DNA from: a phage | Direction: 5' to 3' (one strand) | Length of the DNA stretch: 47,623 nucleotides | Sequence record: PZ445468.1 | Shown: positions 1 through 47,623 of the stretch, one piece after another | Layout of the letters: each line of letters starts with the position of its first letter | How positions within the stretch are numbered: position 1 is the stretch's first letter | Program-made: the position numbers and the translations under genes | The notes under the pieces: model-generated | What the model was told of the DNA's origin: nothing | The model's input: only the letters and a program-made list of their open reading frames with translations | Database searches by the model: none

Positions 1-1425
1 ATGGCTAGAAAAAGACTCTCAAGTGTGGCAATTGAAAAACTTGAACAGGTAGTAGGTAACTCAACTGCAAAGCCTGAGTCTGCCGTGTTTGGGCTTGTAG
101 ATAAGTTACTCCATGATGGCACTCCCAATGTCGTAAAGCGCCTTAAGATGACAGCCACTGGGGTATCTGAAACTGATGAAGAACCAACAATATTAATTCC
201 TGAGCGGATGGAACTTATCCTTTACCCACGGCGCTTTAAGGTGTTTTATGGTGGTAGGGGCAGCTCCAAGAGCCGAACGTGTATATCCTACCTTATCGAA
301 AAGGCAAGGTTCCGCAACAGTCGCGTTGGTTGTTTTCGTGAGATACAGAACTCAATCAAAGAATCAAGCTATGCAGAGCTGGTCGATGAGATAAACAGGA
401 AGGGCCACACTCAGGAATACCGTTGCGTTGATGGTGAGATAACACACCACTCAACGAGGTCAAAGTTTGTTTTTCGTGGCCTGTGGCGAAACATAACCGC
501 CATCAAAGGTATGGCTGGTCTTACAGATGTGTTCTGTGAAGAATCCGAGAATATTAGTCAGGTGTCATGGGATACATTAATCCCGACAGTCCGTGCGGCT
601 GGCTCTGAAATTATTATTGTTTTTAACCCAAACAAAGAGACTGACCCCACGTGGACTAACTTTGTTGAGCCTTACATCGACAAGATGGTAGGTGGCATAT
701 ATCAGGATGATGATATTGTTGTTGTTAATGTTAACTACGTCCACAACCCGTGGTTCACTGAAGAACTTAAACAGCACATGAACCAGATGAAGGCAGTGGA
801 TTATGATCGCTATCTGTGGGTGTATGAAGGGTTATTCAACAAGCGTTCCGAAGAAGCCGTGCTTGGCGGGAAATGGCAAACGCTGGACTTCGAGCCATCT
901 CCCGAATGGGGAGGGCCATATTATGGCATTGACTTTGGTTTTTCTCAGGATGCAACCGCAGCAACAGAATCATATGTAGAAGATTTTGGCGATGGACGCA
1001 GAAACCTGTATATCTATCGTGACTTTGCAAAGGTTGGCCTTGAGATAACTGACACGCCGGAAGCGATGAGATCAGCATTCCCAAATTCAGAGAAGTACAG
1101 ATGGTATGGGGATTGCGCAAGGCCTGAAACAATAAGCCATATACGCCGATCTGGATTCGACATTCATCCGTGCGCAAAATGGCCGGGGAGCATTGAGGAC
1201 AGTATTACGTGGCTGCGTGGGTGTGACAGGATTTACGTGCACTCAAGATGCAAGCACGTCATTGAAGAGATGACAATGTACAGCTACAAGGTGGATAAAT
1301 TAACAGGGAACATACTCCCCGACATAGTTGATAAATACAATCACGCGATTGATAGTTTACGCTATGGACTTGGAGACCACATCGTTCAGCGCGGTAGCGG
1401 GATGCTAATCCGGCGCAGGCGATAA
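1..1425 (+). CDS. terminase large subunit
   Basis: 474-aa ORF with P-loop-like FYGGRGSSKSRT and acidic nuclease-like C-terminal half; upstream of portal; true start may be an internal Met. Confidence 0.8.
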   Translation: MARKRLSSVAIEKLEQVVGNSTAKPESAVFGLVDKLLHDGTPNVVKRLKMTATGVSETDEEPTILIPERMELILYPRRFKVFYGGRGSSKSRTCISYLIEKARFRNSRVGCFREIQNSIKESSYAELVDEINRKGHTQEYRCVDGEITHHSTRSKFVFRGLWRNITAIKGMAGLTDVFCEESENISQVSWDTLIPTVRAAGSEIIIVFNPNKETDPTWTNFVEPYIDKMVGGIYQDDDIVVVNVNYVHNPWFTEELKQHMNQMKAVDYDRYLWVYEGLFNKRSEEAVLGGKWQTLDFEPSPEWGGPYYGIDFGFSQDATAATESYVEDFGDGRRNLYIYRDFAKVGLEITDTPEAMRSAFPNSEKYRWYGDCARPETISHIRRSGFDIHPCAKWPGSIEDSITWLRGCDRIYVHSRCKHVIEEMTMYSYKVDKLTGNILPDIVDKYNHAIDSLRYGLGDHIVQRGSGMLIRRRR

Positions 1426-1430
1426 AAATA

Positions 1431-1450
1431 AAGCCCTCATCTGAGGGCTT
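1431..1450. terminator. bidirectional hairpin between convergent genes
   Basis: AAGCCCTCA/TGAGGGCTT stem flanked by A-run on plus and T-run on minus strand. Confidence 0.5.
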
Positions 1451-1646
1451 AAAGCTCATCTCTCAATCTTGATATATCACTCACAGCGGCATACATGTTA
1501 GATTTAACGCGTTCAGACTTTTCATCTCTGCATCTGTCTTTTATTATTGAAATTGCAATATTGAAAGCCTCAATCTTTGCCTCCCTTATCGCTTGATTCC
1601 TTGGTTTCACTTTCGCCTTCGGTATTTCACGAAGGCATCTCGGCAT
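1449..1646 (-). CDS. hypothetical protein (65 aa)
   Basis: ATG-initiated ORF directly after upstream small ORF; no clear RBS. Confidence 0.3.
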   Translation of the reverse strand: MPRCLREIPKAKVKPRNQAIREAKIEAFNIAISIIKDRCRDEKSERVKSNMYAAVSDISRLRDEL

Positions 1647-1650
1647 GTAA

Positions 1651-1806
1651 TTAGTAGGCATTTGATGGGTAGTAACCTTCTTTGATACCAAGCACCTTGG
1701 CGATTGTTGGGCCAACTTTCTGGGCGGTAACGATGCCAAATTTAACGTAATCAGCACCATAAGTTTCGGCAATGTACGCTTCGCATTCTTTTTTAGTCTC
1801 AAACAT
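1651..1806 (-). CDS. hypothetical protein (51 aa, MFETKKECEAYIAETYG...)
   Basis: ORF read by eye (below track threshold); AAGGAAC RBS 8 nt upstream of ATG. Confidence 0.4.
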   Translation of the reverse strand: MFETKKECEAYIAETYGADYVKFGIVTAQKVGPTIAKVLGIKEGYYPSNAY

Positions 1807-1840
1807 TTCTTTTGTTCCTTAATCTCTTGTCGATAAGATG

Positions 1841-1869
1841 ATTCTACATCACCACTATATCCACTTCAA
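1841..1869 (-). promoter_or_regulatory. sigma70-like promoter TTGAAG-17-TAGAAT (leftward)
   Basis: hexamers read on minus strand; the -10 coincides with ATTCTAC copy of recurrent motif. Confidence 0.4.
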
Positions 1870-1907
1870 CATTTATTATTATTGTTGATAAACCCGCATC
1901 ACCACAC

Positions 1908-1939
1908 TTGACCAATCTACACCGAGCGCATAGTATAAT
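1908..1939 (+). promoter_or_regulatory. sigma70-like promoter TTGACC-17-TAGTAT/TATAAT (rightward)
   Basis: hexamers with 17-bp spacer upstream of 1968 gene; two AATCTAC motif copies inside. Confidence 0.5.
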
Positions 1940-1967
1940 CTACATCAGGTTTATCGGAGATATCACT

Positions 1968-2174
1968 ATGCGCAGCTATGCAGGATTCACACAGGAGGAA
2001 AAAGAGCAGGTTTATTCACTGGCACGGGCTGGTGTGCCTGATGACGTGATTTGCCGTAGGTATGACATCGACGAGGATTTTCTGCTGCGCGTTATTGATG
2101 ACGTCTTCGTTAACCTGCAAGAGAAGCGCGGGTACAAGGGTATCTGCTGCAAGAATGATTTTTTGAGAGGGTGA
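1968..2174 (+). CDS. hypothetical protein
   Basis: ORF with GGAGA RBS; internal Met start of track ORF 1908..2174. Confidence 0.45.
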   Translation: MRSYAGFTQEEKEQVYSLARAGVPDDVICRRYDIDEDFLLRVIDDVFVNLQEKRGYKGICCKNDFLRG

Positions 2175-2175
2175 T

Positions 2176-2583
2176 ATGTTTAATAATAAACTAAAGAAAA
2201 TAATCCGCGATGCTGCGGATAAGAAATACACCAAAAAGATTGATATATCATTCATTGACGGCACTGGCCTGTACAATCACGCCTGTCACCTGAATGCGGT
2301 AAACCGGGCTAGAGATGGGAGTTCGTGCGCAGTGGTTGAGGTTGTGGTGATTGATGATAAGTCGGTGAGCGCTCATTACATCAATATGCAGTCAGACGGC
2401 ACATACATCGACTACACGCTTGGGTGGCACTGGTCAGGTGCCGATTACCGATTTGTGCGATATGTTCCGTTTACTGAATGGAGTGATATAACAAGTTCGC
2501 TTGAGCGCCTCAAGTCAGAACTTTGTAAGCCAGTCAGCAAATGGATGCGCGCCTTTATGTTAACTAATAACGAAATGTGTTGA
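2176..2583 (+). CDS. hypothetical protein (135 aa)
   Basis: ORF tightly packed after previous gene. Confidence 0.5.
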   Translation: MFNNKLKKIIRDAADKKYTKKIDISFIDGTGLYNHACHLNAVNRARDGSSCAVVEVVVIDDKSVSAHYINMQSDGTYIDYTLGWHWSGADYRFVRYVPFTEWSDITSSLERLKSELCKPVSKWMRAFMLTNNEMC

Positions 2584-2591
2584 GGTGATTT

Positions 2592-2759
2592 ATGATTATT
2601 GAAGGTAAAATTTTTACTGATTTGTCGGTCAGCGAGATAAAAGAAAAATTTTCAATGAACATCAACCAGGAAGGCGATGCAATTATCATCGACAAACACC
2701 AGGCCGCACAGCTCATCGAAGTCCTGCAGCGTTGGATTAATGGTGAGAAGATTGAGTGA
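2592..2759 (+). CDS. hypothetical protein (55 aa)
   Basis: short ORF read by eye, GAGGTGA RBS, stop overlaps next start (TGATG). Confidence 0.4.
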   Translation: MIIEGKIFTDLSVSEIKEKFSMNINQEGDAIIIDKHQAAQLIEVLQRWINGEKIE

Positions 2760-2947
2760 TGAGCGTTTATTTTATTCATGCTGAAGCCGTGCTGAGTAAC
2801 GGCTGCGTTGCTGAGAAGATAGGAAGAATCGCAATTGCTGATAGCGCCGTGACGGCGTTCGATGGATTCTTTTCTGATGCTACGGTTGCCAAGCTACGAG
2901 AGCAAGGTATTGAAGTTGTAATTGATAAATTCGAAAAGGTGGAGTGA
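2759..2947 (+). CDS. hypothetical protein (62 aa)
   Basis: ORF with overlapping start/stop coupling. Confidence 0.4.
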   Translation: MSVYFIHAEAVLSNGCVAEKIGRIAIADSAVTAFDGFFSDATVAKLREQGIEVVIDKFEKVE

Positions 2948-3108
2948 TGGCACTATTCTGGTCGTTCTGGATTCCATTTAACTTTATGTTCTGGTGGGCT
3001 ATGGCCGCCGGAGTGAATGAACCAAGCATGCTACACTTCATGATCGGTTCATTTTTCGCGGTGGTAACTGGTATTGTGCCATGTTTACTGTATCAATATT
3101 TCAAATAG
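2947..3108 (+). CDS. small hydrophobic membrane protein (53 aa)
   Basis: short ORF read by eye; W/F-rich hydrophobic sequence; GGAG RBS. Confidence 0.35.
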   Translation: MALFWSFWIPFNFMFWWAMAAGVNEPSMLHFMIGSFFAVVTGIVPCLLYQYFK

Positions 3109-3360
3109 AGGTGGGGTAATGACAAGGAAATAGGTTCACGAATATTCTATTGCAGCCAGGAAGCGCGTCGAAGGTGTATGGACGAATCATGGATTGCGCA
3201 GCAATAGAGCTAAATTGTTTGCAAAATGTCACCAAGTAGTAATTGGCGACAGGATTGAGTGTTACGCGTTTAATCAGTGGATGAAGTCTGGTGTTGTTAA
3301 TAAGGGATAATTACATCAGCACCGCGAGCATCATAATCAGCATTGCCACCATGCTATAAT

Positions 3361-3387
3361 CCCATCCAACGTGATGGGATTTTTTTA
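3361..3387 (+). terminator. rho-independent terminator
   Basis: CCCATC-caacgt-GATGGG hairpin followed by ATTTTTTT; immediately preceded by TGCTATAAT. Confidence 0.5.
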
Positions 3388-3394
3388 TTGGTGA

Positions 3395-5727
<2,333 letters not shown>

Positions 5728-5741
<14 letters not shown>

Positions 5742-5756
5742 GGGCTTTGGTTTATC
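5728..5756 (+). terminator. rho-independent terminator
   Basis: AGCCCTC-taagt-GAGGGCT hairpin plus TTGGTTT. Confidence 0.5.
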
Positions 5757-5824
5757 TTATCAGCATACACAGAACAAATATTATTATCGCATAGCACAAT
5801 ATCTCTGCGACGCTGAATATTGTT

Positions 5825-6433
5825 TTAATCATCCAGTTTCACACCGGGAATTTTTCCTGCTGCGATTGCGTCATAAATATGTTTAGCAATGTGCTTGATT
5901 TGCTCCTTATTGTTGCTAATTAACTGACTAGCTTTTCCTATCTCAGAAATAGTCTCATCACGCTTCCTTTCTGATTCTGTGCGGAGTGGGCGGAAATTAT
6001 GCGTGTTTGATTGCAGAGCTACCGGTGTGTTATTGCTCCAACCAAAAACAGCTTTACCATCAACGGCTACGCACTTAAATCTACACCACTCACTTCCGTG
6101 AACCTTGTATTGGTATTCGCACTCACACCCTGCTGGCGGCAGACCTTCTCCGTTCCATGCTGGCTTTTGAGATTCGGCTAGTGCTGCTTTGTATTGCCAA
6201 TAGGTCACTATCGACTCCTTGTGGTCGCAAGATAAAGGTACGGCATTAATTCCATGCCAGTAATACACAAGGCTATTCCCAGTGTGATGTTTCCATGAAA
6301 ATCCATCATAGTGCGGGTCATTTGTGTCCCATACGCACAGCGAACCGTCATTATCTTGAGTAATTGACAGTGCACCATCAGGCCACCCACCACGCTTAGG
6401 CAATTCTTGAACTAACAGGTCGATAAGTTTCAT
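5825..6433 (-). CDS. hypothetical protein (202 aa, W/C/H-rich)
   Basis: long ORF, first gene-sized member of antisense island. Confidence 0.5.
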   Translation of the reverse strand: MKLIDLLVQELPKRGGWPDGALSITQDNDGSLCVWDTNDPHYDGFSWKHHTGNSLVYYWHGINAVPLSCDHKESIVTYWQYKAALAESQKPAWNGEGLPPAGCECEYQYKVHGSEWCRFKCVAVDGKAVFGWSNNTPVALQSNTHNFRPLRTESERKRDETISEIGKASQLISNNKEQIKHIAKHIYDAIAAGKIPGVKLDD

Positions 6434-6654
6434 TTTGTTTCTCCATCAAAAAGGATTTCTTTGTATTCATCACTAACTTCATATGCCTTATTTAGTTCGA
6501 ATACTTCATACGAGTTTTGACCACCTTCTCGCCATGAGAGTTTGTCATTTAGTTTTGCGGCAACAGCGTCGGCTTCATGCTTGTGTGGATAAACAGCAAC
6601 GACATTTGATGAGACGCCGCATTCGATGCAACCAACATTAAATACAAGCCACAT
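6430..6654 (-). CDS. hypothetical protein (74 aa)
   Basis: ORF with 4-nt overlap to downstream gene. Confidence 0.45.
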   Translation of the reverse strand: MWLVFNVGCIECGVSSNVVAVYPHKHEADAVAAKLNDKLSWREGGQNSYEVFELNKAYEVSDEYKEILFDGETK

Positions 6655-6656
6655 AA

Positions 6657-6920
6657 TTATTCCCCCAGCGCCTTATTAACCGCCTCACGCGCATTATCCA
6701 GAGCGCGACGCTTGCTTGATATTGTCCAGACTTTGCCTGAGTGGTCGTCGTAGATTTCAAGTAGCTGCTGGAGTGCGGCGAGCATGGTCTTGTTATTGTC
6801 GTGACGATACCCAACAGAAAACCCAAGCCAAAGCCAGTCCTTTTCTCTATCCGTCATGCAGCCAAAGTCAACAGAATCGAACCATTTGCTAAATAATTTG
6901 TGCACTTCGCGCTGCGTCAT
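6657..6920 (-). CDS. hypothetical protein
   Basis: ORF; ATG start chosen inside track ORF 6657..6932. Confidence 0.45.
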   Translation of the reverse strand: MTQREVHKLFSKWFDSVDFGCMTDREKDWLWLGFSVGYRHDNNKTMLAALQQLLEIYDDHSGKVWTISSKRRALDNAREAVNKALGE

Positions 6921-6928
6921 CGCCAACC

Positions 6929-7069
6929 TCACTTAATATATTCCACAATCTCGCATTCGCGCATCTGCACCAGACCAAATGGCGCGCAGAGTTTGCCGAA
7001 TTTCATAACTTTAATCTGAGACAAATCGAATGCGGCGGTTTGTCCGGTGGTGAATTTTATGATTGCCAT
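6929..7069 (-). CDS. hypothetical protein (46 aa)
   Basis: short ORF read by eye; GGAGATAGAATA-ATG RBS. Confidence 0.3.
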   Translation of the reverse strand: MAIIKFTTGQTAAFDLSQIKVMKFGKLCAPFGLVQMRECEIVEYIK

Positions 7070-7275
7070 TATTCTATCTCCCTAATTGACCAGCCGGTTT
7101 TCTGCCAGTCGTATTCAGATGAGTATCCACACGCCTGAAACCAGTCATCCATGTTGTACCCCATCTCGTCTATGATGGCCCCGCATTGCATCTCGAAAAA
7201 CTCATCACCACAAAACGCCTCATGGACAACTCTACTACCTAGCCGCATTGCCATTACCGCCTCTTCGTATGTCAT
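7069..7275 (-). CDS. hypothetical protein (68 aa)
   Basis: ORF in antisense island. Confidence 0.45.
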   Translation of the reverse strand: MTYEEAVMAMRLGSRVVHEAFCGDEFFEMQCGAIIDEMGYNMDDWFQACGYSSEYDWQKTGWSIREIE

Positions 7276-7337
7276 AAATCACCTCAATTATTTGTGTATC
7301 TGAATGATTAAAGCCGTCATGATGACGGCGGCATGGA

Positions 7338-7466
7338 CTAAATTGCAGTCCAGAGTTTATCAGCCCATGCAAGCATCGCCGACTTAGCCTTACCATCTGG
7401 CGCGTCACGCCATGCCTTGCGGATTACTGCGGCGCGACATTTGTTTTTGAGTGGTTGGTAGGTCAT
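7338..7466 (-). CDS. hypothetical protein (42 aa)
   Basis: short ORF read by eye with AGGA RBS, followed by CCGTCATGATGACGG hairpin. Confidence 0.3.
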   Translation of the reverse strand: MTYQPLKNKCRAAVIRKAWRDAPDGKAKSAMLAWADKLWTAI

Positions 7467-7533
7467 GGTTGTCATCCTCAATTAACATTGCGGAGGTGTT
7501 TCCGCTTGATGTAGATACTATGCATCATCACTC

Positions 7534-7561
7534 AATCTACGTCAACATCATTGTGATAGAA
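7534..7561 (+). promoter_or_regulatory. extended -10 promoter TGTGATAGAAT preceded by AATCTACGTCAAC
   Basis: TGnTAnAAT element 28 nt upstream of endolysin ATG; inverted motif copy at 7506-7516. Confidence 0.45.
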
Positions 7562-7588
7562 TTAATCATTATTTGAACAGGAGGCAGA

Positions 7589-8029
7589 ATGAAACTATCG
7601 CAACGAGGTAAAAATTTCATCAAGTCATTCGAGGGGCTTGAACTACGCGTTTATCCAGACCCAGCAACTGGCGGCGCACCATATACAGCGGGTTACGGTC
7701 ACACTGGCGGTGACATAAAGCCCGGCATGACGGTAACACAAGCAATGGCTGACGCATGGTTTGATAAGGATGTGGAGAAGTTCGAATCCGGCGTATCCGC
7801 GCTACTAACTGCGCCAACAACCCAGCCACAATTTGATGCAATGGTGTCTCTGGCGTACAACATCGGACTAGGTAACTTTGGTAAATCCACACTCCTGAAG
7901 AAGCACAATGCTAAATGCTACCAGTGCGCCGCTGGTCAGTTTCCTTTGTGGAATCGTGCTAATGGCAAGGTTATGAATGGATTAACGCGGAGGCGTAACG
8001 CGGAGCGCGCTATGTATATGGGGCAATGA
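7589..8029 (+). CDS. endolysin (GH24 T4-lysozyme-like)
   Basis: FEGLELRVYPD...GYGHTG motif typical of phage lysozymes. Confidence 0.85.
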   Translation: MKLSQRGKNFIKSFEGLELRVYPDPATGGAPYTAGYGHTGGDIKPGMTVTQAMADAWFDKDVEKFESGVSALLTAPTTQPQFDAMVSLAYNIGLGNFGKSTLLKKHNAKCYQCAAGQFPLWNRANGKVMNGLTRRRNAERAMYMGQ

Positions 8030-8265
8030 AAAAGCTAAGCAACTGGCTGCTCGGCGTGTGGATTTCGTTCTGCTCGCTGTTGCAGTTATGGCCTGATGCA
8101 ATGATGCATGTATGGGTAATGATGCCGGATGACCTGAAAGCGGCGCTACCGCCAATCGTGGTTAAAGGGGTGAGCTACTCAATCATGCTGATTGGCATCC
8201 TCGGCAAAATGCACGGCATGAGGAAAGAAAACCGGAGGCTGCGCGATGATGGCAACTCTCATTAA
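8026..8265 (+). CDS. putative holin / lysis membrane protein
   Basis: two hydrophobic segments and charged C-terminus; sits between endolysin and spanins. Confidence 0.4.
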   Translation: MKKLSNWLLGVWISFCSLLQLWPDAMMHVWVMMPDDLKAALPPIVVKGVSYSIMLIGILGKMHGMRKENRRLRDDGNSH

Positions 8266-8743
8266 ATACTGGCGACCGCTGGCAATTATTATAATTGTTG
8301 CCGCTGGAGCGCTGTGGGTGGCAAATAAGGTATCCAATTATGGTGAACAGCAATATGCCGATGGATATGCAAAAGCCATTGCCGAACAGAAGGCCGCAGA
8401 AGAACAAGAGGAGCAACGACGCAATGCAGAACTGCAAAAGATTCATGCCGACGCACAGCAAAGGATTGACGCTGCGCGTAATGATGCTGTTAATGCTGCT
8501 ACTAAGTCTGGCAGGTTGCAGCAACAGCTCGCAAATATCCGCAAGCAGCTCGTCGGATATTCCACCGCTGAGTCCATTGGCAATCCAGCCGCAGAAACCG
8601 GAGTTTTGCTTGCCCAATTGCTCTCAGAATCTGTCGAAAGAAATCGACAGCTGGCAGATTACGCTGACAGGGCCAGAGACGCAGGATTAGCGTGTGAGGC
8701 GCAATATAATTCATTGAGAGCGAGAAATGCTAAGCAGAGATAA
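8246..8743 (+). CDS. i-spanin (Rz-like)
   Basis: N-terminal TM segment, Q/A/E-rich coiled-coil periplasmic domain. Confidence 0.6.
   Translation: MMATLIKYWRPLAIIIIVAAGALWVANKVSNYGEQQYADGYAKAIAEQKAAEEQEEQRRNAELQKIHADAQQRIDAARNDAVNAATKSGRLQQQLANIRKQLVGYSTAESIGNPAAETGVLLAQLLSESVERNRQLADYADRARDAGLACEAQYNSLRARNAKQR
8445..8690 (+). CDS. o-spanin (Rz1-like lipoprotein), embedded in +1 frame
   Basis: signal peptide with lipobox LSLAGC, Pro/Ser-rich mature part, fully inside i-spanin gene. Confidence 0.6.
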   Translation: MPTHSKGLTLRVMMLLMLLLSLAGCSNSSQISASSSSDIPPLSPLAIQPQKPEFCLPNCSQNLSKEIDSWQITLTGPETQD

Positions 8744-8874
8744 GCGAAAAGAATATGACAAGATGGCTTCTGATGTGGTAAGTGGTCGCGCTGGTTATCA
8801 GCCTGCGGTGAAATGCAGGCTAAGCAAATCGCCAAAGAAATGCTATGGAAAACCACCTGAATCACTGCGCAATA

Positions 8875-8898
8875 AAAAACCCCTCAATTGAGGGGTTT
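8875..8898. terminator. rho-independent terminator
   Basis: AAAAACCCCTCAATTGAGGGGTTTTT. Confidence 0.7.
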
Positions 8899-8906
8899 TT
8901 CTTATG

Positions 8907-8930
8907 AGTCAGCGATTCGCAGTCGCTGAC
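8907..8930. repeat. perfect 9-bp-stem inverted repeat
   Basis: AGTCAGCGA-ttcgcag-TCGCTGACT, no flanking U-tract. Confidence 0.6.
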
Positions 8931-9026
8931 TGCTACCAGAAAACATGTACCGAAGCTCACGTTGTCGTTACTTATAGCAAAGTAATAGTAGCAATAACCT
9001 TTCCCTGCGTCAACTCCATGCGCAAT

Positions 9027-9055
9027 AAAAAAACCCCGTAATGGGGCTTTGTTTT
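9027..9055 (-). terminator. rho-independent terminator for minus-strand operon
   Basis: CCCCGTAATGGGG hairpin with A7 on plus side (U-run on minus transcript). Confidence 0.65.
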
Positions 9056-9260
9056 AGAACTGAGTAATGCGAGCGTCTAAAATATTCCCATAGGTTCGCA
9101 TTGCGTTAAGTTGAGTGAAGAGTAGATGCTTTTCAATTTCAGGAAGAAGCATATATTCAGGATTATTTTTGATAAAGGCATCAAGCATTTCCGCCCTTCC
9201 CCATAAGTCGCGAGCCTCATCAATAACTCTTTTTTGGTAAGGTTTCATTTCTTTAGTCAT
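9054..9260 (-). CDS. hypothetical protein (68 aa)
   Basis: ORF. Confidence 0.45.
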   Translation of the reverse strand: MTKEMKPYQKRVIDEARDLWGRAEMLDAFIKNNPEYMLLPEIEKHLLFTQLNAMRTYGNILDARITQF

Positions 9261-9412
9261 TTTAATTTTCCGTATAGCGGTTTAATTTCATACCCAAACA
9301 TCTGCGCATTCTCATGCTCAACGCTACCAGCAAACACCAGGTAACGCTTGCCTCGATTATCCGTAACGATGTAGGCAGATGGCTCACTCTGCTGGCAATG
9401 TTGTTGGCTCAT
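9257..9412 (-). CDS. hypothetical protein
   Basis: ORF, ATG start chosen inside track ORF. Confidence 0.35.
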   Translation of the reverse strand: MSQQHCQQSEPSAYIVTDNRGKRYLVFAGSVEHENAQMFGYEIKPLYGKLK

Positions 9413-9692
9413 CAACAGATTCCTCAACCGCAGCTTCAACGATGCGCACCAGTGAACACTCAAGGTTCGGTGCATTGTAATTACCAGCCAGAAACAGAAC
9501 GCTACCCGTACTAATCAGCACCTGCTTTGCGCCTGCCTGTGACAGATTCTGCACGATGAATTGCGCCGTTTCCGTGCCGATTTTCAGCACTGCACTACCG
9601 TCGCTGTTCAGTGATACCAGTTGTGCGGATGTGTCAGCAATATTGGTAAAGTTCGCATTTCGTTGCGCGATTGTGATGTCGCAGAATGACAT
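9384..9692 (-). CDS. hypothetical protein (102 aa)
   Basis: ORF with ATG, coupled to upstream gene. Confidence 0.4.
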   Translation of the reverse strand: MSFCDITIAQRNANFTNIADTSAQLVSLNSDGSAVLKIGTETAQFIVQNLSQAGAKQVLISTGSVLFLAGNYNAPNLECSLVRIVEAAVEESVDEPTTLPAE

Positions 9693-10183
9693 TATTTAAT
9701 CTCTCCATTCAGTTCATTAACAATTAACGTCGCATAGCCAGCAATATCTTTCCAGCTATCGTCATAAGTCGGGTCGCCATTCAGGATGCGCCCAATCTTG
9801 TGCTGAATCATGTCGAGCGCCTCGCGTTGGCTTGGCGTCAGGTTGCGCCAGCCATCTACCTCGCGCATTACATCTTTCAGCTCCTGCATGATTTCAGCGC
9901 CGTCTTTGAATTTGCCGTATCGACTACCGCGTTCGGTGATGAGTTGCTCGGTTGCGTCAGCCTCTGGCGCGCCAATGCAATCGTTGAGGTCTTGCTCGTC
10001 GGTAATTGGCTCACGGTATGCAATAACAACATCCCCGCAACCCTCAATCACTTCAATGCGACCAGCATAATCTATGCTTAGATAGAAAATCTCACCAGTA
10101 CTTCCTGACTTAACTACAAGATAAGCCGTGTCATGGCCAGCAAAATCATCATCACATCCTTTCAGATATTTCCACTTTTTCAT
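9692..10183 (-). CDS. hypothetical protein (163 aa)
   Basis: ORF; acidic alpha-helical C-terminal domain, function not recognised. Confidence 0.5.
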   Translation of the reverse strand: MKKWKYLKGCDDDFAGHDTAYLVVKSGSTGEIFYLSIDYAGRIEVIEGCGDVVIAYREPITDEQDLNDCIGAPEADATEQLITERGSRYGKFKDGAEIMQELKDVMREVDGWRNLTPSQREALDMIQHKIGRILNGDPTYDDSWKDIAGYATLIVNELNGEIK

Positions 10184-10374
10184 TTCATCGTCACCAGATT
10201 ATTTTCATCAACATTAAAATTCTCACGAATCACCTGGTACATCTCATCTTTAGGCATATCAGCCAGTGCCACATAGCAGCGGGCAAAGTAGCGAACATCA
10301 CGGAGTGTCAGCGGCTGGCGCTTCTCCACAATGCTGGTGATAATGTCCATCGGCTCGCGTCGTGGTCTTGGCAT
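10180..10374 (-). CDS. hypothetical protein
   Basis: ORF with AAGGAG RBS (start at internal ATG of track ORF). Confidence 0.45.
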   Translation of the reverse strand: MPRPRREPMDIITSIVEKRQPLTLRDVRYFARCYVALADMPKDEMYQVIRENFNVDENNLVTMK

Positions 10375-10402
10375 ATTTACTACTCCTTCTCGAAAATTAT
10401 TG

Positions 10403-10447
10403 TTGACCAATCTACATCATTTAGTCAATACTTATTGACGTAGATTG
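10403..10447. promoter_or_regulatory. divergent promoter region with convergent motif pair
   Basis: TTGACCAATCTACATCA ... TTGACGTAGATTG between divergent operons. Confidence 0.4.
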
Positions 10448-10474
10448 TACCACAACGGAAAAGGTGATGTGGAA

Positions 10475-10672
10475 ATGCGATACAAAGAAATAGCAGCGAG
10501 ATATCAGAAAGAGGTGCGCGAGGTTATGGAAATCCTTAACGTTCGCGAAGATACCATTAAGTATGTGGAAACTGCCATGTGTTCACTGGCTCTTGAAGCG
10601 GAGGTTGCAGGTCGTGAAAAGGCTGACGAACTTATATCTGCGGTGGTTTATAGTTCAACCAGTAACGGTTGA
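10475..10672 (+). CDS. hypothetical protein (66 aa)
   Basis: ATG with AAAAGGTGA RBS. Confidence 0.45.
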   Translation: MRYKEIAARYQKEVREVMEILNVREDTIKYVETAMCSLALEAEVAGREKADELISAVVYSSTSNG

Positions 10673-10732
10673 AGACGAAGGTTATCTGTGCGTTGAGCAT
10701 GTTGTTATTAAATTCTACGGGAGAAATTACAA

Positions 10733-10927
10733 ATGGCGCATGACGAGCTGTACGAAAACTCGCTAATCCAGCGACTGAATGAAGTTGAACGTACTCGCGA
10801 ATGGCTTGAGTGTGACCTGCGAGAAGTGCGTAACCGCCTGCAACGCAATCGCAGCCAGCAGAAGGACGTTATCGACTGGTCGGGCGATACGCCTAAATTT
10901 AACAACATTGGAGAATGGATAAAATGA
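10733..10927 (+). CDS. hypothetical protein (64 aa)
   Basis: ORF. Confidence 0.45.
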   Translation: MAHDELYENSLIQRLNEVERTREWLECDLREVRNRLQRNRSQQKDVIDWSGDTPKFNNIGEWIK

Positions 10928-11145
10928 GAAAGTTCAGCACGATACACGAATTGGTTTTAGCTGATATTCGTGAGTCAAACGCCAGAAATAAGAAGTCAAG
11001 AAATCAGCGGCAAGATATTACTTTTCGCACACTGCTTAAGCAATCGATGCGCAATAAAAAGGAATGGAGATACAGACGCGACCGAGTTCTGATAAGACTG
11101 TGCAAGTTAAACATGAATAAGATACTTAAGGATATGACAAAATGA
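10924..11145 (+). CDS. hypothetical basic protein
   Basis: ORF, K/R-rich. Confidence 0.4.
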   Translation: MRKFSTIHELVLADIRESNARNKKSRNQRQDITFRTLLKQSMRNKKEWRYRRDRVLIRLCKLNMNKILKDMTK

Positions 11146-11393
11146 GCGCACCACATATGCCGATGATGAATGAGGAAGGATTTTTGAACTGCCCATTCTG
11201 TGGCTGCAATGAAGTTAGCATTGCTGTCGATGAGGATGGGTGGGAGTACATAGAATGCGGAGATTGCTATTGCCGTACAGACGCATTTCGTAACAGAGAG
11301 CTAATGACTAAATCATGGAACACGAGAGAGGGACACATCTACACCGCAGACGACTTCAATCAGGCAGCGGAGGAGCGCGATTATGGATTATAA
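11142..11393 (+). CDS. zinc-finger protein
   Basis: CPFCGC ... CGDCYC cysteine pairs. Confidence 0.45.
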   Translation: MSAPHMPMMNEEGFLNCPFCGCNEVSIAVDEDGWEYIECGDCYCRTDAFRNRELMTKSWNTREGHIYTADDFNQAAEERDYGL

Positions 11394-11871
11394 ATCACAA
11401 ATCATGCGCGTGATTATGATGCATCCCGGCGCAACGCGTGCATACATTGAGAAGCATTGCGGAGGAAAGCACTCTAGCACTACAACGCACCGTCTGCATG
11501 AGATGCTTGCGCTTGGCTTTATTCGCCGCGAGAAGTCAGTGATTCGTGGTGGCAAGTGGCAGTATAAGTATTTCATCTCTGATGATGCGGCAGGTATTGA
11601 TGATGCAATTAAGTGCCATCTGATTGATAACGCTGGCGCAGAAGTGAAAGAAATCAGCATCGCAACTGGCATTGATTACCGAATCGTGAAAAGCCGCGTC
11701 CGCATTATGTTTCATAACGGTGATGTGACGCGAAGCTATGACCACCACAAGAAACTGTGGCGTTACTCATGGAAGGAGCAGGAAGTAAATGTGAGCAACC
11801 TGTTTAATTCACTTCTTCGCAACGCAAGAGGTCGTCATGGGGAAAGCGAAACGCAAGAAGCAAGAGTATGA
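11383..11871 (+). CDS. hypothetical protein, possible winged-helix DNA-binding
   Basis: two helix-rich repeats; weak. Confidence 0.4.
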   Translation: MDYKSQIMRVIMMHPGATRAYIEKHCGGKHSSTTTHRLHEMLALGFIRREKSVIRGGKWQYKYFISDDAAGIDDAIKCHLIDNAGAEVKEISIATGIDYRIVKSRVRIMFHNGDVTRSYDHHKKLWRYSWKEQEVNVSNLFNSLLRNARGRHGESETQEARV

Positions 11872-12013
11872 GCCACTGCCGCCATGCGAAATGTCAGGAA
11901 TGCCACAGCAAGAGGACGTGATTCTCACCGAGGCAGAGTGGCGCAAGGTGGCAAGGGTGCAAATCATGTTCCGCAAACTTGCTGAGGACGTACTAAATGA
12001 GATGGGCTATTAA
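11837..12013 (+). CDS. hypothetical protein (58 aa)
   Basis: short ORF read by eye, overlaps neighbours. Confidence 0.25.
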   Translation: MGKAKRKKQEYEPLPPCEMSGMPQQEDVILTEAEWRKVARVQIMFRKLAEDVLNEMGY

Positions 12014-12347
12014 GCACAAATCCGGCAGAACTCTGTTTGTAACATCAGATGAGTTCATTGCCAATAACCGTAAAGAGATGGGCTGGATAGTGGAGGAAGT
12101 GAAGATGACGAGTAAAGAGCAGTTTAACGAATGGTTTTATGAATATACCGGGTGCAACCCAAAGGACAGTAGATATGTGAATATGGTCGAGATGTACTGG
12201 ATGGCATGGCAGGCATCTCGCGCAGCAATTGAGATTGAATTGCCAGAGCCGTGCTCCCCAGGTGATTTCTGTGTTGATATACCAGCACAAGCACATCATG
12301 AAGTTATTGAAGCAATCGAAAACGCAGGCTTAAAGGTGAAAAAATGA
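11997..12347 (+). CDS. hypothetical protein (116 aa)
   Basis: ORF. Confidence 0.45.
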   Translation: MRWAIKHKSGRTLFVTSDEFIANNRKEMGWIVEEVKMTSKEQFNEWFYEYTGCNPKDSRYVNMVEMYWMAWQASRAAIEIELPEPCSPGDFCVDIPAQAHHEVIEAIENAGLKVKK

Positions 12348-12673
12348 TTATCCAGTTAAACGACATTATGAAAGCAGACATCATTCAGCTTGAAGATTAT
12401 GACATGCAATTGGCGTTTGAAATCGAAACTGTTGAGCGTCAACTGCAATATGCAGATAAGAAGAATGACCGCGTCTGGCATGAGAAAGCACTTAAGGCAC
12501 GCGACCACATGAAGCGCACGCGAGCACTCATCAAAACGCGACTCGATAAGCTGTATTTTGGCGAAGAAAGGATGTTGCATGGCGCAATTCTTGCCGAGGT
12601 GCGCAAAACAATGTCAGTTGGTCGCTTCATGGAACTGGTACATAAGGCTAAACGTAATGCGGGGTTGGTTTGA
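12344..12673 (+). CDS. hypothetical protein (109 aa)
   Basis: ORF with 4-nt overlap. Confidence 0.45.
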   Translation: MIIQLNDIMKADIIQLEDYDMQLAFEIETVERQLQYADKKNDRVWHEKALKARDHMKRTRALIKTRLDKLYFGEERMLHGAILAEVRKTMSVGRFMELVHKAKRNAGLV

Positions 12674-12921
12674 TGGAATTTAATATAAATGAGTCTGTAA
12701 AAATTAAGCTCAACGATAATGGCATCAATATTCTGCGCAAGCGACACAATGAACTTCGTTTGAGAGTTCCTGGTATTGGTGATTTTGTCGAGCCAGCAAA
12801 AGATGATGATGGATATTCGTCATTTCCGCTGTGGGCGCTATTCGATACATTTGGAGAATATGTCCACCTTGGGTGCATTCCACCATTCGACACTACAATT
12901 ATCATCCCGGAGCGAAAATGA
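12670..12921 (+). CDS. hypothetical protein (83 aa)
   Basis: ORF. Confidence 0.45.
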   Translation: MMEFNINESVKIKLNDNGINILRKRHNELRLRVPGIGDFVEPAKDDDGYSSFPLWALFDTFGEYVHLGCIPPFDTTIIIPERK

Positions 12922-13064
12922 TTCCATTACTTTGGATATTATCCGCCTACGCATTCGCAAGGGTATTTGAGGCTGACACGCTGTACCAGATGATTTGCTA
13001 TGGCGCTCTGTTCTGCCTGTCAGGTGCTGCGCTTGCATTCATGGATGATGTGATTTCAGACTAA
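12918..13064 (+). CDS. small membrane protein
   Basis: hydrophobic 48-aa ORF, internal ATG of track ORF. Confidence 0.3.
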   Translation: MIPLLWILSAYAFARVFEADTLYQMICYGALFCLSGAALAFMDDVISD

Positions 13065-13216
13065 CACCGTATATCTTTTGTTCATCATGGGCTGCTATCA
13101 TTTAATCAGGAGGTAGCCCATGAACATAATCCCTATCACTTACTTTCTCACGCTCTACGCGCTCACCGACTCGCCATTGTTTGCACTGGCTACCGCCTCA
13201 TGGTGCTACATCTCCC

Positions 13217-13227
13217 TGTGTTATAAT
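13217..13227 (+). promoter_or_regulatory. extended -10 promoter TGTGTTATAAT
   Basis: TGnTATAAT 31 nt upstream of 13259 ATG, no -35 consensus. Confidence 0.45.
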
Positions 13228-13258
13228 TCGACCACAAACTAACCGTGGAGAGTTAACC

Positions 13259-15135
<1,877 letters not shown>

Positions 15136-15146
15136 GGAGCCGAATA

Positions 15147-16217
15147 ATGGAAAAGATTATTTTTACCAAAGACTTGGTAGCCAACTCCGCAGTAGTGGCT
15201 GACCAGTGGAAACATCTCACTATCGACCGTAAGGTGTTCTGCAATGCAGAAGCTGAGCTGGCGAAAACTTACGGTGTGAACGCCACCGCACTGGTAACGA
15301 AAGATTACTGGCGCGACGTGGACAACGTCACCACCCGCGTTTTCCGCAACGAAGCTGGTCAGGACATGATGGCTGACCTGATGGTTATCGCGGCAAACAT
15401 CAACATCGGTAAGACTGTAGCAATCAGCCGCATCGCTTCCGATGCTGGTAAGGTCGTCCGCACCCTGTCTGGTCAGGAACCGGAAGATTTGGATAAAACT
15501 CGCTACGATTACACTGGCGATGTGATTCCAATCTTCAAGACTGGCTACAGCCGCGAATGGCGCGAACTGCTGGGTATGCAGTCTGAAGGTTTTGACCCAC
15601 TGCTGGACGATCAGGCTAACGTCACCTTCAACCTGCGTTCCGACATGGCGCAGTATCTGCTGACTGGTGACCAGACTCTGAACGTGAACGGCGTTTACAC
15701 TGGATACGGTATCACCAACCACCCGAACACTGTTCAGGTTAACCTGAATGCTTCCGGCGGCCTGAACATCGACCTGCAAACCGCAACACCAGACGAAATC
15801 GTGACCTTCTTCAATCAGGATTTCCAGGCTATTCTTGATGCGCAGAACGTATTTGAGCAGGTGACTCTGTGGGTTTCCCCAGCAGTACGCCGCAGCTTCA
15901 TGCGCCCGTATTCTGATGCAGCAGGTTTCAAAGGTGGCACTGTTGAGCAGTACATCACGCAGTTTGGCAACGGTCGCATCGGCAAGATCGGCACCAACTT
16001 CCTGCTGACCGGCAACCATTTCGTTGGCTATGTTCGCAACGACATGTACATCCGTCCGCGTGTTGCTCAGCCTGTTTCCACCTACGCAGCAGCCCGTGCA
16101 AACCCGCACGATAACTTCAATTTCCTCGTGTGGTCTGCTTTTGGTCTGCAAATTCGCAAGGATGCCACTGGCAAGTCAAGAGTATTCAACGGCTACGGCA
16201 CGCAAACTACGGTGTAA
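15147..16217 (+). CDS. major capsid protein
   Basis: 356-aa ORF in capsid position with strong RBS and downstream terminator. Confidence 0.8.
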   Translation: MEKIIFTKDLVANSAVVADQWKHLTIDRKVFCNAEAELAKTYGVNATALVTKDYWRDVDNVTTRVFRNEAGQDMMADLMVIAANINIGKTVAISRIASDAGKVVRTLSGQEPEDLDKTRYDYTGDVIPIFKTGYSREWRELLGMQSEGFDPLLDDQANVTFNLRSDMAQYLLTGDQTLNVNGVYTGYGITNHPNTVQVNLNASGGLNIDLQTATPDEIVTFFNQDFQAILDAQNVFEQVTLWVSPAVRRSFMRPYSDAAGFKGGTVEQYITQFGNGRIGKIGTNFLLTGNHFVGYVRNDMYIRPRVAQPVSTYAAARANPHDNFNFLVWSAFGLQIRKDATGKSRVFNGYGTQTTV

Positions 16218-16223
16218 TAAAAA

Positions 16224-16246
16224 AGGGGCGAAAGCCCCTTTATAAC
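16224..16246 (+). terminator. rho-independent terminator
   Basis: AGGGGCGAAAGCCCCT hairpin after capsid gene. Confidence 0.6.
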
Positions 16247-16260
16247 CACTAGAGGTCACC

Positions 16261-16635
16261 ATGAGCGATAAAGACATTGAGCAGGAAATCCAAGAAAAAG
16301 GATTGACAGCGCCACGCATCACTCTGCAGCACATTCAGTCACTCATTGATGGTGAATATTATTTTACGGCAGCAGACGGTGTGCAACAGTCGATGCACAA
16401 ACAGGATGAGTTAACCAGACTCGTTGGCCCCCATAGAGAAATTGAATTTCTTACCTTTTGTGTTTTGGTGTTGAAAAATGGCTTCACCGTCACAGGTGAA
16501 AGCGCATGTGCCAGCCCTGAGAATTTCGATGCTGAAATTGGTCGCAAGATTGCGCGCGAAAATGCGGTTAACAAAATTTGGATGCTGGAAGGATACCTAC
16601 TTAAACAGCGTCTTTCGGAGGTGAATAATGGCTAA
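16261..16635 (+). CDS. gp49-like protein (N4 gp49 / Sf6 gp66 family)
   Basis: motif resemblance recalled from memory (ENFDAEIGRKIARENA). Confidence 0.4.
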   Translation: MSDKDIEQEIQEKGLTAPRITLQHIQSLIDGEYYFTAADGVQQSMHKQDELTRLVGPHREIEFLTFCVLVLKNGFTVTGESACASPENFDAEIGRKIARENAVNKIWMLEGYLLKQRLSEVNNG

Positions 16636-16825
16636 GTACGAAGTGATCGCTCGCGGAATCTTTGTTAAAGAGAAAGGCAAGATTCGTGAGTTGCAGCTTG
16701 GCGAGGTGATTACCGAACCAGACGAGCATCTGCTACCAAAACTGCGCATCATGCCAGAGCTGGAAAAGTCTTTCGAAGTCGCAACCCCGCAAGAAAAGAC
16801 GACAAAGAAAAAGAAAGCAGAGTAA
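16628..16825 (+). CDS. hypothetical protein (65 aa)
   Basis: ORF, Lys-rich C-terminus. Confidence 0.4.
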   Translation: MAKYEVIARGIFVKEKGKIRELQLGEVITEPDEHLLPKLRIMPELEKSFEVATPQEKTTKKKKAE

Positions 16826-16827
16826 AC

Positions 16828-16853
16828 AAAACCCGCATTATGCGGGTTTTTTA
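16828..16853. terminator. bidirectional rho-independent terminator
   Basis: AAACCCGCATTATGCGGGTTTTTT between convergent genes. Confidence 0.7.
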
Positions 16854-16856
16854 TTG

Positions 16857-17393
16857 CTACAGACGCATCGGCATAACAACAATCTTCGCAGTCTCGCCAG
16901 ATGGCGCACTAAGGCAGCAAACTGCGGCATTTGTATTTCCATTCAACTCAAACTTAACGCCACAGAATTTAGGATTAAACAACTTAGCCACTTTCTCGAT
17001 ATCAACAAGGTAGCCAGCATTAAAGCCAATTTCCTCTGCTGCTTTAGTTTCTTTTGGTATCACGCGGTCAATATCAGGGAATCGACCATCAATCTCTTCG
17101 CAGATACCAGCTCCAACCATCACGCCAGCTTCATCATGATACGTTGAAATTTTCGACTTGGTATCAATGATGGCGTACTCATAACGTTTTGTTGGAGATT
17201 TGCCAATCTTGATAATCACCTTTTCTGTCAGCTTATTGTCATGGCTGCCGCCAATAAATGCGCGATGACCGTCAGTTGATGCGACGCGACCATCAGGCAT
17301 GAAGCAGATGCCATTCAGGTAGTAACGCACATCGTTTTTCGCCTGAAATATCAACGCGCCTTCAAGTAATAATTTGCTGATTTTTAGTTTCAT
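16857..17393 (-). CDS. truncated DNA polymerase III beta-clamp (DnaN) homologue
   Basis: DVRYYLNG, TDGHR, DGRFPD, EIGFN and C-terminal VVMPMRL match E. coli DnaN domain II and end of domain III. Confidence 0.6.
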   Translation of the reverse strand: MKLKISKLLLEGALIFQAKNDVRYYLNGICFMPDGRVASTDGHRAFIGGSHDNKLTEKVIIKIGKSPTKRYEYAIIDTKSKISTYHDEAGVMVGAGICEEIDGRFPDIDRVIPKETKAAEEIGFNAGYLVDIEKVAKLFNPKFCGVKFELNGNTNAAVCCLSAPSGETAKIVVMPMRL

Positions 17394-17569
17394 CACTTCA
17401 CCTTAATCATGTGTTGTTTTGCAACCTTCAGGCATTCTTCAAAAATGCCACCCTTCTTTGCGCTCTGATTGCGCCTGTAGTGGGTAATTGCGGCCTCTAT
17501 GGCCGCGTTGTCGATGCCCGGCAGTTTGTCGCGCAGGTTTTTCTCGATGAATTGTTCAGGAGTCATCAT
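17393..17569 (-). CDS. hypothetical protein (58 aa)
   Basis: short ORF read by eye, start/stop overlaps with both neighbours. Confidence 0.3.
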   Translation of the reverse strand: MMTPEQFIEKNLRDKLPGIDNAAIEAAITHYRRNQSAKKGGIFEECLKVAKQHMIKVK

Positions 17570-17832
17570 CAATCACCATCATCGTGAAGGCTGTTGAGTT
17601 TGCCTCCGCAGAAAGGACAAAAATTAAGCAGAACTGGATTTTTATTTCCAGCTTGATAGGTGACTTTTTCACCCAATGATTCTCCTGTGGAAATTAGCAC
17701 CGATTGCACAGAAACTAATCCTTTTGTGTTTTTATTTGCTGCACGCTGAAGGTATTCAGCGAGATGTGCGCAAATATTAGTTGCGTATCTTTTCCCTTCG
17801 CTTGCGCATGGAATTAATTTTTCGGTCATCAC
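17569..17832 (-). CDS. zinc-ribbon protein
   Basis: C-terminal CPFCGG motif. Confidence 0.45.
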   Translation of the reverse strand: MMTEKLIPCASEGKRYATNICAHLAEYLQRAANKNTKGLVSVQSVLISTGESLGEKVTYQAGNKNPVLLNFCPFCGGKLNSLHDDGD

Positions 17833-18638
17833 ATCTTCTCCAGAATAGCCATAACTTCGTGAATATCAGCAACAGGGATCTGGATAAATTCCTCATCCTC
17901 TGCCACCACATGACCAGCAGGAAGAATCACATGGTCGGCTGGCTTCAATAACTCAATCAAACGGTCTACTGGCTTAATCTTTTTCGACTTCAGCACCTTC
18001 GCAGTGACCTTATCCTTACCTTGCGCCTTCGCTTCTTCCACTGCCTCGTCGATAAGTTTAACCGCATCATCACCATGCTCACGCGTTACTGCTACGGCAT
18101 TTGCATAGCTGATTTGCCCGGCGCTGATGCGCGCCTTTACTTCCGCCGTAACGTCACCAAGCGATAGGTGCATTTGCACGTCAGATACTGAGCGACCTAC
18201 CTTTTTTGCTATTTCTTCATTAGTCCAGCCAAAGCCTTTCAGTCGCGTGTAAGCCTTTGCGCGTTCAAACGGGTCGAGCTTCTTGCCCTGACTTGATGAC
18301 ACCATAAAGGCGATTTTATCCGCCTCATCCCCTGTGAAATCCTTACACTCAATACGAACGATTGGTGCTCCGCGCTCAATGGCTCGCAGTGCGCCGAGAT
18401 AGCGATGCTGACCATCAAGAATGCGGATTCCCTTCTCGTCAGGAATAACTGTTAATGCTGGTAATGGTTGGCCTGACTCCCAGCACTGCGCGAAATATTC
18501 CACATGCTGCTCATCTGCTTCGCGGATGTTGTATCCCGGCTCCAGATAGATTTGCTCCACTGGCACGAGATAGGTTTTGTTAACAGCGATGCCGTTTCGC
18601 GTCTCTTTGTCTGAATAGATTTTGCTGAGTGTTTTCAT
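17829..18638 (-). CDS. ParB-like nuclease domain protein (DGQHR motif)
   Basis: ILDGQHRYLGALRA motif typical of ParB/DndB-like N-terminal domain. Confidence 0.55.
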   Translation of the reverse strand: MKTLSKIYSDKETRNGIAVNKTYLVPVEQIYLEPGYNIREADEQHVEYFAQCWESGQPLPALTVIPDEKGIRILDGQHRYLGALRAIERGAPIVRIECKDFTGDEADKIAFMVSSSQGKKLDPFERAKAYTRLKGFGWTNEEIAKKVGRSVSDVQMHLSLGDVTAEVKARISAGQISYANAVAVTREHGDDAVKLIDEAVEEAKAQGKDKVTAKVLKSKKIKPVDRLIELLKPADHVILPAGHVVAEDEEFIQIPVADIHEVMAILEKM

Positions 18639-18649
18639 TGTTTATCCTA

Positions 18650-19126
18650 TTAATCAAAAATCCAATTTTCTGTTTCCGAGTTGTGACCGAGGTTGTAGCT
18701 AATAACAGGTTTTGATGTGTCTATTTTTTTTAATTCATCAACAACAGTTGTGATTACGGCTATATCCTGTTTTAGTCGCATCAAGTGATATTTCTTTCTA
18801 CGCAACAAGCTTTCAAGCGCTAGTTGCTGAGATTGAAACGCATAAGATCGTTCTGCTGACTTAGCAATTTTCTTGATTGCATATCTATTTTTCTTATCTT
18901 TCCACTCCGCAAGCCAGCGGGGAATATCACGTTCATGATTGTATACTTTGAACCAGTGGGCTGGGGCTATCCATACATAGTACGCTGTCTGGTGAAAAGC
19001 AATGAACTGCTGAGAAATTATTTTGATACCGTCACTTTCGACTGTTTCAAAATACTTCCAGTAAACAGGCATGCCGTTGAACTCTGTTTTAGCATCTGGA
19101 AATGGAACTGACCATGATTCACTCAT
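18650..19126 (-). CDS. hypothetical protein (158 aa)
   Basis: first gene of antisense operon. Confidence 0.5.
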   Translation of the reverse strand: MSESWSVPFPDAKTEFNGMPVYWKYFETVESDGIKIISQQFIAFHQTAYYVWIAPAHWFKVYNHERDIPRWLAEWKDKKNRYAIKKIAKSAERSYAFQSQQLALESLLRRKKYHLMRLKQDIAVITTVVDELKKIDTSKPVISYNLGHNSETENWIFD

Positions 19127-19168
19127 TTTTCATCACCTCTAACATTTATTGTTGTTTCTACGCCACCA

Positions 19169-19214
19169 ACTATAAACGCCGCACTAATCTACGTCAACAG
19201 GAATATGCTAAAAT
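19169..19214. promoter_or_regulatory. divergent promoters
   Basis: leftward TTGACG-17-TATAGT; rightward extended -10 TGCTAAAAT; contains AATCTACGTCAAC. Confidence 0.5.
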
Positions 19215-19244
19215 CATGCTAATCAAACAACAGGGGATTTAAAC

Positions 19245-19364
19245 ATGGGTTCAACAAACGGTCCATCTCGTTCACGCGCTACTGGCAACACAAAAACTGG
19301 CGGCAAAACTGGCGCAGTGAAGCCAAACGGTTCTACCCGCTCACCGTCGCGCGGTAAAAAATAA
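19245..19364 (+). CDS. highly basic 39-aa protein
   Basis: short ORF read by eye; stop overlaps next ATG. Confidence 0.3.
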   Translation: MGSTNGPSRSRATGNTKTGGKTGAVKPNGSTRSPSRGKK

Positions 19365-19804
19365 TGTTCGGCGCAGATGTTGCCATCATGATCATGTATG
19401 TGTTGGGTTTTGCCTGCACTGGCATGGTCGCGTTTCTGGTGTTCATTCCGGCAATGGTGATGTCTGTGTATCTTGGATGGGTGCTTGTTGATTCATTTCC
19501 CGCCGAATATCTGTATTACATTGCGCAGTCTATGGTCTGGTTGTTTCCGGCTATAGAGCTGCGCAAAAGTACAAAGATGGCGCTCTGCGTGCTGACGATG
19601 AGCCTTTACGAATGGCTGGTTGCGATAGAGTCATTCGTATGGGAATTTATCACGCCTGTAGAAACGCCGCTTCATGCGCAGTACGCATTTATTATTATCG
19701 GCATCCATCTGTTCATCCTTTCCATCACTTTTAAATGGGGCGGCGAAATTGGACATTATTCTTGGCGTGGTCGCCATTGTTTTTTCGCTGATTCAAATCT
19801 ATAA
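19364..19804 (+). CDS. membrane protein
   Basis: several hydrophobic segments. Confidence 0.45.
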   Translation: MFGADVAIMIMYVLGFACTGMVAFLVFIPAMVMSVYLGWVLVDSFPAEYLYYIAQSMVWLFPAIELRKSTKMALCVLTMSLYEWLVAIESFVWEFITPVETPLHAQYAFIIIGIHLFILSITFKWGGEIGHYSWRGRHCFFADSNL

Positions 19805-19836
19805 GTGCTGGAAACATATCATCAGCGAGACACGCA

Positions 19837-20121
19837 ATGAACGGGACACTAAGGCAAATCGCAGAGCAGATTATAAGCGGAACGACAGGACAGGTGATTG
19901 ATAAGGCTGGATACGCTTCTATTGGCACAGGTATCGGTCTGAAGGTTGCAGAGCAAACACCTGTCACGCAATCTTATTTTGAGGCTATGATTCCACACAG
20001 CCTGACAGAATGGGCGGCAGTAGCGTCAATCCTCGGCGCTCTGTCTCTGGTAATAAAGAACCTGTTTGAAATGTGGTGGAAGGTACGGGAGTCGAAAAAA
20101 AATGGCAGCACCAACACCTGA
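19837..20121 (+). CDS. hypothetical protein
   Basis: ORF. Confidence 0.4.
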   Translation: MNGTLRQIAEQIISGTTGQVIDKAGYASIGTGIGLKVAEQTPVTQSYFEAMIPHSLTEWAAVASILGALSLVIKNLFEMWWKVRESKKNGSTNT

Positions 20122-20500
20122 AGAATTAGTAAGCCAGATGGCATCCCGTGGAATGACTATCACCACAACGGATGCGTCCGGCATTCTGTGCCTTGTGGCA
20201 TCAATCAGTGAATGCCTTGAGCTGAACTATCCAAATGATGAATGCCGACAAAATGCGATCATGCTGTGGGCTTCAATCCTGATTAGCGCAAACACCTCAG
20301 GTCGCTACGTCACCAGTCAGAGTGCGCCTTCTGGCGCTTCACAATCATTCGCGTATGGCAGTAAGCCGTGGGTGGCGCTGTACAACCAGATGAAGCTACT
20401 GGATACAGCAGGATGCACTGGCGATTTAGTGGAAGACCCTGACGGAAGCGGTAAACCGTGGTTTGCGGTTGTGCGTGGTTCACGTTGCGGAGGTAGATAA
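20102..20500 (+). CDS. putative head-tail connector protein
   Basis: position in neck module; weak. Confidence 0.35.
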   Translation: MAAPTPEELVSQMASRGMTITTTDASGILCLVASISECLELNYPNDECRQNAIMLWASILISANTSGRYVTSQSAPSGASQSFAYGSKPWVALYNQMKLLDTAGCTGDLVEDPDGSGKPWFAVVRGSRCGGR

Positions 20501-20625
20501 TGACTACTGGTCAAATCAAAGTAAAAGTTGGCGTGCGCAAATATTGCCTATGGGCTATGGCTATTCTTGCGTTGCTGCGCATTCCAGTACCAAAGTGGAT
20601 GTTTGTTGTTGAGAAATCATCATGA
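20500..20625 (+). CDS. hypothetical protein (41 aa)
   Basis: short ORF read by eye, coupled start/stop. Confidence 0.25.
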   Translation: MTTGQIKVKVGVRKYCLWAMAILALLRIPVPKWMFVVEKSS

Positions 20626-20963
20626 CTTCAATTGCCCGGTTTTCTTATACCCAACCATGCACCATCTGGCACAAAAGCGGCACTGACAAGTACGGTAAGC
20701 CGACTTTTGATGCACCAGTGAGCATCATGTGCGATTATGGCTTTAACGATGATGTATCGACCGATGCGAAAGGCAATGAGATTGTGCAGAAGAATACCTT
20801 CTGGACTGAATACACTGCCGCTAAGGTGGGCGACTACATCATGATTGGCACGGTAACAGAAGCTGACCCGCTGGCAGCTGGCGCAAACCAGATTCTGAAT
20901 GTGATTAATTATGGCAACACTTTCCAAAGAAATGAGCCGCCTGATTTCGCACTGGTGACATAA
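20622..20963 (+). CDS. putative head-tail adaptor
   Basis: position. Confidence 0.35.
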   Translation: MTSIARFSYTQPCTIWHKSGTDKYGKPTFDAPVSIMCDYGFNDDVSTDAKGNEIVQKNTFWTEYTAAKVGDYIMIGTVTEADPLAAGANQILNVINYGNTFQRNEPPDFALVT

Positions 20964-21361
20964 TGCCAGCTAAATTAAGGGGCGTTCGGCAGGCAGTAGA
21001 AAGAACATCGCAGATTGTGGATGAGATAATCGCCACGAAAGCTGTGCGTGCAATCAAGTCAGCGACATACATCATCCGCACAGAATCAGCCACGCTGACG
21101 CCAATTGATACGTCAACGCTGATTAACAGTCAGTTTGATGCCGTGGAAGTCAGCGGAACGCGAATCACTGGCAAGGTTGGTTATTCTGCAAAATATGCGC
21201 TGTACGTCCACAATGCCAGTGGCAGACTTGCAGGCAAACCGCGCAGCAATGGTAATGGCACGTATTGGAGTCCGGGAGGGGAACCACAATTCCTGACCAA
21301 AGCAGCGCAACGCACAAAAGACCTGGTTGATAGCGTGATTAAGAAGGAGATGAAACTGTGA
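20963..21361 (+). CDS. putative tail component (HK97 gp10-like)
   Basis: position and size. Confidence 0.35.
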   Translation: MPAKLRGVRQAVERTSQIVDEIIATKAVRAIKSATYIIRTESATLTPIDTSTLINSQFDAVEVSGTRITGKVGYSAKYALYVHNASGRLAGKPRSNGNGTYWSPGGEPQFLTKAAQRTKDLVDSVIKKEMKL

Positions 21362-21732
21362 ACATGCTTGAACTGGTTGATGCATATCTTCAGGATGCCG
21401 GATTATACGATGGTTGGACTTCGCAGTTGCAGTTCTGGAATGACACCGGAGATGGCAACGAGCAGTTTATTGTTCTGCAATCCAACGGTGGAACGCAGGT
21501 GATGGATGGCCTCGGCGGTGACTTCTATTTCTCGCTGTATGTTGTTGGCAAACATGGGCAGTACAATGTTGCGGATGTTGATGCGAAAGCCAGTGAGATT
21601 ATCGAATACATCAAGACACATCCGATTGATTCATGCGTTAACTACATCCAGTTGCAAGCGCCACTTGGCAGGCCAATGCTGACGGAGGAAAAACGACCTG
21701 TGCATGAGTTGCTTTTACGGGTTGTGAAATAA
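21358..21732 (+). CDS. putative tail completion / terminator protein
   Basis: position. Confidence 0.35.
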   Translation: MNMLELVDAYLQDAGLYDGWTSQLQFWNDTGDGNEQFIVLQSNGGTQVMDGLGGDFYFSLYVVGKHGQYNVADVDAKASEIIEYIKTHPIDSCVNYIQLQAPLGRPMLTEEKRPVHELLLRVVK

Positions 21733-21734
21733 AT

Positions 21735-21761
21735 AAAGCCGCACGAAGCGGCTTTTAATTT
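21735..21761 (+). terminator. rho-independent terminator
   Basis: AAAGCCGCACGAAGCGGCTTTTAATTT. Confidence 0.65.
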
Positions 21762-21836
21762 GGCACACCATGCAGGACTCGAACCTGCAACCAATAGCTT
21801 AGAAGGCTACTGCTCTGTCCGTTGAGCTAATGGTGT
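21761..21836 (-). tRNA. tRNA-Arg (anticodon TCT)
   Basis: 76-nt cloverleaf folded by hand: 7-bp acceptor stem ACACCAT/ATGGTGT, GTTCGAGTC T-loop, anticodon loop CTTCTAA, CCA end. Confidence 0.8.
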
Positions 21837-21842
21837 TTTATT

Positions 21843-21930
21843 TGGCGGATAGTACAGGATTCGAACCTGTGAACCGTTTCCGGTTTATCGGTTAGCAACC
21901 GACTGCTTTCGGCCTCTCAGCCAACTATCC
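21843..21930 (-). tRNA. tRNA-Ser (anticodon GCT), type II
   Basis: 88 nt: acceptor GGATAGT/ACTATCC, long variable arm, T-arm ACAGG-TTCGAAT-CCTGT, anticodon loop TTGCTAA, CCA end. Confidence 0.75.
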
Positions 21931-21970
21931 GTTTATTTAGTGCTGGTTTAAGCATTGCCAGCGTGCTTTC

Positions 21971-22034
21971 TTAATATCCAGCCCCGTAGCCCATACATAC
22001 CCATACATATGATTGCGATAATGCTGGATATTAA
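21971..22034. repeat. perfect 12-bp inverted repeat enclosing tandem CCCATACATA
   Basis: TTAATATCCAGC at 21971-21982 and GCTGGATATTAA at 22023-22034. Confidence 0.6.
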
Positions 22035-22791
22035 GTGTTGTGGCTCTGGTGCCTCCAGATTGCTGGTCGGTAAATCCAGCAGGCAATCACAAAACCGAAG
22101 TAGTGTTTCTTTACCTTGCCGCGTGCGCATAGCCGCATTACCACAACGGAAAGAGCACTGGTGGGACGCCTTCCTACATCATTGCGGTTCGGATTCCCCA
22201 CATAGCGCGTCACGGTCGTCGGCGAATTTTCCGTGGTCAATGCTCTTTCCTGTTGTGTGTTGTGGAGTGACGCACCATCTCACTATTAAATGTTAACCCA
22301 TTCCCAGCCCCACAACATGCGCTACGGTTAAGATTATTGCGTATATTGTATGGTCTTGCTGGTCACAACTGAAAGGGCACTTAACAGAAGATAGGTCTGA
22401 TTGCCTCGGATGATTTCTCAGTAGCCTAAATGCCCTTACATGTTGTGTGCCACGTTTCGTGTGGCTTACGGCAACGACATTACCGGATTATTCGATGCAC
22501 CTATGCGGGATTTACTAAGGCAACATGCCCGTTGTTACCCACTAAAGAGAGCACTATCTTCAAACAGACTTTGCGCGCAAGAACGACGATCAATCACAAT
22601 TCTCTCATTGGTAGGTGCCCATTATTAATCACACCGGGCCAGTGCGCCGAATTTGTTTACAAGGAATCGGAAGACCTTGCTGACTTACAGGCTATTACGC
22701 CGCCATCAGAACAACATCATCGTTTGCATTTATCTTTGTGGTCAGTTTCTAAAAAGTCCGCAAAGTCGCTCACGAAAACTATCTGAAATAC

Positions 22792-22835
22792 AATCTACAC
22801 CACAAAATAATCGCTGTCAACACCTGTGATATAAT
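22792..22835 (+). promoter_or_regulatory. extended -10 promoter TGTGATATAAT with upstream AATCTACACC
   Basis: TGnTATAAT 37 nt upstream of major tail ATG. Confidence 0.5.
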
Positions 22836-22871
22836 CACCACGTTAGCAGCTAACACAATTCGGAGATCGAA

Positions 22872-23588
22872 ATGGCTATTTATGCAAATGATAAGGGCGT
22901 TCTGGTTGGTCGTATGACCCGACTGTTCCTTGCTGAAGGGTGCGGTGACGCAGTTCCGGATGCAGAAGACTGGAAGTATTTAGGCTCAACCACCAGTAAA
23001 GGCGTTGACTACTCTCCGCAGACCACCACATCAGAAGCGGATACTACTGGCGGTTTTGTTTCCACTCTCGTTACCAGTTCTGATATGACCATCAGCGCAG
23101 AGGTGGAAATCCGCAAGAATGACCCGAGCGATGAGTTTGGCTTCCATCGTCTGGTTGAGATTTACGCCACTGAACTGAAGGCGCGTCGCCAGCCTTCCTT
23201 GTGGGTGCGTCAGGTGACTGGTGCAACTATCGTTACAGCGTACTGCAACATTACCAGCATCAGTTACGAAGGTGGCACGAACGACATCGTTACTGGCAGC
23301 CTTGAGTTCAAGGTTTACGATTCTGACAGTGTTACCGTCGAAAGCCTTGAAACTCTGGCATTCACTACCGACCTGCAATCAACAGGCAGCACTGGAAGCC
23401 CGTTAACTGTCGCTGTTGAAGGTGGCGTTGCTCCTTACACCTACGTGTGGCGCAAGGATGGCGTAGTTGTTGGTGGTGAGTCTGGCGCAACACTGGCAAG
23501 CCCAACCGCTGGTGTGTATACCGTTACGGTAACTGACTCGTCTACTGACCCGGAAATTATTATCAGCACGGCTTGCACCGTGTCCTGA
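22872..23588 (+). CDS. major tail protein
   Basis: 238-aa Thr/Ser/Val-rich ORF with Ig-like C-terminus, upstream of chaperone and tape measure. Confidence 0.7.
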   Translation: MAIYANDKGVLVGRMTRLFLAEGCGDAVPDAEDWKYLGSTTSKGVDYSPQTTTSEADTTGGFVSTLVTSSDMTISAEVEIRKNDPSDEFGFHRLVEIYATELKARRQPSLWVRQVTGATIVTAYCNITSISYEGGTNDIVTGSLEFKVYDSDSVTVESLETLAFTTDLQSTGSTGSPLTVAVEGGVAPYTYVWRKDGVVVGGESGATLASPTAGVYTVTVTDSSTDPEIIISTACTVS

Positions 23589-23594
23589 TAAAGA

Positions 23595-23619
23595 AAAAGC
23601 CCCGAAAGGGGCTTGTTTT
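23595..23619. terminator. bidirectional rho-independent terminator
   Basis: AAAAAGCCCCGAAAGGGGCTTGTTTT. Confidence 0.7.
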
Positions 23620-23827
23620 ATTCTTGCGGCGGCTCTGGTAGTGTCATCCAGTGAGATGGTTTCCACGAAGCGCCTGGAATTAGCCACCCGTCATCAGCAT
23701 TAGGATGCCCAGGGATATAAGTAGCCCACTTCATCCGCCAGTCGCCTCGATGACCGAACTCTGTAGCTACAAGAACTCCTGTCATTTTTGGTGGCATCCG
23801 CTCGCTACACTTAATCCACTGGCTCAT
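23618..23827 (-). CDS. DUF551-like protein
   Basis: WIKCSERMPP ... WMTLPEPP pattern. Confidence 0.45.
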   Translation of the reverse strand: MSQWIKCSERMPPKMTGVLVATEFGHRGDWRMKWATYIPGHPNADDGWLIPGASWKPSHWMTLPEPPQE

Positions 23828-24156
23828 AATTTATCCTCATTCATTTCCAGAAAGACAATCATGGCAGCGCGGAGTGGGTTTGTATCGAATGTTGTCTCTC
23901 CATCTTGACCATCTGCAAACCATATATCTCGATGGGTGCTTGGGGTTACCGATATAAAATTATTGGTAATAATCGGCCATGCATCAGCCGGGTTGTTGCA
24001 TGGGTCAAACTTTCGCTTAATATTTTTGTCATCAAAAAAGAAGAATCCATCGGGACATATGTGAGCCAACCCACCATTGGGGCAAAGGTTACTACTAACA
24101 AAAAAGAAAACCTTTTGCGCTATTTCCATGTCACTCATGTCTTCATAATTTTTCAT
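23824..24156 (-). CDS. hypothetical protein (110 aa)
   Basis: ORF. Confidence 0.45.
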   Translation of the reverse strand: MKNYEDMSDMEIAQKVFFFVSSNLCPNGGLAHICPDGFFFFDDKNIKRKFDPCNNPADAWPIITNNFISVTPSTHRDIWFADGQDGETTFDTNPLRAAMIVFLEMNEDKL

Positions 24157-24296
24157 ATCACCTTATCCTCATCAAAAATCACACCAATCACACGAAGCAA
24201 ATCTTTCGCCATGCGTTCGGCTTCTTCATAGTCGTAACCTGCATCGACATACAGATCAGTGTAGAAAATCAGGTCTGCTTTTGTTTGCTCGTTCAT
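24153..24296 (-). CDS. hypothetical protein (47 aa)
   Basis: short ORF read by eye, ATGA overlaps on both sides. Confidence 0.3.
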   Translation of the reverse strand: MNEQTKADLIFYTDLYVDAGYDYEEAERMAKDLLRVIGVIFDEDKVI

Positions 24297-24487
24297 TTCT
24301 TGTCGCCACTGTTAACTAATGCCCAAACAAGTGCTGCAACCCACCCAATAAAGCTCCATCCGACAAGAATATTCAATACACAGATTGCGGTCGTATTTGT
24401 GTGCTTTCTTTGCAATGCAACAAATGACGGGAGAAGATAAGCGAATATCACCAAACCAACAAAAACCAACAAAATAACAACGTCCAT
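24293..24487 (-). CDS. superinfection-immunity-like membrane protein
   Basis: LPSFVALQRKH ... GWSFIGWVAALVWAL resembles Imm_superinfect family. Confidence 0.5.
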   Translation of the reverse strand: MDVVILLVFVGLVIFAYLLPSFVALQRKHTNTTAICVLNILVGWSFIGWVAALVWALVNSGDKK

Positions 24488-24519
24488 AGTTAACCTCAAC
24501 TGTTAATAACTTGTTTATA

Positions 24520-24813
24520 TTACATGCCATTCTTTTCGCACAAAGCAACAGATACATCACGCAATTGCTCTTTGGTCATATCCTTGCGTGCATAAACCAT
24601 TTCTACGATAGCAAGGCCGATTATTTCTGCTGATTCGTTGTTTTTTGTGGAACCCTTAACTACCACCTCGGCAAGATTCTTGCTGATACCGTTATCGCGA
24701 GCATCGGCAGTGTTCATGGCGATTTCTCCTATGTTTTTGCAAACCTCAGAGGTTGCTACAGCAGAAAAAGAAGAAACCAGCAAAGCAGATGCGATCAACA
24801 TTTTAATTTTCAT
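24520..24813 (-). CDS. secreted/periplasmic protein
   Basis: N-terminal signal peptide MKIKMLIASALLVSSFSAVA. Confidence 0.45.
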   Translation of the reverse strand: MKIKMLIASALLVSSFSAVATSEVCKNIGEIAMNTADARDNGISKNLAEVVVKGSTKNNESAEIIGLAIVEMVYARKDMTKEQLRDVSVALCEKNGM

Positions 24814-24848
24814 AACTCACCTCATTCATATCTCGTTTCGATGACTTG

Positions 24849-24897
24849 AATCTACATCACCGCCTGGCAGGTGTCAACACCACTGAGATGATATAAT
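24849..24897. promoter_or_regulatory. divergent promoters
   Basis: leftward TTGACA-17-TAGATT; rightward extended -10 TGATATAAT before tail chaperone. Confidence 0.55.
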
Positions 24898-24926
24898 CAA
24901 CATCAGTCAAATTCAGGATGTAAAAC

Positions 24927-25634
24927 ATGAGCAATCGCACGCCACTAACAGAAATCGGAGAGATGCGCATCTCGCTTTCCGACAGGAGTTTTTTCTTCAA
25001 GCCGTCATTCCGCGCCATGAATGAAATCGGCACACCAAAAGAAATCGTCGAGGTGTACGCAAGACTCAATGGCATTGATTATGTTGCGCCATTGCAGCAC
25101 GTCGAATACCTGCCATTTGGCGCTCAGATGCAGGTCATGAAGACCATCAGCAAGCCTGTGTATGGTCGGCACGTGCTGAGTGCTGCCTATATCGTCATGC
25201 AGTCATGCTGTGAAGATGATATTTCCGTACTGATTGGTGGATGGAAACCAACACCACGCGGTGTGCGATATGTTCCCGGCATCATGCCAGTGAGCGACAT
25301 TATTATTATTGCGCGTAACCTGATGCAGCACGGTATCATCGGCAAGTCACCACTCAAAGTACCTGAACGACTGGAAGAGCAGGGCAAGAAAACCACAAAC
25401 GAATTTCATGCGTCGCAATACATCATCTCAGCACGCACGCATTTCGACATGACGCGTGATGAGGCTGAAAACCTGTCAATGACAGAGTTTCAGATGATGA
25501 TTAAAAATAAATACCCAGAGCCGAAAGGATTAACGAAAGAAGAGCGCGAGGCAGAGTACGATCAGGCTAAAGCAGACCGTGAGCGCATGAAGGCACTGGC
25601 TGAACGCAAAGCGAAAAAAGCGAGGAATACATAA
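24927..25634 (+). CDS. tail assembly chaperone
   Basis: ORF immediately upstream of tape measure gene. Confidence 0.5.
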   Translation: MSNRTPLTEIGEMRISLSDRSFFFKPSFRAMNEIGTPKEIVEVYARLNGIDYVAPLQHVEYLPFGAQMQVMKTISKPVYGRHVLSAAYIVMQSCCEDDISVLIGGWKPTPRGVRYVPGIMPVSDIIIIARNLMQHGIIGKSPLKVPERLEEQGKKTTNEFHASQYIISARTHFDMTRDEAENLSMTEFQMMIKNKYPEPKGLTKEEREAEYDQAKADRERMKALAERKAKKARNT

Positions 25635-28119
25635 TGGCTGAAGAAGTCGGCGGAATTGTTTATGAAGTCGGGATGGATGTATCCGGGCTGACTACTGGCG
25701 GGCAAAAGGTAAACAAGGTTCTTCAGGAGATTGAGAAGTCAATTGATGAGTCAATTGCCGGGATAAATAAACTTGATACCGGATTAAAAAACACCGCATC
25801 GACAGCTGAGAAATCTGGCAGGAGTTTCTCCAGTTTAAATAACGCCATGAGACAGGGCGGCTACCAGATTCAGGACTTTGTAGTTCAGGTGCAGAGCGGA
25901 CAATCGGCACTCGTTGCTTTAAGTCAACAAGGTAGTCAGTTATTAAGCGTCTTTGGTTCTGGAGGCGCAGTTGCCGGTGCATTGCTAACCATCGGTACGG
26001 TAATCGTTGGCTCATTAATTGCTGGCATGGATAACGCAGCCGTTTCCACAAAGGCGCTCACCGCAGCACAGCAGCGACTTGCTGACATATTCCAGCTTTC
26101 CGCTAATGGAGTTGTAGTTCTCTCTGACAAATTCGCAACACTGGCTAAACAGTCAGAAAACGCCGCCAGAGCACAGTTAACAATGGCTCTGATTGATGCA
26201 AACAATATCATCAAGGCTTCAGTGCAGGGCGTTAATGAGCTTGGCGACGCACTTGGCTCATGGAAAGCGCCACTATCAGCAGCCATCAGTCAGCTTGACA
26301 CACTGAAAGCAAGAGGCATTGATGTAAACACAGCACTCAAGAATCTTGGTGGGACATATGATGGTAATATTCTAGGACTAAACCAGCTTAATCAGGTGGT
26401 AAAAAGCCTGGCAGATGAGTTTGGTATAAGCGCAGAGGACGCTTTGAAGCTGGTTGAAGCTCTGGCGGCGGTGAGAAAAAACGCCAATCCTGAAACAATA
26501 GCGGAACTGCGTGACCTGACTGTTGACCTTAGTCAGAAATATGGATATGCAAACAAGTCGCTATCTGAACTGACTGGCAAGGTTGGCGAATATTCCATTT
26601 CAGCAGATCAGGCAGCAGAATCTACAAAAATGGCTACCGACATGCTTAACGGTCACAAGGTAGCTTCAGAAGAGGATGCGAGAGCAACTGAAGAAAATAC
26701 GAAAAGGCTTCAGGCTTACATCCAGTCGATCAAGGAAGAAGGTGAAACCATCGCCTTTACCGCCAGACAAAAGGCTCTGTACAGAGCTGAGCAGCTTGGA
26801 GCAAGCGATGCAGATAAGCAAACAATAAACTCGTCGTTCGACAAGATAGAGGCTTACAAAGCTGAACTTGCCGCAAAGAAAGAGCAGGAAAGGCAAGATA
26901 AAAAACGCATAACTGCATCAACAAAACAGGCCAATCTTGAAGAGTCGGTAGCGCAGAAGCTGGAGAAATTACGCCAGCAAACCATGCTCAATGCCACATC
27001 TACCAGCGAACTATCCCGCGAACAGGCAATCCTCAACGCGCAGCAATCGCTTGGCAAGGCCGCCACTCATGAGCAAATTAAACTTGCTGGCGAGTACGCG
27101 GCGAAGATTTGGGACCAGAAGAATGCATTGAAGGAACAGGCGGAAGCGGAGAAAGAAAAGCAGCGGGTAGAAAAATCATATCAGGGATTACGTGCCATTG
27201 CGTCACCAACGACTGGCATTGACAGCGAATACCAGCAACGCATGGCTGACCTTGATGCTTATGCTGCTGCGTACCCACAGAAAATTACAGAGATTGAACA
27301 GACTCGCGCGTCCATTGAAGCACAATACCGCCAGCAGAGAATGGATGCTATGTGGGCTGAATGGCAGCAACAAAGCCTCGGAGCGCAACTGTTTGGCACC
27401 GCGCTGGATTCTGCAATGAGCACGGCATCAAACAGCATCACCGGATTGCTGACAGGTACAATGAGCGTTCAGGATGCCATGCGCAGTCTCGGCTCTACAG
27501 TGCTTAACTCGCTGGTAAATAGCTTCGTCGAGATGGGCGTGCAGTGGGTGAAATCTGCGGTTATGGGGCAAACAGCACAGGTTGCGGCAACAGCCACCAC
27601 CACAGCGGCGCAAACGGCAGGTCTGGCAACCACAACAGCAGCGTCGACGGCGGCGGCAGCCACCACTACGGCGGCATGGACTCCTGCGGCAATCGTAGCA
27701 TCAATCGGTTCATTCGGCGGTGCTGCTGCAATTGGTGTAGGTGCTGTTCTCGGGGCACTGGCAATGGGTATCGCTGGCAAGCGAAAAAATGGTGGTCCAG
27801 TTAGTGCCGGAAGTATGTACGAAGTGGGCGAAAATGGCTTGCCTGAAATATTCCAGGCGTCCAACGGTCGCCAGTATATGATTCCCGGCAACGATGGCTC
27901 AGTTATCAGCAACAAAGACCTTACAGGCGGCAGCAGTGGCTTGATTATAAATAATAATGTTTATAATAGTTCAAGCGGAGCAACAGCAACTACCAGCGCC
28001 AGGGATAATGGTGACGGCAGCGTGACGATTGAGACGATTGTTAGTGATATAGAAAACAACGGCCCCATAGGTGCCAGCATTAGCCGCAACTACTCAGTAA
28101 ACCGGAGAGCAACCGAATA

Positions 28120-28120
<1 letters not shown>
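25634..28120 (+). CDS. tail tape measure protein
   Basis: 828-aa ORF, extended helical/coiled-coil regions and Ala/Thr/Gly-rich stretch. Confidence 0.8.
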
Positions 28121-31921
<3,801 letters not shown>

Positions 31922-31960
31922 TACAATATACATCAAATTCACAAAGGAGCATTTATTATA

Positions 31961-34117
31961 ATGGCTACCACACCAACCAATAAACCAATTCCGTCAGAAT
32001 ACCCTCGCGACCTGAAATTTAATGCCGGGAAGATTGACGAGGTAGTGACATCTGATGCGCATTACTACACCGATCGCTTCGGCGTGCGCCGCTGGACAAT
32101 TGCTGGCTTCCAGCACACCGCAGAAGAAGCCATCCGTAACTATGGCTACATCACTATTGACAGCTTCGAAGATGGTGCAACACTGACGCTACCAAATCAG
32201 GTTTTGCGTTATGAGGCTACTGGAGAATATTACCGCTGGGATGGAGATTTCCCAAAAATAGTTCCGGCTGGTTCAACTCCAGATAGCACAGGCGAGGTTA
32301 AATTAGGAGCGTGGGTTAGTGTTGGTGATGCTTCATTGAGAAGTGATTTGGCCCTAACCACAGGCGCAGGTCTAGTTGGTACAACATCCGGCAGGACCGT
32401 ACAGGCAGAGTTTGATTACCGCAAAACTCAAGCGGAAAAAACAGAGATAAACATACTTGACTACCTTCCGGATAACGTGATCGCGGCGCTAAACGATGTT
32501 AATGCATCAATGGCTCTAGGAAGCGTAAGGACATACATCGAACAGGCTTTGGCGGCAGCAACGAGCGAGAATATCGGTACTGGGGTTACTTTACGTTTCC
32601 CGGCTGGGTTCTTTTGGCTTGATTCTACTCTTAACCTTCCTAAAAGGACGCGTATTGTTGGGGTCTACCCAGAAACATACTTTATGGCGCTCCCCAACTT
32701 TACCGGCACTAACGTAATTGCTGGCTCCACGGGACCAGCTATAGTCGCTATTGATAACTCAGGACAAGACCCGTTTTATATTGAAGGTTTCCAGATAAAC
32801 GCAGATGGCTCACAACCGAATGTGGTTGGACTGCACATTGGCGGATGCCGTAATTCCGTCGTCCGCCGAATATCTGTATCGGGGACCTTCGATGCTGCTG
32901 TTGTTATCCACCCTAAAAACGCAACATCTGGAGACGTGGAGAACCTGGAATTAAGCCACGTATGGACATTAGGTGGTGGGCTTGTGCTCAGGACTAATAC
33001 AGATATCGACCGTGGAAATTTAACAGGTCTGTCATTCCGGGATTGTATGTTTTTCAGCACAATCGACAACAACCCTTCATGGGCGACGTCCGGTAACCCA
33101 TCCATCAGATTCTCATGTCATACTGACAGACAGATTTTTTCATGTACATTCGACCGCGTTGGTTGGGGTAGTCGTGCGACATACGCTATTTACTCAGAAA
33201 GTCTTGCAGGAAATAGCGAGGCAGATGTAAAAGGTTTCCGTGATATCCATTTCTCTGATTTCGCCGGAGAATCCCACAACGCTGACGGCTCGCTAACATC
33301 AGACTGTACGTATGCCCTACTTACGAAGATGCGGAATAGCACATTTACTAACATCCAACGCTCTGGCGCCGTGACCCGTGGGGGTATCATTATGGATGGG
33401 TGCGAATATGTGACCTTCAACTCAGTGTCTTTTGCAGATCCCAATATTAGCACTGGAACAACTGCCCCACGGTGCGTATATCAAAACTCTACTAATAGAT
33501 TTAACCGTTTTATCAATTGTGACTTAACAGATGCTACTGGTAGTATGTTTGATTTAGATGGTTGGACCATAGCTAACAGTGTGATGTACTACTTTCAGGG
33601 CCTGTTCTGGGATGACAGTGGGACTAGTATCTGGGAATGTGAACAAATGTCTAGCACTCCTGGCGTTATGTTCGCAAGAAGTACATTAAACCAAAATAAC
33701 GGGTCGGCCTTCCCTCAACAGTCTGGGGTTACAATGCTAACTTCAGGCGACAACCTTCAAGTTACTTTTGCAAGAGACACCACTACTAAAACCTTTACAA
33801 TACCTATTACTACATCTTCTGGTGTATTTAATAACCATGACAGGGTGTATGTGGCATTTAGACATCAGTTCCTTAGCTATGGAACCAATACTGTAGTGAA
33901 AATAGGGATTGGAGGTAAGTATGTTACAATCAGTCCTCAATCGGGAATTGATTATTTTGCGGTGGTTAGTAGAGCACGTTCTTTGGCAACATCATTTGAT
34001 ATCCAAGTCACTTATAGTGGCGCTTCGGGAGATTGCATTATTCTTATTAGAGATTTAATTGTATCAAATAAAATGCCGTGGCTCCCTAACTTCACCAAAG
34101 TCTTACTTTGCGATTAA
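31961..34117 (+). CDS. tailspike / receptor-binding protein
   Basis: 718-aa ORF with beta-helix-like repeats; C-terminal part low GC. Confidence 0.65.
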   Translation: MATTPTNKPIPSEYPRDLKFNAGKIDEVVTSDAHYYTDRFGVRRWTIAGFQHTAEEAIRNYGYITIDSFEDGATLTLPNQVLRYEATGEYYRWDGDFPKIVPAGSTPDSTGEVKLGAWVSVGDASLRSDLALTTGAGLVGTTSGRTVQAEFDYRKTQAEKTEINILDYLPDNVIAALNDVNASMALGSVRTYIEQALAAATSENIGTGVTLRFPAGFFWLDSTLNLPKRTRIVGVYPETYFMALPNFTGTNVIAGSTGPAIVAIDNSGQDPFYIEGFQINADGSQPNVVGLHIGGCRNSVVRRISVSGTFDAAVVIHPKNATSGDVENLELSHVWTLGGGLVLRTNTDIDRGNLTGLSFRDCMFFSTIDNNPSWATSGNPSIRFSCHTDRQIFSCTFDRVGWGSRATYAIYSESLAGNSEADVKGFRDIHFSDFAGESHNADGSLTSDCTYALLTKMRNSTFTNIQRSGAVTRGGIIMDGCEYVTFNSVSFADPNISTGTTAPRCVYQNSTNRFNRFINCDLTDATGSMFDLDGWTIANSVMYYFQGLFWDDSGTSIWECEQMSSTPGVMFARSTLNQNNGSAFPQQSGVTMLTSGDNLQVTFARDTTTKTFTIPITTSSGVFNNHDRVYVAFRHQFLSYGTNTVVKIGIGGKYVTISPQSGIDYFAVVSRARSLATSFDIQVTYSGASGDCIILIRDLIVSNKMPWLPNFTKVLLCD

Positions 34118-34121
34118 AACT

Positions 34122-34147
34122 AAGGCCCCGAAAGGGGCCTTTTCTCT
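34122..34147. terminator. bidirectional rho-independent terminator
   Basis: AAGGCCCCGAAAGGGGCCTTTT between convergent genes. Confidence 0.7.
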
Positions 34148-34162
34148 ATGCTTCTGATATTT

Positions 34163-34666
34163 TCAAAACGGAATGTCGTCGTCGAAGTCCATCGGAGGCT
34201 CATTACCTCCTTGTTGGCTTTGTTGTTTTGGTTGCTGCTGCTGTTGCGGATTTGTTCCCCATCCACCTTGAGGTTGTTGTCCTGATTGCTGGCGTGGTTG
34301 CTGACCAGAATCATCGCGTTTACCACCAAGCATCTGCATAACGCCGCCCATCTGTGGAATGACAATCTCAGTTGTGTATCGGTCCACGCCGTTACTGTCA
34401 GTCCATTTTCGAGTGCGCAGCTGGCCTTCTATGTAAACTTGCGATCCTTTGCGAAGATATTCTGCTGCAACTTCCGCAAGTTTCCCGAATATGACAACAC
34501 GATGCCATTCAGTTTGCTCTTTCTTTTCTCCTGTTTGTTTGTCTTTCCACTGCTCAGATGTTGCAACGGAAAGGTTGGCAATTGCAGAGCCTGATGCTGA
34601 ATATTTAACTTCAGGGTCATTACCGAGAGTGCCGACAATAATTACTTTGTTTACGCCTCGTGCCAT
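34163..34666 (-). CDS. ssb: single-stranded DNA-binding protein
   Basis: OB-fold N-terminus, Gln/Gly-rich linker, acidic C-terminal tail DFDDDIPF. Confidence 0.9.
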
Positions 34667-34669
34667 TTA

Positions 34670-35716
34670 TTAAAATCCTTCAATTGGGGTTGGTTTATGT
34701 TCGGTTTTTTCTTCCTGTGGTTCTGGCTGTTGGGGTTGCGGTTTAGCCAGTTTTGCAGGGTTGAAGTTATCTTGCGGTGTGATTACCACAGGAGATAATT
34801 GCTCATCATTGATGAAAGACTCAATGCGATCATATTCAGTAGCAGAAGCAGCGAGAGAAGGCCAGATTGCACGAATCTTATCTTTCAGGTTATCAGGTAT
34901 TGATTTTGCCTCTTCCTTCAGGCCTTCCATGCCTTTTGCGGCAGAGAGCTGAAGTCGTGAGCGCCATGACTCAAACTCTTCGTCAACTTTAACTCCAGAG
35001 TCCACCCATTTGATGAGTCCGCGACCATGTGCCTCGCCAATGTATCCATGTCGAACGCTTTCACGACCAGACTCAAAGAAGATTGGGCGTAGTTCTTCTG
35101 GTAATTTGGTGAACTCCTGAATTTTTCCTCCATCGTGCATCATCATGCTCACAGTCATTTCGAACATGAAGTCTTTCTCGCACACTGGCTGTAACCCAAG
35201 TGATACAGGCTCCTTCGGGTTTGCGAAATCAGTTTTCTGGCGAGCACGAAGACATACAATGATATGCATATTGCTTTGCAGCATGGCATTCATAAACTTC
35301 TTGTGTTCAGCTTTGGCGCGCTTCCAGTCAGCCATCTTTTTGCCGTTAAGCAACGGCTTTTCAGCAATCTCCGTGCAACTCCCTTCCCCTTCCCATTCGT
35401 GCGAGCCTGAATCAATAACAAGAACCTTAACGCCAGCAGCCTGAAACTCTTCAATGGCCTGACGGTAACGAGCAGGACTGAATGGAGCATACATATCAGC
35501 ATGCAGGAATTTACCATCAAGGATGTTTGAGTACAGGCGACCGCGACCGTTTTCAGTATCAAGGAATCCGATTTCTTCTGGTGAGTCAACCATCCCGCGA
35601 GCAAGCTTAAGTGCGCTATATGTTTTCCCGCTACCAGACTGGCCTGAAATACCGATTACCACACGAGAACCGGAACGCTCTGCTGGTTTTATATTGAGAA
35701 TACCCATTTGCATCAC
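34670..35716 (-). CDS. P-loop ATPase (RecA-like recombination ATPase)
   Basis: Walker A GQSGSGKT. Confidence 0.55.
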   Translation of the reverse strand: MMQMGILNIKPAERSGSRVVIGISGQSGSGKTYSALKLARGMVDSPEEIGFLDTENGRGRLYSNILDGKFLHADMYAPFSPARYRQAIEEFQAAGVKVLVIDSGSHEWEGEGSCTEIAEKPLLNGKKMADWKRAKAEHKKFMNAMLQSNMHIIVCLRARQKTDFANPKEPVSLGLQPVCEKDFMFEMTVSMMMHDGGKIQEFTKLPEELRPIFFESGRESVRHGYIGEAHGRGLIKWVDSGVKVDEEFESWRSRLQLSAAKGMEGLKEEAKSIPDNLKDKIRAIWPSLAASATEYDRIESFINDEQLSPVVITPQDNFNPAKLAKPQPQQPEPQEEKTEHKPTPIEGF

Positions 35717-35724
35717 CTCACTAA

Positions 35725-36675
35725 TTATAAATTAAATTGCTTCTTGAACCATTCAGGCGTTTCCATTTCTATGACAGGATTACCTATTGAATAACCCGGC
35801 CACGAATTGGCTTTTTTACACGCCTTGTAAATTTCCATAGCTCCATGCAACTGAATGCGACCGATGCGCAACTGCTCTTCCGTTAATCTAATTAACGCAG
35901 GAATAAACGGTGCTTTCTTTTCCTGAACTAAAAGGTTTACCGAACGAGGCGCATGACCGTATGCCGCAACAAACATATCGTGTTGCATAGCCATTTTCAT
36001 GAAGTAGCCAAGTCGCGCAGCATGTCGGAAAAACTCTTCAGGCTTGGCGCTAACTGCTGTTTTGTAGTCAATGATGTCTCCTCCTTTTGTCAGGCAGTCA
36101 AAGCGAACTTTTGCTTTTTCTCCATTAAGCTCACCGAGAATTGACACTTCAGCATAAGCACCAGCAAGAAGACTGCTGTAATAGCTATTTGCGTGGATTA
36201 CAGCACGCATTTGCTGAATGGATTCATAATCACCACCTTCCAGCATTTGCCTTCCTGCAGCAGATTTTTCAGCCTCTTCACGGATAACATCGTAAATTTT
36301 AACTGGTTCGCCAGTCGCCTGAATGATTTTAATCACCTCAGCCTTCGACTTTCCAGAAAGCCCTTTAATTCCTCGCTCTTTCGCCCATGAGTTCATGTCG
36401 CTCACGGTAACAAGCAGGTCATCACCAAAATCTTCTTTGGTTGGCATGCGAGCATATTCAGCATCAAAACGCTCTGGTTCAAGCAGAGCTGTATGACTTC
36501 CTGTACCGAAGATAAGTGCTTTTGACTGCTCATCTTCTTCGTCTTTGTAGCGCCATGCCGCTGGACAGCGGTCATAAATGTTCCACAAACCAGAGCCATT
36601 AATGTGCTCTGTGTCGGCGTGGTAATCCTCATTACTGAGTTCATTGTTGAAATAGACTTTCATTGTTAACCTCAC
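35725..36675 (-). CDS. PD-(D/E)XK family exonuclease
   Basis: position next to ATPase and SSB; nuclease-like motifs. Confidence 0.5.
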   Translation of the reverse strand: MRLTMKVYFNNELSNEDYHADTEHINGSGLWNIYDRCPAAWRYKDEEDEQSKALIFGTGSHTALLEPERFDAEYARMPTKEDFGDDLLVTVSDMNSWAKERGIKGLSGKSKAEVIKIIQATGEPVKIYDVIREEAEKSAAGRQMLEGGDYESIQQMRAVIHANSYYSSLLAGAYAEVSILGELNGEKAKVRFDCLTKGGDIIDYKTAVSAKPEEFFRHAARLGYFMKMAMQHDMFVAAYGHAPRSVNLLVQEKKAPFIPALIRLTEEQLRIGRIQLHGAMEIYKACKKANSWPGYSIGNPVIEMETPEWFKKQFNL

Positions 36676-36700
36676 TCATCATCACGTAAATGAATCTACA

Positions 36701-37135
36701 TCAATCCACATCAAAAGGCAAGCCAAAATAGAAAAGTGTGGCTTTTTTTAGTTCATCAAGTCCATAAGCGATGGCGGCATAATGACCAAGCCTACACATC
36801 TCTGTTAGCACATCCGATTGCTCCTTGCTCACTCTGCTTTTACTTTTATCGCGGCGCTTTGACTCAATCATTCCGCAACTGTGATTTACACCCGGAGTCA
36901 TTATTACGTTGTCGCCTATTCCAGTCTTAACTCCCATCTTCTGGCGCTTCAGCACAAACTGCACTCTGCTTGATGTGCCAGTTTCGTTTGGTACATGAAA
37001 CCACAGAACATCAGGGAATCGGTGTTGCATCCATGTGCCGTAACCCATCTGGTCAGTCTCCTCTTTAGGACACTCACCACGATAACCGCTATCAAATACC
37101 CATATACCGCTATCAAGCTGCTTCACTTTGCTCAC
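36701..37135 (-). CDS. VRR-NUC domain nuclease
   Basis: 144-aa ORF with D ... E-x-K pattern (GIGDNVI ... GMIESKR). Confidence 0.45.
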   Translation of the reverse strand: MSKVKQLDSGIWVFDSGYRGECPKEETDQMGYGTWMQHRFPDVLWFHVPNETGTSSRVQFVLKRQKMGVKTGIGDNVIMTPGVNHSCGMIESKRRDKSKSRVSKEQSDVLTEMCRLGHYAAIAYGLDELKKATLFYFGLPFDVD

Positions 37136-39050
37136 CTGTAAAATCTTTTCTGTGGATTATGTCTCGGCCTTTATCATTAATACGATGCGTGATGCGTTTT
37201 GGCGATTTAATCAATCCAGCATACATCATGAATTGTTTTGCGTTCTGGCATTTCAGTATTTTCCCAGCCATTGACTTATCATCAAGGTGAGGAAAGATAG
37301 CCTTTGCCTTAAACATGTTTTTCATGTGAGTTGCGCCGCTATAAGGGTAGAAAACCTCGCTAGCCCATCCTTCTTTTCCGTCACAACGATTAATCCAGTA
37401 GCGATATAAAACCCCCTCTCCATCCTTCGTTAACTGAACCTTGAAATCCATAACGTCAGCCCATTCATTATCCGTATACGCACGCTCATTCAGTGCCGCA
37501 TTAGGGTCGCGCAGAACATGATCGCAATGTCGGCAATAACGCGCAGTAGGGTCATTTTTAGTCCCGCAACCATCATCAAAAATCCGTATTCCATGCTTGT
37601 CGAAACCGCAACGAATGTAGCTGAAAAATTCTTCGCATCGACCATCTGGCGATAGTACATCTTTGCCAATGCAGCGGCGCGCATATGGGCTGTTCATTGT
37701 TCCGCATTTCGGGCACGGAACCTGTTCACCACTGCGCCTTGAACGCTGAGCCTCAGCTTCTTCCAGAATCGGGTCTTCATACAGCTGACCAAGCTCAAAC
37801 ATCGTGCCTGAGAAATCAAGAACCAGATGGTCTTCTTTATGATACCCAGCATCAATTTGCTCCTTCTTCAGCAGGCGCATACCGCGACCAAGCAACTGGA
37901 CAAGGAGAGTTAGCGACATTATTTTCCTGAGGATTACGCTTACATCCCATAGCGGAATGTTTACTCCGGTCGTCAGCGCGGCTATCTGGAATGTGTATTT
38001 TATTTTGCCAGTGTACGCATCCTTTAGAGCCTTACGTCTGGCTTTTTGCCCCATATCTTCGGTGACAATAGCGTAGCTACCTTCTGGCAGATATTTAGCA
38101 GCTTCTAAACAATGCTTCTTGCCTGCGCAGGTAATTAACACTCCATTTCTATCTTTTGTAAGCTCCATCACTTTGAGCATGATTTTCTGTGTGAGAGTAC
38201 CTTGCTCAAGGATTTCTTCCTGCATCTGCTTAAGTTGTTCGGCAGTGAAGTCCTGCGTTCCGTCGATATCAGATCCACGGAATGCTGAAAGGTCGTAATG
38301 CAAATCATCAACATCATGAAGGCCAAAGATTGTTGGAACAACAAATCCGCGATCTACCATGTACTTTGTGTCAATGTTTATTATTTCATTCTTCCAGTAC
38401 GCACCTTTCATTGATTCAGTGCCACGGAATGGGCTTCCGGTGAATCCAATTGTTATCATTTCATGACCATGTTTTGCCTTGCATCTCCTGTTAAGTTCCG
38501 TAAGTATTACACCATATTGTGTTGTTGGATTCTCACTAATAATGTCCTGCCACGGAACTTGGTGCCCTTCATCGCACAGGCAAAATCTGGGGGCAAAATC
38601 ACTCAATCCACCTTTCTTAACGTCACCACTTGATTCATCTTTTTTATCAAAAAGTGCGTTAACGATTGTTCCTTCAGTTCCGCATATAATAGGGTATGCT
38701 GTACTTTTCCTGCCAAGAGATGCGCTATAAAGAGAATTTTTTACACCGCACTCCCACATCATTTCAGCATTCTGCTCTGCTATTTCCCCCTGCCTTGAAA
38801 TAACAAGGCCATCCCACCCCATATCCTGAAATCTACTGCAAAGCATTGAAATTATCACGGTCTTTCCTGATGAAACCGACGCTGTAACATAGCTTGGTTC
38901 AGGTTTCTTGCCAAAATTACGAATAACCTCAGCGCACTTTGCGTAAACAAGCCATTGGTAATCATATGGCTCTATGGAGCCTAATTTTATTGATTGCTTT
39001 AACTTCTCAATATTAATCTCTGAAATCATTTTGTCTATTTTGTTCATCAC
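37113..39050 (-). CDS. DExH-box superfamily II helicase
   Basis: Walker A SSGKT, DEGH motif II, C-terminal Cys4 zinc-finger pairs. Confidence 0.75.
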   Translation of the reverse strand: MMNKIDKMISEINIEKLKQSIKLGSIEPYDYQWLVYAKCAEVIRNFGKKPEPSYVTASVSSGKTVIISMLCSRFQDMGWDGLVISRQGEIAEQNAEMMWECGVKNSLYSASLGRKSTAYPIICGTEGTIVNALFDKKDESSGDVKKGGLSDFAPRFCLCDEGHQVPWQDIISENPTTQYGVILTELNRRCKAKHGHEMITIGFTGSPFRGTESMKGAYWKNEIINIDTKYMVDRGFVVPTIFGLHDVDDLHYDLSAFRGSDIDGTQDFTAEQLKQMQEEILEQGTLTQKIMLKVMELTKDRNGVLITCAGKKHCLEAAKYLPEGSYAIVTEDMGQKARRKALKDAYTGKIKYTFQIAALTTGVNIPLWDVSVILRKIMSLTLLVQLLGRGMRLLKKEQIDAGYHKEDHLVLDFSGTMFELGQLYEDPILEEAEAQRSRRSGEQVPCPKCGTMNSPYARRCIGKDVLSPDGRCEEFFSYIRCGFDKHGIRIFDDGCGTKNDPTARYCRHCDHVLRDPNAALNERAYTDNEWADVMDFKVQLTKDGEGVLYRYWINRCDGKEGWASEVFYPYSGATHMKNMFKAKAIFPHLDDKSMAGKILKCQNAKQFMMYAGLIKSPKRITHRINDKGRDIIHRKDFTGEQSEAA

Positions 39051-39622
39051 CTACTCCTGCTAAAATCACCGTGTAATGATTTTCTATATTTCTTTATGGC
39101 GTTACCTGCTTCCTCTGCTGTATTAAAGTAACCAAGATTAAATCTCCTGCCGTTAACCGCTATCCTTGCTCTCCACTTTTTACTTTTTGCATCAAAGCCA
39201 ACCCCTTTAAATCCAGATTGGTTATCAATTCTGATTTTCCTATTCATGCAGTTTTCGCTTGGTTTTGCCTCTCTTAAATTTAAGATGGCGTTATTTGATT
39301 TATCTAAGTCGATATGGTCAATCTCAAATTAAGGCCACTTCCCGTTAACATAAAACCATGCAAGTCTGTGGGCCATAAACCTGTATCCACCTATAACTAT
39401 GCGTACATATCCGGTATTCTCAACATATCCAGCTCTCGGTGAGTTACTGTGATTACCATTTCTCCACGTAAAAATTCCTGTTGATTTTTCATAATTAATT
39501 TTTGATTTAAGAAACTCATGGCTTAGCGATGACTCCTTTTGCTTTCTTCTCTCTAAATTTCTTGACTCTGCACCTGACAGAGCAGCACTTCGCCTTTGCA
39601 GTTCCGATGAACTCATTTCCAC
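39047..39622 (-). pseudogene. HNH-AP2 homing endonuclease interrupted by in-frame TAA
   Basis: both halves align to intact paralogue at 47116..; TAA at 39329-39331 sits where paralogue has E/K. Confidence 0.6.
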
Positions 39623-39665
39623 AAACCTCGCACTTCTTTACGGTGATCGCCATTTCATAACCTCT

Positions 39666-39729
39666 ATTGTAACGATTAATTGTTTCATTTCAAGTAACGA
39701 TTGATTGTTTCATGCGAGTAAATTACAAT
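39666..39729. promoter_or_regulatory. divergent promoters with tandem 18-bp repeats
   Basis: leftward TTGAAA-16-TACAAT; rightward TTGATT-17-TACAAT; AACGATT(A/G)ATTGTTTCAT twice. Confidence 0.45.
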
Positions 39730-39760
39730 GATTCTACATCATCGTCAACAGGAAGATTTT

Positions 39761-40714
39761 ATGAGATACGACTGGAAAGACATTGAGCCAAAAATGCTCG
39801 GAAATTGGCAGGCCGCCATCATGTCTATCGTCAATGTGGATAGCAGAGTTTTCAATGGCAAGCACCAGCCATGCCCGTCATGCTCAGGAAAAGACAGATA
39901 TCGCTTTGATGATAACTTCGAAACAAAAGGCGATGGCGGCGCAATATGCAATCAGTGCGGGTCCGGCAGCGGCATGAACTGGCTGATGAAACTTTCAGGC
40001 ATGAACTTCCCTGAAGCACTGGAGGCGCTTGGTGGATTCCTGAACATGCACCCACGCGAAAAGCTGGAGGCAATCAGGAAGGAACTACCGAAGATAAATT
40101 ACAACGATGACTTCATCACCGAGCAGGAAGTAGCCGCAATCATGTCTAAAACGACGCGTGTCGCGATGAGTGAGTGGACTTTGATAAATGGTATTGGTTG
40201 CGACGTTAGCGTCGTCAGAGGGAAATCTGGGGAGCTTATTGCGGTTGAGATGGTGCGCGCTGACACAATGAGTCCGTGCAACGTGGCATTCATTGGCATG
40301 GATGGTGATGCATTCAGAACATTCTACAAAGCAGGATATAACAAAGACTCAGCCATAAACGGCAAACTCACACGAGGCGCGATAAGCCCAATCGGAGAAG
40401 ATAACGGAAAGTTCATTTATCTGGTGTCTGATTATGCCGACGCGTGGAAATGCCATTACTTCACTGGCGCGCATGTCTGGTGCTGCTGGTCGCCGGAAAA
40501 TATGTGGGAAGTGGTGCGCTCGGTTAGCGGTGAGACGAAAGCAAGGTTACGCTGCATAGTTAATTATAAATTTGACGAGCTTTGCGCTGCGGAAAATGCA
40601 GGACTTCCGGTGATGCTGCCTGATGATTCCGACACAATCAGGATGGCGAAGCGAATCAGAAGAAAGATTTATGACGCTGGCGAGTTGATAGAGAAGATCT
40701 CAGTTTGCAGATAA
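39761..40714 (+). CDS. putative DNA primase (zinc-ribbon)
   Basis: N-terminal CPSC ... CNQC zinc-binding motif; AGGAAG RBS. Confidence 0.5.
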   Translation: MRYDWKDIEPKMLGNWQAAIMSIVNVDSRVFNGKHQPCPSCSGKDRYRFDDNFETKGDGGAICNQCGSGSGMNWLMKLSGMNFPEALEALGGFLNMHPREKLEAIRKELPKINYNDDFITEQEVAAIMSKTTRVAMSEWTLINGIGCDVSVVRGKSGELIAVEMVRADTMSPCNVAFIGMDGDAFRTFYKAGYNKDSAINGKLTRGAISPIGEDNGKFIYLVSDYADAWKCHYFTGAHVWCCWSPENMWEVVRSVSGETKARLRCIVNYKFDELCAAENAGLPVMLPDDSDTIRMAKRIRRKIYDAGELIEKISVCR

Positions 40715-40717
40715 AGG

Positions 40718-40742
40718 AAACCATCCAGTTGGAGGGTTTTTG
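40718..40742 (+). terminator. rho-independent terminator
   Basis: AAACCATCCAGTTGGAGGGTTTTTG. Confidence 0.5.
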
Positions 40743-40813
40743 TTATTCATTGAACTCTGGCGCTTCAGTCCAGAAGTGCTCAGGTAAAATTTTAAGTTCG
40801 TGTGTTTTGCTCA

Positions 40814-42406
40814 TCACAACCCCCTCATAAATCTCATGCGCTTAACGGCAGCGGAAAGATAATTTCTAACCGTTGAGTTCATCCGCAGGCCATCCCATGA
40901 ACCATCACTACACATCTTAATTGCTCTTGGATTATCCCTGTCCAGCATTAGTGGTGAATGTTTGTTCTCCTCAATGGCAAGAAGAACCTCATAAACAAAC
41001 TTATCAGGTGTTAGTGTGATGTTATTAGAGTCAGCAGAATTGATTATCTTTTCAACTCTGTCACGGCACAGCTTGTTCTTTATAACAGACAAATAAGGCG
41101 TTTTAATGAATGCCTGTGATTCACAAATTCGCTTTATTTTTTCAACAATATTCGACCACTCAGTATTCTCAAGTCCATCAAATGCCTGTTCACCCTCAAG
41201 GAATCTTTTCAGCCCTGACAGGTGTTCAAGAACCGTGATATAACCCCACTCGATATGCTCCATCGTCACTGATGGTGTCATTCCCTGCCGACTTGACAGA
41301 TCGGTATACGCCGCCAGAGTTGCAAGATCGACAATCATTAGACCCATACGAGGGATAACATCACCAACAACACCATCGCAATCACCAAGCTCACTTTCCA
41401 GTTTCATAGACAGAGATCGGTGCAGTTTTTTAGCATTATCATCAGCCCATACAACGTGAGTTTTCGCGGTAAGAACCCTACCTTTCCACTCATTGATTAT
41501 TTTTCTTGAAAGCGTACCACTCACTTCCACATCCTTCATCGCTGGCATTTCCTCACCAGCAAGATGTCCAAGCTGGAACAGCACGCGCCCCATACCGCCA
41601 TCTTTCTGCCATGAACGCGCAGCATCTATTCCCTGCTCTGGTGTGACAGTAATCAGCGGAACAAATTTTGCGTTTTCAATTCCACCTTCTTTTGTTGCAA
41701 TTTCGTACTCATTCATTGCCGACTTTAGTGCTCTCCCAACGCTGTGGTCCATCATCGCAAGACGCTTATAATCTATGACTCCTTTCCCGTCATCTCCACC
41801 AGTAAGTGGCACTATCCATCCCTCTGCGCTTGCTGCCGCCATGATGCGTTTTGGGTTTTGTTCCCACGTAAGGTTTTCAAGCAACTCCTTTATTATTGGT
41901 CTATTAGGAACCCACACGCCGCCATCAGTTAGGGCTCTATACCACGCCATAGTGCCGCCAAGATATGCATTGCGCGGGTTGTTCCAGTCTTCAAGATGTT
42001 GCTTGTCATCGTTCACAACGTAGAGCAAAGACCCACCTCCGGCAATCAGGTCTAACTGCATCTGTTTCGTCGATGTTGATTTGGATGCGCAAACTCTGGA
42101 CCCTATTCCCAGCGCATTGGCATACGCCCTGACGAAACTCACCGGTGCACCCTTACCTGCACCAGAGCGAGCCACGAGAAATATTCCAGTATTGCAGATA
42201 CTACCTGTTGGACCAATCAAGTATCGTCCAGCCATCGCCTGAGCAAGACCCAACGCGCCAGTTAAACGATATCTTCCCCCTCCCTCACGGCGCTCAAACC
42301 CCCTTGCGATCTCATCCATAAACTCACCAAGTGCCCCGGGAGCATCCCGCTTTATGCCCATAGCCAGAGACTCAAAATCAATCGAACTCATCAATACACC
42401 CTCCAT
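40814..42406 (-). CDS. hypothetical protein (530 aa), possible replication protein
   Basis: large ORF next to iteron region; Gly-rich SGAGKG loop not a canonical Walker A. Confidence 0.4.
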   Translation of the reverse strand: MEGVLMSSIDFESLAMGIKRDAPGALGEFMDEIARGFERREGGGRYRLTGALGLAQAMAGRYLIGPTGSICNTGIFLVARSGAGKGAPVSFVRAYANALGIGSRVCASKSTSTKQMQLDLIAGGGSLLYVVNDDKQHLEDWNNPRNAYLGGTMAWYRALTDGGVWVPNRPIIKELLENLTWEQNPKRIMAAASAEGWIVPLTGGDDGKGVIDYKRLAMMDHSVGRALKSAMNEYEIATKEGGIENAKFVPLITVTPEQGIDAARSWQKDGGMGRVLFQLGHLAGEEMPAMKDVEVSGTLSRKIINEWKGRVLTAKTHVVWADDNAKKLHRSLSMKLESELGDCDGVVGDVIPRMGLMIVDLATLAAYTDLSSRQGMTPSVTMEHIEWGYITVLEHLSGLKRFLEGEQAFDGLENTEWSNIVEKIKRICESQAFIKTPYLSVIKNKLCRDRVEKIINSADSNNITLTPDKFVYEVLLAIEENKHSPLMLDRDNPRAIKMCSDGSWDGLRMNSTVRNYLSAAVKRMRFMRGL

Positions 42407-42720
42407 ACGCGCAAGAATTTACCCTGGATAACACCCTGTTTCACCGTTAACACAGCACCCACCCTGTCAGCCTCAATTTTTAGCGCCTTCTGAAGTGACG
42501 CCATTGTCATCTGAAAACCTCGCTCTATGTCGTATGCGTAGCACCCATCTCTGCCCCCAATCAAAATTGAAGTTGAATACCCGTTCTCAAAGTAAAACTG
42601 ACACCCATCAGGAGCGGTAAGATTATTTATCACGTCGTGAGCAAGCGATGTCGTAACAGGGAATATCGGCGCGCAACTCATACTCACCTCACCCAACTCG
42701 CTTAATGTGCAAAACTTCAT
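42391..42720 (-). CDS. hypothetical protein (109 aa)
   Basis: ORF. Confidence 0.4.
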   Translation of the reverse strand: MKFCTLSELGEVSMSCAPIFPVTTSLAHDVINNLTAPDGCQFYFENGYSTSILIGGRDGCYAYDIERGFQMTMASLQKALKIEADRVGAVLTVKQGVIQGKFLRVWRVY

Positions 42721-42937
42721 CGAAATATGAGCACGTTCTGAATTTCATCCCAAAATCCTCACCAACCCTTCCGAGACACGCGCGAAATCTTTCAACAGAC
42801 ATCACTTTATCTGCAATATCCTCATAAGAAATCGAATTAACCTGACCAACATCCATATGTTTTGCAACGCGATACACGAATTCCATCTTTGAACCATCAC
42901 GGTACATTTTGTTTCTCATAGACACCTCCATCCGCAT
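42689..42937 (-). CDS. hypothetical protein (82 aa)
   Basis: ORF. Confidence 0.4.
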   Translation of the reverse strand: MRMEVSMRNKMYRDGSKMEFVYRVAKHMDVGQVNSISYEDIADKVMSVERFRACLGRVGEDFGMKFRTCSYFDEVLHIKRVG

Positions 42938-43084
42938 TCCAACAGGAACTATAGATAAAAAATAAAATTAGCGCAACACAAAACAGGTCTAACCAGCAAT
43001 AATAGCTACCACACTTAACAACTGGTCAGACCACCATCTCGTATCTGATATATGTGGATGGTGCACGTCGTTCAATTTGTGCTC

Positions 43085-43443
43085 GATTTTTACCTAATTT
43101 ACCGTATATTTATTAGTCAGTTTTTTGCATAACCAATTGATTTATATGATTTTACCTGTTTTACCGGAAATCTAATGAGTATTTTCATCATTGAGAGTAG
43201 TAGTATATTAATTGGTCTAATTTTTAAAGAACTCTAATAAAATCAATATATTAATATAAGAAAGTAACTTACTTACTTATATAGGATTTACCGGGTAAAA
43301 CCGGTAACTCCTCCGCAGTCCGCGTCATTACTGGATTGATTTTTACCACCTGTAGGTAAATACAGTAGTTTTTAAGTCAGGATTGTTTTGTAAGATGTTG
43401 ATTACCGGTACTTTATTTGAAAAACCGGGATTTACCGGGTTTT
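43085..43443. repeat. iteron array (TTTACC / ACCGG core), putative origin
   Basis: at least 10 direct and inverted copies of GATTT(T)ACC(G/T), including palindromes TTACCGG-N6-CCGGTAA and TACCGGTA. Confidence 0.55.
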
Positions 43444-43516
43444 TGTGGTGTGATTAATAATCGCGCAATTAGCCATGTTTCACCAGAACTCACTGATGCG
43501 ACACCTGAAAATCGCA

Positions 43517-43545
43517 TTGACGTAGAATTACAACTGATGTAGATT
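43517..43545 (+). promoter_or_regulatory. sigma70-like early promoter TTGACG-17-TAGATT
   Basis: hexamers 30 nt upstream of first early ORF; second motif copy overlaps. Confidence 0.5.
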
Positions 43546-43575
43546 GAACTCATCAAAACAAACGAGGGTGAAGAG

Positions 43576-43722
43576 ATGAAAATCAAATACCGTGAAGAAT
43601 TTGAAGATGCACAGGTTATGGCACGTATCGCAGTTGAGCGCACAGACAACATCATTCCTGCCGAAGCATTCTGGAACGCAGCAATGCAGGCTTTAATCTC
43701 TGCGTATGGGTTAAGTAAATGA
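43576..43722 (+). CDS. hypothetical protein (48 aa)
   Basis: short ORF read by eye with GAGGGTGAAGAG RBS. Confidence 0.35.
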   Translation: MKIKYREEFEDAQVMARIAVERTDNIIPAEAFWNAAMQALISAYGLSK

Positions 43723-43814
43723 CAGGCGCAAAACTCGAGCTTATCGCCAGTCTGGTTATCTTGGCATTCATCATTATCGCAGTGGCAGTTTCAAAATCAG
43801 GGTATGAGAGGTGA
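43719..43814 (+). CDS. small membrane protein (31 aa)
   Basis: short hydrophobic ORF, ATGA overlap. Confidence 0.25.
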   Translation: MTGAKLELIASLVILAFIIIAVAVSKSGYER

Positions 43815-43899
43815 AATGAGCAATTGGCATAACGAACATATCATGCAGTGGTATCGCCGTAGCATCAAGGCAATCATTAACTCTTATGAGGTTTAACAA

Positions 43900-44082
43900 A
43901 TGGCAAAGACTATCTATCGCCGCGAGAAACTGGAACCAGAACTCGGTCACGTTGGCGCGCAAAACTTTATGAGCAAGCAGGCACGTAATGCGATGGAATC
44001 TATCCGCGTGAATCGCGTTGTGCGCGTGTTTAATGGTGAAGGTAAGCGTAGGGTAATGGATGAGCTGATTATCGTATTCTGA
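43900..44082 (+). CDS. hypothetical protein (60 aa)
   Basis: ORF. Confidence 0.4.
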   Translation: MAKTIYRREKLEPELGHVGAQNFMSKQARNAMESIRVNRVVRVFNGEGKRRVMDELIIVF

Positions 44083-44118
44083 ACTCGATTCAGCGATCTT
44101 ATTTCTAATGGTGATGAT

Positions 44119-44352
44119 ATGGCAAAAGTAAAAACATACGAGTTCTGGTTTGTTCAGAACAAAATGTATGCAAGCAGGACAATCAGGCGAGTCAGCTGGT
44201 GGAATAAGTGGTTAATCATGTCTGGCTGCATTGTGCTGGCAAAGTGCAAATTCAAAGCGATTGACATCACAGATGAGGATGCGCTCAAAATCGCAAAGAT
44301 TGAGTTTGAAGAAGATGGCTATTACGAAGAAATTATGGGGGTTAGGGTATGA
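44119..44352 (+). CDS. hypothetical protein (77 aa)
   Basis: ORF. Confidence 0.4.
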   Translation: MAKVKTYEFWFVQNKMYASRTIRRVSWWNKWLIMSGCIVLAKCKFKAIDITDEDALKIAKIEFEEDGYYEEIMGVRV

Positions 44353-44846
44353 GTGAAGTTAAGCGAATTGATATCGACCACAAAGGACTTCCATTCACTG
44401 ATAATAATGGGGTTTACGTTTTCTACGAAGACTATGCAGCACTAGAAGCTAAATGCGCTGCGCTGGTGGTGGAGAATGCGGTGCTGAATAAATTTATCGT
44501 ACAGAGTTGCTACGTGTTTGACGGCGAGCAGGGTGAACTATCTGATGCGTATATCTGCGCAATAGATGGAAGGATGCCGCAAACCACAGCCACCGACGCT
44601 TTCTTGGCTGAAGTGAAGACTGAAGCACGCAAGGAGGGAGCTTACTTTGTGGCGAACAGAATGCTGGCTGCCTGGGAAGCTGGTTTTATTGATGATACTG
44701 CAAAGAACGCCGCGGATATTGCCAGGATGATTCTTACCTCTACTGAGTTTATGGCTAATGCGCCGGAAGGCGATTTTGACCGCTCATTCTCTGATGGCGT
44801 TCTCGAAGATATCGCCGCCCAGCTTCGCAAAGGAGGCAACCAGTGA
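44349..44846 (+). CDS. hypothetical protein (165 aa)
   Basis: ORF. Confidence 0.45.
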   Translation: MSEVKRIDIDHKGLPFTDNNGVYVFYEDYAALEAKCAALVVENAVLNKFIVQSCYVFDGEQGELSDAYICAIDGRMPQTTATDAFLAEVKTEARKEGAYFVANRMLAAWEAGFIDDTAKNAADIARMILTSTEFMANAPEGDFDRSFSDGVLEDIAAQLRKGGNQ

Positions 44847-45451
44847 GCGAGATTAATTACCAGGCTCTGCGTGAAGCGGCGGAGAAGGCGACGAAAGGCC
44901 GGTGGGCTGTTGAGTTCGACGATGAGATTTACTCCACTGACGGCGTGAACCATGAGCAAATAGCCATGGTATTCAGTGAAAACGAAGCGCGTGATGCTGC
45001 ATTTATCGCCGCAGCCAACCCCGCCACCGTGCTGGCGCTGCTGGATGAGCTGGAGAAGACGCAGGCGCAATCGTCAAAGTGGTGCGAAGCCTTCCATAAA
45101 GCCGTATCGGTTGGTGCTCGCTATGAAGAGCGCATAGCAGAACTGGAGGGGGACGCATTCAATCCCGCAATTATTGATGTGGTAGCAGAACGCCAGCGGC
45201 AACAGTCGGTTGAAGGATGGACTCCTGAACATGACAACGCATATCAAAATAGCGAATTAGCAGATGCAGCGGCTTGTTACGCAATTCATGCGCACAACCA
45301 AGGTTTCTCCACTCCAGCACATTGGCCGTGGTCTCCTGACTGGTGGAAGCAATCAGGAGCACGCCGCGACTTAGTAAAAGCTGGCGCTCTTATTCTGGCA
45401 GAAATTGAACGTATTGACCGCGCCGCTGGCATTGGCGTGAAGGGGGAGTGA
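44843..45451 (+). CDS. Ead/Ea22-like protein
   Basis: N-terminal ALREAAEKAT ... NPATVLALLDELE pattern. Confidence 0.5.
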   Translation: MSEINYQALREAAEKATKGRWAVEFDDEIYSTDGVNHEQIAMVFSENEARDAAFIAAANPATVLALLDELEKTQAQSSKWCEAFHKAVSVGARYEERIAELEGDAFNPAIIDVVAERQRQQSVEGWTPEHDNAYQNSELADAAACYAIHAHNQGFSTPAHWPWSPDWWKQSGARRDLVKAGALILAEIERIDRAAGIGVKGE

Positions 45452-45452
45452 T

Positions 45453-46115
45453 ATGAGCACTATCACCAAAGAATTCACCAAAGAGCAGTTACAGCAAATT
45501 ATCGAAACTGACCACGTTCAATGTGGTGAGGCTTCTGCACTGGCGCGTATCGCGCTGGCATCACTCGAAGCGGAGCCTGTAGCGTGGGCGCACAGATTAA
45601 TCAACAAGCGTAACGGAGTCGTTCACCCTTGGGTTTACGGTAGCGCAGAGGCGTGTCCAAGCGAGGTGGATATCTTCAATATTGAGGTAATGCCGCTCTA
45701 CACCGCCCAGCCAGCGCCGGTATCTGTGCCCGTAGCTCTGAATCGACTGCGCTCCATAGTGGCTGACCCAAGAGCTTTACCTCGGCGCAAGGAGTGGATT
45801 AGTGGGCAGCAATACAGCTATGTGCTTCTTGAAAACGTAGAGGCGATGGTAGATGACGCCTGCCGCACCGCCATGCTTCATGGCTCAGAACCGGAAACTG
45901 ATAACACAAACCAGCAATTCGAAAGCCTGGATAAAAGTGAATATCTACCCGTTCATATTAATTATCAGTGCGCTCTATGTGGCGCACGCTTTAGTGGGGA
46001 TGTATTGATGACCAGACACCAACGACGCCGCTATACCACTGGCGCTAAAATCTTCCTTGCTGTTTATATGTTAGCACTGGTGGCAGCCATTGCAGGAGTT
46101 GTGCATTATGTTTAA
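45453..46115 (+). CDS. hypothetical protein (220 aa)
   Basis: ORF, hydrophobic C-terminal tail. Confidence 0.45.
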   Translation: MSTITKEFTKEQLQQIIETDHVQCGEASALARIALASLEAEPVAWAHRLINKRNGVVHPWVYGSAEACPSEVDIFNIEVMPLYTAQPAPVSVPVALNRLRSIVADPRALPRRKEWISGQQYSYVLLENVEAMVDDACRTAMLHGSEPETDNTNQQFESLDKSEYLPVHINYQCALCGARFSGDVLMTRHQRRRYTTGAKIFLAVYMLALVAAIAGVVHYV

Positions 46116-46287
46116 CGATATCAACGAAGCCATTCTTCATGCCATAAAGAAGCACGCAATGTATGGCAAGCGATACCATTTCGCTCTTATCCAGAGATTA
46201 AACAAAATTGAGGTGAGCACTCATCCAGAAGATGACAGACGACAGGTGATGTGGTCAACGAGGTCTATGAAGCATGCAAACAACTAA
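46108..46287 (+). CDS. hypothetical protein
   Basis: ORF, ATG internal to track ORF. Confidence 0.35.
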   Translation: MFNDINEAILHAIKKHAMYGKRYHFALIQRLNKIEVSTHPEDDRRQVMWSTRSMKHANN

Positions 46288-46447
46288 ACAGAAAGTCTGG
46301 CAACTCGCCAAACAACACGAGCTGGATGATTTTATCGCAAAGGTGGCAAAGACATTCCCTGACGCACTTGAAATCGTTCATGTGCAGACGCGAACAGAAA
46401 ATGCATGGTGCTATGCTGGCAAGCGTGATAATGATGGTATACAATAA
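46274..46447 (+). CDS. hypothetical protein (57 aa)
   Basis: short ORF read by eye with GAGG RBS. Confidence 0.3.
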   Translation: MQTTKQKVWQLAKQHELDDFIAKVAKTFPDALEIVHVQTRTENAWCYAGKRDNDGIQ

Positions 46448-46492
46448 GCACATAACCACCATTGCTTTCACTCATATCATCACCCAACCTTT

Positions 46493-46518
46493 AACCCGCC
46501 TTGTGCGGGTTCTTTTTT
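46493..46518 (+). terminator. rho-independent terminator
   Basis: AACCCGCCTTGTGCGGGTTCTTTTTT. Confidence 0.7.
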
Positions 46519-46540
46519 ATCTACGTCTATGTGTTAAAAT
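46519..46540 (+). promoter_or_regulatory. extended -10 promoter TGTGTTAAAAT preceded by ATCTACGTC
   Basis: TGnTAAAAT 36 nt upstream of 46576 ATG. Confidence 0.45.
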
Positions 46541-46575
46541 TAACGTATGTGAGTTACTCAAAGAACACAAAAGAC

Positions 46576-47016
46576 ATGGCGAATCCAAATCCAAAACACA
46601 AGTTTTCCTCTACAAATCAACCACCTCCGCGCGGCAAGAGCTATCGTACTGTGCTACTTGAGGCATTGCGTGCTGCAAATACGCCGATGAATGAGATTGA
46701 ATTCGTCACGTACTACATCAATAGAGCAATGACATGTGAAGATGCTCAAGCTACCGGTATGTTGCGGGAAATATTTCTGCGGCTCAATCCAATTCCAAAG
46801 CCTGTAGCTCCTCCTGTAGAATTTGATTTCCCAGCTGACGGAACTCCAGTGCAAAAAATGGATGCAATCATCAAGGGCGTCTCCACTGGCGTTGTTCCTG
46901 CTGATATCGGCAAGATGATGGCTGACATTATCAAGTCTGGCCTTGATATTCAGGAGATCACCGAACTCGCCGCGAGACTTGAGCGACTGGAGAAATTACT
47001 GGAGCAACAACAGTAA
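46576..47016 (+). CDS. putative terminase small subunit
   Basis: basic NPNPKHKF N-terminus; sits upstream of HNH and large terminase across the window junction. Confidence 0.4.
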   Translation: MANPNPKHKFSSTNQPPPRGKSYRTVLLEALRAANTPMNEIEFVTYYINRAMTCEDAQATGMLREIFLRLNPIPKPVAPPVEFDFPADGTPVQKMDAIIKGVSTGVVPADIGKMMADIIKSGLDIQEITELAARLERLEKLLEQQQ

Positions 47017-47115
47017 CTGATTTATAATAATCAATGCGGCTAGGGGGCACCCGAAAAGCGACTCATCACCGCCTGCCGCATTCACTTCAATGATGCCCTG
47101 ATGAGGAAGCTATAT

Positions 47116-47623
47116 ATGCTTACGCAAGCAGAATTAAAACACATCCTTGATTACAATCCTGACACCGGAATTTTTACATGGAAAAACCCACACAAGCAGG
47201 GAAGGGCTAAACCCGGGAAGATAGCAGGAACAATAAAATTATGCGGCACCGTTGGTAGCAAGCGGCTGTATCACTACATTCATTTTGGAAGGAAGTGGTA
47301 TAGATCACACAGGCTGGCTTGGCTTTACATGACTGGTAGTTGGCCTGAAAAAGAAATAGACCACATAAACAACAATACGCTTGATAATCGTTTTGTTAAT
47401 CTGCGAGAGGCTGACCATCAACAAAATGGTTACAACAAAAAGCTACAGGCAAACAACATGTCAGGGGTTAAGGGTGTGTACTGGGATAAATCAAGATGCA
47501 AGTGGATGGCGAGATTAAATATAAATGGCAGGGAGGTTAACATTGGCAGGTTTGCCAACATTGAAGATGCAGTCAAAAAGATAATGGAAGAAAGAGAGAA
47601 ACATCACGGGGAGTCTTGTAATC
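47116..47623 (+). CDS. HNH-AP2 homing endonuclease (runs off window end)
   Basis: GIFTW, RLAW, IDHINNNTLDNRFVNLREA HNH motif and AP2-like C-terminus; no stop within window. Confidence 0.7.
   Translation, partial: MLTQAELKHILDYNPDTGIFTWKNPHKQGRAKPGKIAGTIKLCGTVGSKRLYHYIHFGRKWYRSHRLAWLYMTGSWPEKEIDHINNNTLDNRFVNLREADHQQNGYNKKLQANNMSGVKGVYWDKSRCKWMARLNINGREVNIGRFANIEDAVKKIMEEREKHHGESCN

Follow-up and report, generated by a model that had tools for sequence, protein, structure and literature searches.

An asymmetric 11-bp motif built into the predicted non-structural promoters of Escherichia phage TanjaMuster_Bas81 and its relatives may be an operator for a phage-encoded regulator

The operator site of mycobacteriophage L5 has a -35-like TTGACA on one strand. 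The C1 operators of phage P1 are asymmetric, bound by a monomer and dispersed at over a dozen places, where they overlap -35 or -10 boxes singly or in pairs. Middle promoters of phage T4 combine a MotA box, at a fixed position centred on -30, with a sigma-70 -10 element, and both MotA and AsiA are phage-encoded. In the KorB/KorA regulon of plasmid RK2, both proteins bind palindromic operators, which occupy defined positions within promoters. In Cluster A mycobacteriophages, the repressor is a monomer with two DNA-binding domains; the 13-mers that it reads are asymmetric, number more than 20 and occupy promoters and intergenic gaps, in an orientation tied to transcription (PMC9283540).

We analysed a window of 47,623 nucleotides (PZ445468.1), the whole genome of the E. 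coli phage TanjaMuster_Bas81 (Bas81), a Skatevirus-like virulent siphovirus. By analogy, its recurrent motif appears closest to the asymmetric operators/stoperators of the Cluster A mycobacteriophages (L5 gp71 and the TipsytheTRex repressor; PMC9283540). Both systems have an asymmetric site of 11-13 bp in 15-30 copies genome-wide, situated in promoters and short intergenic gaps, oriented in correlation with transcription and conserved across the phage cluster. Read on the opposite strand, the Bas81 motif is T-TGAYG-TAGATT, an asymmetric word of 11-12 bp with the core TGAYGTAGATT; rc denotes the reverse complement of AATCTACRTCA, and the strands in Table 1 follow the TGAYGTAGATT reading.

The word WATCTACRTCA occurred in nine exact matches, compared with 0.08 expected from dinucleotide shuffles, and none of 100 shuffles reached nine copies. 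With up to one mismatch allowed, AATCTACRTCA had 17 matches (2.02 expected; shuffle maximum 8). Exact copies were found at 1937, 7507(rc), 7534, 10409, 10436(rc), 19186, 24849, 36693 and 43535(rc), and one-mismatch copies at 1841, 22792, 39731 and 43518(rc). Against AATCTACRTCA, 1914 and 46518 each differ at two positions, 46518 at only one when the W form is used. Further near copies were present at 36703, 24895, 31925 and 6078, the last of which lies within gene 0014 and is probably due to chance. Eleven of the 17 near copies were wholly non-coding, although annotated non-coding DNA makes up 3,163 bases, or 6.6% of the genome (binomial P 9e-10). Of the rest, five are found within the tiny and doubtful ORFs 0051 and 0088, at the 3' edge of 0080 (36703 wholly inside it and 36693 in part) or in the first codons of the primase gene, which are probably mis-called. 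Two inverted pairs (7507/7534 and 10409/10436) both have 16 bp between their arms, and the tandem pairs 43518/43535, 36693/36703 and 1914/1937 are offset by 17, 10 and 23, respectively. An earlier sequence-only reading had described both the recurrence of the motif and its frequent convergent or divergent pairing. All 15 copies that it listed exist, but its positions 7506, 10435, 43517 and 43536 (rc) and 46519 (+ strand) were off by one.

Table 1. Motif copies in Bas81, their predicted promoter context, and the genes of two candidate binders
Feature	Position	Strand	Context
Copy, TGATGTAGAAT	1841..1851	-	TAGAAT (1846..1841) is the -10 of the leftward gene 0005 promoter, -35 TTGAAG at 1869..1864; 34 nt from the gene 0005 start codon
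Degenerate copy, CGGTGTAGATT	1914..1924	-	Reversed, directly after -35 TTGACC (1908-1913) of the rightward gene 0006 promoter; its place, about -29..-19, looks operator-like
Exact copy	1937..1947	-	Reversed, directly after -10 TAGTAT (1931-1936) of the gene 0006 promoter, about -6..+5
Copy, TGATGTAGATA	7507..7517	+	Overlaps the last base of -10 CATAGT (7522..7517) of the leftward gene 0019 promoter; spans +1
Copy, TTGACGTAGATT	7534..7545	-	TTGACG (7545..7540) is the -35 of the leftward gene 0019 promoter, -10 CATAGT 17 bp downstream; also -35..-24 of a rightward extended -10 endolysin promoter
Exact copy	10409..10419	-	Directly after -35 TTGACC (10403-10408) of the rightward gene 0030 promoter; directed at gene 0029, which starts 34 nt further on
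Exact copy, TGACGTAGATT	10436..10446	+	About +2..+12 of the gene 0030 promoter (-10 AATACT, 10427-10432); on the opposite strand its AAT forms the end of TGGTACAAT (10452..10444), the extended -10 of a leftward promoter
Copy, TTGACGTAGATT	19186..19197	-	TTGACG is the -35 and TATAGT (19174..19169) the -10; leftward 0050 / ParB-like / RusA operon
Degenerate second copy, TGGCGTAGAAA	19155..19165	-	Just after the TATAGT -10, across +1; counterpart in five relatives is TGACGTAGAAA
Copy, TGGTGTAGATT	22792..22802	-	TAGATT is the -10, consensus -35 TTGACA (22820..22815); leftward, toward two minus-strand tRNA genes
Exact copy	24849..24859	-	TAGATT is the -10, consensus -35 TTGACA (24877..24872); leftward, block 0069-0065
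Two overlapping copies, 36693 exact and 36703 TGATGTGGATT	36693..36713	-	TAGATT (36698..36693) is the -10, -35 TTGCCT (36721..36716); internal leftward promoter for exonuclease VIII, recombinase and SSB
Copy, TGATGTAGAAT	39731..39741	-	Primase/helicase divergent region, directed to the helicase side; also just after -10 TACAAT (39724-39729) of the rightward primase promoter
Tandem copies, TTGACGTAGAAT and TGATGTAGATT, offset 17	43517..43545	+	Rightward promoter of the block from gene 0089; first copy gives the -35 (43517-43522), second the -10 (43540-43545)
Weak copy, AGACGTAGATA	46518..46528	-	Terminator on one side, extended -10 promoter of the putative small terminase gene on the other; membership doubtful because poorly conserved in relatives
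Bas81_0034, candidate binder	11383..11871	+	Tandem winged-helix protein, 162 aa; in a motif-controlled early operon
Bas81_0049, alternative candidate binder	17829..18638	-	ParB/Spo0J/Noc/KorB-family protein, 269 aa

The motif is embedded in predicted sigma-70-type promoters of the non-structural (early/middle) units of Bas81 and of all its Skatevirus/Roufvirus-like relatives; nearly every non-structural gene block has it in its promoter, directed into the block downstream. Where the motif acts as a promoter hexamer, it supplies one of the two, never both. In the -35 type, the TTGACG half serves as -35, with TATAGT, CATAGT or TAGATT 17 bp downstream; in the -10 type, TAGATT or TAGAAT serves as -10, with TTGACA, TTGAAG or TTGCCT 17 bp upstream. 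The two halves of one copy are never used together because no spacer separates them. An independent scan for sigma-70 hexamer pairs at 17±1 bp, with coordinates verified, recovered eight motif-containing pairs, three of them scoring 10/12: TTGACG-17-TATAGT (19197..19169, at 10/12 among the best sigma-70 matches of the genome), TTGACA-17-TAGATT (24877..24849 and 22820..22792), TTGACG-17-TAGATT (43517..43545), TTGACG-17-CATAGT (7545..7517), TTGAAG-17-TAGAAT (1869..1841), TTGACC-17-TAGTAT (1908..1936) and TTGACC-18-AATACT (10403..10432). Other promoters carry reversed copies in their spacer or across +1. Some copies cannot form a hexamer (7507 with its TAGATA variant, and 1914, 1937, 10409 and 39731, which are reversed), but all of these are within promoter footprints. 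The motif does not itself form an extended -10 element (TGnTAnAAT), as its TG abuts TAGATT (TGATG-TAGATT), one position off; the true TGnTAnAAT sites are a separate set of eight on the + strand. The structural (late) operons have eight extended -10 promoters 35-46 nt upstream, to which the motif supplies neither hexamer.

The same motif is the top 11-mer in four phages, and six phages of two clades, with hosts in Escherichia, Salmonella, Klebsiella and Aeromonas, carry 15-19 copies each. At eight orthologous promoter sites in the six phages, 79 of 88 motif columns were invariant, compared with 342 of 882 flanking columns. The invariant set includes TAGATT in the spacer of -35-type promoters and TGAYG upstream of -10-type promoters, and the only difference between clades within the motif is a change from TGAT to TGAC in the left half. 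On these alignments, conservation of the whole 11 nt, whichever half polymerase uses, is not explained by sigma-70 contacts alone, and it suggests that a phage protein may also read the motif to control early genes. The proposals of the sequence-only reading on this point largely stood: the halves do resemble a -35 (TTGACG) and a -10 (TAGATT); conservation does extend beyond the hexamers; and its hedged choice of a phage-specific promoter class or an operator for a phage regulator fits both the sigma-70-type parts and the conservation of the whole unit. A position upstream of operons proved true for the non-structural units but not for the structural operons, which use their own extended -10 promoters.

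It is unlikely that the motif is simply the family consensus of strong sigma-70 promoters, needing no dedicated factor, its extra bases tuning polymerase or reflecting one ancestral cassette. Both halves match sigma-70 hexamers with partners at 17-bp spacing, and the early-promoter families of T4, T5 and T7 share a consensus beyond the hexamers. However, the motif is used in two registers (-35..-24 or -17..-7), so that the constancy of the unused half cannot be traced to any one set of polymerase contacts. Across clades, 90% of motif columns are invariant while the sequence of flanks and spacers varies freely, and copies that form no hexamer (TAGATA, or reversed in the spacer or at +1) are conserved nonetheless.

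We also considered whether the motif is itself what host polymerase recognizes once a phage factor (for example, a small sigma-like protein or a MotA/AsiA-like activator) has redirected it. In that case TAGATT would be the -10 of a middle promoter at every copy, and early expression would start at almost the same places from the sigma-70 partners. A same-strand gene start does lie ahead of every intergenic copy, at 22-130 nt with two exceptions: the tRNA copy (about 860 nt) and the helicase copy (683 nt), between which and their genes there are doubtful ORFs or a pseudogene. Like T4, Bas81 is a virulent phage with a short asymmetric box at many sites inside sigma-70 promoters, and at three sites the reversed motif stands exactly 12 bp upstream of a divergent -10, which is the MotA-box geometry (7534 to TAGAAT, 19186 to TAAAAT, and BUCT541 43775 to ATAACT). 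This spacing differs by 1 bp between clades, however, and the 7507 copy ends in A where the last base of the -10 would be (TAGATA), a poor -10 that is also found in swi2 and BUCT541. Three tandem leftward copies (1841, 1914 and 1937) seem excessive for two tiny genes, and none of the 85 proteins scanned with Pfam was a homologue of a sigma factor, RNA polymerase, MotA or AsiA. We consider a redirected polymerase quite unlikely. A T4-type middle promoter in the strict sense was rejected, as the register in Bas81 varies (-35, -10, spacer or +1), the motif also supplies the -10, and neither MotA nor AsiA was matched. A promoter for a single-subunit phage RNA polymerase was likewise rejected, with no RNA polymerase family in the Pfam or PHROG matches or in the annotation.

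The occurrence of one motif in phages of different host genera would also be expected of a site for a host transcription factor or nucleoid protein common to enterobacteria, and there is a loose likeness to the DnaA box (AATCCACA at 36703) and to the FNR half-site (TTGAT). Compared by eye with the consensus sequences, however, two required DnaA-box positions are mismatched and the second FNR half-site is absent. We know of no E. coli regulator whose consensus matches the motif, and a host factor appears highly improbable.

We favour the reading that the motif is the operator of a phage-encoded regulator overlapping early/middle promoters, with Bas81_0034 as its most likely binder, at a probability of about one half. 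The motif would also be bound by a sequence-specific and probably monomeric protein. All copies appear to fall between about -35 and +12 of a promoter, so that binding would exclude RNA polymerase and early transcription would be shut off or autoregulated across the genome; those of the structural operons, extended -10 promoters with no need of a -35 box, would remain active. The motif shows no dyad symmetry (TTGAYGTAGATT and its reverse complement AATCTACRTCAA share only the central ACGT), and in the six phages information content is limited to 11 positions and stops sharply there, with no symmetric partner half. A palindromic operator of a dimeric repressor, a ParB parS site and a KorB OB site were therefore rejected. 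Two features weigh against an operator: a -35-like and a -10-like hexamer side by side within it would be an odd coincidence, and strict orientation toward the transcribed genes would also fit a promoter element read by polymerase.

Bas81_0034 matched PHROG 1687 ('MarR family', E 9e-56). Its AlphaFold2 model (mean pLDDT 81.5) has two winged-helix domains, which could read the two motif halves, and Foldseek matched it to tandem winged-helix proteins. Homologues were found only within this phage group. However, 0034 is only 36-38% identical between the two clades, with a poorly conserved first recognition helix, despite a nearly identical motif in both. The genome-reduced mutant seszw_280L, which is viable (PMC9825161), has lost the 0034 orthologue and kept every motif copy. 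Therefore, 0034 is not essential, and because it is dispensable it would be a modulator rather than an essential activator.

The alternative candidate, Bas81_0049, is a genuine member of the ParB family and has a ParB domain at the N terminus as well as an HTH (Pfam HTH_ParB 1e-10 and KorB 6.6e-5; Spo0J at 5e-16, and also KorB, in a PDB profile search). The motif copies could be its binding sites, for a KorB-like global silencer as on plasmid RK2 or as dispersed centromere-like sites. Its 80% identity across clades is in line with the invariant motif, it is kept in all genome-reduced seszw mutants examined, and its own operon is driven by a motif promoter. RK2 and Bas81 are also alike in having a ParB-family protein in the same genome as about a dozen operator copies in promoter regions. 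However, ParB, Noc and KorB sites are palindromic, and the KorB/KorA sites of RK2 have defined positions, whereas the Bas81 motif is asymmetric and variable in register. Homologues of 0049 (44-46% identity) occur in the unrelated phages Serratia OS31 and E. coli ep3, both lacking the motif, and the TTTACCGG repeats at 43085-43445, which form an iteron-like cluster of their own, are a more conventional target for a ParB protein. We regard binding by 0049 as very unlikely.

An operator reading agrees with the P1 C1 system in its dispersed asymmetric sites, single or paired, on varied promoter hexamers; however, the P1 operator is 17 bp and P1 is temperate, whereas the Bas81 motif is 11-12 bp in a virulent phage, and neither Pfam nor PHROGs detected a C1 homologue. 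As in Cluster A, many asymmetric sites oriented with transcription were found, at 15-19 per genome, and 36693 and 22792, the two sites that are informative because they lie outside divergent regions, both agree with its direction. The L5-type reader, a monomer with two DNA-binding domains, is paralleled by the tandem winged-helix candidate. Nevertheless, L5 is a temperate phage in which the reader acts as immunity repressor; Bas81 is virulent, and its annotation lists neither an integrase nor a CI-like repressor. Most L5 sites are situated between co-directional genes, where they block elongation, whereas the Bas81 copies are nearly all on promoter hexamers at unit starts; only 36693/36703 lies between co-directional genes, and it also bears promoter hexamers. 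No gp71-type repressor homologue was found in Bas81 by sequence or top-ranked fold (Pfam and PHROG scans, a PDB profile search with the 0034 family, and the top 50 Foldseek matches). We tentatively propose, as a possible rather than a probable scheme, that one asymmetric 11-bp module, attachable to either hexamer as -35, -10 or pure operator, is read by a monomeric tandem winged-helix or ParB/KorB-like protein and silences all non-structural units at once. If true, the stoperator network of mycobacteriophages would have a counterpart in a lytic phage, built on an unrelated protein fold.

The sequence (47,623 bases) covers the entire genome of Escherichia phage TanjaMuster_Bas81 (Bas81; PQ850630.1), rotated by 1,048 bases. 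Bas81 belongs to the Skatevirus-like group of small virulent siphoviruses, phages isolated on E. coli K-12 whose O16 antigen had been restored (PMC11990801). Its structural genes lie on the + strand throughout and are broken up by blocks of small and replication genes, many on the − strand; the genome is therefore a row of alternating transcription units. Bidirectional terminators lie at the convergent junctions, and at least four of the hairpins scored as terminators on both strands (see table). The hairpins bound the transcription units begun by the promoters described below.

The element under study is an asymmetric 11-bp motif, TGAYGTAGATT (TTGACGTAGATT; AATCTACRTCA on the other strand), for which the sequence-only reading had listed 15 copies. 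All were present, nine of them exact and the remainder differing from AATCTACRTCA at one or two positions; five coordinates were shifted by one. Over the whole genome, WATCTACRTCA occurred exactly nine times against 0.08 expected, and AATCTACRTCA with at most one mismatch occurred 17 times against 2.02 expected, which bears out the proposed enrichment. Eleven of the 17 copies were wholly non-coding, although non-coding DNA makes up only 3,163 bases (6.6%) of the genome (P = 9e-10). Five further copies lie in ORFs 0051 and 0088 (41–42 aa, overlapping promoters), at the 3′ edge of gene 0080 (36693 in part, 36703 fully within the gene) and in the opening codons of the primase gene; 6078 is the sole copy inside a solid gene. 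The intragenic copy 6078 and copy 46518, which is poorly conserved among relatives, are doubtful members of the motif.

The motif was the most frequent 11-mer in Bas81, E. coli phage swi2, Klebsiella phage BUCT541 and Aeromonas phage pIS4-A, and six phages from two clades carried 15–19 copies each. Its information content fell to background directly beyond the 11 positions, with T favoured just upstream. At eight orthologous promoter sites, compared in alignments of four to six phages each, invariant columns made up 79 of 88 in the motif and 342 of 882 in the flanks. The motif is a real, strongly conserved element embedded in promoters. A scan of IMG/VR with TTGACGTAGATTGA returned members of the group mixed with chance single matches. 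Literature searches by sequence string and phage group, whose coverage excluded the main 9NA-like genomics paper (PMC6819911), found no description of the motif, and the GenBank record of phage Vi II-E1 does not annotate it, although other repeats are annotated there.

An independent consensus promoter scan recovered the motif in two registers, with TTGACG as the −35 hexamer in one and TAGATT as the −10 hexamer in the other (see table), in agreement with the earlier claim that its halves match promoter hexamers. Of the seven promoters genome-wide that matched at 10 of 12 positions, three involved the motif. Oriented as TTGAYGTAGATT, the copies face into the gene block downstream, and the next same-strand start codon lies 22–130 nt away. 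The tRNA and helicase copies are exceptions: 22792 leads to two minus-strand tRNA genes ~860 nt on, past two implausible + strand ORFs, and 39731 leads to the helicase gene across an apparent HNH pseudogene. From the sequence and the comparison of relatives, we consider it very probable (about 0.85) that the motif is part of the sigma-70-type promoters of non-structural units.

Coordinates of promoters, candidate DNA-binding genes and terminators in the window
Feature	Position	Remark
TTGACG-17-TATAGT	19197..19169	motif TTGACG half as −35
TTGACG-17-CATAGT	7545..7517	motif TTGACG half as −35
TTGACG-17-TAGATT	43517..43545	tandem copies; motif as both −35 and −10
TTGACA-17-TAGATT	24877..24849	motif TAGATT half as −10
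TTGACA-17-TAGATT	22820..22792	motif TAGATT half as −10
TTGAAG-17-TAGAAT	1869..1841	motif TAGATT half as −10
TTGCCT-17-TAGATT	36721..36693	motif TAGATT half as −10
TGnTAnAAT extended −10 promoters (n = 8)	3352, 7554, 13219, 19206, 22827, 24889, 31919, 46532	+ strand
Bas81_0034	11383–11871	PHROG 1687 'MarR family', E 9e-56
Bas81_0049	17829–18638	genuine ParB/Spo0J/Noc/KorB-family protein
Terminator hairpins, +/− convergent junctions	5726–5748, 16828–16850, 23597–23614, 34122–34141	scored on both strands
Terminator hairpins, +/− convergent junctions	1431–1450, 9030–9050	

The half of the motif that does not serve as a hexamer lies in the spacer (TAGATT) when the motif supplies the −35 box and at −17 to −13 (TGAYG) when it supplies the −10 box. 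Copies reversed relative to the promoter that hosts them form a third group of sites; among these, 1914 and 10409 stand immediately 3′ of a TTGACC −35 box. Four others of this group start in or just past the −10 box and cross +1, namely 1937, 7507, 10436 (minus strand) and 39731 (primase promoter). Copy 7507 ends in A, and this TAGATA variant, also found in swi2 and BUCT541, would disable use as a −10 box. Two copies occur in the promoters of 0019 and 0050, at −35 and +1, and in those of 0006 and 0030, at the spacer and +1.

Since no spacer separates the halves, polymerase is unable to use both halves of one copy together. Moreover, the unused half is as conserved as the used half, whereas genuine spacers and flanking sequence have diverged from clade to clade; in the ParB-operon promoter, the spacer that separates the motif from TATAGT reads agtgcggcgtt, tgtgtggagtt or gagggtgtcgc, depending on the phage. 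Conservation thus exceeds the hexamers, as had been proposed, and a single set of sigma-70 contacts fails to explain it. This pattern suggests that the 11 nt are read as one unit by something. All copies lie within about −35 to +12 of some promoter, where any bound protein keeps polymerase out, and this placement, together with conservation of the whole unit, favours an operator. We give even odds to the motif being an operator in addition to a promoter element, which is the best available inference; a phage-encoded regulator of early and middle promoters would then bind it. Compared by eye, the DnaA box and the consensus sequences of FNR, IHF and other host factors did not fit the motif.

The 0087–0085 operon (helicase/primase-like) is the sole minus-strand block with no motif copy upstream; 42920–42990 offers only a weak TTGCGC-17-TATAGT there. 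A leader, ACAACAATAAATGTTAGAGGTGATG, follows the ParB-operon promoter (19128–19165) and is invariant in six phages, and the similar AACAATAATAATAAATG adjoins the 1841 promoter (1868–1885). In the evolved genome-reduced mutant seszw_280L (L008 25753), compared with wild-type seszw (L007 28712), a T-to-C change converts TTGATT to TTGACT at a site that precedes the helicase-promoter motif by 2 nt. It restores the TTGAC(G/T) present there in Bas81, swi2, Vi II-E1 and pIS4-A, and may be an adaptive promoter mutation.

The structural genes appear to use a separate, late promoter class. Each of eight extended −10 promoters lies 35–46 nt upstream of the start of a structural or lysis operon, has no −35 box and takes neither hexamer from the motif; at least three are kept in the Klebsiella clade, as reverse complements in the orthologous-site alignments. 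At 7554 and 19206, the motif of a divergent early promoter stands back to back with the late promoter, at −35 to −24 of the latter. A protein on the motif would block the early promoter without necessarily doing so at the late one, and the arrangement could be a switch. The two clades differ by 1 bp in the spacing between motif and late promoter, evidence against a precise activation geometry.

Pfam and PHROG scans of 85 proteins returned only two DNA-binding candidates, Bas81_0034 and Bas81_0049. An AlphaFold2 model of 0034 showed two consecutive winged-helix domains and a C-terminal helix (mean pLDDT 81.5 with an alignment of 23 sequences, against pLDDT 36 for the single sequence). Foldseek matched it to tandem winged-helix proteins (Pol III RPC34/RPC62, ScpB, SelB, YceH) and MarR-type regulators. 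A single chain with two such domains to read DNA would suit a site that is asymmetric and bipartite; the monomeric repressor of Cluster A mycobacteriophages is a precedent (PMC9283540). Homologues of 0034 were confined to this phage group (156 records). However, identity between clades is only 36–38%, with the first recognition helix poorly conserved and the second conserved; the motif differs between clades only in whether its left half favours TGAT or TGAC. Also against 0034 as the binder, its orthologue is missing from seszw_280L, a viable genome-reduced mutant (PMC9825161), in which all 18 motif copies are retained. Therefore, 0034 could be a modulator or repressor, but not an essential activator.

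The ParB-like protein 0049 is 80% identical across clades and is kept in the reduced genomes. Sites bound by ParB-family proteins are palindromic, whereas the motif lacks dyad symmetry; a palindromic operator is therefore ruled out. In two unrelated phages with 0049 homologues (Serratia OS31 and E. coli ep3), the motif was absent, and the link of 0049 to it is weakened. The iteron-like TTTACCGG repeats at 43085–43445 would be a more ordinary target. The cluster sits in a non-coding, AT-rich gap of 500 bp; its repeats follow (A/T)TTTACC(G/T)G and include two occurrences of GGATTTACCGGGT as well as ACCGGT cores, which are palindromic. TTACCGG is present nine times genome-wide against 2.5 expected, five of them in this cluster, and swi2 carries ten copies of AGTTACCGG, counted genome-wide. 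The cluster is probably a replication origin or a target of the ParB-like protein. The 68-aa HTH-like protein 0006, whose own promoter carries two operator-like copies, is a weak candidate for binding the motif, given its acidic third helix (DEDFLLRV) and the lack of a family match.

The closest functional analogue is the operator/stoperator network found in Cluster A mycobacteriophages, in which more than 20 asymmetric 13-mers lie in promoters and intergenic gaps, orientation is linked to transcription, and the reader is a monomeric two-domain protein (PMC9283540). Bas81 likewise has many asymmetric promoter and intergenic sites, transcription-tied orientation and a candidate two-domain reader. 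Unlike Cluster A phages, it has no homologous repressor and is virulent, and nearly all its sites lie on promoter hexamers, not within transcription units. The P1 C1 operators, T4 MotA boxes and RK2 KorB regulon each have some features in common with the motif and lack others.

The tiny ORFs 0051 (19114–19242) and 0088 (43417–43542) overlie promoters, the annotated start of primase gene 0083 (39728) falls within its own −10 box, and the Cys/Arg/Ser-rich ORFs 0062 and 0063 (21955–22786) run antisense to the predicted transcript of the tRNA-facing TTGACA-17-TAGATT promoter. All are probable annotation errors, and translation of the primase probably begins at the ATG at 39761 (Met12), 11 codons downstream. 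Between the helicase and primase genes, 680 bp (39048–39727) are unannotated and contain broken ORFs only; swi2 and pIS4-A have an HNH endonuclease gene there, and the Bas81 segment is probably what remains of a homing endonuclease after decay. At 39693..39666, TTGAAA-16-TACAAT makes a second promoter-like site in leftward orientation.

Skatevirus-, Roufvirus- and Macdonaldcampvirus-like phages are commonly recovered from E. coli, Salmonella and Klebsiella hosts, and several are under development for biocontrol or in use as engineering chassis, such as genome-reduced seszw. We found no regulatory map for these phages. The motif serves as a ready map of the early and middle promoters in this group, corrects several gene calls and, with the two candidate proteins, makes a simple test system based on one 11-bp word. 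If the motif is indeed an operator, this phage group would offer a compact, portable repression module and a second, independent case of monomer-read asymmetric sites controlling a whole genome.

Follow-up and report, generated by a model that had tools for sequence, protein, structure and literature searches.

The stretch of DNA analysed here (the window, 47,623 nucleotides, record PZ445468.1) is the full genome of Escherichia phage TanjaMuster_Bas81 (Bas81), a Skatevirus-like siphovirus with no annotated integrase or repressor, and it matches record PQ850630.1 at 100%. Between its head and lysis modules lies a run of minus-strand genes, annotated in PQ850630.1 as the coding sequences Bas81_0014 to Bas81_0019 (gp14 to gp19), all of them "hypothetical". 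An initial annotation of the same DNA had reported six minus-strand ORFs of 42-202 aa ending at 7466; all six are present as these annotated genes, and 7466 is the ATG start of the 42-aa version of gp19. The features of this cassette and of its borders are as follows.

5726-5748, both strands: bidirectional intrinsic terminator, its 9-bp stem containing 5 GC pairs, with T-runs on either strand
5825-6433, minus strand: gp14 (Bas81_0014), 202 aa, last gene of the operon
6430-6654, minus strand: gp15 (Bas81_0015), 74 aa, a sporadic accessory gene
6657-6932, minus strand: gp16 (Bas81_0016), annotated as 91 aa from GTG 6932
6929-7069, minus strand: gp17 (Bas81_0017), 46 aa, the most persistent gene of the cassette
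7069-7275, minus strand: gp18 (Bas81_0018), 68 aa, strongly acidic
7311-7330, minus strand: hairpin GCCGUCAU/AUGACGGC between gp19 and gp18, which lie 62 nt apart (z -1.95, not significant)
7338-7481, minus strand: gp19 (Bas81_0019), 47 aa from TTG or 42 aa from ATG 7466, first gene of the operon
7506-7516, plus strand: left arm of an inverted pair, TTGATGTAGAT, a copy of TTGAYGTAGAT lying over the transcription start predicted for the cassette
7517-7545, minus strand: candidate leftward sigma-70-type promoter of the cassette (TTGACG, 17 nt, CATAGT) from a sequence scan
7535-7545, minus strand: right arm of the inverted pair, TTGACGTAGAT, a copy of TTGAYGTAGAT that provides the -35 hexamer of the candidate leftward promoter
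7554-7562, plus strand: extended -10 element TGaTAGAAT, read from the sequence, a likely rightward promoter of the lysis cassette

Each of the six ORFs is preceded by a Shine-Dalgarno sequence and has conserved relatives, and four of the junctions between them overlap or abut, as in translationally coupled genes; the ORFs exceed chance occurrence. GC skew turns negative over the cassette region; its GC content is unremarkable. For gp16, the start is probably ATG 6920, giving a protein of 87 aa, and for gp19 the probable start is ATG 7466, 9 nt past a GAGG.

Leftward transcription is predicted to begin near 7510, or near 7527 if TAGATT (7539-7534) serves as the -10 element, and an equivalent arrangement of the candidate promoter (TTGACG-N17-TATAGT) is found at 19187. 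The extended -10 element on the opposite strand is likely the rightward promoter of the lysis cassette, and so the other half of a divergent control region; an arrangement resembling the extended -10 region also occurs at 19186-19214. The inverted pair, the leftward promoter candidate and the extended -10 element are invariant among five phages, the conserved control region spanning 7506-7562, and an 85-bp invariant control region is common to the cassette and the lysis cassette. In phage Vi II-E1, from which the cassette is gone, the extended -10 element is intact and both motif arms are altered.

At the far end of the cassette, the terminator that the initial annotation had put at 5728-5756 proved genuine and bidirectional, and is placed here at 5726-5748. 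Its folding differed from that of shuffled sequences on both strands (z -3.45 on the plus strand, -3.12 on the minus strand), and terminators are annotated at the equivalent place in phages Skate and ASO78B. It is predicted to end both the portal/head-morphogenesis transcript on the plus strand and the cassette transcript on the minus strand. A search of Rfam returned no known RNA, its weak matches corresponding to the terminator hairpin. The hairpin at 7311-7330, which lies at the left edge of a block common to phage gmqsjt-1, lacks an adequate T-run and could therefore act as a weak attenuator at most.

The inverted pair (7506-7545), named in the initial annotation as part of the boundary of the island, does exist, but is not particular to the island: its arms are two copies of a motif found across the genome. 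TTGAYGTAGAT occurs 14 times in Bas81 against 1.65 expected, with 11 of the 14 copies lying 24-132 nt upstream of a gene start and oriented as that gene, and sites precede other antisense cassettes, a ParB/RusA unit and an exonuclease VIII/SSB unit. Phage Skate carries 16 copies (1.86 expected) at sites syntenic with those of Bas81. Reading the motif as a -35 element fits at some sites only, and it may be an operator instead of a promoter element. The motif shared between these units suggests early or middle expression of the cassette genes; however, it is also found before the lysis cassette and phage lysis genes are usually expressed late, so the motif alone cannot mark an early class. It provides a first testable map of transcription-unit starts in Skatevirus-like phages.

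To compare the cassette across relatives, 29 related loci were retrieved through the head-morphogenesis protein, independently of cassette content. A cassette was found at the equivalent position in 28 of the 29, between head-morphogenesis and lysis genes that are themselves conserved across relatives. The gp17 family was present in 28 loci, the gp16 family in 24 and gp15 in five, while gp14-family genes were near full-length or partial in 25 and reduced to remnants in three; neither gp18 nor gp19 was found in any of the 29. Clustering made variable slots within the cassette evident. In the remaining phage, Vi II-E1, about 210 nt separate the head-morphogenesis stop from the endolysin start and a gp15-like remnant is left there, so its cassette-free state is a deletion. 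From this distribution the cassette is ancestral to the whole Skatevirus-like group, with gp18, gp19 and, to a lesser extent, gp15 as its varying content.

The same comparison, which had been suggested in the initial annotation, shows the cassette to be dispensable, as it is missing in Vi II-E1 and mostly missing in viable mutants of phage seszw. Genome-reduced seszw mutants are viable (PMC9825161), and we assessed their deletions from the deposited mutant genomes. In the viable mutant seszw_280S (37.7 kb), Seszw_63-66 are missing, the homologues of gp14 and gp16 among them. At ≥99% identity, the seszw gp14 homologue was found in 13 records and the gp17 homologue in 69, almost all of the latter being seszw clones. 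As mutants lacking both still grow, the gp14 and gp16 homologues are dispensable and non-structural, at least in seszw on one laboratory host. The gp17 homologue is lost in almost no seszw record, hence gp17 may matter for growth.

Searches of Pfam, NCBIfam, PADLOC, PHROGs and the PDB assigned none of the six proteins to a virion, lysis or other named family, which bears out the earlier statement that none resembles virion or lysis proteins. No PADLOC defence-system model matched any of these proteins, even with E values up to 1 allowed, and PDB sequence searches with single sequences and profiles yielded chance-level matches only. In PHROGs, matches were solely to families of unknown function (gp14: PHROG 7798, 3e-62, 3483, 7e-18, and 26870, 1e-10; gp16: PHROG 1273, E 2e-4; gp17: PHROG 21280, E 1e-19; gp18: PHROG 3474, E 9e-24), so that membership adds no mechanism for these four proteins. 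Judged by the marks of lysis proteins (transmembrane segments, a muralytic domain or a lipobox), the cassette proteins do not qualify: they matched no lysis family, and the maximum 19-residue hydropathy was 0.03-0.93 for gp14 and gp16 to gp19, compared with 1.74 for the holin. The acidic gp15 (pI 4.7), with a borderline hydrophobic N-terminus, came closest at 1.59 (KD(19)).

gp15, gp18 and gp19 are all absent from phages Bas77-80. The small, basic gp19 has an intact unannotated homologue in gmqsjt-1, differing by one residue, and relatives of gp17 were found on contigs of Skatevirus-like size only. gp16 combines a variable N-domain with an invariant C-terminus of about 42 residues. A member of its family in ZK22 is labelled 'Ead protein', a label given by the depositor. 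An Ead/Ea22-like identity for the gp16 family was rejected, with hhalign probabilities of 0.2% against EaD and 0.5% against the Ea22-like protein of Bas81, and no family member matched PF13935. Elsewhere the genome does encode a true Ead/Ea22 protein (Pfam PF13935, E 6.6e-20), with which the motif expected of the gp16 family aligns, not significantly.

Homologues of gp18, a protein with a net charge of about -10 over its 68 residues, form four clusters only. Its small size and its N-terminus recall Tad2/DUF2829, the anti-Thoeris sponge, which has the N-terminal pattern 'M-x-[YF]-x-EA-x-x-A-[ML]-[RK]-x-G'. The profile match is missing, however: neither gp18 nor its four relatives matched Pfam DUF2829 even at E 10, and this identity was not supported. 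A PDB sequence search with gp18 gave no match and the 50 best matches listed by Foldseek against the PDB (lowest E 2.2) did not include Tad2, which is a weak test of fold given the moderate structure model (pLDDT 66.6).

The largest protein, gp14, had been singled out in the initial annotation as rich in W, C and H, and it does contain 8 W, 6 C and 9 H. The protein is modular. Three of its parts are invariant: the N-terminus (1-18), the linker WNGEGLPPxGCECE (93-106) and the C-tail (186-200). A W-rich N-domain lies between the first two, and the linker is followed by a hypervariable SH3/Tudor-like barrel (107-146) and then by a variable helical hairpin (158-185). Among 120 relatives, we distinguished 15 barrel types and 11 helix types in 48 observed combinations, with 91 four-combination sets. 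These patterns show a protein with invariant ends whose internal modules have been shuffled by recombination; such shuffling also explains why gp14 falls in several PHROGs. The same design of invariant end(s) and exchanged modules recurs in gp16. Homologues of gp14 are numerous (about 3000 clusters at 50% identity), without a Pfam domain, and the longer ones carried repeated N-domains only when examined for informative fused domains.

Structure prediction for gp14, also suggested in the initial annotation, was not informative about its role. The AlphaFold model (pLDDT 74) has an SH3/Tudor-like barrel and helices, for which the PDB offered generic Tudor/SH3/Sm barrels only (best E 0.017) and BFVD only uncharacterised phage proteins. 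A metal site in the W/C/H-rich stretch was considered and rejected, as model confidence is low there and some homologues carry unrelated sequence in its place, so the stretch is not a conserved metal site. Homology to the P22 proteins EaC and EaD was likewise rejected (hhalign probability 1.2% and 0.6%, respectively). Outside the Skatevirus-like group, gp14-family genes are found in temperate phages. In BTP1-like and phiEt88 phages they lie past the recombination and Ea genes, directly before xis-int, and 39 of the 57 loci examined outside Skatevirus have an integrase or xis 0.3-1.9 kb downstream.

We consider it probable that Bas81_0019 to Bas81_0014 form a single leftward operon of six small, non-virion accessory genes with an intracellular role. 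Host RNA polymerase would transcribe this operon from a promoter in the conserved divergent control region that also serves the lysis cassette, and the transcript would stop at the bidirectional terminator behind the head-morphogenesis gene. The cassette would be a fixed slot in which the gp17, gp14 and gp16 families recur, with exchangeable slots in the promoter-proximal position and between gp16 and gp14. Its products would most likely work inside infected cells, whether in taking over the host, in competing with other phages or in countering defences; roles in the particle or in lysis are unlikely. Small-gene units nearby carry host-takeover annotations (Lar-like, Imm and PrrC activator). 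Invariant ends combined with shuffled modules, as in gp14 and gp16, are the design to be expected of binders that swap specificity in an arms race. The antisense island of the initial annotation is thus partly supported: a separate antisense unit with its own predicted promoter and terminator is present, but an inserted island it is not, as 28 of the 29 relatives have the cassette.

Could the cassette nevertheless be a recent mobile island or moron, specific to Bas81 and acquired horizontally? The absence of gp18 and gp19 from the 29 related loci and from Bas77-80 would fit such an origin, as would the block of gp19, control region and endolysin that is 85.7% common with Salmonella phage gmqsjt-1, and the HNH endonuclease gene inserted in the Bas80 cassette indicates that the site accepts insertions. 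We nevertheless regard a recent arrival as unlikely, because the slot and the gp17, gp14 and gp16 families occur throughout the group, the sole cassette-free genome carries a remnant that speaks for deletion and not primitive absence, and only gp18 and gp19, about 0.4 kb out of 1.65 kb, have no counterpart in the compared relatives. A role in lysis timing or gene expression, in which the cassette genes and chiefly the promoter-proximal gp17 act as an antiholin-like protein or a regulator, or divergent transcription itself interferes, is improbable too. The 85-bp control region shared with the lysis cassette points that way, and the predicted leftward and rightward promoters overlap, so that binding of RNA polymerase could be mutually exclusive; hardly any genome, natural or engineered, lacks gp17, and the gp15 N-terminus is borderline hydrophobic. 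Yet Vi II-E1, with the same lysis cassette, is viable in the absence of gp17; none of gp14 or gp16 to gp19 has a membrane-spanning segment, no similarity to holins, antiholins or spanins was detected, and gp14-family genes of temperate phages adjoin xis-int, distant from the lysis genes. That the products are minor head-assembly or virion proteins, as their place by the portal and head-morphogenesis genes and among packaging and head genes could suggest, and as the gp14 homologue beside the head-morphogenesis gene of Jedunavirus KpV79 might also imply, is extremely unlikely: the genes run in the opposite orientation with their own terminator and predicted promoter, are missing from Vi II-E1 and, in the case of the homologues of gp14 and gp16, from viable seszw mutants, they gave no structural-protein matches, particles of relatives without them are infectious, and homologues sit in early operons of temperate phages.

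A further possibility concerns a defence system. Retron-Sen3, which responds to the inhibition of RecBCD, restricts BAS81 but none of the other listed Skatevirus-like BASEL phages, its triggers having been mapped in lambda only (bioRxiv 10.64898/2026.04.27.721009). A Bas81 gene absent in its BASEL relatives, most plausibly gp18, might therefore inhibit RecBCD and so make the phage sensitive. gp18 is missing in Bas77-80 as such a gene should be, and its charge of about -10 in 68 residues recalls the small acidic DNA-mimic inhibitors that are known. This reading is very unlikely, however, as 19 Bas81 genes are missing in Bas77-80 and only three of them lie within the cassette, no similarity of gp18 to a named family, and hence to a known RecBCD inhibitor, was detected, and the trigger mapping was confined to lambda. 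More broadly, and as a joint proposal that we hold to be doubtful, the gp14 family could be a widespread, undescribed class of modular early proteins whose constant ends provide an activity or docking while the barrel and hairpin are swapped to retarget a host or rival-phage protein, in counter-defence or inter-phage competition. gp16, built on the same plan, may be a partner of gp14; separately, Bas81 could owe its sensitivity to Retron-Sen3 to the acidic gp18 as a RecBCD-related trigger.

Small dispensable accessory operons are common in tailed phages, and the cassette itself is ordinary, its genes having previously been annotated as hypothetical. Besides the motif map, two points could be of use. 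The gp14 family is worth screening for counter-defence or host-takeover functions because it is large, has no Pfam domain and shuffles its modules between invariant junctions. The slot itself offers a natural place where cargo is tolerated, in a BASEL model phage that is compact; it has a terminator and a predicted promoter, and in a relative most of it can be removed.

Under this reading, the cassette would be the Skatevirus counterpart of non-essential accessory regions in other phages, such as the early-left 'ea' region of P22/lambda-like temperate phages and the morons. The lambdoid 'ea' genes (P22 eaA to eaI, lambda ea22) resemble it as one-strand runs of small, mosaic and dispensable genes, and in many prophage loci gp14-family genes hold the slot of this region after the recombination genes and before xis-int. 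By location, the gp14 homologues of temperate phages therefore belong to the 'ea' region; this comparison does not apply to Bas81, for which no integrase is annotated. The Bas81 cassette differs in belonging to a virulent siphovirus, in lying between the head and lysis modules and in having its own terminator and predicted promoter, and gp14 has no sequence similarity to EaC of P22, which occupies the equivalent slot, or to EaD.

Morons, described by Hendrix and colleagues, are autonomous promoter-gene-terminator units between conserved phage genes; as a rule they consist of one gene, occur patchily and are expressed from the prophage. The cassette is like a moron in standing antisense between late-module genes, with a promoter-like site (7545-7517, predicted) and the terminator at 5726-5748, and in not being needed for particles: seszw grows lytically without its homologues of gp14 and gp16, and Vi II-E1 lacks the whole unit. 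Unlike a typical moron, it comprises three to six genes in a recurring set, in a phage without annotated integrase or repressor. As a whole it occurs in 28 of 29 relatives, Vi II-E1 being the exception, and patchy presence holds for gp15, gp18 and gp19 only. The Klebsiella Jedunavirus phages offer a further parallel (for example KpV79 genes 05-06): beside their head-morphogenesis gene stands a short antisense unit that has an annotated promoter and terminator and ends with a gp14-family gene, a context found in five to six IMG/VR loci. This unit differs in belonging to a myovirus lineage, in lying between the portal and head-morphogenesis genes and in its other genes, which are not alike. Set beside these systems, the architecture of the Bas81 cassette is ordinary for phages, save for one unusually mosaic protein family.

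At 100%, the window matched the circular record PQ850630.1 of Escherichia phage TanjaMuster_Bas81 (47,623 bp); it is the whole Bas81 genome, rotated by 1048 bases relative to that record. The Bas77–81 cluster consists mainly of the genus Skatevirus, small O16-dependent siphoviruses of 46–48 kb (BASEL expansion, PMC11990801). Six minus-strand ORFs had been proposed between the head-morphogenesis gene (Bas81_0013) and the endolysin (Bas81_0020), and these correspond to annotated genes, all labelled "hypothetical protein". All six are preceded by a Shine-Dalgarno sequence, and neighbouring ORFs overlap or abut at four of the five junctions.

Features of the cassette and its boundaries
5726-5748, both strands: terminator hairpin, 9-bp GC-rich stem, T-runs either side
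5825-6433, minus: gp14 (Bas81_0014), ORF and annotation
6430-6654, minus: gp15 (Bas81_0015), ORF and annotation
6657-6932, minus: gp16 (Bas81_0016), ORF and annotation
6929-7069, minus: gp17 (Bas81_0017), ORF and annotation
7069-7275, minus: gp18 (Bas81_0018), ORF and annotation
7338-7481, minus: gp19 (Bas81_0019), ORF and annotation
7506-7516, plus: left arm of inverted pair, TTGATGTAGAT
7535-7545, minus: right arm of inverted pair, TTGACGTAGAT

The cassette is real and was correctly delimited by the initial annotation. The bounding terminator was recovered as the 9-bp hairpin, whose folding gave z-scores of −3.45 and −3.12 against shuffled sequence on the two strands, and a terminator is annotated at the equivalent site in the Skate and ASO78B records. 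For gp19, the ATG at 7466 with GAGG 9 nt upstream is the more likely start, giving the 42 aa originally called. For gp16, the annotated GTG (6932) is probably too far upstream, with translation starting at the ATG at 6920 (GAGG 6 nt before); the "MRLxM" common to all gp16-family members would then probably be a ribosome-binding region overlapping the gp17 stop, and not an N-terminus.

Bas81, Skate, Bas78, ASO78B and swi2 have nearly the same sequence over the 85 bp between 7506 and the start of the endolysin, while the flanking genes differ. The inverted motif pair reported here is present, but is accounted for by a genome-wide motif, TTGAYGTAGAT, which occurs 14 times in Bas81 at ≤1 mismatch against 1.65 expected. 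Nine copies fall in the intergenic 6.6% of the genome (binomial 4e-8) and eleven lie 24–132 nt upstream of a same-strand start codon. Among the genes that follow these eleven copies are those heading the other antisense cassettes (Bas81_0005, 0029, 0069), the ParB/RusA unit (0050), the exonuclease VIII/SSB unit (0079), a small-gene run (0089 onwards), 0030 and the endolysin. TTGAYGTAGAT(T) stands at the heads of most non-structural transcription units. Skate has 16 copies against 1.86 expected, at syntenic places.

Motif copies in the window
1938-1948, minus
7506-7516, plus
7535-7545, minus
10410-10420, minus
10435-10445, plus
19187-19197, minus
24850-24860, minus
36694-36714, minus (two copies)
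43517-43544, plus (two copies)
46519-46529, minus

The motif joins a −35-like half (TTGAYG) to a −10-like half (TAGATT), and tandem copies 17 nt apart create TTGACG-N17-TAGATT, a full sigma-70-type promoter arrangement. In the copy at 24850, TAGATT is preceded at 17 nt by TTGACA, and in those at 7535 and 19187 the −35 for CATAGT or TATAGT is supplied by the TTGACG half. A leftward cassette promoter is hence predicted at 7545-7517, with transcription starting near 7510 (near 7527 should the −10 be TAGATT), in keeping with the promoter region first placed at this edge. The lysis genes probably use an extended −10, TGaTAGAAT (7554-7562). In Salmonella phage Vi II-E1 both motif arms are mutated and the extended −10 before the endolysin is intact, a single case that fits the motif driving the cassette and the extended −10 driving the lysis genes. 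A further possible role of the motif is that of operator for a phage protein. At 46460-46530 (minus), annotated as intergenic, a one-mismatch copy precedes a GC-rich hairpin, then a Shine-Dalgarno-like sequence and an ATG. The stretch may hold a small minus-strand gene missed by annotation, or may be no more than a terminator for the plus-strand genes ahead of it.

A first set of 28 Skatevirus-like genomes with gp14 in the same slot had been retrieved by gp14 homology, which is circular for gp14 itself, so cassette genes were counted in 29 loci retrieved through the head-morphogenesis protein.

Occurrence of cassette genes among the 29 loci
gp17 family: 28/29
gp14 family: 25/29 near full-length or partial, plus 3 C-terminal remnants
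gp16 family: 24/29
gp15: 5/29
gp18 and gp19: 0/29

Variation is concentrated at the promoter-proximal end and in the gp16–gp14 gap. Bas80 carries an HNH endonuclease gene (Bas80_0013; minus strand, 6922-7407 of locus L130) between its gp14 and gp16 homologues, the slot that holds gp15 in Bas81. Salmonella phage gmqsjt-1 shares, at 85.7%, the Bas81 segment running from gp19 through the control region and the endolysin; its gp19 homologue is intact (47 codons, one residue different; minus strand, 2261-2404 of locus L096) and unannotated in GenBank, and a 99-aa "regulator protein" takes the place of gp14. The shared block spans 7278-8029 of the window and 2201-2964 of L096, and looks like a module swap across the divergent promoter. 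Bas81 has a single endolysin of 146 aa, a type also found in D10, LPST49, HC6 and Klebsiella phages, while a pair of neighbouring endolysin genes (279 and 465 nt) is found in most relatives.

Vi II-E1 (AM491472) was the sole genome without the cassette among the loci compared. About 210 nt separate its head-morphogenesis stop from its endolysin start (5280-5490 of locus L104), and these retain a degenerate terminator and a 13-codon gp15-like remnant (MIMWLVFNAGCSV*), which marks the absence as a natural deletion. Comparison for presence or absence of the island thus showed that cassette content turns over and that relatives do without it, and that it is no Bas81-specific insertion, the gp17 family being nearly universal. 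The recurrence of slot and families in relatives, together with this deletion, makes the slot an ancestral and conserved one with changing content, and a recent island is the less likely reading. The cassette is a self-contained operon with a predicted promoter.

Deletion evidence was read from deposited mutant genomes of seszw, a Skatevirus reduced by iterative CRISPR deletion (Yuan et al., NAR 2022, PMC9825161). The smallest, seszw_280S (37,704 bp), lacks Seszw_63 to 66, including the gp14 homologue (Seszw_64, 40% identity) and a gp16-family gene (Seszw_66), and retains Seszw_67 (gp17 family) and Seszw_68. Plaque formation on a laboratory host thus requires neither the gp14 nor the gp16 family. 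Approximately 70 records, nearly all seszw clones, hold some part of the cassette region at ≥99% identity; at this threshold the seszw gp14 homologue occurs in 13 phage records and the gp17 homologue in 69. Loss of gp17 is almost never seen among seszw records; its absence from Vi II-E1 shows that it is not indispensable in every background.

No match to gp14–gp19 was found in Pfam, NCBIfam or PADLOC, PDB sequence searches were empty, and Rfam detected no known RNA in the region. PHROGs matches were only to unknown-function families (7798 and 3483 for gp14, 1273 for gp16, 21280 for gp17, 3474 for gp18). The claim that none of the six resembles virion or lysis proteins held in these family searches. 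Only gp15 has a hydrophobic segment, which is borderline, and the remaining five proteins look soluble. Although the cassette lies between head and lysis genes, a structural role and a lysis-timing function are both less likely than an intracellular accessory role. A RecBCD-related role for gp18 is likewise less likely. Retron-Sen3, which fires on RecBCD inhibition, is reported to restrict BAS81, with Bas77–80 not named (2026 preprint, bioRxiv 10.64898/2026.04.27.721009). A tblastn comparison left nineteen Bas81 genes unmatched in Bas77–80, three of them in the cassette (gp15, gp18 and gp19), and gp18 is strongly acidic (net charge about −10), making it a weak lead for this sensitivity. The suspicion that gp18 might be a Tad2/DUF2829 relative found no support in searches by profile, sequence or fold.

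The 202-aa gp14 is W/C/H-rich as described (8 W, 6 C, 9 H). Its AlphaFold model (pLDDT 74) opens with an alpha/beta domain, in which 39-72 is predicted with low confidence, and continues with a five-stranded barrel (104-149), two helices and a short tail. Structure prediction thus yielded a fold, but Foldseek matched it only to generic Tudor/SH3/Sm barrels in the PDB (best E 0.017) and to uncharacterised phage proteins in BFVD. The family is large: a word-based search gave 2964 clusters at 90% identity, and full HMMER gave 2999 representatives at 50% identity. Among 120 close relatives, positions 1-18, 93-106 and 186-200 are nearly invariant, while the barrel (107-146) falls into 15 discrete types and the helical segment (158-185) into 11. 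Barrel and helix types pair in 48 ways, and in 91 cases two types are seen in all four combinations, the signature of repeated recombination at conserved junctions. In a few relatives the W/C/H-rich N-domain is swapped for unrelated sequence. Three longer homologues (P0128, P0177, P0189) carry it in two or three tandem copies, each opening with "KLIDxLVxELPxxGGWP", and bear extra small "W-x-W-x-GG-x-CPV...IIAYR" domains; none of these extra or repeated domains is present in Pfam, and no known fused domain was found in the longer relatives.

The plan of gp16 is the same: an invariant C-terminal stretch (~42 residues) is combined with N-domains of at least five unrelated kinds. Both gp14 and gp16 are shuffled by recombination, and the design suggests exchangeable specificity on a constant scaffold. 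In some gp16-family members the N-domain motif KGTxGxW ... AASPDLLSALQQLLE recalls Ead/Ea22 proteins, and the ZK22 member was labelled "Ead protein" by its depositors; neither Pfam nor profile comparison supported this assignment. Bas81_0095 (44843-45451, plus; 202 aa, annotated "hypothetical") clearly belongs to the Ead/Ea22-like proteins (Pfam PF13935, E 6.6e-20), with no counterpart in Bas77–80, and thus represents a lambdoid early-region gene family in this virulent phage.

No phage RNA polymerase is listed in the Bas81 annotation, and host polymerase would transcribe the cassette alongside the replication/recombination units and other small-gene units. Its products probably act inside the cell in host takeover, inter-phage competition or counter-defence. 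Annotations in neighbouring small-gene units (Lar-like restriction alleviation, Imm superinfection immunity, PrrC activator) fit an accessory role, but are not evidence for the six genes themselves. The cassette is an ordinary feature, a conserved and already annotated accessory operon of a known general kind; what our analysis adds is the presence/absence and deletion evidence, the mosaic gp14/gp16 architecture and a genome-wide motif accounting for the inverted pair.

Outside the Skatevirus cassette, gp14 homologues occur in a short antisense unit adjoining the head-morphogenesis gene of Klebsiella Jedunavirus phages, with annotated promoter and terminator. In KpV79 (3540-4624 of locus L087) the homologue is last in a two-gene antisense unit, with portal-side genes on one flank and the head-morphogenesis gene on the other, and these myoviruses are a second lineage with the family next to the head-morphogenesis gene. 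The commonest context is the early-left operon of temperate phages and prophages, after recombination and Ea genes and immediately before xis-int, as in Erwinia phiEt88 and the P22-like BTP1 and vB_ST415_1NRH; of 57 loci outside Skatevirus, 39 have an integrase or excisionase 0.3–1.9 kb downstream. In P22 itself eaC occupies the slot held by gp14 in BTP1-like phages, and gp14 has no detectable similarity to P22 EaC or EaD. These contexts show gp14 to be related to genes from the non-essential early-left region of temperate phages.

Follow-up and report, generated by a model that had tools for sequence, protein, structure and literature searches.

The type example of the extended -10 promoter is galP1 of Escherichia coli. 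Among phages, late promoters without a -35 element are known from Mu (C) and P2/P4 (Ogr/Delta), where they are activator-dependent, and from T4 (TATAAATA, gp55); transcription there relies either on a fixed activator site or on a special -10 element that a sigma-like protein of the phage recognizes. In Bacillus phage phi29, the switch is exerted by p4 on the divergent A2b/A2c and A3 promoters, and A3 requires p4 at a fixed upstream site; in Thermus phage P23-45, an RNA polymerase of the phage itself transcribes the early genes. Extended -10 (TGn/TRTG) promoters form a described class of sigma-70 promoters (Mitchell et al. 2003, as cited in PMC3950348). The middle and late promoters of P23-45 are of the extended -10 type and are spared by gp39, and promoters of this type also escape T4 AsiA (PMC3950348).

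The window analyzed here comprises the complete genome of Escherichia phage TanjaMuster_Bas81 (hereafter Bas81; PZ445468.1, 47,623 nt). This phage is a member of a poorly studied siphovirus clade. A single predicted promoter type, an extended -10 element without a -35 element, is located at the start of 8/8 operons for particle building and lysis, and ordinary -35/-10 promoters are predicted for the accessory and replication operons (Table 1), a split that appears to be a clean example of an already known phage strategy. We infer both promoter activity and timing from the sequence, the labels "early" and "late" being assigned to the two classes from gene content only; neither mapped transcript 5' ends nor an expression time course for Bas81 or its clade were found in the literature.

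Table 1. Predicted promoter elements, terminators and an isolated motif copy in the Bas81 genome
Feature	Position	Strand	Context
Extended -10 TG-T-TAAAAT, TG before it (TGTG)	46532..46540	+	Heads Bas81_0001 (presumably the small terminase), HNH, TerL
Extended -10 TGCTATAAT	3352..3360	+	Heads portal and head morphogenesis
Extended -10 TGATAGAAT (TGTG form)	7554..7562	+	Heads endolysin, holin, spanin
Extended -10 TGTTATAAT (TGTG form)	13219..13227	+	Heads operon of 470-aa protein, head decoration, major capsid
Extended -10 TGCTAAAAT	19206..19214	+	Heads operon of hyp52, lipoprotein, membrane, neck (Neck1-like)
Extended -10 TGATATAAT (TGTG form)	22827..22835	+	Heads major tail protein gene
Extended -10 TGATATAAT	24889..24897	+	Heads operon of DUF6246, tape measure, minor tail
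Extended -10 TGATACAAT	31919..31927	+	Heads tail fiber gene
TTGACG-17-CATAGT	7517..7545	-	Leftward hyp19-hyp14 operon; -35 within 12-mer TTGACGTAGATT
TTGACG-17-TATAGT	19169..19197	-	Leftward hyp50, ParB-like, RusA operon; -35 within TTGACGTAGATT
TTGACA-17-TAGATT	22792..22820	-	Points leftward to tRNA genes
TTGACA-17-TAGATT	24849..24877	-	Leftward hyp69-hyp65 operon, including superinfection immunity gene
TTGCCT-17-TAGATT	36693..36721	-	Before exonuclease VIII; -10 within TTGATGTAGATT
TTGACG-17-TAGATT	43517..43545	+	Rightward accessory hyp89-hyp98; both hexamers inside 12-mer copies
TTGACC-17-TAGTAT	1908..1936	+	Rightward accessory hyp6-hyp11
TTGACC-18-AATACT	10403..10432	+	Rightward accessory hyp30-hyp40; conserved in relatives
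TTGAAG-17-TAGAAT	1841..1869	-	Leftward hyp5-hyp4
Intrinsic terminator	46493..46511	+	Ends accessory operon, directly 5' of packaging promoter
Terminator hairpin overlapping portal promoter	3358..3381	+	Predicted start ~3367 inside 5' arm
Two-way terminator	5726..5748	.	Between portal/head operon and leftward hyp14 operon
Two-way terminator	16828..16850	.	Ends head operon and leftward RusA operon
Terminator hairpin	21735..21755	.	Between neck operon and tRNA genes
Two-way terminator	23597..23614	.	After major tail gene
Two-way terminator	34122..34141	.	After tail fiber gene and leftward SSB gene
Orphan 12-mer copy TAGACGTAGATA (ATCTACGTC on + strand)	46518..46529	-	Between terminator and late promoter

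The initial annotation had listed six TGnTAnAAT-type strings upstream of structural and lysis operons, all without a -35 element. All six are present on the plus strand, five at the exact coordinate, and the remaining one, TGTGATAGAAT, begins at 7552 rather than at 7551; two members, those before the portal (3352) and tail fiber (31919) genes, were absent from that list. The -10 hexamers at the eight sites are TATAAT (four sites), TAAAAT (two), TAGAAT and TACAAT, with TG at -15/-14, one base 5' of the hexamer, in 8/8 cases and the longer TGTG form in 4/8. The lack of a -35 element holds throughout, the best match to TTGACA at a spacing of 16-18 nt being 1-2 of 6 positions at 8/8 sites; 47% of random positions score at least 3/6 against TTGACA and ~53% score 2 or less. 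The raw count of TGNTANAAT in the window is only weakly enriched (14 matches vs 8.4 expected, with 5 of 100 shuffles reaching 14). The placement of the eight elements is not due to chance: 8 of the 14 matches lie within 70 nt upstream of a gene, all on the plus strand, and in every case 26-37 nt separate the end of the element from the first ATG of the rightward operon, which is one for packaging, head, lysis, neck or tail functions. Upon random relocation of the 14 matches, the mean was 0.87 and the maximum 5, and none of the 20,000 trials reached 8 (P<5e-5). The elements at 13219 and 19206 lie inside the tiny annotated ORFs Bas81_0040 and 0051.

The eight elements (8/8) are retained by all clade members examined, Klebsiella phages and Roufvirus among them (~65% DNA identity), and often form the sole invariant block of their region. 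Across these relatives, T-15, G-14, T-12, A-11 and T-7 are unchanged, and variation is confined to positions -13 (which may be A, C, G or T), -10 and -9, the pattern predicted for recognition by sigma-70. The packaging element at 46532 is kept as TGTG[T/G]TAA[A/G/T]AT in all 13 relatives found, the lysis site at 7554 reads TGATAAAAT in 14/14 clade relatives, and the 11-mer TGTGTTATAAT at the 13219 site is unchanged in 18/18 distinct upstream sequences with diverging flanks. The 19206 element, which precedes the operon encoding the protein with a Neck1 match, was identified in 30/30 relatives, with the Klebsiella phages carrying TGATAAAAT at the same place. The 22827 element is invariant in 15/15 relatives and survives in L037 despite the replaced upstream DNA; the 24889 site is TG[A/G]TATAAT in 23/23 relatives; and GTGATACAATA at the 31919 site, where the element and the TGA stop codon of the upstream tail gene overlap, is invariant in 22/22 relatives with diverging coding flanks. 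At the portal site, the relatives carry TGCTATAAT or TGATATAAT, immediately followed by a hairpin and a T-run; the count of 18/18 at this site comes from a loose regular expression that picks the adjacent TGATACCAT in some relatives. The elements at 13219 and 31919 overlap coding sequence, and their conservation could in part reflect coding constraint.

The -35/-10 promoters of the accessory, replication and tRNA operons, typically TTGACN-17/18-TAGATT or TATAGT, are found on both strands. This class had been described as a feature of leftward accessory operons, with the form TTGAC(A/G)-17-TA(G/T)A(G/T)T. Leftward promoters are indeed present, and those at 19169-19197, 22792-22820 and 24849-24877 match this form, but the -10 hexamer CATAGT at 7517-7545 does not fit, and the same class is also found in the rightward direction, in front of accessory operons (1908, 10403 and 43517). 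Because the rightward accessory operons hyp6-11, hyp30-40 and hyp89-98 use the -35/-10 class, the promoter split tracks gene function, not strand. In the Klebsiella phages, the 19169-19197 promoter is conserved, and the counterpart of the 24849-24877 promoter keeps the -35/-10 spacing of 17-18 nt with a different spacer sequence; the ortholog of the 22792-22820 promoter in VLCpiS13f is located ~20 nt from tRNA-Arg. Of the proposal in the initial annotation that host-sigma70 early promoters are distinct from activator- or extended -10-dependent late promoters, the split at the sequence level is real, statistically strong and conserved in the clade, but both classes look like sigma-70 promoters.

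The late class of Bas81 shares with the extended -10 class the TG one base 5' of a TAnnnT hexamer, the lack of a usable -35 element and a fitting position relative to the gene. Unlike that class, it is, as known from the sequence, not scattered: 8/8 heads of late operons (structural and lysis) carry the canonical TGn vs 0/12 predicted early promoters (Fisher p=8e-6), so the contrast that is exploited by a switch of the gp39/AsiA type exists in this genome. As in P23-45 and with T4 AsiA, a late class of extended -10 promoters lacking a -35 element stands beside a second class that is -35-dependent. In contrast to these systems, no gp39- or AsiA-like protein was recognizable in Bas81 in PHROG/Pfam scans; furthermore, the -35-dependent promoters shut off by gp39 in P23-45 are those of the host, whereas the early genes of Bas81 themselves appear to use -35/-10 sigma-70 promoters. 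An RNA polymerase of the phage's own was not recognizable (no dedicated search), and the late genes are therefore presumably read by the host RNA polymerase. The scans (PHROG for ~50 proteins, most of them without known function, and Pfam for ten) detected neither an anti-sigma factor nor a sigma-like protein, nor a late activator of a known kind. The late promoters of Mu, P2/P4 and T4 similarly lack a -35 element, but a T4-type late promoter was rejected given that 0/8 elements read TATAAATA and no gp55-like protein was found in the PHROG/Pfam scans; the invariant TG points to sigma-70 itself.

The explanation we favor, and consider reasonably probable, is that these are genuine sigma-70 promoters of the extended -10 type, which would stay active when the phage brings about a loss of -35-dependent transcription, as P23-45 gp39 and T4 AsiA do. 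One TGn promoter would stand at the start of every rightward operon for packaging, head, lysis, neck and tail functions, eight in all, with the TG read by sigma region 3.0 and the hexamer by region 2, so that the -35 contact by sigma region 4 would not be needed. The accessory, replication and tRNA operons would depend on -35-dependent promoters, and this difference in -35 dependence could be the handle of the early-to-late shift: either a phage product that blocks the recognition of the -35, or a repressor bound to the 12-mer TTGAYGTAGATT over early promoter cores, would silence the early class together with the host promoters, and RNA polymerase would thereby be freed for the -35-independent late class. 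Given the near-consensus hexamers with an invariant TG, the extended -10 elements probably need no activator; a weak core promoter that needs one was rejected on the same judgement, from the hexamers with TG or TGTG. A near-consensus TGnTATAAT should, however, fire on naked DNA at infection, which counts against a strict "late" class; such a class would need restraint early on, and none was identified.

Intrinsic terminators, mostly two-way, would insulate each of these units. The terminator at 46493..46511 (-10.6 kcal/mol, z = -3.9), with the 46532 promoter just downstream, shows compensatory stem changes in relatives. The portal promoter is predicted to be nested in a terminator: the hairpin at 3358..3381 folds with -12.0 kcal/mol in full vs -0.1 kcal/mol for an RNA starting at 3367, so the promoter's own transcripts, starting inside the hairpin, would escape. 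This layout is kept in relatives with a different stem sequence. The hairpin scan revealed no terminator-like hairpin where the hyp30-40 accessory operon gives way to the head operon, and hence read-through may also reach some of the late genes.

That the elements are chance AT-rich 9-mers in AT-rich intergenic DNA, or signals at the RNA level, appears highly improbable. The count of TGNTANAAT modestly above that in shuffles and the simple promoter scans, which give as many matches as in shuffled sequence, would fit chance, but the placement statistics (8 vs 0.87 expected), the invariance across ~65%-identical genomes with diverging flanks and the sigma-70-like substitution pattern argue against it, and no RNA family matches the extended -10 sites. 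Another possibility is that both classes are constitutive sigma-70 promoters without temporal meaning and that limited space accounts for the -35-less form: in divergent regions of ~100 bp, the leftward -35 would occupy the place of the rightward one, after terminators there would be no room, and promoter strength, read-through and gene dosage would account for differences in expression. In four regions, the leftward -35 indeed lies 6-11 nt from the rightward TG (0-8 nt in the Klebsiella phages), the promoters at 3352 and 46532 abut terminators, a strong TGnTATAAT is expected to fire unaided, and no regulator was recognized in the Bas81 scans. Nevertheless, we consider this explanation unlikely. 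The elements at 13219 and 31919 are neither in divergent regions nor after a terminator, yet also lack a -35; space alone leaves unexplained the perfect functional sorting (8/8 vs 0/12, with the -35 type at the rightward accessory operons, too); and scores of at most 2/6 at 8/8 sites, vs ~53% of random positions, suggest avoidance of -35-like sequence.

A different kind of switch is suggested by TTGAYGTAGATT, the most over-represented word in Bas81 and four relatives (ATCTACRYC: 14 matches vs 1.1 expected), which may be an operator and the family of which overlaps core elements of 11 of the 12 predicted early promoters. Copies of ATCTACAYC occupy the spacer of the 1908..1936 promoter and its predicted start, and the 10403..10432 promoter is flanked by an inverted pair of 12-mers (10409-10420 and 10435-10446). 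By analogy with phi29 p4, a phage protein bound to TTGAYGTAGATT (a ParB/KorB-like protein, the PHROG1687 protein or an unknown small protein) would occlude the early -35, -10 or start and recruit RNA polymerase to the neighboring -35-less late promoters, a scenario that we regard as quite unlikely. As in phi29, there are back-to-back early and late promoters within ~100 bp, late promoters without a -35 and a repeated motif over the early cores, and Bas81 encodes a ParB/KorB-type HTH protein. In line with such a regulator, the layout TTGACGTAGATTG-N10-TATAGT, shared by two promoters of the window and by orthologous or similar ones of Klebsiella phages, has in its spacer TAGATTG, a region that is not read by sigma-70 and yet is conserved. 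Likewise, the orphan copy at 46518..46529, with no leftward gene available to serve, contains TTTTTTATCTACGYC, invariant in 13 relatives, and the motif is present upstream of five late promoters, with a weaker variant upstream of a sixth. Unlike in phi29, however, the distance between the motif center and the predicted late start is variable (~-24, -27, -30, -30, -45 and -50) and the portal and tail fiber promoters lack the motif, at odds with an activator of fixed geometry; near consensus and strong on paper, the late -10 elements should not need activation. No fixed-distance upstream element, as an activator site would be, was found at the extended -10 sites, the sole shared motif being ATCTACRYC at ~-24 to -50, and an activator-dependent class (phi29 A3/p4, Mu C, P2 Ogr) was rejected for want of a fixed-distance site upstream of every late promoter. 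A p4 homologue was not found in Bas81, nor was any protein linked to the 12-mer. Moreover, four of the upstream copies can be explained as parts of the divergent early promoter, and a separate cluster of TTTACC repeats is another possible ParB-type or replication-origin site.

All structural and lysis operons of the phage are headed by eight conserved predicted promoters of the TGn extended -10 type without a -35 element, and the remaining operons by a predicted -35-dependent class (see the table; the labels "late" and "early" come from gene content). The initial annotation had listed six of these extended -10 strings; all six were found on the + strand, although TGTGATAGAAT starts at 7552 rather than at 7551, and the family was enlarged to eight by TGCTATAAT at 3352 (portal) and TGATACAAT at 31919 (tail fiber). 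The loose pattern TGNTANAAT matches the window 14 times, with 8.4 matches expected, so the count by itself is marginal. The decisive evidence is placement: the pattern occurs no more than 70 nt 5' of eight genes, always on the + strand and with 26-37 nt between its end and the ATG, and each of these is the first gene of a packaging, head, lysis, neck or tail operon. When the 14 matches were relocated at random in 20,000 trials, the mean number of such genes was 0.87 and the maximum 5. The reported absence of a -35 holds at all eight sites, where the best match to TTGACA at a spacing of 16-18 nt is 1 or 2 of 6, a test in which 47% of random positions reach at least 3 of 6. Generic promoter scans returned the same counts on shuffled sequence and were therefore uninformative alone.

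The window corresponds to the entire circular genome of Escherichia phage TanjaMuster_Bas81 (PQ850630.1, 100% identity; position in that record minus 1048 gives the position used here). It falls in a large group of siphoviruses of Escherichia, Salmonella, Shigella and Klebsiella, without an assigned family, that includes Cedarrivervirus, Macdonaldcampvirus, Skatevirus, Roufvirus and others. Bas81 comes from the BASEL collection, and phages of this group are frequently proposed for biocontrol. Literature searches by phage name, Cedarrivervirus, the named relatives and Drexlerviridae transcription start site work found no promoter or transcript mapping for the group, nor any report tying TGnTATAAT to late genes. 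For comparison, we used 34 IMG/VR loci from the region of the major tail gene and 25 from that of the endolysin gene, along with the whole genomes of Klebsiella phages BUCT541, vB_Kpn_ZC2 and VLCpiS13f (only ~65% DNA identity to the window where alignable) and Vibrio phage pYD38-A. Cronobacter phage CS01 (Drexlerviridae) and the relatives L057-L064, which share only an endolysin homologue, were excluded because they lack the genome layout and lack, or nearly lack, the 12-mer TTGAYGTAGATT(G): this word does not occur in the Drexlerviridae phage examined, and the endolysin-only relatives have just one copy, in L063. The extended -10 element is also missing in L057-L064.

All eight elements are kept in every clade member examined, at an unchanged distance to the start codon, and frequently the element is the sole invariant block of its region. 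Both TGTGTTATAAT (head operon) and GTGATACAATA (tail fiber gene) stand unchanged amid diverged sequence, and in locus L037, other DNA has taken the place of the sequence 5' of the major tail promoter, yet CTGTGATATAAT is retained. At the portal gene, the aligned sequences carry TGCTATAAT or TGATATAAT with a hairpin after it. Among relatives, TGATATAAT is replaced by TGGTATAAT, both TGCTAAAAT and TGATAGAAT by TGATAAAAT, and TGTTAAAAT by TGGTAAGAT or TGTTAATAT. Only positions -13, -10 and -9 are substituted, whereas T-15, G-14, T-12, A-11 and T-7 are constant, which is the pattern that sigma-70 recognition of TGn extended -10 promoters predicts.

Predicted promoters and related features (positions in the window; "kept", number of distinct upstream sequences retaining the element)
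Feature	Position	Strand	Sequence or genes	Kept
Late head	46532	+	Bas81_0001, HNH, TerL	9/9
Late head	3352	+	portal, head morphogenesis	18/18 (loose regex; in some relatives matching the adjacent TGATACCAT instead)
Late head	7554	+	endolysin, holin, spanin	14/14
Late head	13219	+	470-aa protein, decoration protein, major capsid protein	18/18
Late head	19206	+	hyp52, lipoprotein, membrane protein, neck proteins (one with Neck1 match)	30/30
Late head	22827	+	major tail protein	15/15
Late head	24889	+	DUF6246, tape measure, minor tail proteins	23/23
Late head	31919	+	tail fiber	22/22
-35/-10 promoter	7517-7545	-	TTGACG-17-CATAGT	
-35/-10 promoter	19169-19197	-	TTGACG-17-TATAGT	
-35/-10 promoter, tRNA	22792-22820	-	TTGACA-17-TAGATT	
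-35/-10 promoter	24849-24877	-	TTGACA-17-TAGATT	
-35/-10 promoter, rightward accessory operon	1908	+	TTGACC-17-TAGTAT	
-35/-10 promoter, rightward accessory operon	10403	+	TTGACC-18-AATACT	
-35/-10 promoter, rightward accessory operon	43517	+	TTGACG-17-TAGATT	
-35/-10 promoter, recombination genes	36693-36721		TTGCCT-17-TAGATT	
-35/-10 promoter, other early-type unit	1841-1869			
-35/-10 promoter, other early-type unit	39666-39693			
-35/-10 promoter, other early-type unit	42948-42976			
Early -10 with ATG or GTG directly 5'	1841-1869, 7517-7545, 22792-22820, 24849-24877, 36693-36721, 43517-43545			
12-mer copies	1841-1948, 7506-7545, 10409-10446, 19186-19197, 22792-22803, 24849-24860, 36693-36704, 39731-39742, 43517-43545, 46518-46529			
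12-mer as -10	1841, 22792, 24849, 36693, 43534		TGRTGTAGATT	
12-mer as -35 and first spacer bases	7534, 19186, 43517		TTGACGTAGATT	
12-mer inverted, in spacer or over start site	1915, 1938, 7508, 10410, 10435			
Terminator hairpin	5726-5748			
Terminator hairpin	16828-16850			
Terminator hairpin	21735-21755			
Terminator hairpin	23597-23614			
Terminator hairpin	34122-34141			
Terminator hairpin	46493-46511			

The leftward TTGAC(A/G)-17 promoters named in the initial annotation are present at four sites. Because the -35/-10 type also heads rightward accessory operons and the recombination genes, the classes are split by gene function, not by strand. TG at -15/-14 is found in 8 of 8 late heads versus 0 of 12 predicted early promoters (Fisher p=8e-6), and the early promoters of relatives keep the 17-18 nt between -35 and -10 even where the spacer sequence is altered. 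Many early -10 hexamers are immediately preceded by ATG or GTG, placing TG at -14/-13, one base nearer the hexamer than in the canonical extended -10 and consistently so across promoters. The leftward promoter beside the major tail gene is a predicted tRNA promoter, and the corresponding one in VLCpiS13f lies ~20 nt from tRNA-Arg.

The top over-represented 8-mers in the window, the three Klebsiella phages and pYD38-A are all fragments of the 12-mer, also written TTGACGTAGATTG, of which the other-strand core form, ATCTACRYC, has 14 copies in the window versus 1.1 expected. The 12-mer overlaps the -35, the -10 or the start site in 11 of the 12 predicted early promoters, in varying arrangements. 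Where it supplies the -35 and the first spacer bases, TAGATTG falls where sigma-70 makes no base-specific contact and is nonetheless kept in this arrangement, both in two promoters of the window and in Klebsiella phage promoters that are orthologous or similar. Furthermore, the copy at 46518-46529, unchanged in 13 relatives, is flanked by a terminator and the packaging promoter, and there is no leftward gene that it could serve. Together, the spacer conservation and this orphan copy suggest that the 12-mer may be recognised by a DNA-binding protein and not serve only as promoter hexamers. To our knowledge, it fits none of the DnaA, IHF, CRP, MetJ, NarL, sigma-E or sigma-S consensus sequences and, on the + strand, lacks the T-7 of a sigma-S or sigma-70 reading. 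It is conceivable, but in our view improbable, that the 12-mer is the operator of a clade-wide regulon, to which a phage protein would bind and thereby silence every early operon simultaneously; bound at those sites, 46518-46529 among them, it would also license the neighbouring late promoters that lack a -35. Should this hold, one motif would govern the early-to-late switch in a family-level group of siphoviruses infecting enterobacteria. It is in the 12-mer that a new finding could lie. The sole leftward intergenic match to TGNTANAAT, TGGTACAAT (10444-10452, minus), lies in the divergent hyp29/hyp30 region and shares bases with one of the 12-mer copies.

The transcription units are bounded by strong hairpin terminators, most of them usable bidirectionally. 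The portal promoter is nested in such a hairpin (3358-3381), which begins within the last bases of the -10 hexamer; the predicted start, ~3367, is inside the 5' arm, so that RNA from this promoter should be unable to form the hairpin (-12.0 kcal/mol in full, -0.1 kcal/mol for RNA from 3367). The hairpin would halt accessory-operon read-through from upstream and let portal-promoter transcripts escape. This nested layout is kept in relatives, with another promoter variant and another stem sequence. Within the packaging operon, between Bas81_0001 and the HNH endonuclease gene, there is a match to the Rfam int-alpA RNA motif (47033-47096, +; 42.6 bits versus a gathering score of 35.8).

Neither a polymerase nor a sigma-like protein was recognised among the annotated genes and scanned proteins, and the invariant TG fits sigma region 3.0; we therefore infer that both promoter classes are read by the host sigma-70 polymerase. 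The late class, being independent of sigma region 4, would survive if the phage disabled -35 recognition; alternatively, a repressor on the 12-mer could silence the early promoters and free polymerase, with the late class kept running. Extended -10 promoters are spared by P23-45 gp39 and T4 AsiA (PMC3950348), a logic that the Bas81 late elements resemble, although in Bas81 the defining factor is not recognisable.

The two-class interpretation in the initial annotation was supported in part: the split and the extended -10 type of the putative late class held up at the level of sequence, but the late promoters probably need no activator. A classical late activator is argued against by late hexamers near consensus and by the lack of a fixed site, given that the sole common upstream motif lies at varying distance, about -24 to -50, and is missing at 2 of the 8 late promoters. 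A purely architectural origin of the -35-less form is possible, since in four divergent regions the leftward -35 fills the place of the rightward one; however, it does not account for the two sites that have neither a divergent promoter nor a terminator beside them, or for the perfect sorting by function. The late elements have every feature of the extended -10 class that can be read from sequence, do not have those of fixed-site activator-dependent late promoters and, none of them reading TATAAATA, were rejected as T4-type late promoters. Thus, as judged from sequence, they are a new, well-supported example of an already known kind of promoter. The result is a testable predicted transcription map, with eight late units independent of a -35, roughly twelve early units that depend on one and terminators between them, and opens to testing the question of late-gene timing in a small phage with no recognisable polymerase of its own. 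Should the split be merely constitutive, a useful annotation would remain, without surprise.

PHROG scans of ~50 proteins detected no sigma, anti-sigma or late activator families. Candidate regulators are a ParB/Spo0J/KorB-type HTH protein (17829-18638) and a PHROG1687 protein (11383-11871). Only its PHROGs label marks the latter as MarR-like: it matched nothing in Pfam or PDB, its single-sequence AlphaFold2 model was unusable (pLDDT 35), and it yielded no informative alignment because the homologues recovered were all at least 85% identical. A 497-bp gene-free region (42920-43416) is dense in TTTACC/GGTAAA repeats in both orientations, such as GATTTTTACC, GGATTTACCGGGT and TTTTACCTNNTTTACCG (two copies each), and may act either as an origin of replication or as an array bound by the ParB-like protein. 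Beside the primase start, 39640-39760 contains a 20-nt direct repeat (GTAACGATTRATTGTTTCAT) in two copies 25 nt apart, with divergent promoter-like hexamers, one of which, TACAAT, is overlapped by the annotated primase ATG; locus tag 0082 is absent from the record in the 680-bp gap to the left.

Just 3' of the leftward tRNA promoter, inside Bas81_0063, a segment of ~60-80 nt (22716-22783, minus) is 86-96% identical to unannotated DNA of unrelated phages (Vi1-like, 72-kb podovirus-type and P7), and in P7, the matching piece sits between the Op(ban) operator and tRNA genes. Rfam gives just a sub-threshold tmRNA-like match for this segment, and its fold is not significant; it may be a leader common to phage tRNA operons. 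The ORFs Bas81_0062 and Bas81_0063, neither of which matches a PHROG, may be spurious. Likewise, the tiny annotated ORFs Bas81_0040 (13120-13242), 0051 (19114-19242, which extends over the 5' end of the divergent gene as well) and 0088 (43417-43542) lie over conserved promoter cores and may be annotation artefacts rather than genes.

Follow-up and report, generated by a model that had tools for sequence, protein, structure and literature searches.

A probable plasmid-related small RNA gene between the lysis and early-left operons of Escherichia phage TanjaMuster_Bas81, a candidate orphan antitoxin

The 47,623-nt stretch of DNA analyzed here (sequence record PZ445468.1; hereafter the window) comes from Escherichia phage TanjaMuster_Bas81 (Bas81), a member of the BASEL collection that propagates on E. 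coli K-12. On the plus strand, the lysis cassette ends with an annotated Rz-like spanin gene (8246 to 8743), and a small gene of 54 aa, Bas81_0023, is annotated at 8727 to 8891. The final gene of the leftward early operon, Bas81_0025 (9054 to 9260, minus strand), converges with the lysis genes. The spanins of CECAV_048, NX263, and DS8 terminate ...SLRNKKPLN within the first of two terminators found at this junction, while in Bas81 a mosaic insertion took the place of the C-terminal tail of the spanin. The ancestral SLRNKKPLN end is present as the final nine codons of Bas81_0023, which has a homologue in gp0018 of Klebsiella phage GP-1 (MLNKEKREEYDRMAANVALGRAGYQPARKSRYSKS...) and whose stop codon lies inside the loop of the same terminator. 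By its sequence, Bas81_0023 is a genuine small gene.

Both terminators of the junction are bidirectional and possess a GC-rich hairpin directly followed by a U-run, as expected of intrinsic terminators. Terminator 1 (8875 to 8900), detected as a palindrome and by folding, is perfectly palindromic (8875 to 8887 with 8888 to 8900) and folds into a 12-bp hairpin, in which the 6-bp core stem CCCCTC/GAGGGG at 8880 to 8895 is lengthened to 12 bp by an A/U extension; its plus-strand tail is T5 and its minus-strand tail T6. It is predicted to close both the lysis transcript and a small RNA (sRNA) that would be read from the minus strand (see below). Terminator 2 (9027 to 9055, core stem CCCCGTAATGGGG at 9034 to 9046) scored in the terminator scan as weak on the plus strand and as strong on the minus strand (8 pairs and then T7), the direction in which it closes the early-left operon.

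A repeat search revealed that the two terminators share a leader, present as TGCGCAATAAAAAA at 8866 to 8879 and as TGCGCAATAAAAAAA at 9019 to 9033. The string TGCGCAATAAAAAA is exact in both copies and followed by CCCC, and both copies run into an A-tract, a GC-hairpin, and a T-tract; 8866 to 8900 and 9019 to 9053 form a 35-nt direct repeat of 74% identity. We estimate that chance alone would repeat a 14-mer exactly within 500 nt ~5e-4 times. Copy 1 has a double identity, as its plus strand provides the last spanin-type codons and its minus strand the U-tail and trailer of the sRNA terminator; at the early-left terminator, the leader likewise supplies the U-tail on the minus strand. A preliminary description of this DNA, made from the letters alone, had pointed out two terminators preceded by the same leader, and both observations proved correct. 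It had taken the arrangement to be either a duplication or recombination scar or a short terminator-bounded RNA. These two readings turn out to be one and the same thing, an inserted sRNA cassette, whose edges are the repeated leaders and which contains a predicted sRNA running from promoter to terminator.

The insertion is evident from the related phages, whose alignment the preliminary description had proposed and which display empty, single-copy junctions outside the clade and the cassette in five phage variants. Vi II-E1, Sa179lw, and ZCKP8, all outside the clade, have one copy of the leader, at the end of the spanin gene; their spanins end ...CTGCGCAATAAAAAAGCCCCGTAA within a terminator of the terminator 2 type. 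Terminator 2 is of the same type as the one terminator that these three phages have and is, by comparison, the ancestral terminator of the lysis/early-left junction. In metagenome contigs matching the Bas81 flanks at 99% identity, 8866 is followed immediately by 9022, and relatives of Seszw_1 are joined at the equivalent points, as in the empty Bas81-like form. A near-identical wastewater phage lacks a unit of ~155 nt, with the gap falling exactly between the repeats. Given this phage and the single copy in relatives, the ~155-nt unit is shown by sequence comparison to be a cassette inserted into a single bidirectional terminator between the converging lysis and early-left operons. The wastewater “RNA-Seq” runs and isolate transcriptomes that were searched consist of assembled contigs, without strand or local depth. 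The seszw genome-reduction mutants retain the element, and since only annotated genes were targeted in them, this retention is uninformative as to whether it is needed (PMC9825161).

The anatomy of the cassette is that of a small RNA gene on the minus strand. A promoter scan detected a sigma-70-type promoter at 8985 to 9013, TTGACG-17-TGcTACTAT, with the −35 hexamer TTGACG at 9013 to 9008, a 17-nt spacer, TG at 8993 to 8992, and the −10 hexamer TACTAT at 8990 to 8985. The RNA that we infer to be transcribed from it would be ~105 nt long (8874 to 8978), starting at G8978 and ending in the U-run of terminator 1. Its predicted order is a short single-stranded 5′ tail, stem-loop 1 (8938 to 8967), stem-loop 2, and terminator 1 in the minus direction, and the fold has a z score of −4.8. 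Stem-loop 1 carries a UUCG loop and two G·U pairs and lies within a nearly invariant core (8940 to 8975). Stem-loop 2 was the hairpin seen in the preliminary description, whose perfect 9-bp stem stands and whose end at 8930 has to be moved by one base; the hairpin spans 8907 to 8931, with 8907 to 8915 pairing with 8923 to 8931 around a 7-nt loop. Covariance model R1 matched the window once, with 112 bits, at 8870 to 8978 on the minus strand only, and had no match in the single-terminator relatives.

Conservation follows these elements closely. Among the five phage variants, none of the six positions of the −35 hexamer and none of the nine positions of TG and the −10 hexamer vary, while 8 of 14 counted spacer positions do; likewise, 2 of 36 positions vary in the RNA core and 5 of 7 in the loop of stem-loop 2, the orientation of which is inverted among variants. 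When plasmid relatives of the RNA (see below) are included, TTGACG-17-TAnnAT and the G at the predicted start are kept in 12 of 12 variants, even though phages and plasmids, while sharing the promoter geometry, have spacers of unrelated sequence. By sequence, all 12 thus have their own promoter and terminator, and each folds individually into tail, stem-loop 1, stem-loop 2, and terminator. Covariation in the two stem-loops was not significant, as the two compensatory pairs were equaled in 232 of 500 shuffles; a spurious row, in which a sequence matched its own reverse strand, was excluded from the alignment for this count, and the DS8 and Seszw_1 copies carry mismatches. Support for the RNA structure comes instead from strand asymmetry and from the recurrence, at corresponding positions, of hairpins whose sequences are unrelated. 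In the minus sense, 90.7% of the helix cells pair (29 G·U), versus 80.1% in the plus sense (4 G·U), with the minus-sense count being the higher one in 12 of 12 sequences; the IncX1 copy has a stem-loop 2 of unrelated sequence, and six unrelated terminator sequences occur among the 12 copies.

Searches of the window and of the plasmid locus against Rfam, at gathering and permissive thresholds, returned only sub-threshold matches driven by terminators. One candidate, RNAI (RF00106), scored 26 bits at 8871 to 8951 on the minus strand, relative to a gathering score of 47, and was rejected because the true RNAI lies elsewhere on the same small plasmids, with 92.6 and 98.5 bits.

Relatives of the RNA are found on enterobacterial plasmids, where the RNA body is 84 to 92% identical to that of the phage over 8896/8907 to 8986 and where the first 40 nt of the Bas81 RNA are identical to one plasmid type. 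Exact-pattern scans with the core against IMG/VR, metagenome contigs, and species genomes retrieved Seszw_1 and DS8 only, since each plasmid relative differs by a base or an indel; the plasmid copies were reached through the loose ends of Logan contigs, and these loose-end sequences had no true match among GenBank phages and IMG/VR. Taken together, it is very likely that the cassette is a plasmid-related sRNA gene. The strand of the RNA, the identity of the leader as spanin coding sequence and minus-strand U-tails, and the plasmid homology had not been visible to the preliminary description.

On the plasmids, every non-phage RNA copy whose flanks were read adjoins a small open reading frame (ORF), and the RNA gene lies 60 to 80 nt upstream of it on the opposite strand. 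The ORF encodes a hydrophobic peptide of 33 to 36 aa with the pattern M[AT][ED][VL]LTAFI...QVLT..L and then a hydrophobic tail (the 33-aa form is MAELLTAFIKAPLISQVLTIILCLIFVVHSLLN). It is preceded by a Shine-Dalgarno-like motif and displays a dN/dS of 0.10 to 0.43 at a dS of 0.6 to 2.7, consistent with selection on a small hydrophobic protein. Neither Pfam nor NCBIfam nor PADLOC contains a family for the peptides, nor does Rfam for the RNA. The module was found in 68 of 72,556 plasmids, 40 of 5,426 complete E. coli genomes, and 1 of 401 family species genomes, and a 381-nt query spanning RNA and ORF was covered to at least 80% in 49 of the 68 plasmid records. Its hosts are clinically common plasmids of E. 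coli, Salmonella, Shigella, and Klebsiella; it accounts for roughly one fifth of some ColE1-like plasmids of 1.9 kb, and current annotation overlooks it. Other addiction modules, e.g., higBA, hicAB, and relE/parE, adjoin it.

The homology of the phage RNA to the plasmid RNA and the type I toxin-antitoxin layout on the plasmids are shown at the sequence level, and from this layout we infer that the ORF may be toxic and that the RNA may repress it. The ribosome-binding site of the ORF lies outside the predicted RNA. Antisense overlap requires the ORF mRNA to start at a predicted upstream promoter, TGATATAAT, which is clear in small plasmids only. If the mRNA starts there, the phage RNA would be 84 to 92% complementary to its leader, with 40 nt of perfect complementarity in the case of a 2.6-kb E. 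coli plasmid type. The phage cassette lacks the small hydrophobic ORF, as its −35 hexamer is immediately followed by terminator 2, with which it ends; it is not a complete module.

We consider that the RNA half, which is all that the phage carries, may serve as an orphan antitoxin. Upon infection of a plasmid-bearing host, the phage RNA would pair with the leader of the toxin mRNA and would keep the toxin silent once the labile antitoxin RNA of the host is no longer replenished, by which the cassette would counter a plasmid addiction or abortive-infection system. An inserted, plasmid-related sRNA cassette acting as an orphan antitoxin is the explanation that we favor overall, with reasonable but far from full confidence. 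That its role is the neutralization of a plasmid toxin, judged on this point alone, has a little less than an even chance of being right. We put forward more tentatively still the fuller description of the cassette as a type I antitoxin mimic, encoded by a virulent siphophage and originating from an undescribed plasmid toxin/sRNA family. Several observations count against the proposal: covariation is not significant, antisense overlap hinges on the predicted upstream promoter, the RNA leaves the ribosome-binding site of the ORF uncovered, the rarity of the module makes it a narrow target for a phage countermeasure, and a near-identical phage lacks the cassette.

That absence is also what would be seen if the cassette were an inert passenger, that is, plasmid DNA captured at terminator-like sequences, passed between related phages through homologous recombination in its flanks, and useless to the phage. 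The lack of significant covariation would suit a passenger too, as would the behavior of the junction as a recombination hot spot, which has also received an HNH endonuclease gene in Seszw_1 and ZK22 and the Klebsiella-phage-like small gene in Bas81. We nevertheless regard this as unlikely, because the RNA half alone has been kept, trimmed neatly from promoter to terminator, and because, across five phage lineages with a dS of 0.24 to 0.94 in the neighboring genes, the hexamers stay invariant and the RNA core almost so, while the spacer and loops vary. Moreover, the −35 and −10 elements survive despite the complete replacement of the spacer relative to the plasmids. A benefit could instead reside in terminator 1, whose 6-bp GC-rich core and T5 (plus) and T6 (minus) tails might insulate the early-left genes from antisense lysis transcription, the more so as the T-tract of the ancestral terminator is broken on the plus strand; the RNA would then be incidental. 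This is improbable, as a terminator alone needs ~30 nt rather than 155, and insulation leaves the conserved promoter, the 36-nt core, and the plasmid homology unexplained. Regulation in trans, directed at genes of the host chromosome or of the phage and independent of the plasmid ORF, would agree with the layout typical of sRNAs, in which the 5′ region is conserved and an A-rich stretch precedes a U-tailed terminator, but in a k-mer scan the longest complementarity to the rest of the Bas81 genome was 13 nt, the 13-mer itself being located in the terminator tail, and the consistent vicinity of the small ORF in the non-phage copies whose flanks were read likewise argues against such a regulator, to which we assign a low probability.

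The plus strand of the spacer, in turn, is annotated as a 45-aa coding sequence, Bas81_0024 (8904 to 9041), in conflict with the preliminary description, which had called the spacer non-coding; the coding tests side with the latter. All five phage variants keep the frame open, GAGGGG stands 8 nt upstream of the Bas81 ATG, and two GenBank records give a plus-strand coding sequence. However, Seszw_1 and DS8 (two of the five variants) have GCC in place of the ATG as well as a frame-shifted C-terminus, and the presumed ribosome-binding site coincides with the 3′ arm of terminator 1. The dN/dS is 0.3 to 1.2, versus 0.03 to 0.37 in neighboring genes, with a dS lower than that of the neighbors, and every substitution in the RNA core alters an amino acid in this frame. 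The homologous region of the Kluyvera-type plasmid contains three separate 1-nt deletions, the DS8 record places its annotation on the other strand, and five records have none here. No match was found in Pfam, NCBIfam, or PADLOC. Judged by start codon, frame, and purifying selection, Bas81_0024 does not behave as a protein gene, and the chance that the spacer encodes this protein is very slight. Bas81_0024 and its vB_CECAV_048 counterpart are probably mis-annotations of the RNA gene on the opposite strand.

Toxin-antitoxin systems defend bacteria from phages, and phages counter them with antitoxin mimics. The cases known to us involve a type III RNA (pseudo-ToxI) and proteins (Dmd and the DarTG mimic). 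ToxI, a type III antitoxin, acts by binding the toxin protein, and T4 Dmd is a protein antitoxin mimic directed against RnlA/LsoA. We found no description of a phage type I antitoxin mimic. The pseudo-ToxI of phage PhiTE is an RNA that imitates the antitoxin of the type III system ToxIN and was shown experimentally to permit escape from abortive infection (Blower et al. 2012, PMC3475682). A corresponding role is proposed here. In both cases a lytic phage has an RNA resembling an RNA antitoxin (a putative one in the case of Bas81) that is encoded on plasmids together with its toxin, although the RNA described here would base-pair with the toxin mRNA, as in type I systems. A protein antitoxin mimic of ICP1 acts against DarTG (DarTG preprint). 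Both Dmd and the ICP1 mimic resemble the proposed RNA in being phage-supplied replacement antitoxins, so that host shut-off frees no toxin; they are proteins acting on protein toxins, while an antisense RNA is predicted here.

Among type I systems, the plasmid relative is reminiscent of hok/sok of plasmid R1 and ldr/rdl of E. coli, where an antisense RNA faces the long leader of a small hydrophobic ORF. Like them, it has an ORF (33 to 36 aa) with its own Shine-Dalgarno motif and a terminator, and its RNA of ~105 to 110 nt has the free 5′ tail, stem-loops, and Rho-independent terminator of type I antitoxins. It differs in that the peptide matches no Hok, Ldr, TisB, or Ibs model and the RNA stays clear of the ribosome-binding site; the phage copy, in addition, lacks a toxin partner. 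ColE1 RNAI is similar in its length of ~105 nt, three stem-loops, free 5′ tail, antisense character, and residence on the same small ColE1-like plasmids, but the Bas81 RNA remains below its gathering score and is a separate gene, not the copy-number RNA. Lambda OOP and P22 sar are small self-contained phage RNAs that are antisense to genes of their own phage. The cassette shares with these RNAs and with phage morons the form of a variably present promoter-gene-terminator unit placed between operons and (here by prediction) independently transcribed. In contrast to OOP and sar, it has no target in its own phage genome by the k-mer scan, and its relatives are plasmid-borne.

If the proposal is true, the silencing of a type I toxin mRNA by a phage antisense RNA would constitute a new class of counter-defense, and the cassette would provide indirect evidence that type I modules of small plasmids act against phages in nature. 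The data also point to an unannotated family of putative toxins and sRNAs on enterobacterial plasmids. On a practical level, coding sequence annotations of the Bas81_0024 type probably mask an RNA gene on the other strand. The alleles of phages and plasmids are interleaved, with 34 of 153 site pairs failing the four-gamete test. Polymorphisms common to phage and plasmid copies include a dinucleotide at the 5′ end, a G/A variant in stem-loop 1, and stem and loop-orientation variants in stem-loop 2. Within the more tentative reading as a type I antitoxin mimic, these shared polymorphisms suggest that gene conversion has taken place repeatedly when phages infected plasmid-bearing cells, by which the mimic would stay in step with the local toxin alleles.

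The stretch between the two terminators of the Escherichia phage TanjaMuster_Bas81 (Bas81) is probably a mis-annotated small RNA (sRNA) gene of plasmid origin. The window spans the whole genome of this phage (47,623 bp; PQ850630.1, from the BASEL collection) after a rotation of 1,048 bases, and the site is the convergence point of two operons: the plus-strand lysis cassette (endolysin, 7589-8029; holin, 8026-8265; Rz-like spanin, 8246-8743) and a leftward minus-strand operon of small early genes ending at 9054. A 35-nt direct repeat (8866-8900 versus 9019-9053, 74% identity) includes TGCGCAATAAAAAA, identical in both copies and followed by CCCC. Each copy then leads into a hairpin with an A-tract on one side and a T-tract on the other, and thus into a bidirectional intrinsic terminator. 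Terminator 1 (8875-8900) is a perfect palindrome predicted for both strands, and terminator 2 (9027-9055) also serves both strands but is clearly stronger on the minus strand (8 pairs, then T7). Between them lies a 9-bp hairpin (8907-8915 paired with 8923-8931). The arrangement reported in the preliminary description, two terminators after a common leader and a hairpin in the spacer, was therefore recovered by repeat search, terminator scan, and folding.

That description also called the spacer non-coding, although GenBank annotates a 45-aa plus-strand CDS there, Bas81_0024 (8904-9041). We compared the five distinct variants found in GenBank phages: Bas81, CECAV_048 (identical to INT55 and INT59), NX263, DS8, and Seszw_1 (identical to ZK22). 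Seszw_1 and DS8 have GCC in place of the ATG and a shifted frame at the 3' end, and every substitution in the central part changes an amino acid. Pairwise dN/dS is 0.3 to 1.2 at dS of 0.11 to 0.29; the neighboring 102-aa gene has values of 0.03 to 0.14 at dS of 0.33 to 0.61, and the spanin 0.12 to 0.37. The annotation of DS8 places a CDS on the opposite strand, five records annotate nothing, and the corresponding region of a plasmid homologue carries three separate 1-nt deletions. On these sequence tests Bas81_0024 is rejected as a gene.

Among the same five phage variants, variable sites are distributed on the minus strand in the pattern expected when a promoter precedes a structured RNA. The −35 element TTGACG (9013-9008) is variable at 0 of 6 positions, and the TG plus −10 element TACTAT (8993-8985) at 0 of 9, while the 14 of 17 promoter spacer positions at 8994-9007 include 8 variable ones. 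Downstream, the core (8940-8975) varies at 2 of 36 positions, the hairpin stems at 3 of 18, and the hairpin loop at 5 of 7. The promoter was detected by promoter scan; its 9/12 match is not significant alone (2 sites found versus 2.9 expected). The transcript is predicted to run from G8978 into the U-run past terminator 1 (~105 nt) and to fold into a free 5' tail, a UUCG-loop stem-loop, the 9-bp hairpin, and the terminator (z = −4.8). In all 12 phage and plasmid variants, the promoter geometry and the G at the predicted start are kept and the sequence folds individually into the same four-part architecture. This is so despite six unrelated terminator sequences among the 12 and, in the IncX1 copy, a hairpin of unrelated sequence at the position of the 9-bp hairpin. 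A covariance model built from the set matches the window once (8870-8978, minus strand, 112 bits) and does not match the single-terminator relatives.

Formal covariation was not significant: two compensatory pairs were found, a number reached by 232 of 500 shuffles, when the reverse-strand self-match row, the source of an apparent signal, was left out. Strand asymmetry favors the minus strand. Helix cells pair in 90.7% of cases in the minus sense (29 G.U) versus 80.1% in the plus sense (4 G.U), and the minus-sense count is higher in 12/12 sequences, which are related and so do not provide a clean significance test. Taken as sequence evidence, these results establish a conserved, predicted promoter-to-terminator unit on the minus strand of the cassette, and the earlier suggestion of a short terminator-bounded RNA was correct to that extent.

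Logan contigs of several runs carry the hairpin and core in a different context. Following the loose ends of these contigs turned up one contig from Kluyvera cryocrescens and four from metagenomes. The phage element is 84 to 92% identical to plasmids over 8896/8907-8986, exactly the predicted RNA body up to the −10 element; by sequence, the cassette and the RNA half of a module on these plasmids are thus homologous. Read in the phage plus orientation, this module comprises a predicted extended −10 promoter (TGATATAAT in small plasmids), a bidirectional terminator hairpin of unrelated sequence, the hairpin and core, an opposite-strand promoter (TTGACG-17-TAAAAT/TAACAT/TAATAT) with a spacer unrelated to that of the phage, a Shine-Dalgarno motif, a 33- to 36-aa hydrophobic ORF (e.g., MAELLTAFIKAPLISQVLTIILCLIFVVHSLLN), and a terminator. 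The order is that of a putative type I toxin-antitoxin module. The ORF is under purifying selection (dN/dS of 0.10 to 0.43 at dS of 0.6 to 2.7), and the predicted RNA leaves its ribosome-binding site uncovered. Neither RNA nor peptide matched any Rfam, Pfam, NCBIfam, or PADLOC model, and a literature search did not find the peptide motif.

The module is rare, occurring in 40 of 5,426 complete E. coli genomes (all copies plasmid-borne) and, across the family, in 1 of 401 species genomes. It was found in 68 PLSDB plasmids (Escherichia, 32; Salmonella, 25; Shigella, 5; Klebsiella, 3; three other genera, 1 each). Carriers include ColE1-like plasmids of 1.9 to 2.6 kb with a true RNAI elsewhere (92.6 and 98.5 bits); on large plasmids the module adjoins higBA, on a Kosakonia plasmid hicAB, and on IncX1 plasmids it lies near relE/parE and dinQ. 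The copy on the IncX1 carriers is diverged; within 2 kb these plasmids also have a type I toxin annotated as dinQ-type and a RelE/ParE pair, so that a small addiction-module cluster is formed (L025, IncX1 plasmid NZ_AP022652.1, 1329-1412). In Salmonella and E. coli, ColE1-like plasmids of 1.9 kb devote about one-fifth of their length to the module (NZ_CP117695.1, 1,888 bp; L023, 481-840), placed in L023 directly downstream of a cer-like XerCD site, GGTGCGGGCAA-CGGATG-TTATGGTAAAT (413-440); RefSeq annotates neither RNA nor ORF in these plasmids. In one transcriptome (run X57; L018, 1494-1523), contig depth in the higBA region is ~17-fold above the adjacent module. One contig stops at 1523 and continues into adapter sequence, as if the RNA had a sharp end at the terminator that the two share.

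The alleles of phages and plasmids are intermingled, which suggests exchange between the two. The distance from Seszw_1 to DS8 is no smaller than that to the Salmonella plasmid of 1,888 bp (3 differences), and the nearest relative of the Bas81 copy is the Kluyvera-type copy. Over the first 40 nt of its RNA, Bas81 is identical to the E. coli plasmid of 2,573 bp. The four-gamete test is failed by 34 of 153 site pairs. The 7-nt hairpin loop (8916-8922) reads, on the phage plus strand, TTCGCAG in the Bas81, Kluyvera-type, and Kosakonia plasmid copies and CTGCGAA in Seszw_1, DS8, and the 1,888- and 2,573-bp plasmids. These are exact reverse complements, so the hairpin flips, in phages and plasmids alike.

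In the closely related phages vB_CECAV_048, NX263, and DS8, the spanin frame ends ...CTG CGC AAT AAA AAA CCC CTC AAT TGA (SLRNKKPLN and stop); the leader therefore consists of the final spanin codons, with the stop codon within the terminator loop. On the minus strand, the leader provides the terminator with its U-tail and trailer (UUUUUUAUUGCGCA). Phages at a greater distance (Vi II-E1, Sa179lw, ZCKP8, and many Klebsiella phages) have a single leader copy, with the spanin end ...CTGCGCAATAAAAAAGCCCCGTAA within a terminator-2-type hairpin and the early-left genes directly after; the Bas81/Skatevirus/DS8 clade has an additional unit of ~155 nt. One terminator is the ancestral state. A 402-nt wastewater metagenome contig (run X3; also X1) has 8866 fused directly to 9022, with 1 and 3 differences from Bas81 in the two flanks; further wastewater contigs fuse the spanin end to terminator 2, and Seszw_1 relatives have an equivalent skip of 154 nt. 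The cassette was inserted at the terminator, and the proposed duplication or recombination scar holds in part, in that the repeats flank a unit present or absent in relatives.

The junction is a general hot spot. Bas81_0023 (8727-8891) is an acquired real small gene, a homologue (~68% nucleotide identity) of gp0018 from Klebsiella phage vB_KpS_GP-1. It was inserted at the spanin gene end and took over the last nine old-spanin codons (SLRNKKPLN), and the spanin of Bas81 now has a different tail, ...SLRARNAKQR. In Seszw_1 (L003, 1974-2530) and ZK22 (L008), the spanin is followed by an HNH homing-endonuclease gene and then by a dead copy of the canonical spanin 3' end. Their functional spanin has strongly diverged in its C-terminal half (dN ~0.3), which fits endonuclease-driven co-conversion at the same junction.

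The phage lacks the putative toxin ORF. If its sRNA is made, it could act on carriers of the module: the plasmid RNA would repress the small ORF through pairing with the ORF leader, the ORF product would be toxic, and the phage RNA would substitute for the labile plasmid RNA during infection, thereby preventing toxin-mediated abortive infection or post-segregational-type killing. A complementarity scan of the Bas81 genome points to no alternative RNA target there, because complementarity never exceeds 13 nt. The closest precedent is the pseudo-ToxI of phage PhiTE, a type III case (PMC3475682); in our literature search, no phage mimic of a type I antitoxin came up. Alternatively, the cassette may be an inert passenger that does nothing for the phage, a real possibility that we nonetheless consider rather improbable. 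It would agree with the absence of the cassette from a near-identical phage, which shows it to be dispensable, and with the two compensatory pairs being matched by so many shuffles. The rarity of the module and the uncovered ribosome-binding site count against the proposed antitoxin role.

Genome-reduced seszw clones from the CiPGr study (PMC9825161; L009, L010, and ~60 other “Mutant Salmonella phage seszw” records) stop a few bases short of terminator 2, keeping the sRNA cassette without terminator 2 and the following gene; in one of them, 110L, an A of the promoter spacer is replaced by G. Elsewhere in the window, an Rfam int-alpA RNA match (RF02996; 47033-47096, plus strand) scores 42.6 bits, above the gathering score, which is unexpected for a phage described as virulent.

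Follow-up and report, generated by a model that had tools for sequence, protein, structure and literature searches.

We found that the small genes at positions 10475 to 13064 of a phage sequence of 47,623 nt (the window, in which all coordinates below are given) form an ordinary, mosaic accessory operon at a conserved position, and that this operon is probably a non-structural, largely non-essential unit of a virulent siphovirus of the Skatevirus cluster. The window is the whole genome of TanjaMuster_Bas81, an Escherichia phage of the Skatevirus cluster (PQ850630.1); the match to this record is 100% over the block, and each coordinate in the record equals that in the window + 1048. The block consists of ten annotated, translationally coupled coding sequences on the plus strand (10469/10475-13064), with products of 65/67, 64, 73, 83, 162, 58, 116, 109, 82 and 48 aa in that order, and is followed by an eleventh gene of 40 aa, g40.

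Gene content of the block

The genes are as follows, all on the plus strand.

10475-10672, g30 (Bas81_0030): 65 aa from the ATG at 10475 (the GenBank start is the GTG at 10469), acidic and helical
10733-10927, g31 (Bas81_0031): 64 aa, coiled-coil-like
10924-11145, g32 (Bas81_0032): 73 aa, pI 11.4, DUF7301 protein
11142-11393, g33 (Bas81_0033): 83 aa, Lar-family Cys4 zinc ribbon (C17, C20, C39, C42)
11383-11871, g34 (Bas81_0034): 162 aa, pI 9.6, tandem winged helix with a C-terminal helix and a disordered tail
11837-12013, g35 (Bas81_0035): 58 aa, overlapping the tail of g34 by 35 nt
11997-12347, g36 (Bas81_0036): 116 aa, modular protein
12344-12673, g37 (Bas81_0037): 109 aa, basic and helical
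12673-12921, g38 (Bas81_0038): 82 aa, the slot-9 gene specific to Bas81
12918-13064, g39 (Bas81_0039): 48 aa, hydrophobic peptide in which two hydrophobic stretches were seen by eye
13120-13242, g40 (Bas81_0040): 40 aa, hydrophobic peptide after the block; its 3' part contains the promoter of the capsid operon

All ten open reading frames of the block matched a PHROG family (E-values 1e-14 to 1e-65), eight of the nine gene-gene junctions overlap by 1-35 nt, and a purine-rich ribosome-binding site precedes every start codon. Substitutions between Bas81 and Bas79 fall mostly at third-codon positions of the block, and dN/dS is 0.00-0.14 in seven block genes and in g40 and 0.38-0.39 in g33 and g36. 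The values of 0.00-0.14 for most of the block genes show that purifying selection has been sustained, and all block genes having a Bas79 homologue are under it. These results confirm the initial annotation, which had proposed about ten small plus-strand genes here, and its range of 48-162 aa agrees with the annotated sizes.

Among the smaller proteins, g30 matched phrog_37091 at 1e-47, with the alignment starting at residue 3 (dN/dS 0.09), g31 matched phrog_15697 at 2e-41 (dN/dS 0.07), g35 matched phrog_17117 at 9e-40, g37 matched phrog_14549 at 2e-65 (dN/dS 0.14) and g39, with a GRAVY of 1.11, matched phrog_18423 at 8e-37. Both g35 and g39 differ between Bas81 and Bas79 by 8 synonymous changes each, leaving the amino-acid identity at 100%. 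Over its full length, g32 exceeded the gathering score of DUF7301 (PF23975; 85.7 bits vs a cut-off of 27, E 2.3e-24); it is absent from Bas78, and the DUF7301 gene and the Lar-like gene stay paired out to Klebsiella phages. Within this cluster of the phage collection, g38 was found in Bas81 only, and the slot-9 gene of Bas79 is unrelated to it; Pantoea, Vibrio, Klebsiella and Bacillus SPO1-like phages have homologues with 37-47% identity, and T5-like phages have others with about 30% identity. PADLOC returned no matches, the Lar match of g33 was the sole match in an NCBIfam scan, and PDB sequence searches with g32, g33, g34, g37 and g38 gave nothing.

The Cys4 zinc-finger protein reported in the block was recovered as g33, which scored above the Pfam Lar_restr_allev threshold (PF14354; 37.2 bits vs a cut-off of 28.6, E 3.4e-9, residues 15-62) and narrowly missed the curated cut-off of TIGR03655 (37.3 bits vs 39.6). 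In 7 homologues, the four cysteines of its CxxC...CxxC ribbon do not vary. The termini are likewise invariant among relatives, in contrast to the hypervariable residues 21-58; dN/dS is 0.39, and the protein of Salmonella phage seszw is 57% identical to that of Bas81. At the equivalog level, g33 did not match the RalR toxin, the DNase of a type I toxin-antitoxin system (NF007260; 19.2 bits vs a cut-off of 113). The Lar-like g33 is a candidate modulator of type I restriction. The Bas81 genome contains 2 EcoKI sites vs about 5 expected. In BASEL phenotyping, Bas77-81 were 'markedly sensitive to RM systems' (PMC11990801), which argues against effective anti-restriction by the Lar-like g33 under those conditions.

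The possible winged-helix protein is g34, modelled as two tandem winged helices. The AlphaFold2 model (pLDDT 81, pTM 0.63) has an HHH-beta-beta pattern twice in one chain, and Foldseek with this model gave generic winged-helix matches only, at about 1e-3. We rejected the MarR label carried by phrog_1687, since g34 stays below the gathering scores (MarR_2, 16.4 vs 27; MarR, 13 vs 24.6) and has two tandem winged helices, not a single one embedded in N- and C-terminal dimerisation helices; its Foldseek TM-scores to MarR proteins are below 0.45. No g34 homologue was found anywhere in the Bas78 genome, where an unrelated 99-aa gene takes its place. The sole predicted DNA-binding protein of the block, g34 may be a nucleic-acid-binding regulator.

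In the alignment of g36, the N-module (residues 1-36) and the final AGLKVKK are conserved, whereas the segments in the middle are hypervariable. The precomputed family of g36 is PF26207, its dN/dS is 0.38, and its N-module is found by itself in Klebsiella and Vi II-E1 phages. With the AlphaFold2 model of g36 (pLDDT 72), no PDB fold match better than E 3.7 was obtained. The fast-evolving cores of the Lar-like g33 and of g36 may be swappable specificity modules.

Promoters and position of the block

The features of the divergent control region and of the boundary to the capsid operon are as follows.

10403-10432, plus strand: candidate sigma-70 promoter of the block, with -35 TTGACC (10403-10408), an 18-nt spacer and -10 AATACT (10427-10432)
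10399-10473, minus strand: two candidate promoters of the divergent minus-strand cluster, given in the next two lines
10428 to 10399, minus strand: candidate 1, TTGACT-N18-AACAAT
10473 to 10444, minus strand: candidate 2, TCCACA-N18-TACAAT with an upstream TG
10409-10446: inverted pair of AATCTACNTCA, at 10409-10419 on the plus strand and 10436-10446 on the minus strand, with starts 27 bp apart
13079-13126, plus strand: RNA hairpin in which sequence upstream of g40 pairs with its Shine-Dalgarno sequence and AUG
13219-13227, plus strand: TGTTATAAT, the extended -10 promoter that serves the scaffold-decoration-capsid operon; the start codon of g41 (13259) lies 32 nt downstream

The initial annotation had placed a divergent promoter at 10403-10447, and the predicted element at 10403-10432 supports it: TTGAC and AATACT are invariant in 7 close relatives and conserved in Klebsiella phage VLCpiS13d. 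The element TTGACC-N18-AATACT has 9 of 12 consensus matches and a weak -10, and promoter-like sites in the region are no more frequent than in shuffles. Transcription of the block is predicted to start near 10439. In the ASO78B record, a minus-strand promoter is annotated at the position that corresponds to the divergent candidates. Bas81 and VLCpiS13d are about 85% identical over the control region, while the block proteins of VLCpiS13d are just 36-43% identical to those of Bas81 (36% for the winged-helix protein, 43% for the DUF7301 protein).

The first copy of AATCTACNTCA lies within the spacer of the block promoter and the second just 3' of its -10, and VLCpiS13d has the identical pair with the same 27-bp spacing. 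Throughout the genome, 18 sites match the motif with at most 1 mismatch vs 3.4 expected, a count reached in none of 100 shuffles. Exact copies number 6-8 each in Bas78, Sf11, Skate and VLCpiS13d, and the reversed control gave 0.

A different type of promoter precedes the structural genes. Four perfect TGNTATAAT sites were found in the genome, all on the plus strand; they precede the starts of four structural operons (portal, scaffold, tail-tube and tape-measure) by 30-38 nt, and versions with one mismatch lie upstream of the packaging, lysis, neck and tail-fibre genes. The capsid promoter TGTTATAAT is present in all fetched relatives and in VLCpiS13d. In this phage group, no fewer than eight operons share out the structural and lysis genes, all of them with a -35-less extended -10 promoter of their own and with accessory clusters in the intervals; TTGAC-type -35 boxes precede the small-gene clusters. 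Since the capsid operon and seven other structural or lysis operons are separately promoted, the block lies between operons and not inside one. The initial annotation had seen what looked like early or host-takeover genes inside a morphogenesis region. The content is indeed non-structural (a zinc ribbon of the Lar type, a tandem winged helix of DNA-binding type, a basic DUF7301 protein and small uncharacterised proteins); the implied paradox of location does not hold, because the structural genes are split into at least eight separately promoted operons and form no single region. A five-gene minus-strand cluster (9054-10374) separates the block from the lysis cassette that had been given as its neighbour.

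At the capsid side, the hairpin at 13079-13126 (-20.5 kcal/mol, z -2.66) lies in a region invariant in 7 phages, and VLCpiS13d has a hairpin of different sequence at the same place (-25.8 kcal/mol, z -5.17). The terminator annotated in ASO78B at 13065-13119 was rejected, as this hairpin has no U tract. No canonical terminator was found between the block and the capsid genes (13064-13259), so read-through from the block into the capsid operon is possible. The reading frame of g40 is supported by 8 of 10 substitutions among 7 phages at third codon positions and by a dN/dS of 0.07, and VLCpiS13d has a 40-aa equivalent. We infer that g39 and g40, as invariant membrane peptides, form a separate, more constrained distal part beside the capsid promoter.

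In the mechanism that we propose, host sigma-70 RNA polymerase would initiate at TTGACC-N18-AATACT soon after infection, and the block would be an early unit, unlike the structural and lysis operons with their -35-less extended -10 promoters. Early expression is suggested by the promoter class and by analogy, and the products would act on the host or on DNA transactions of the phage, not on the virion. The only transcriptome found near this group is that of Kagunavirus K1B4 (PMC12645636), a phage of a different genus, with coarse expression classes and no mappable homologues.

Conservation, exchange and dispensability

Phages of E. coli, Salmonella, Shigella and Klebsiella keep the block at the same position and in the same core order, which begins with two small genes, continues with the DUF7301, Lar-like zinc-ribbon and tandem winged-helix genes, and ends with one further small gene and the modular g36. 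The block of VLCpiS13d has the same architecture. Single slots have been exchanged, lost or invaded by HNH endonuclease genes among relatives, with HNH insertions at slot 5 in Bas78 and at slot 9 in Skate. Metagenome contigs precisely skip g32, the C-terminal part of g36, and g38; the public runs with block sequence are wastewater or mixed-phage samples, so that their contigs, in which the gene-sized gaps are visible, are of mixed relatives.

Essentiality can be read from Salmonella phage seszw (Skatevirus), whose genes were mapped by CRISPR-based genome reduction (PMC9825161). Its genes 3-11 are syntenic orthologues of g30-g37 and g39 and occupy the same site, flanked by the divergent control region on one side and the scaffold gene on the other; it differs from Bas81 in having a 139-aa slot-7 allele, no g38 in its annotation and a DUF7301 protein that is 62% identical. 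Seven clones were inspected, six of them deletion-bearing, and the assay was on Salmonella, not E. coli. Gene 3 (orthologous to g30) is deleted in the viable clones 290L and 220S, gene 4 (g31) in 290S, 220S and 20L, gene 5 (g32) and gene 6 (g33) in 290S, gene 7 (g34) in four of the six deletion-bearing clones and gene 9 (g36) in 290S and 290L. Gene 8 (g35) is intact in six of the seven and fused to gene 9 in clone 2t2, and genes 10 and 11 (g37 and g39) are retained in all seven. At the population level, a deletion of genes 3-10 arose (PMC9825161). These results show that the orthologues of six genes, g30-g34 and g36, are dispensable for lytic growth in the laboratory. In the virion mass-spectrometry table of phage Sf11 (PMC12724387), no protein matches a block product in size or position; this relative was analysed from an excised gel band, which may miss proteins of 5-18 kDa, and the gp numbers of the paper partly disagree with GenBank.

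An alternative that we consider unlikely is joint transcription of the block and the capsid genes as a middle or late unit, with some members, especially g35, g37, g39 and g40, serving as helpers of assembly or lysis timing and not in host takeover. The block and the capsid genes do share a strand, with no U-tract terminator in 13064-13259, the g39 and g40 proteins are 98-100% identical to their Bas79 counterparts, and the orthologues of g37 and g39 are kept in every reduced seszw clone and that of g35 intact in all but one. However, the capsid operon is preceded by a conserved extended -10 promoter, the candidate promoter of the block is of the -35 type, as in other accessory clusters, and the Sf11 virion list is without a block product. 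The six promoter-proximal orthologues can be deleted, and the deletion of genes 3-10 that arose in seszw populations also speaks for an accessory operon.

It is quite unlikely that the block is a recombination hot spot for selfish or near-neutral cargo, such as HNH homing endonucleases and ORFans, without an organised operon function. The HNH insertions in Bas78 and Skate, the precise gene-sized gaps in contigs, the laboratory dispensability and the unique acquisition of g38, with its relatives in Bacillus, Vibrio and Pantoea phages, would be expected of such a site; yet the Klebsiella phage, at just 36-43% protein identity, still has the block in the same position and order and with the same core content, dN/dS is 0.00-0.14 in most genes, and the control region is better conserved than the genes under it. 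That the block is a master regulatory operon of the phage in which g34 reads the genome-wide AATCTACNTCA motif is extremely improbable, because Bas78 has no g34 homologue and keeps 7 exact copies, so that g34 was rejected as the sole binder, and seszw clones without gene 7 are viable, although g34 is the one predicted DNA-binding protein here, two inverted copies flank the -10 of its own candidate promoter, and motif and g34 co-occur in VLCpiS13d.

Significance and comparison with known systems

The accessory operon leaves the current understanding of phage biology unchanged. Bas81 belongs to the BASEL reference collection, which is widely used for testing defence systems, so there is practical value in knowing that these 2.6 kb are largely dispensable and have a putative promoter of their own. 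Genes for counter-defence or host takeover are naturally sought in this block, where the fast-evolving Lar-like ribbon, g36 with its modules and g38, specific to Bas81, are the ones to examine; the block is also a natural site for payload insertion in phage engineering. The more interesting regulatory leads lie around the block and not in it, namely the two promoter classes, the genome-wide motif and the conserved hairpin at the start of g40.

In Thermus phage P23-45, middle and late genes are transcribed from extended -10 promoters, and gp39, like T4 AsiA, inhibits -10/-35 promoters only (PMC3950348). Bas81 resembles these systems in having two predicted promoter classes sorted by gene class, and by analogy promoter class may set the timing of gene expression in this phage group, with a small conserved block protein acting as an RNA-polymerase-binding factor that disables -35 recognition and AATCTACNTCA marking the regulated promoters, an idea that we regard as very unlikely. 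Such a factor would silence host promoters and the accessory promoters of the phage, and the eight extended -10 promoters of structural and lysis genes would stay active; the best candidates would be g37, whose orthologue is kept in every reduced seszw clone, and g35, intact in all but one. A scan covering part of the proteome identified no AsiA or gp39 homologue in Bas81.

Like Lar/RalR of the Rac prophage, g33 is a small Cys4 zinc ribbon above the PF14354 threshold that is encoded amid small accessory genes; it differs in its conserved N- and C-terminal extensions and its hypervariable ribbon core. RalR has been described with DNase toxin activity (PMC4041452). Retron-Sen3 blocks Bas81; its trigger is RecBCD inhibition, and in lambda the trigger is the Red operon. 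The annotated exonuclease VIII and SSB genes, taken to be the recombination genes of Bas81, lie at 34-39 kb, outside the block.

The nin region of lambda is a cluster of small, largely dispensable ORFs, and the Bas81 block resembles it as a mosaic run of short, coupled genes that can be dispensed with under laboratory conditions. One relative's record labels the Lar-like gene NinD, and in Pantoea phage PdC23 the g38 homologue has the gene for replication protein P on one side and rusA on the other. The nin region sits between the replication genes and the antiterminator gene, whereas the Bas81 block has a candidate divergent promoter of its own and is located, in a virulent phage, between the lysis module and the capsid module.

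The small-gene block and its coding evidence

The 47,623 bases make up the entire circular genome of Escherichia phage TanjaMuster_Bas81 (PQ850630.1, in which a position is that of the window + 1048). This small, virulent siphovirus belongs to the Skatevirus cluster and was isolated for part two of the BASEL collection, on E. coli K-12 with the O16 antigen restored (PMC11990801). The block of about ten small plus-strand genes described in the initial annotation corresponds to ten annotated CDS, Bas81_0030-0039 (here g30-g39; 10469/10475-13064), of 48-162 aa. The layout around it is as follows.

9054-10374, minus strand: five-gene cluster between the lysis cassette and the block, sharing the control region of the block
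10403-10432, plus strand: candidate block promoter TTGACC-N18-AATACT, in the intergenic region 10375-10468
within 10375-10468, minus strand: two candidate promoters in the same intergenic region
13120-13242, plus strand: g40, 40 aa, the eleventh gene, after the block and before g41
13219-13227, plus strand: extended -10 promoter TGTTATAAT of the capsid operon, inside g40, 32 nt before the g41 start codon
13259 (start), plus strand: g41, scaffold-like, 470 aa, followed by the decoration and major capsid genes

All ten block ORFs matched PHROG families (E-values 1e-14 to 1e-65), eight of the nine consecutive-gene junctions overlap by 1-35 nt, and ribosome-binding sites are present at every gene start. 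For g30, the PHROG alignment and relatives favoured the earlier choice of ATG 10475 over the GenBank GTG 10469. The dN/dS ratios against the relative Bas79 were 0.09 (g30), 0.07 (g31), 0.11 (g32), 0.08 (g34), 0.00 (g35), 0.14 (g37), 0.00 (g39) and 0.07 (g40), with a higher pair at g33 (0.39) and g36 (0.38). In g40, third codon positions account for 8 of 10 substitutions, and this hydrophobic peptide gene is real; g39 and g40 both encode small, almost invariant hydrophobic peptides. Of the five genes in the minus-strand cluster, one codes for a crAss001_48-related protein (PF21825) and one for a DUF6378 protein; the other three products have no assigned function.

Promoters, block end and the paired motif

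Seven relatives share the hexamers of the block promoter without change and differ at spacer positions, and the more distant Klebsiella phage VLCpiS13d keeps the same architecture (-35, -10 and both motif copies) in a region about 85% identical. The motif, AATCTACNTCA, occurs 18 times genome-wide against 3.4 expected, mostly in promoter regions (1841, 1937, 7507, 7534, 10409, 10436, 19186, 22792, 24849, 36693, 43518, 43535 and others). At the block promoter it forms an inverted pair, at 10409 on the plus and 10436 on the minus strand, and inverted pairs with 27-bp start spacing are found at both 7.5 kb and 10.4 kb. Bas78, Sf11, Skate and VLCpiS13d carry 6-8 exact copies each, and the reversed control gave none.

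Eight extended -10 elements, TGNTA(N)AAT, all on the plus strand (3352, 7554, 13219, 19206, 22827, 24889, 31919 and 46532), lack a TTGACA-like -35 and are found 25-40 nt ahead of the points where the structural, packaging and lysis operons start. Perfect TGNTATAAT sites number only four in the genome, all on the plus strand and each 30-38 nt upstream of an operon start (portal, scaffold, tail-tube and tape-measure); sites with one mismatch stand before the packaging, lysis, neck and tail-fibre genes. On either strand, the small-gene clusters have TTGAC-type -35 boxes instead. The block had been placed inside the morphogenesis region; this did not hold, since the structural genes form at least eight units, each with a promoter of its own, and accessory clusters lie between them.

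Late expression of the block by co-transcription with the capsid genes is less likely. No terminator-like site was found inside the block, which also lacks a terminator like the hairpin at 3361-3387 (CCCATC...GATGGG + T7) that directly abuts the portal promoter TGCTATAAT and thereby insulates the small-gene cluster 1968-3310 from the portal operon; the capsid operon nevertheless has its own extended -10 element, so that the last third of g40 is coding sequence and promoter at once. The 55-nt spacer after the block and g40 are nearly invariant. At 13079-13126 lies a stable RNA hairpin in which the Shine-Dalgarno sequence and the AUG of g40 are paired; it is unchanged in seven close relatives, and VLCpiS13d has a hairpin of different sequence in the same place (6216-6253 of its locus, L015; z -5.2) that likewise pairs the start of the g40 equivalent. 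Possible roles of the hairpin are translational control, marking of a processing site and 3'-end stabilisation.

Gene products, variability and dispensability

The Cys4 zinc-finger protein of the initial annotation is g33. It passes Pfam Lar_restr_allev (37.2 bits; cut-off 28.6), falls narrowly below NCBIfam TIGR03655 (37.3 vs 39.6) and scores far below the threshold of the RalR equivalog model. Across seven relatives the N-terminal 15 and C-terminal 25 residues are conserved, as are the four Cys, and residues 21-58 (11202-11315), the zinc-ribbon core, are hypervariable among phages otherwise about 90% identical. Usually it is the domain that is conserved and the tails that vary; here the pattern is inverted.

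The "possible winged-helix protein" is g34, and that description was right: its AlphaFold2 model (pLDDT 81) has two tandem winged helices and a C-terminal helix, and Foldseek returned generic winged-helix matches only. The PHROG label MarR was rejected because of this fold and the sub-threshold MarR models. Relatives of g34 are scarce (8 clusters among 1.8 billion representatives). Despite similar control regions, the Bas81 and VLCpiS13d winged-helix proteins share only 36% identity. That g34 is the reader of the AATCTACNTCA motif is less likely: the Bas78 genome has no g34 homologue yet carries 7 exact copies, and seszw clones lacking the g34 orthologue (gene 7) are viable.

The g32 product is a basic DUF7301 protein. 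The modular g36 (11997-12347) has a conserved 36-residue N-module, hypervariable inner segments and a conserved C-terminal AGLKVKK; in its family, conserved linker segments separate the hypervariable ones, and some relatives carry a Cys-rich insert of 36 residues after the N-module. By itself, the N-module also turns up in Klebsiella and Vi II-E1 phages. The g36 model matched no solved fold. Within this cluster g38 is found in Bas81 only, with relatives in Pantoea, Vibrio, Klebsiella and Bacillus SPO1-like phages (37-47%) and T5-like phages (about 30%). PADLOC, NCBIfam (beyond the Lar match) and PDB sequence searches added nothing on block products.

Synteny of the block extends to Bas78-80, ASO78B, Skate, seszw, Sf11 and VLCpiS13d. 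In Bas78 the DUF7301 gene is absent, and the place of g34 is taken by an HNH gene and a 99-aa gene unrelated to g34; slot 9 of Skate is an HNH gene; the product of slot 7 (the g36 position) is between 115 and 143 aa long; Sf11 has neither the DUF7301 nor the Lar gene; and the pieces missing from mixed-sample contigs are precisely g32, the C-part of g36 and g38. Beside these exchanges stand the shared gene order and promoter, and a mere cargo hot spot is less likely.

In Salmonella phage seszw, genes 3-11 are syntenic orthologues of g30-g37 and g39. We read the deposited genomes of viable clones from CRISPR-based genome reduction and inspected seven.

290S: genes 4, 5, 6, 7 and 9 missing
290L: genes 3, 7 and 9 missing
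220S: genes 3, 4 and 7 missing
170L: genes 3 and 7 missing
20L: gene 4 missing
2t2: genes 8 and 9 fused

Genes 10 and 11 were kept in all clones inspected, and gene 8 was intact except in 2t2. Four of the seven lack gene 1, whose Bas81 orthologue is the DUF6378 gene (163 aa) of the minus-strand cluster. In seszw populations, genes 3-10 are reported to have been lost spontaneously (PMC9825161). Mass spectrometry of Sf11 virions detected capsid, portal, tail and a few hypothetical proteins (PMC12724387); none matches a block product in size and position, with the paper's gp numbers partly disagreeing with GenBank. There, "gp42 portal, 470 residues" (Table 1) is a 48-aa gene in MF158038 and "gp52, 13 kDa" a 31-aa gene. 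Sf11 has two distinct 470-aa proteins, the portal and a scaffold-like g41 homologue.

A candidate accessory operon

We propose that the block is an accessory, non-structural operon that host RNA polymerase would transcribe from its own candidate -35/-10 promoter, probably early, judging from the promoter dichotomy and precedent. Its products most likely act on the host or on DNA transactions. The fast-evolving cores of g33 and g36, each enclosed by conserved ends, look like exchangeable specificity modules. As for g33 as a candidate restriction alleviator, the marked sensitivity of Bas77-81 to RM systems (PMC11990801) argues against a strong effect. Retron-Sen3 protects against Bas81 and is reportedly triggered by RecBCD inhibition (bioRxiv 10.64898/2026.04.27.721009), and therefore Bas81 may encode a RecBCD inhibitor; if present, it most likely lies near the annotated exonuclease VIII and SSB genes (34-39 kb).

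The public record already listed these genes, and it had been published that their orthologues are dispensable; added here are the operon boundaries, the separate capsid promoter, the deep conservation of the control region, the predicted g34 fold and the variability patterns. Accessory small-gene operons are a familiar kind of thing. The division in Bas81 between -35-type accessory clusters and extended -10 structural and lysis operons resembles Thermus phage P23-45, in which extended -10 promoters drive middle and late genes and escape gp39, as such promoters likewise escape AsiA of T4 (PMC3950348).

Follow-up and report, generated by a model that had tools for sequence, protein, structure and literature searches.

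What might a block of minus-strand genes contribute to a siphovirus in which it converges on plus-strand head genes? We considered this question for a window of 47,623 nucleotides that constitutes the complete genome of Escherichia phage TanjaMuster_Bas81 (hereafter Bas81), a published, Skatevirus-like E. coli phage. The five minus-strand open reading frames described in the first-pass annotation are all present and correspond to the GenBank CDSs Bas81_0046 to Bas81_0050 of record PQ850630.1 (record coordinate = window coordinate + 1048). Upstream lies a minus-strand sigma-70-type promoter (19169–19197; 10/12 consensus match), whose -35 element TTGACG (19197–19192) and -10 element TATAGT (19174–19169) are separated by a 17-nt spacer. 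The promoter-proximal gene encodes a 158-aa protein (18650–19126, phrog_1636) and is followed, on the same strand, by genes for a 269-aa ParB-like protein (17829–18638), a four-cysteine protein of 86–87 aa (17569–17832, with the GenBank start at 17829; phrog_4030), a small helical protein of 58–59 aa (17393–17572, phrog_4439) and, directly downstream of the latter, a DnaN-like protein of 178–179 aa (16857–17396), which we call the mini-clamp. The start codon of the ParB-like gene is preceded by an 11-nt spacer with AGGA, and three consecutive TGATG stop/start overlaps follow downstream. Where two convergent terminators had been proposed, we found a single bidirectional intrinsic terminator (16828–16850), a hairpin with a 10-pair stem (five GC pairs), a 3-nt loop and T-runs on both strands, which serves the operon and the convergent plus-strand head genes alike. 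Likewise, only the minus-strand half of a supposed divergent promoter was borne out, as no plus-strand sigma-70 site was detected when the 19130–19245 gap was scanned. We conclude that the five genes form one accessory, non-structural operon; structural functions, which had been named as counting against an accessory module, are not seen in any of them.

Is this operon an unusual antisense interruption, as it had at first appeared? The promoter argues otherwise. Its extended motif, TTGACGTAGATT (19197–19186), is common to other small-gene cassettes of the genome, at least seven of which carry the promoter motif T(T)GAYGTAGATT. With up to one mismatch allowed, TTGACGTAGATT occurs at 5 sites in the Bas81 genome, compared with 0.18 expected by chance, and the exact sequence GAYGTAGATT occurs at 8 sites (0.22 expected), each of them upstream of a cassette. 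The same motif is found at 10 sites in phage SB28. The operon is therefore neither unique nor a lone insertion on the opposite strand; at least seven cassettes, this one included, have the same type of sigma-70 promoter.

The last gene of the operon had been read as a DnaN fragment that acts as a clamp mimic. We identify its product as domain II of the beta clamp, from which the second helix has been lost, joined to the C-terminal half of domain III. Domain I is missing, as is the first half of domain III: in both the alignment and the structural model, beta residues ~290–314 and most of that half have no counterpart. The absent half of domain III carries the clamp dimer interface. The protein scores 35.4 bits against TIGR00663 (cut-off 137.65), aligning only to model positions 138–254, and 15–16 bits against PF02767 and PF02768 (cut-off 27), with no domain-1 match; at 179 aa it is not a three-domain protomer of ~366 aa, but its individual domains have the DNA-clamp fold. 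An AlphaFold2 (AF2) model built from an alignment of 139 diverse sequences is compact, with a pLDDT of 97, and was used in place of a model from a shallow alignment (28 sequences, 72–95% identity), which was unusable at a pLDDT of 43. Phage structural models of similar length match it at TM 0.8–0.9, and every sequence and fold match of the protein is to sliding clamps. The label 'RusA-like Holliday junction resolvase', which the gene carries in GenBank and RefSeq, was considered and rejected: it traces solely to the name of phrog_3007, and there is no RusA match in Pfam or NCBIfam.

Which parts of the clamp have been kept? Compared with an enterobacterial beta whose residue numbering is the same as that of E. 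coli beta, the mini-clamp retains R152, Y154, L155, T172, G174, H175, R176, P242, R246, V247, N320, Y323, V360 and M362 through L366, and its C-terminus, VVMPMRL, is identical to that of the aligned clamp. Among 139 aligned family members, of which 133 are representatives at 50% identity, the positions conserved in 75% or more correspond to E. coli beta D150, R152, Y154, L155, N156, G157, T172, G174, H175, G239, P242, D243, Y323, M362, P363 and R365. From known clamp–peptide structures, we take these positions to be the peptide-binding cleft of E. coli beta. At the residue level, the cleft that lies between domains II and III is thus retained, together with the MPMR tail at the C-terminus, and it is this residue conservation that suggests a working cleft. 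The elements of the head-to-tail dimer ring (the domain I–domain III interface) are absent, and the mini-clamp presumably does not form the known DnaN ring. The idea of a clamp mimic fits these features, in that the family keeps the docking cleft and lacks the parts needed for the known ring.

The word 'fragment', however, does not suit this protein. We found 869 close homologues of 171–193 aa (one is listed at 269 aa), most of whose long contigs are about 46–49 kb, and over 120 representatives at 50% identity, all 165–219 aa long, outscore the first full-length DnaN; a homologue is present in 307 phage records. Mini-clamps are therefore a large family of ~180-aa phage proteins. Could the ORF nevertheless be a host dnaN gene that was captured and is now decaying? 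It does cover only part of DnaN and falls below the DnaN family cut-offs, but this explanation, to which we assign almost no probability, is already contradicted by the data: dN/dS is 0.08–0.14 against five relatives, length (~178–193 aa) is steady across the close homologues and the divergent clusters alike, specific residues are kept family-wide, and the predicted fold is compact. Our literature search, which covered sources other than subscription journals, returned no description or experimental study of a truncated phage clamp.

The second conserved gene encodes a protein with a divergent ParB/Srx-type N-terminal domain, a ParB helix-turn-helix (HTH) domain and a C-terminal region. It matches PF17762 (HTH_ParB) at 42 bits (cut-off 22.6), PF08535 (KorB) at 23.2 bits (cut-off 22.3), Noc at E 4e-9 and TIGR00180 at E 1.5e-8, the last with a score of 34.6 against a cut-off of 58.45; PF02195 is absent at E<0.1. 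In phmmer searches, residues 40–202 matched Spo0J (1vz0, E 1.5e-11) and residues 25–184 matched ParB (7bnk, E 2.2e-8), so that the N-terminal ParB/Srx domain is homologous to those of solved ParBs. The ParB-like assignment of the first-pass annotation therefore holds, and from these family matches we place the protein, which has an HTH domain, with the orphan ParB/Noc/KorB-type proteins. Its proposed link to DndB does not hold. Both belong to the ParB/Srx superfamily and the Bas81 protein has a literal DGQHR at residues 75–79, but the TIGR03187 match reaches only 16.1 bits (cut-off 58.85) and extends only over residues 61–101; the best matches are to Spo0J, Noc, KorB and the ParB HTH, a domain that sets it apart from DndB; the motif reads DGHRR or EGHRR in the orthologues of phages TC7 and Eta; and neither the operon nor the rest of the genome has any gene annotated as dnd-type. 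The suggested nuclease fold was not borne out either, there being no nuclease type among its sequence matches, all of which are to DNA-binding ParB, Spo0J, Noc and KorB proteins.

The motifs of CTPase ParBs are altered in this protein: Box II reads GQHRYL in place of GERRxR (GHRRR in TC7, GHRRH in Eta), and Box III reads SSSQGK in place of ENLQR. Nor does Bas81 show the hallmarks of a ParABS system. The record annotation contains no ParA gene, and the N-terminus of the ParB-like protein, MKTLSKIYSDKETRNGIAVNK, lacks the ParA-binding motif (L/F/I)G(K/R)G(L/F/I), which is defined as of the LG(K/R)GL type (PMC12704722). Our search found no parS-like site and no conserved palindrome in or near the operon, and a very noisy k-mer comparison of the ParB-positive Bas81 and Klebsiella 6991 with the ParB-negative SB28 yielded no site. 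Repeats of the TTTACCGG(G)TAAA type, clustered in an AT-rich stretch at 43080–43445, were rejected as a ParB site, because the region occurs in only 5 phage records whereas the ParB-like protein, at 60–100% identity, occurs in ~200. SB28 lacks both the TTTACCGG cluster and the ParB-like gene, a single case to which we attach no weight. Purifying selection on the ParB-like protein is strong, with a dN/dS of 0.010–0.019, at or below that of the major capsid protein, and 136 of the ~200 records carry it at 95–99% amino-acid identity.

The first and third genes of the operon occupy variable slots. The 158-aa gene has just 26 homologue clusters, in phages and Enterobacterales prophages; in an E. 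coli prophage, its homologue occupies the early-left region, with a cI-type repressor gene on its upstream side and cIII, kil, erf and an anti-RecBCD gene on its downstream side. In relatives, the gene found at its position is EaC, a phrog_14587 'anti-restriction' gene or an ORF of 49 aa. The position of the four-cysteine gene holds unrelated small ORFs, one annotated as MarR-like (NX263), and, in phage C1, an N6/N4 DNA methyltransferase. The designation of the Bas81 protein as a Zn-ribbon is tentative, with four cysteines and Pfam matches at E 0.02–0.075 to go by. The small protein between this slot and the mini-clamp, in contrast to the occupants of the variable slots, recurs: it matches phrog_4439 at E 3.8e-22, is present in Akira, LPST10, NX263, seszw and C1, and adjoins the mini-clamp in Vibrio phage 1.115.A (E 5.9e-6).

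Is the operon essential? SB28 is collinear with Bas81 (its major capsid protein is 97% and its helicase 96% identical), but its version of the operon locus lacks the mini-clamp, has a ParB remnant of just 44 aa and retains phrog_4439. In Dhillonvirus, the mini-clamp stands alone amid structural genes. These lone mini-clamps, together with phrog_4439 without a clamp in SB28, indicate that the three core genes are not an obligate unit. From deposited mutant genomes of phage seszw, we deduced that the mini-clamp can be deleted, as mutant 300S lacks both it and gene 17, and engineered seszw mutants without it are viable. The operon is real and dispensable, and probably early. Among the annotated phage records that we sampled by hand, the core genes lie elsewhere with genes of DNA metabolism. 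Serratia phage Eta has SSB, ParB-like protein, mini-clamp and helicase in succession, next to primase; in Pseudomonas phage TC7, the ParB-like gene (homology E 1e-29), small genes, the mini-clamp and one small gene precede a C5-methyltransferase; Lumpael has primase, Dam and mini-clamp; Acinetobacter phage 4316 has Pol I, mini-clamp, VRR-NUC, one small gene and helicase; and in Vibrio phage XM1, Dam and SSB are near the mini-clamp. The synteny comparison proposed at the outset thus finds the ParB-like/mini-clamp pair, in other phages, in the company of SSB, helicase, primase, Pol I and DNA methyltransferases. Bas81 itself has no annotated DNA polymerase, and the eight proteins scanned, seven of which were from the replication/recombination region, yielded none either, in keeping with dependence on a host polymerase.

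What, then, might the operon do? We judge the chances about even that it is an early or middle accessory DNA-metabolism operon in which the mini-clamp captures proteins carrying the clamp-binding motif. Its conserved core would consist of the ParB-like protein, the phrog_4439 protein and the 179-aa mini-clamp. The ParB-like protein, with its N-terminal nucleotide-switch fold and its HTH, may be a DNA-bound organiser or regulator of phage DNA; the phrog_4439 gene would be translationally coupled to that of the ParB-like protein; and the mini-clamp may serve as a free docking module for the clamp-binding motifs of host proteins, candidates being Pol III alpha or delta, Hda, MutS/L and translesion polymerases. 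In this way it would either bring these partners into transactions on phage DNA or compete for them against the host clamp. The module would improve fitness, but plaques form without it. In the phage proteome (95 proteins), the canonical clamp-binding motif is not above chance: the two loose Qxx[LM]F matches lie in a tail protein and, as QHDMF, in an ExoVIII-like nuclease, and a rough estimate from typical amino-acid frequencies is that about three would be expected by chance. This result argues against a phage partner and is neutral with respect to host targets. Further points weigh against the proposed role. A strong decoy would also harm the phage if it relied on host Pol III and the host clamp; Boxes II and III of the ParB-like protein are unlike those of CTPase ParBs, with no parS-like site to accompany them; and the core genes, as noted above, are not an obligate unit. 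More tentatively, and as a possibility that we hold below even odds, mini-clamps in general could be free-standing 'clamp-pocket' proteins that bind motif-bearing proteins off the ring and so rewire or disarm the host clamp network, with the replicase, the clamp loader, mismatch repair factors, translesion polymerases, Hda and possibly mobile-element proteins with the same motif as targets.

Other roles have to be weighed against this one. The first-pass annotation favoured a module for host-DNA targeting or anti-defence, in which the ParB fold and a clamp decoy would neutralise immunity or else mark or attack the DNA of the host. Nothing in our tests points directly to such a role for either core gene; what survives of the claim concerns the variable slots, which in relatives hold the anti-restriction gene, EaC and DNA methyltransferases described above, and the lambdoid prophage in which the 158-aa homologue lies amid kil, the anti-RecBCD gene and lar. 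Phage ParB folds are often linked to DNA modification (PMC12704722, PMC13229309), the cassette is dispensable and patchily distributed, and conservation of the cleft fits a decoy as well. However, searches with PADLOC models, a library of defence rather than anti-defence systems, gave only chance-level matches (E of at least 0.007), the ParB-like protein has no nuclease-type match, its near invariance (dN/dS ~0.01) is unlike that of arms-race genes, and in other phages the core pair lies within replication modules. An anti-defence role is therefore unproven, and we regard it as rather unlikely. Still less probable, in our estimation, is a role in transcription control, in which the ParB-like protein would load onto the phage genome, slide like KorB or BisD and so regulate distant promoters, with the mini-clamp as co-factor; the late structural blocks are one example of a target, and the clamps of T4 and Mu late transcription offer an analogy for the mini-clamp. 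The KorB and HTH_ParB matches, the label 'transcriptional regulator' given to the ParB-like gene by several depositors, the alternation of early cassettes with late blocks, the overlap of the shared motif with the -35 element, which could make it an operator, and precedents for sliding-clamp regulators (PMC11790492, PMC12409273, PMC12867686) are all consistent with it. Yet SB28, without the ParB-like protein, keeps its 10 motif sites and the same genome layout, so that the motif is independent of this protein and late expression works in its absence; moreover, the protein departs from CTPase clamps in its Box III residues, and no repeated palindromic site co-distributed with the ParB-like gene was found.

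Two further explanations seem to us very improbable, and to about the same degree. One is a carrier state, or plasmid-like maintenance, in which the ParB-like protein would bind a centromere and the mini-clamp would recruit the host replisome, giving an unstable pseudolysogeny. Phage Eta, in which the ParB-like and mini-clamp genes are adjacent, lacks an integrase, and its lysogens are very unstable; its authors proposed ParB-assisted plasmid-like maintenance (PMC3918226); mini-clamp homologues also occur on non-mobilizable plasmids bearing phage-type genes. Against this stand the missing ParA annotation, ParA-binding motif and parS-like site, the lack of any annotated repressor or integrase gene in Bas81, and the lytic propagation of the Skatevirus phage seszw through 300 serial transfers. 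The other is that mini-clamps close into a true processivity ring with a new stoichiometry: four protomers of 1.5 domains, for instance, would add up to six, with half-domains pairing across a two-fold axis. Each clamp domain consists of two similar beta-alpha-beta-beta-beta halves, so that a second copy would naturally supply the partner for a lone half-domain; the mini-clamp is mildly basic (pI 8.5), and its gene adjoins Pol I in Acinetobacter phage 4316. But in the model just two channel-lining helices would be left per protomer, conservation sits on the cleft and not on the putative interfaces or DNA-facing helices, and the gene is deletable.

How does the proposed docking module compare with known systems? 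DnaN, at 366 aa as opposed to 179, has domain I, a full domain III and the second helix of domain II, and makes a head-to-tail dimer ring of which the mini-clamp should be incapable. A parallel in the host is beta*, reportedly an internally initiated, UV-inducible short form of DnaN that lacks domain I (Livneh laboratory, J Biol Chem 1996). It presumably starts at beta residue ~135, about where the mini-clamp alignment begins; it is said to retain domain III in full and to function as a clamp, whereas half of that domain is gone from the phage protein, which belongs to a separate, diverged gene family. Twort Gp168 (PDB 7evp), Mu MuC and T4 gp45 (in late transcription) resemble the mini-clamp in that they show phages using, or interfering with, the clamp interaction network, but these are clamp ligands or complete clamps, whereas the mini-clamp copies the docking site of the clamp itself. 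Like the ParB-like protein, Noc, KorB, BisD and VirB combine a ParB/Srx fold with an HTH, act without ParA and are encoded on mobile elements (PMC12704722); the Bas81 protein differs in having GQHRYL and SSSQGK for GERRxR and ENLQR, and in belonging to a phage without annotated lysogeny genes. The 5mYOX-associated ParB proteins, which activate thymine dioxygenases, are likewise orphan phage ParB homologues outside chromosome segregation, but they have no DNA-binding domain and adjoin dioxygenase and hypermodification genes (PMC13229309), whereas the Bas81 protein has an HTH and its phage encodes no such enzymes.

The ParB-like protein, constrained at least as strongly as the capsid and yet absent from the collinear SB28, offers a good case for the study of orphan ParB folds in phages without lysogeny genes, and the recurring 'RusA-like' label in RefSeq and GenBank records is an annotation error to be corrected. 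The peptide-binding pocket of the sliding clamp is a hub of bacterial replication and repair and an antibiotic target. If mini-clamps do act as free-standing clamp pockets, they would take over the host in a new way and offer a natural model for inhibitors of clamp interactions, and they could serve as decoys or as handles with which to pull down clamp-binding proteins. Siphoviruses without an annotated polymerase must engage the host replisome, and the mini-clamp provides a concrete way to ask how they do so. If confirmed, a pocket-only protein of 180 aa in hundreds of phages would be a new kind of host-manipulation factor.

The window sequence is identical to PQ850630.1, the 47,623-bp genome of Escherichia phage TanjaMuster_Bas81, in circularly permuted form (record coordinate = window + 1048), and Bas77-81 have been assigned to a Skatevirus-like cluster of small O-antigen-dependent siphoviruses in the BASEL-collection paper (PMC11990801). 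DNA-level matches to the operon region occur in about 200 phage records. The five minus-strand ORFs at 16857-19126 have the coordinates claimed for them in the first-pass annotation and equal the GenBank CDSs Bas81_0046 to 0050. They encode a 158-aa protein, a ParB-like protein (269 aa), an 87-aa Cys4 protein, the phrog_4439 protein (58-59 aa) and a 179-aa clamp-like protein (16857-17396, minus strand), here called the mini-clamp. An 11-nt spacer with an AGGA box separates the 158-aa ORF from the ATG of the ParB-like gene, and each of the three later junctions is a TGATG stop/start overlap. A single bidirectional hairpin (16828-16850, both strands), which also serves the convergent head genes, closes the operon, in place of the convergent terminators previously proposed. 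Of the divergent promoter proposed with them, the minus-strand part stands, as a sigma-70 site (TTGACG-17-TATAGT, 19197-19169, 10/12 match) 43 nt 5′ of the first ORF; on the plus strand, a promoter scan found no sigma-70 site in the divergent gap. The downstream plus-strand block is headed by a conserved 39-aa ORF (19245-19364, plus strand), strongly basic and with many Gly, Ser and Thr residues (MGSTNGPSRSRATGNTKTGGKTGAVKPNGSTRSPSRGKK), which contains a direct repeat of two copies of AAAACTGGCG and is also annotated in phages SB28, LPST10 and Akira. According to the GenBank annotation, tRNA-Arg and tRNA-Ser genes lie between the neck and tail genes (21764-21930, minus strand).

The -35 box of the operon lies within an extended motif, T(T)GAYGTAGATT. 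Exact GAYGTAGATT sites number eight in the genome, against 0.22 expected by chance, and all lie immediately 5′ of small-gene cassettes, with both strands represented and nearly every such cassette covered. Besides the site of the operon itself (19186-19197), minus-strand sites are found at 1937-1946, 7534-7545, 24849-24858, 36693-36704 and 10409-10418, the last of which is paired with a plus-strand site at 10435-10446 (motif core from 10437); a further plus-strand site is at 43517-43545 (core from 43536). The related phage SB28 has ten sites of this type. Because each of the eight sites precedes a cassette, the operon belongs to a set of at least seven cassettes that are driven in a similar way and alternate with the late structural blocks, and its layout is normal for the Bas81 genome. 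The motif may mark a class of early promoters specific to the phage, or be an operator overlapping the -35 box.

The mini-clamp had been read as a DnaN fragment. In phmmer comparisons with the PDB, its residues 8-155 correspond to residues 136-289 of the beta clamp and its residues 121-179 to beta-clamp residues 315-366, with the matched stretches TDGHR, GRFPD..RV.P and IGFN..Y and an identical C-terminal VVMPMRL. An AlphaFold2 model based on an alignment of 139 diverse sequences (a shallow alignment was unsuccessful) reached a pLDDT of 97.3 and a pTM of 0.91; the top Foldseek hits of this model in the PDB were all beta clamps, and BFVD contains many phage models of 180-250 aa with TM scores of 0.8-0.9 to it. 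Secondary structure and alignments show a beta domain II that has lost its second helix, with the C-terminal half of domain III (beta-alpha-beta-beta-beta) after it. There is no counterpart of domain I or of the first half of domain III, and in the clamp this absent half carries the dimer interface. Conservation in 75% or more of the 139 aligned sequences is seen at positions that are, in E. coli numbering, D150, R152, Y154, L155, N156, G157, T172, G174, H175, G239, P242, D243, Y323, M362, P363 and R365, which in clamp-peptide structures make up the peptide-binding cleft. All but one of 869 close homologues are listed at 171-193 aa, and the long contigs mostly measure about 46-49 kb. When 1.84 billion representatives were searched with a profile, 473 proteins reached E<1e-10, and more than 120 clusters (165-219 aa) outscored the first full-length DnaN. 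The dN/dS of the gene is 0.08-0.14. The conserved fold, the retention of length across the family and this purifying selection show that the mini-clamp belongs to a functional, distinct family and is not a fragment. Its GenBank/RefSeq name, RusA-like Holliday junction resolvase, derives solely from the phrog_3007 label and was rejected, as the sequence and structure tests all indicate a beta-clamp-like protein; the label has spread into RefSeq relatives, e.g., NC_054647.1 gp73, NC_054645.1 gp37 and NC_071156.1 gp36.

The ParB-like protein exceeds the Pfam thresholds for ParB-HTH and KorB and matches Noc and TIGR00180 below cut-off. The Spo0J structure 1vz0 aligns with it over the N-terminal and HTH domains (E 1.5e-11); in this alignment, GERRYR of Box II is replaced by GQHRYL and ENLQRE of Box III by SSSQGK, which makes nucleotide use uncertain. 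The DndB-type assignment based on the DGQHR motif fails, because the protein scores 16 bits with the DGQHR family model (cut-off 59) and the motif reads DGHRR in the orthologue of Pseudomonas phage TC7 (E 1e-29) and EGHRR in that of Serratia phage Eta (E 3e-25). Bas81 has no annotated ParA gene, and the N-terminus lacks the ParA-binding motif as defined in PMC12704722; therefore, the protein counts among the orphan ParB folds of mobile elements, which that study surveyed. It is 95-99% identical in amino-acid sequence across 136 records, and its dN/dS against five relatives is 0.010-0.019 (major capsid protein, 0.014-0.076), demonstrating extreme constraint. A search of the Bas81 genome and operon and of genome comparisons found no ParB target site. 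The AT-rich region 43080-43445, between divergent operons, carries about seven TTTACC(G/T)G-type repeats and near-palindromes such as TTTACCGGGTAAA and is a candidate origin or regulatory region; because it is common to only five phage records, it was rejected as a conserved site of the ParB-like protein.

In Akira, C1, NX263, LPST10, seszw and Klebsiella phage 6991, this same head/neck junction invariably carries the ParB-like, phrog_4439 and mini-clamp genes in that order. The first slot holds the 158-aa gene, a gene annotated as EaC, an 'anti-restriction' gene of phrog_14587 or small ORFs, and the slot 3′ of the ParB-like gene holds the 87-aa Cys4 gene, unrelated small ORFs (one annotated as MarR-like in NX263) or an N6/N4 methyltransferase gene. 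Homologues of the 158-aa protein form only 26 clusters; one lies in the early-left accessory region of an E. coli lambdoid prophage, with the cI-type repressor gene on its upstream side and cIII, kil, erf and an anti-RecBCD gene on its downstream side. In Escherichia phage C1, the methyltransferase gene (4167-5047 of that locus) is split into two ORFs between the ParB-like and phrog_4439 genes, with the C-terminal part joined in frame to phrog_4439; this may reflect a frameshift in the record or a genuine gene fusion. The arrangement is reminiscent of the ParB-methyltransferase fusions that are common in phages. The replication module of phage 6991 (35218-42123 of its locus) is largely unlike window 34163-42391, with a Gam-like protein, a YejH-type helicase and a 772-aa protein; yet the head/neck junction of phage 6991 still carries the cassette, which is thus independent of the replication-module type.

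Mini-clamp genes were found by tblastn in 307 phage records, and in a sample of chosen records they associate with replication and DNA-modification genes, with the ParB-like gene as a recurrent, non-obligate partner. The order is SSB, ParB-like, mini-clamp and helicase, with a primase alongside, in Serratia phage Eta; ParB-like, small genes, mini-clamp, one small gene and a C5-methyltransferase in Pseudomonas TC7; primase, Dam, mini-clamp, one small gene and a second methyltransferase in Salmonella phage Lumpael; and Pol I, mini-clamp, VRR-NUC, one small gene and helicase in Acinetobacter 4316. The mini-clamp adjoins Dam and SSB in Vibrio XM1 and a phrog_4439 homologue in Vibrio 1.115.A, and stands alone amid structural genes in Dhillonvirus TheodorHerzl. 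Bas81 has an annotated SSB and no annotated DNA polymerase; a Pfam scan of eight proteins, seven of them from the replication/recombination region, identified a helicase-type protein, a primase, an AAA_24 protein and a PDDEXK nuclease, and no polymerase. The ExoVIII-like PDDEXK nuclease (35725-36663, minus strand) contains QHDMF at residues 227-231, similar to QADMF, the internal clamp-binding motif of Pol III alpha; such matches in the Bas81 proteome are as numerous as chance predicts.

Neither core gene is needed for lytic growth as such, as two lines of evidence indicate. Among the mutant genomes deposited in a CRISPR genome-reduction study of Skatevirus seszw (PMC9825161), many viable mutants, e.g., clone 300S (36,991 bp), lack genes 16 (mini-clamp) and 17 (phrog_4439) and retain genes 18 (ParB-like) and 19. 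Salmonella phage SB28, collinear with Bas81 (capsid protein 97% and helicase 96% identical), has no mini-clamp, and the same promoter there precedes a 44-aa remnant of the ParB-like C-terminus, then phrog_4439. The viable seszw clone 60L carries an in-frame 15-aa deletion in the ParB-like protein (1501-2265 of its locus; residues 160-174, LGDVPAEVKARISAG), directly after the HTH domain, which looks like a CRISPR escape preserving the reading frame.

What might this operon do? The first-pass annotation favoured host-DNA targeting or anti-defence. This retains some weight, since anti-restriction-type genes gather in the variable slots and the cassette has a patchy distribution; for the core pair, however, the near-invariance of the ParB-like protein and the replication contexts speak against such a role, and we consider it unlikely. 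KorB-like control of transcription, with which the KorB match would be compatible, seems less probable still. We give little credence to a carrier-state role like that suggested for Serratia phage Eta (PMC3918226), and just as little to the mini-clamp being a novel ring. The reading that we prefer, with evenly balanced confidence, is one of replication or repair. The mini-clamp would be a free pocket module that binds clamp-binding motifs, and the ParB-like protein would act on phage DNA. By recruiting host clamp partners or competing for them, the operon core may thus play an accessory role in the replication or repair of phage DNA.
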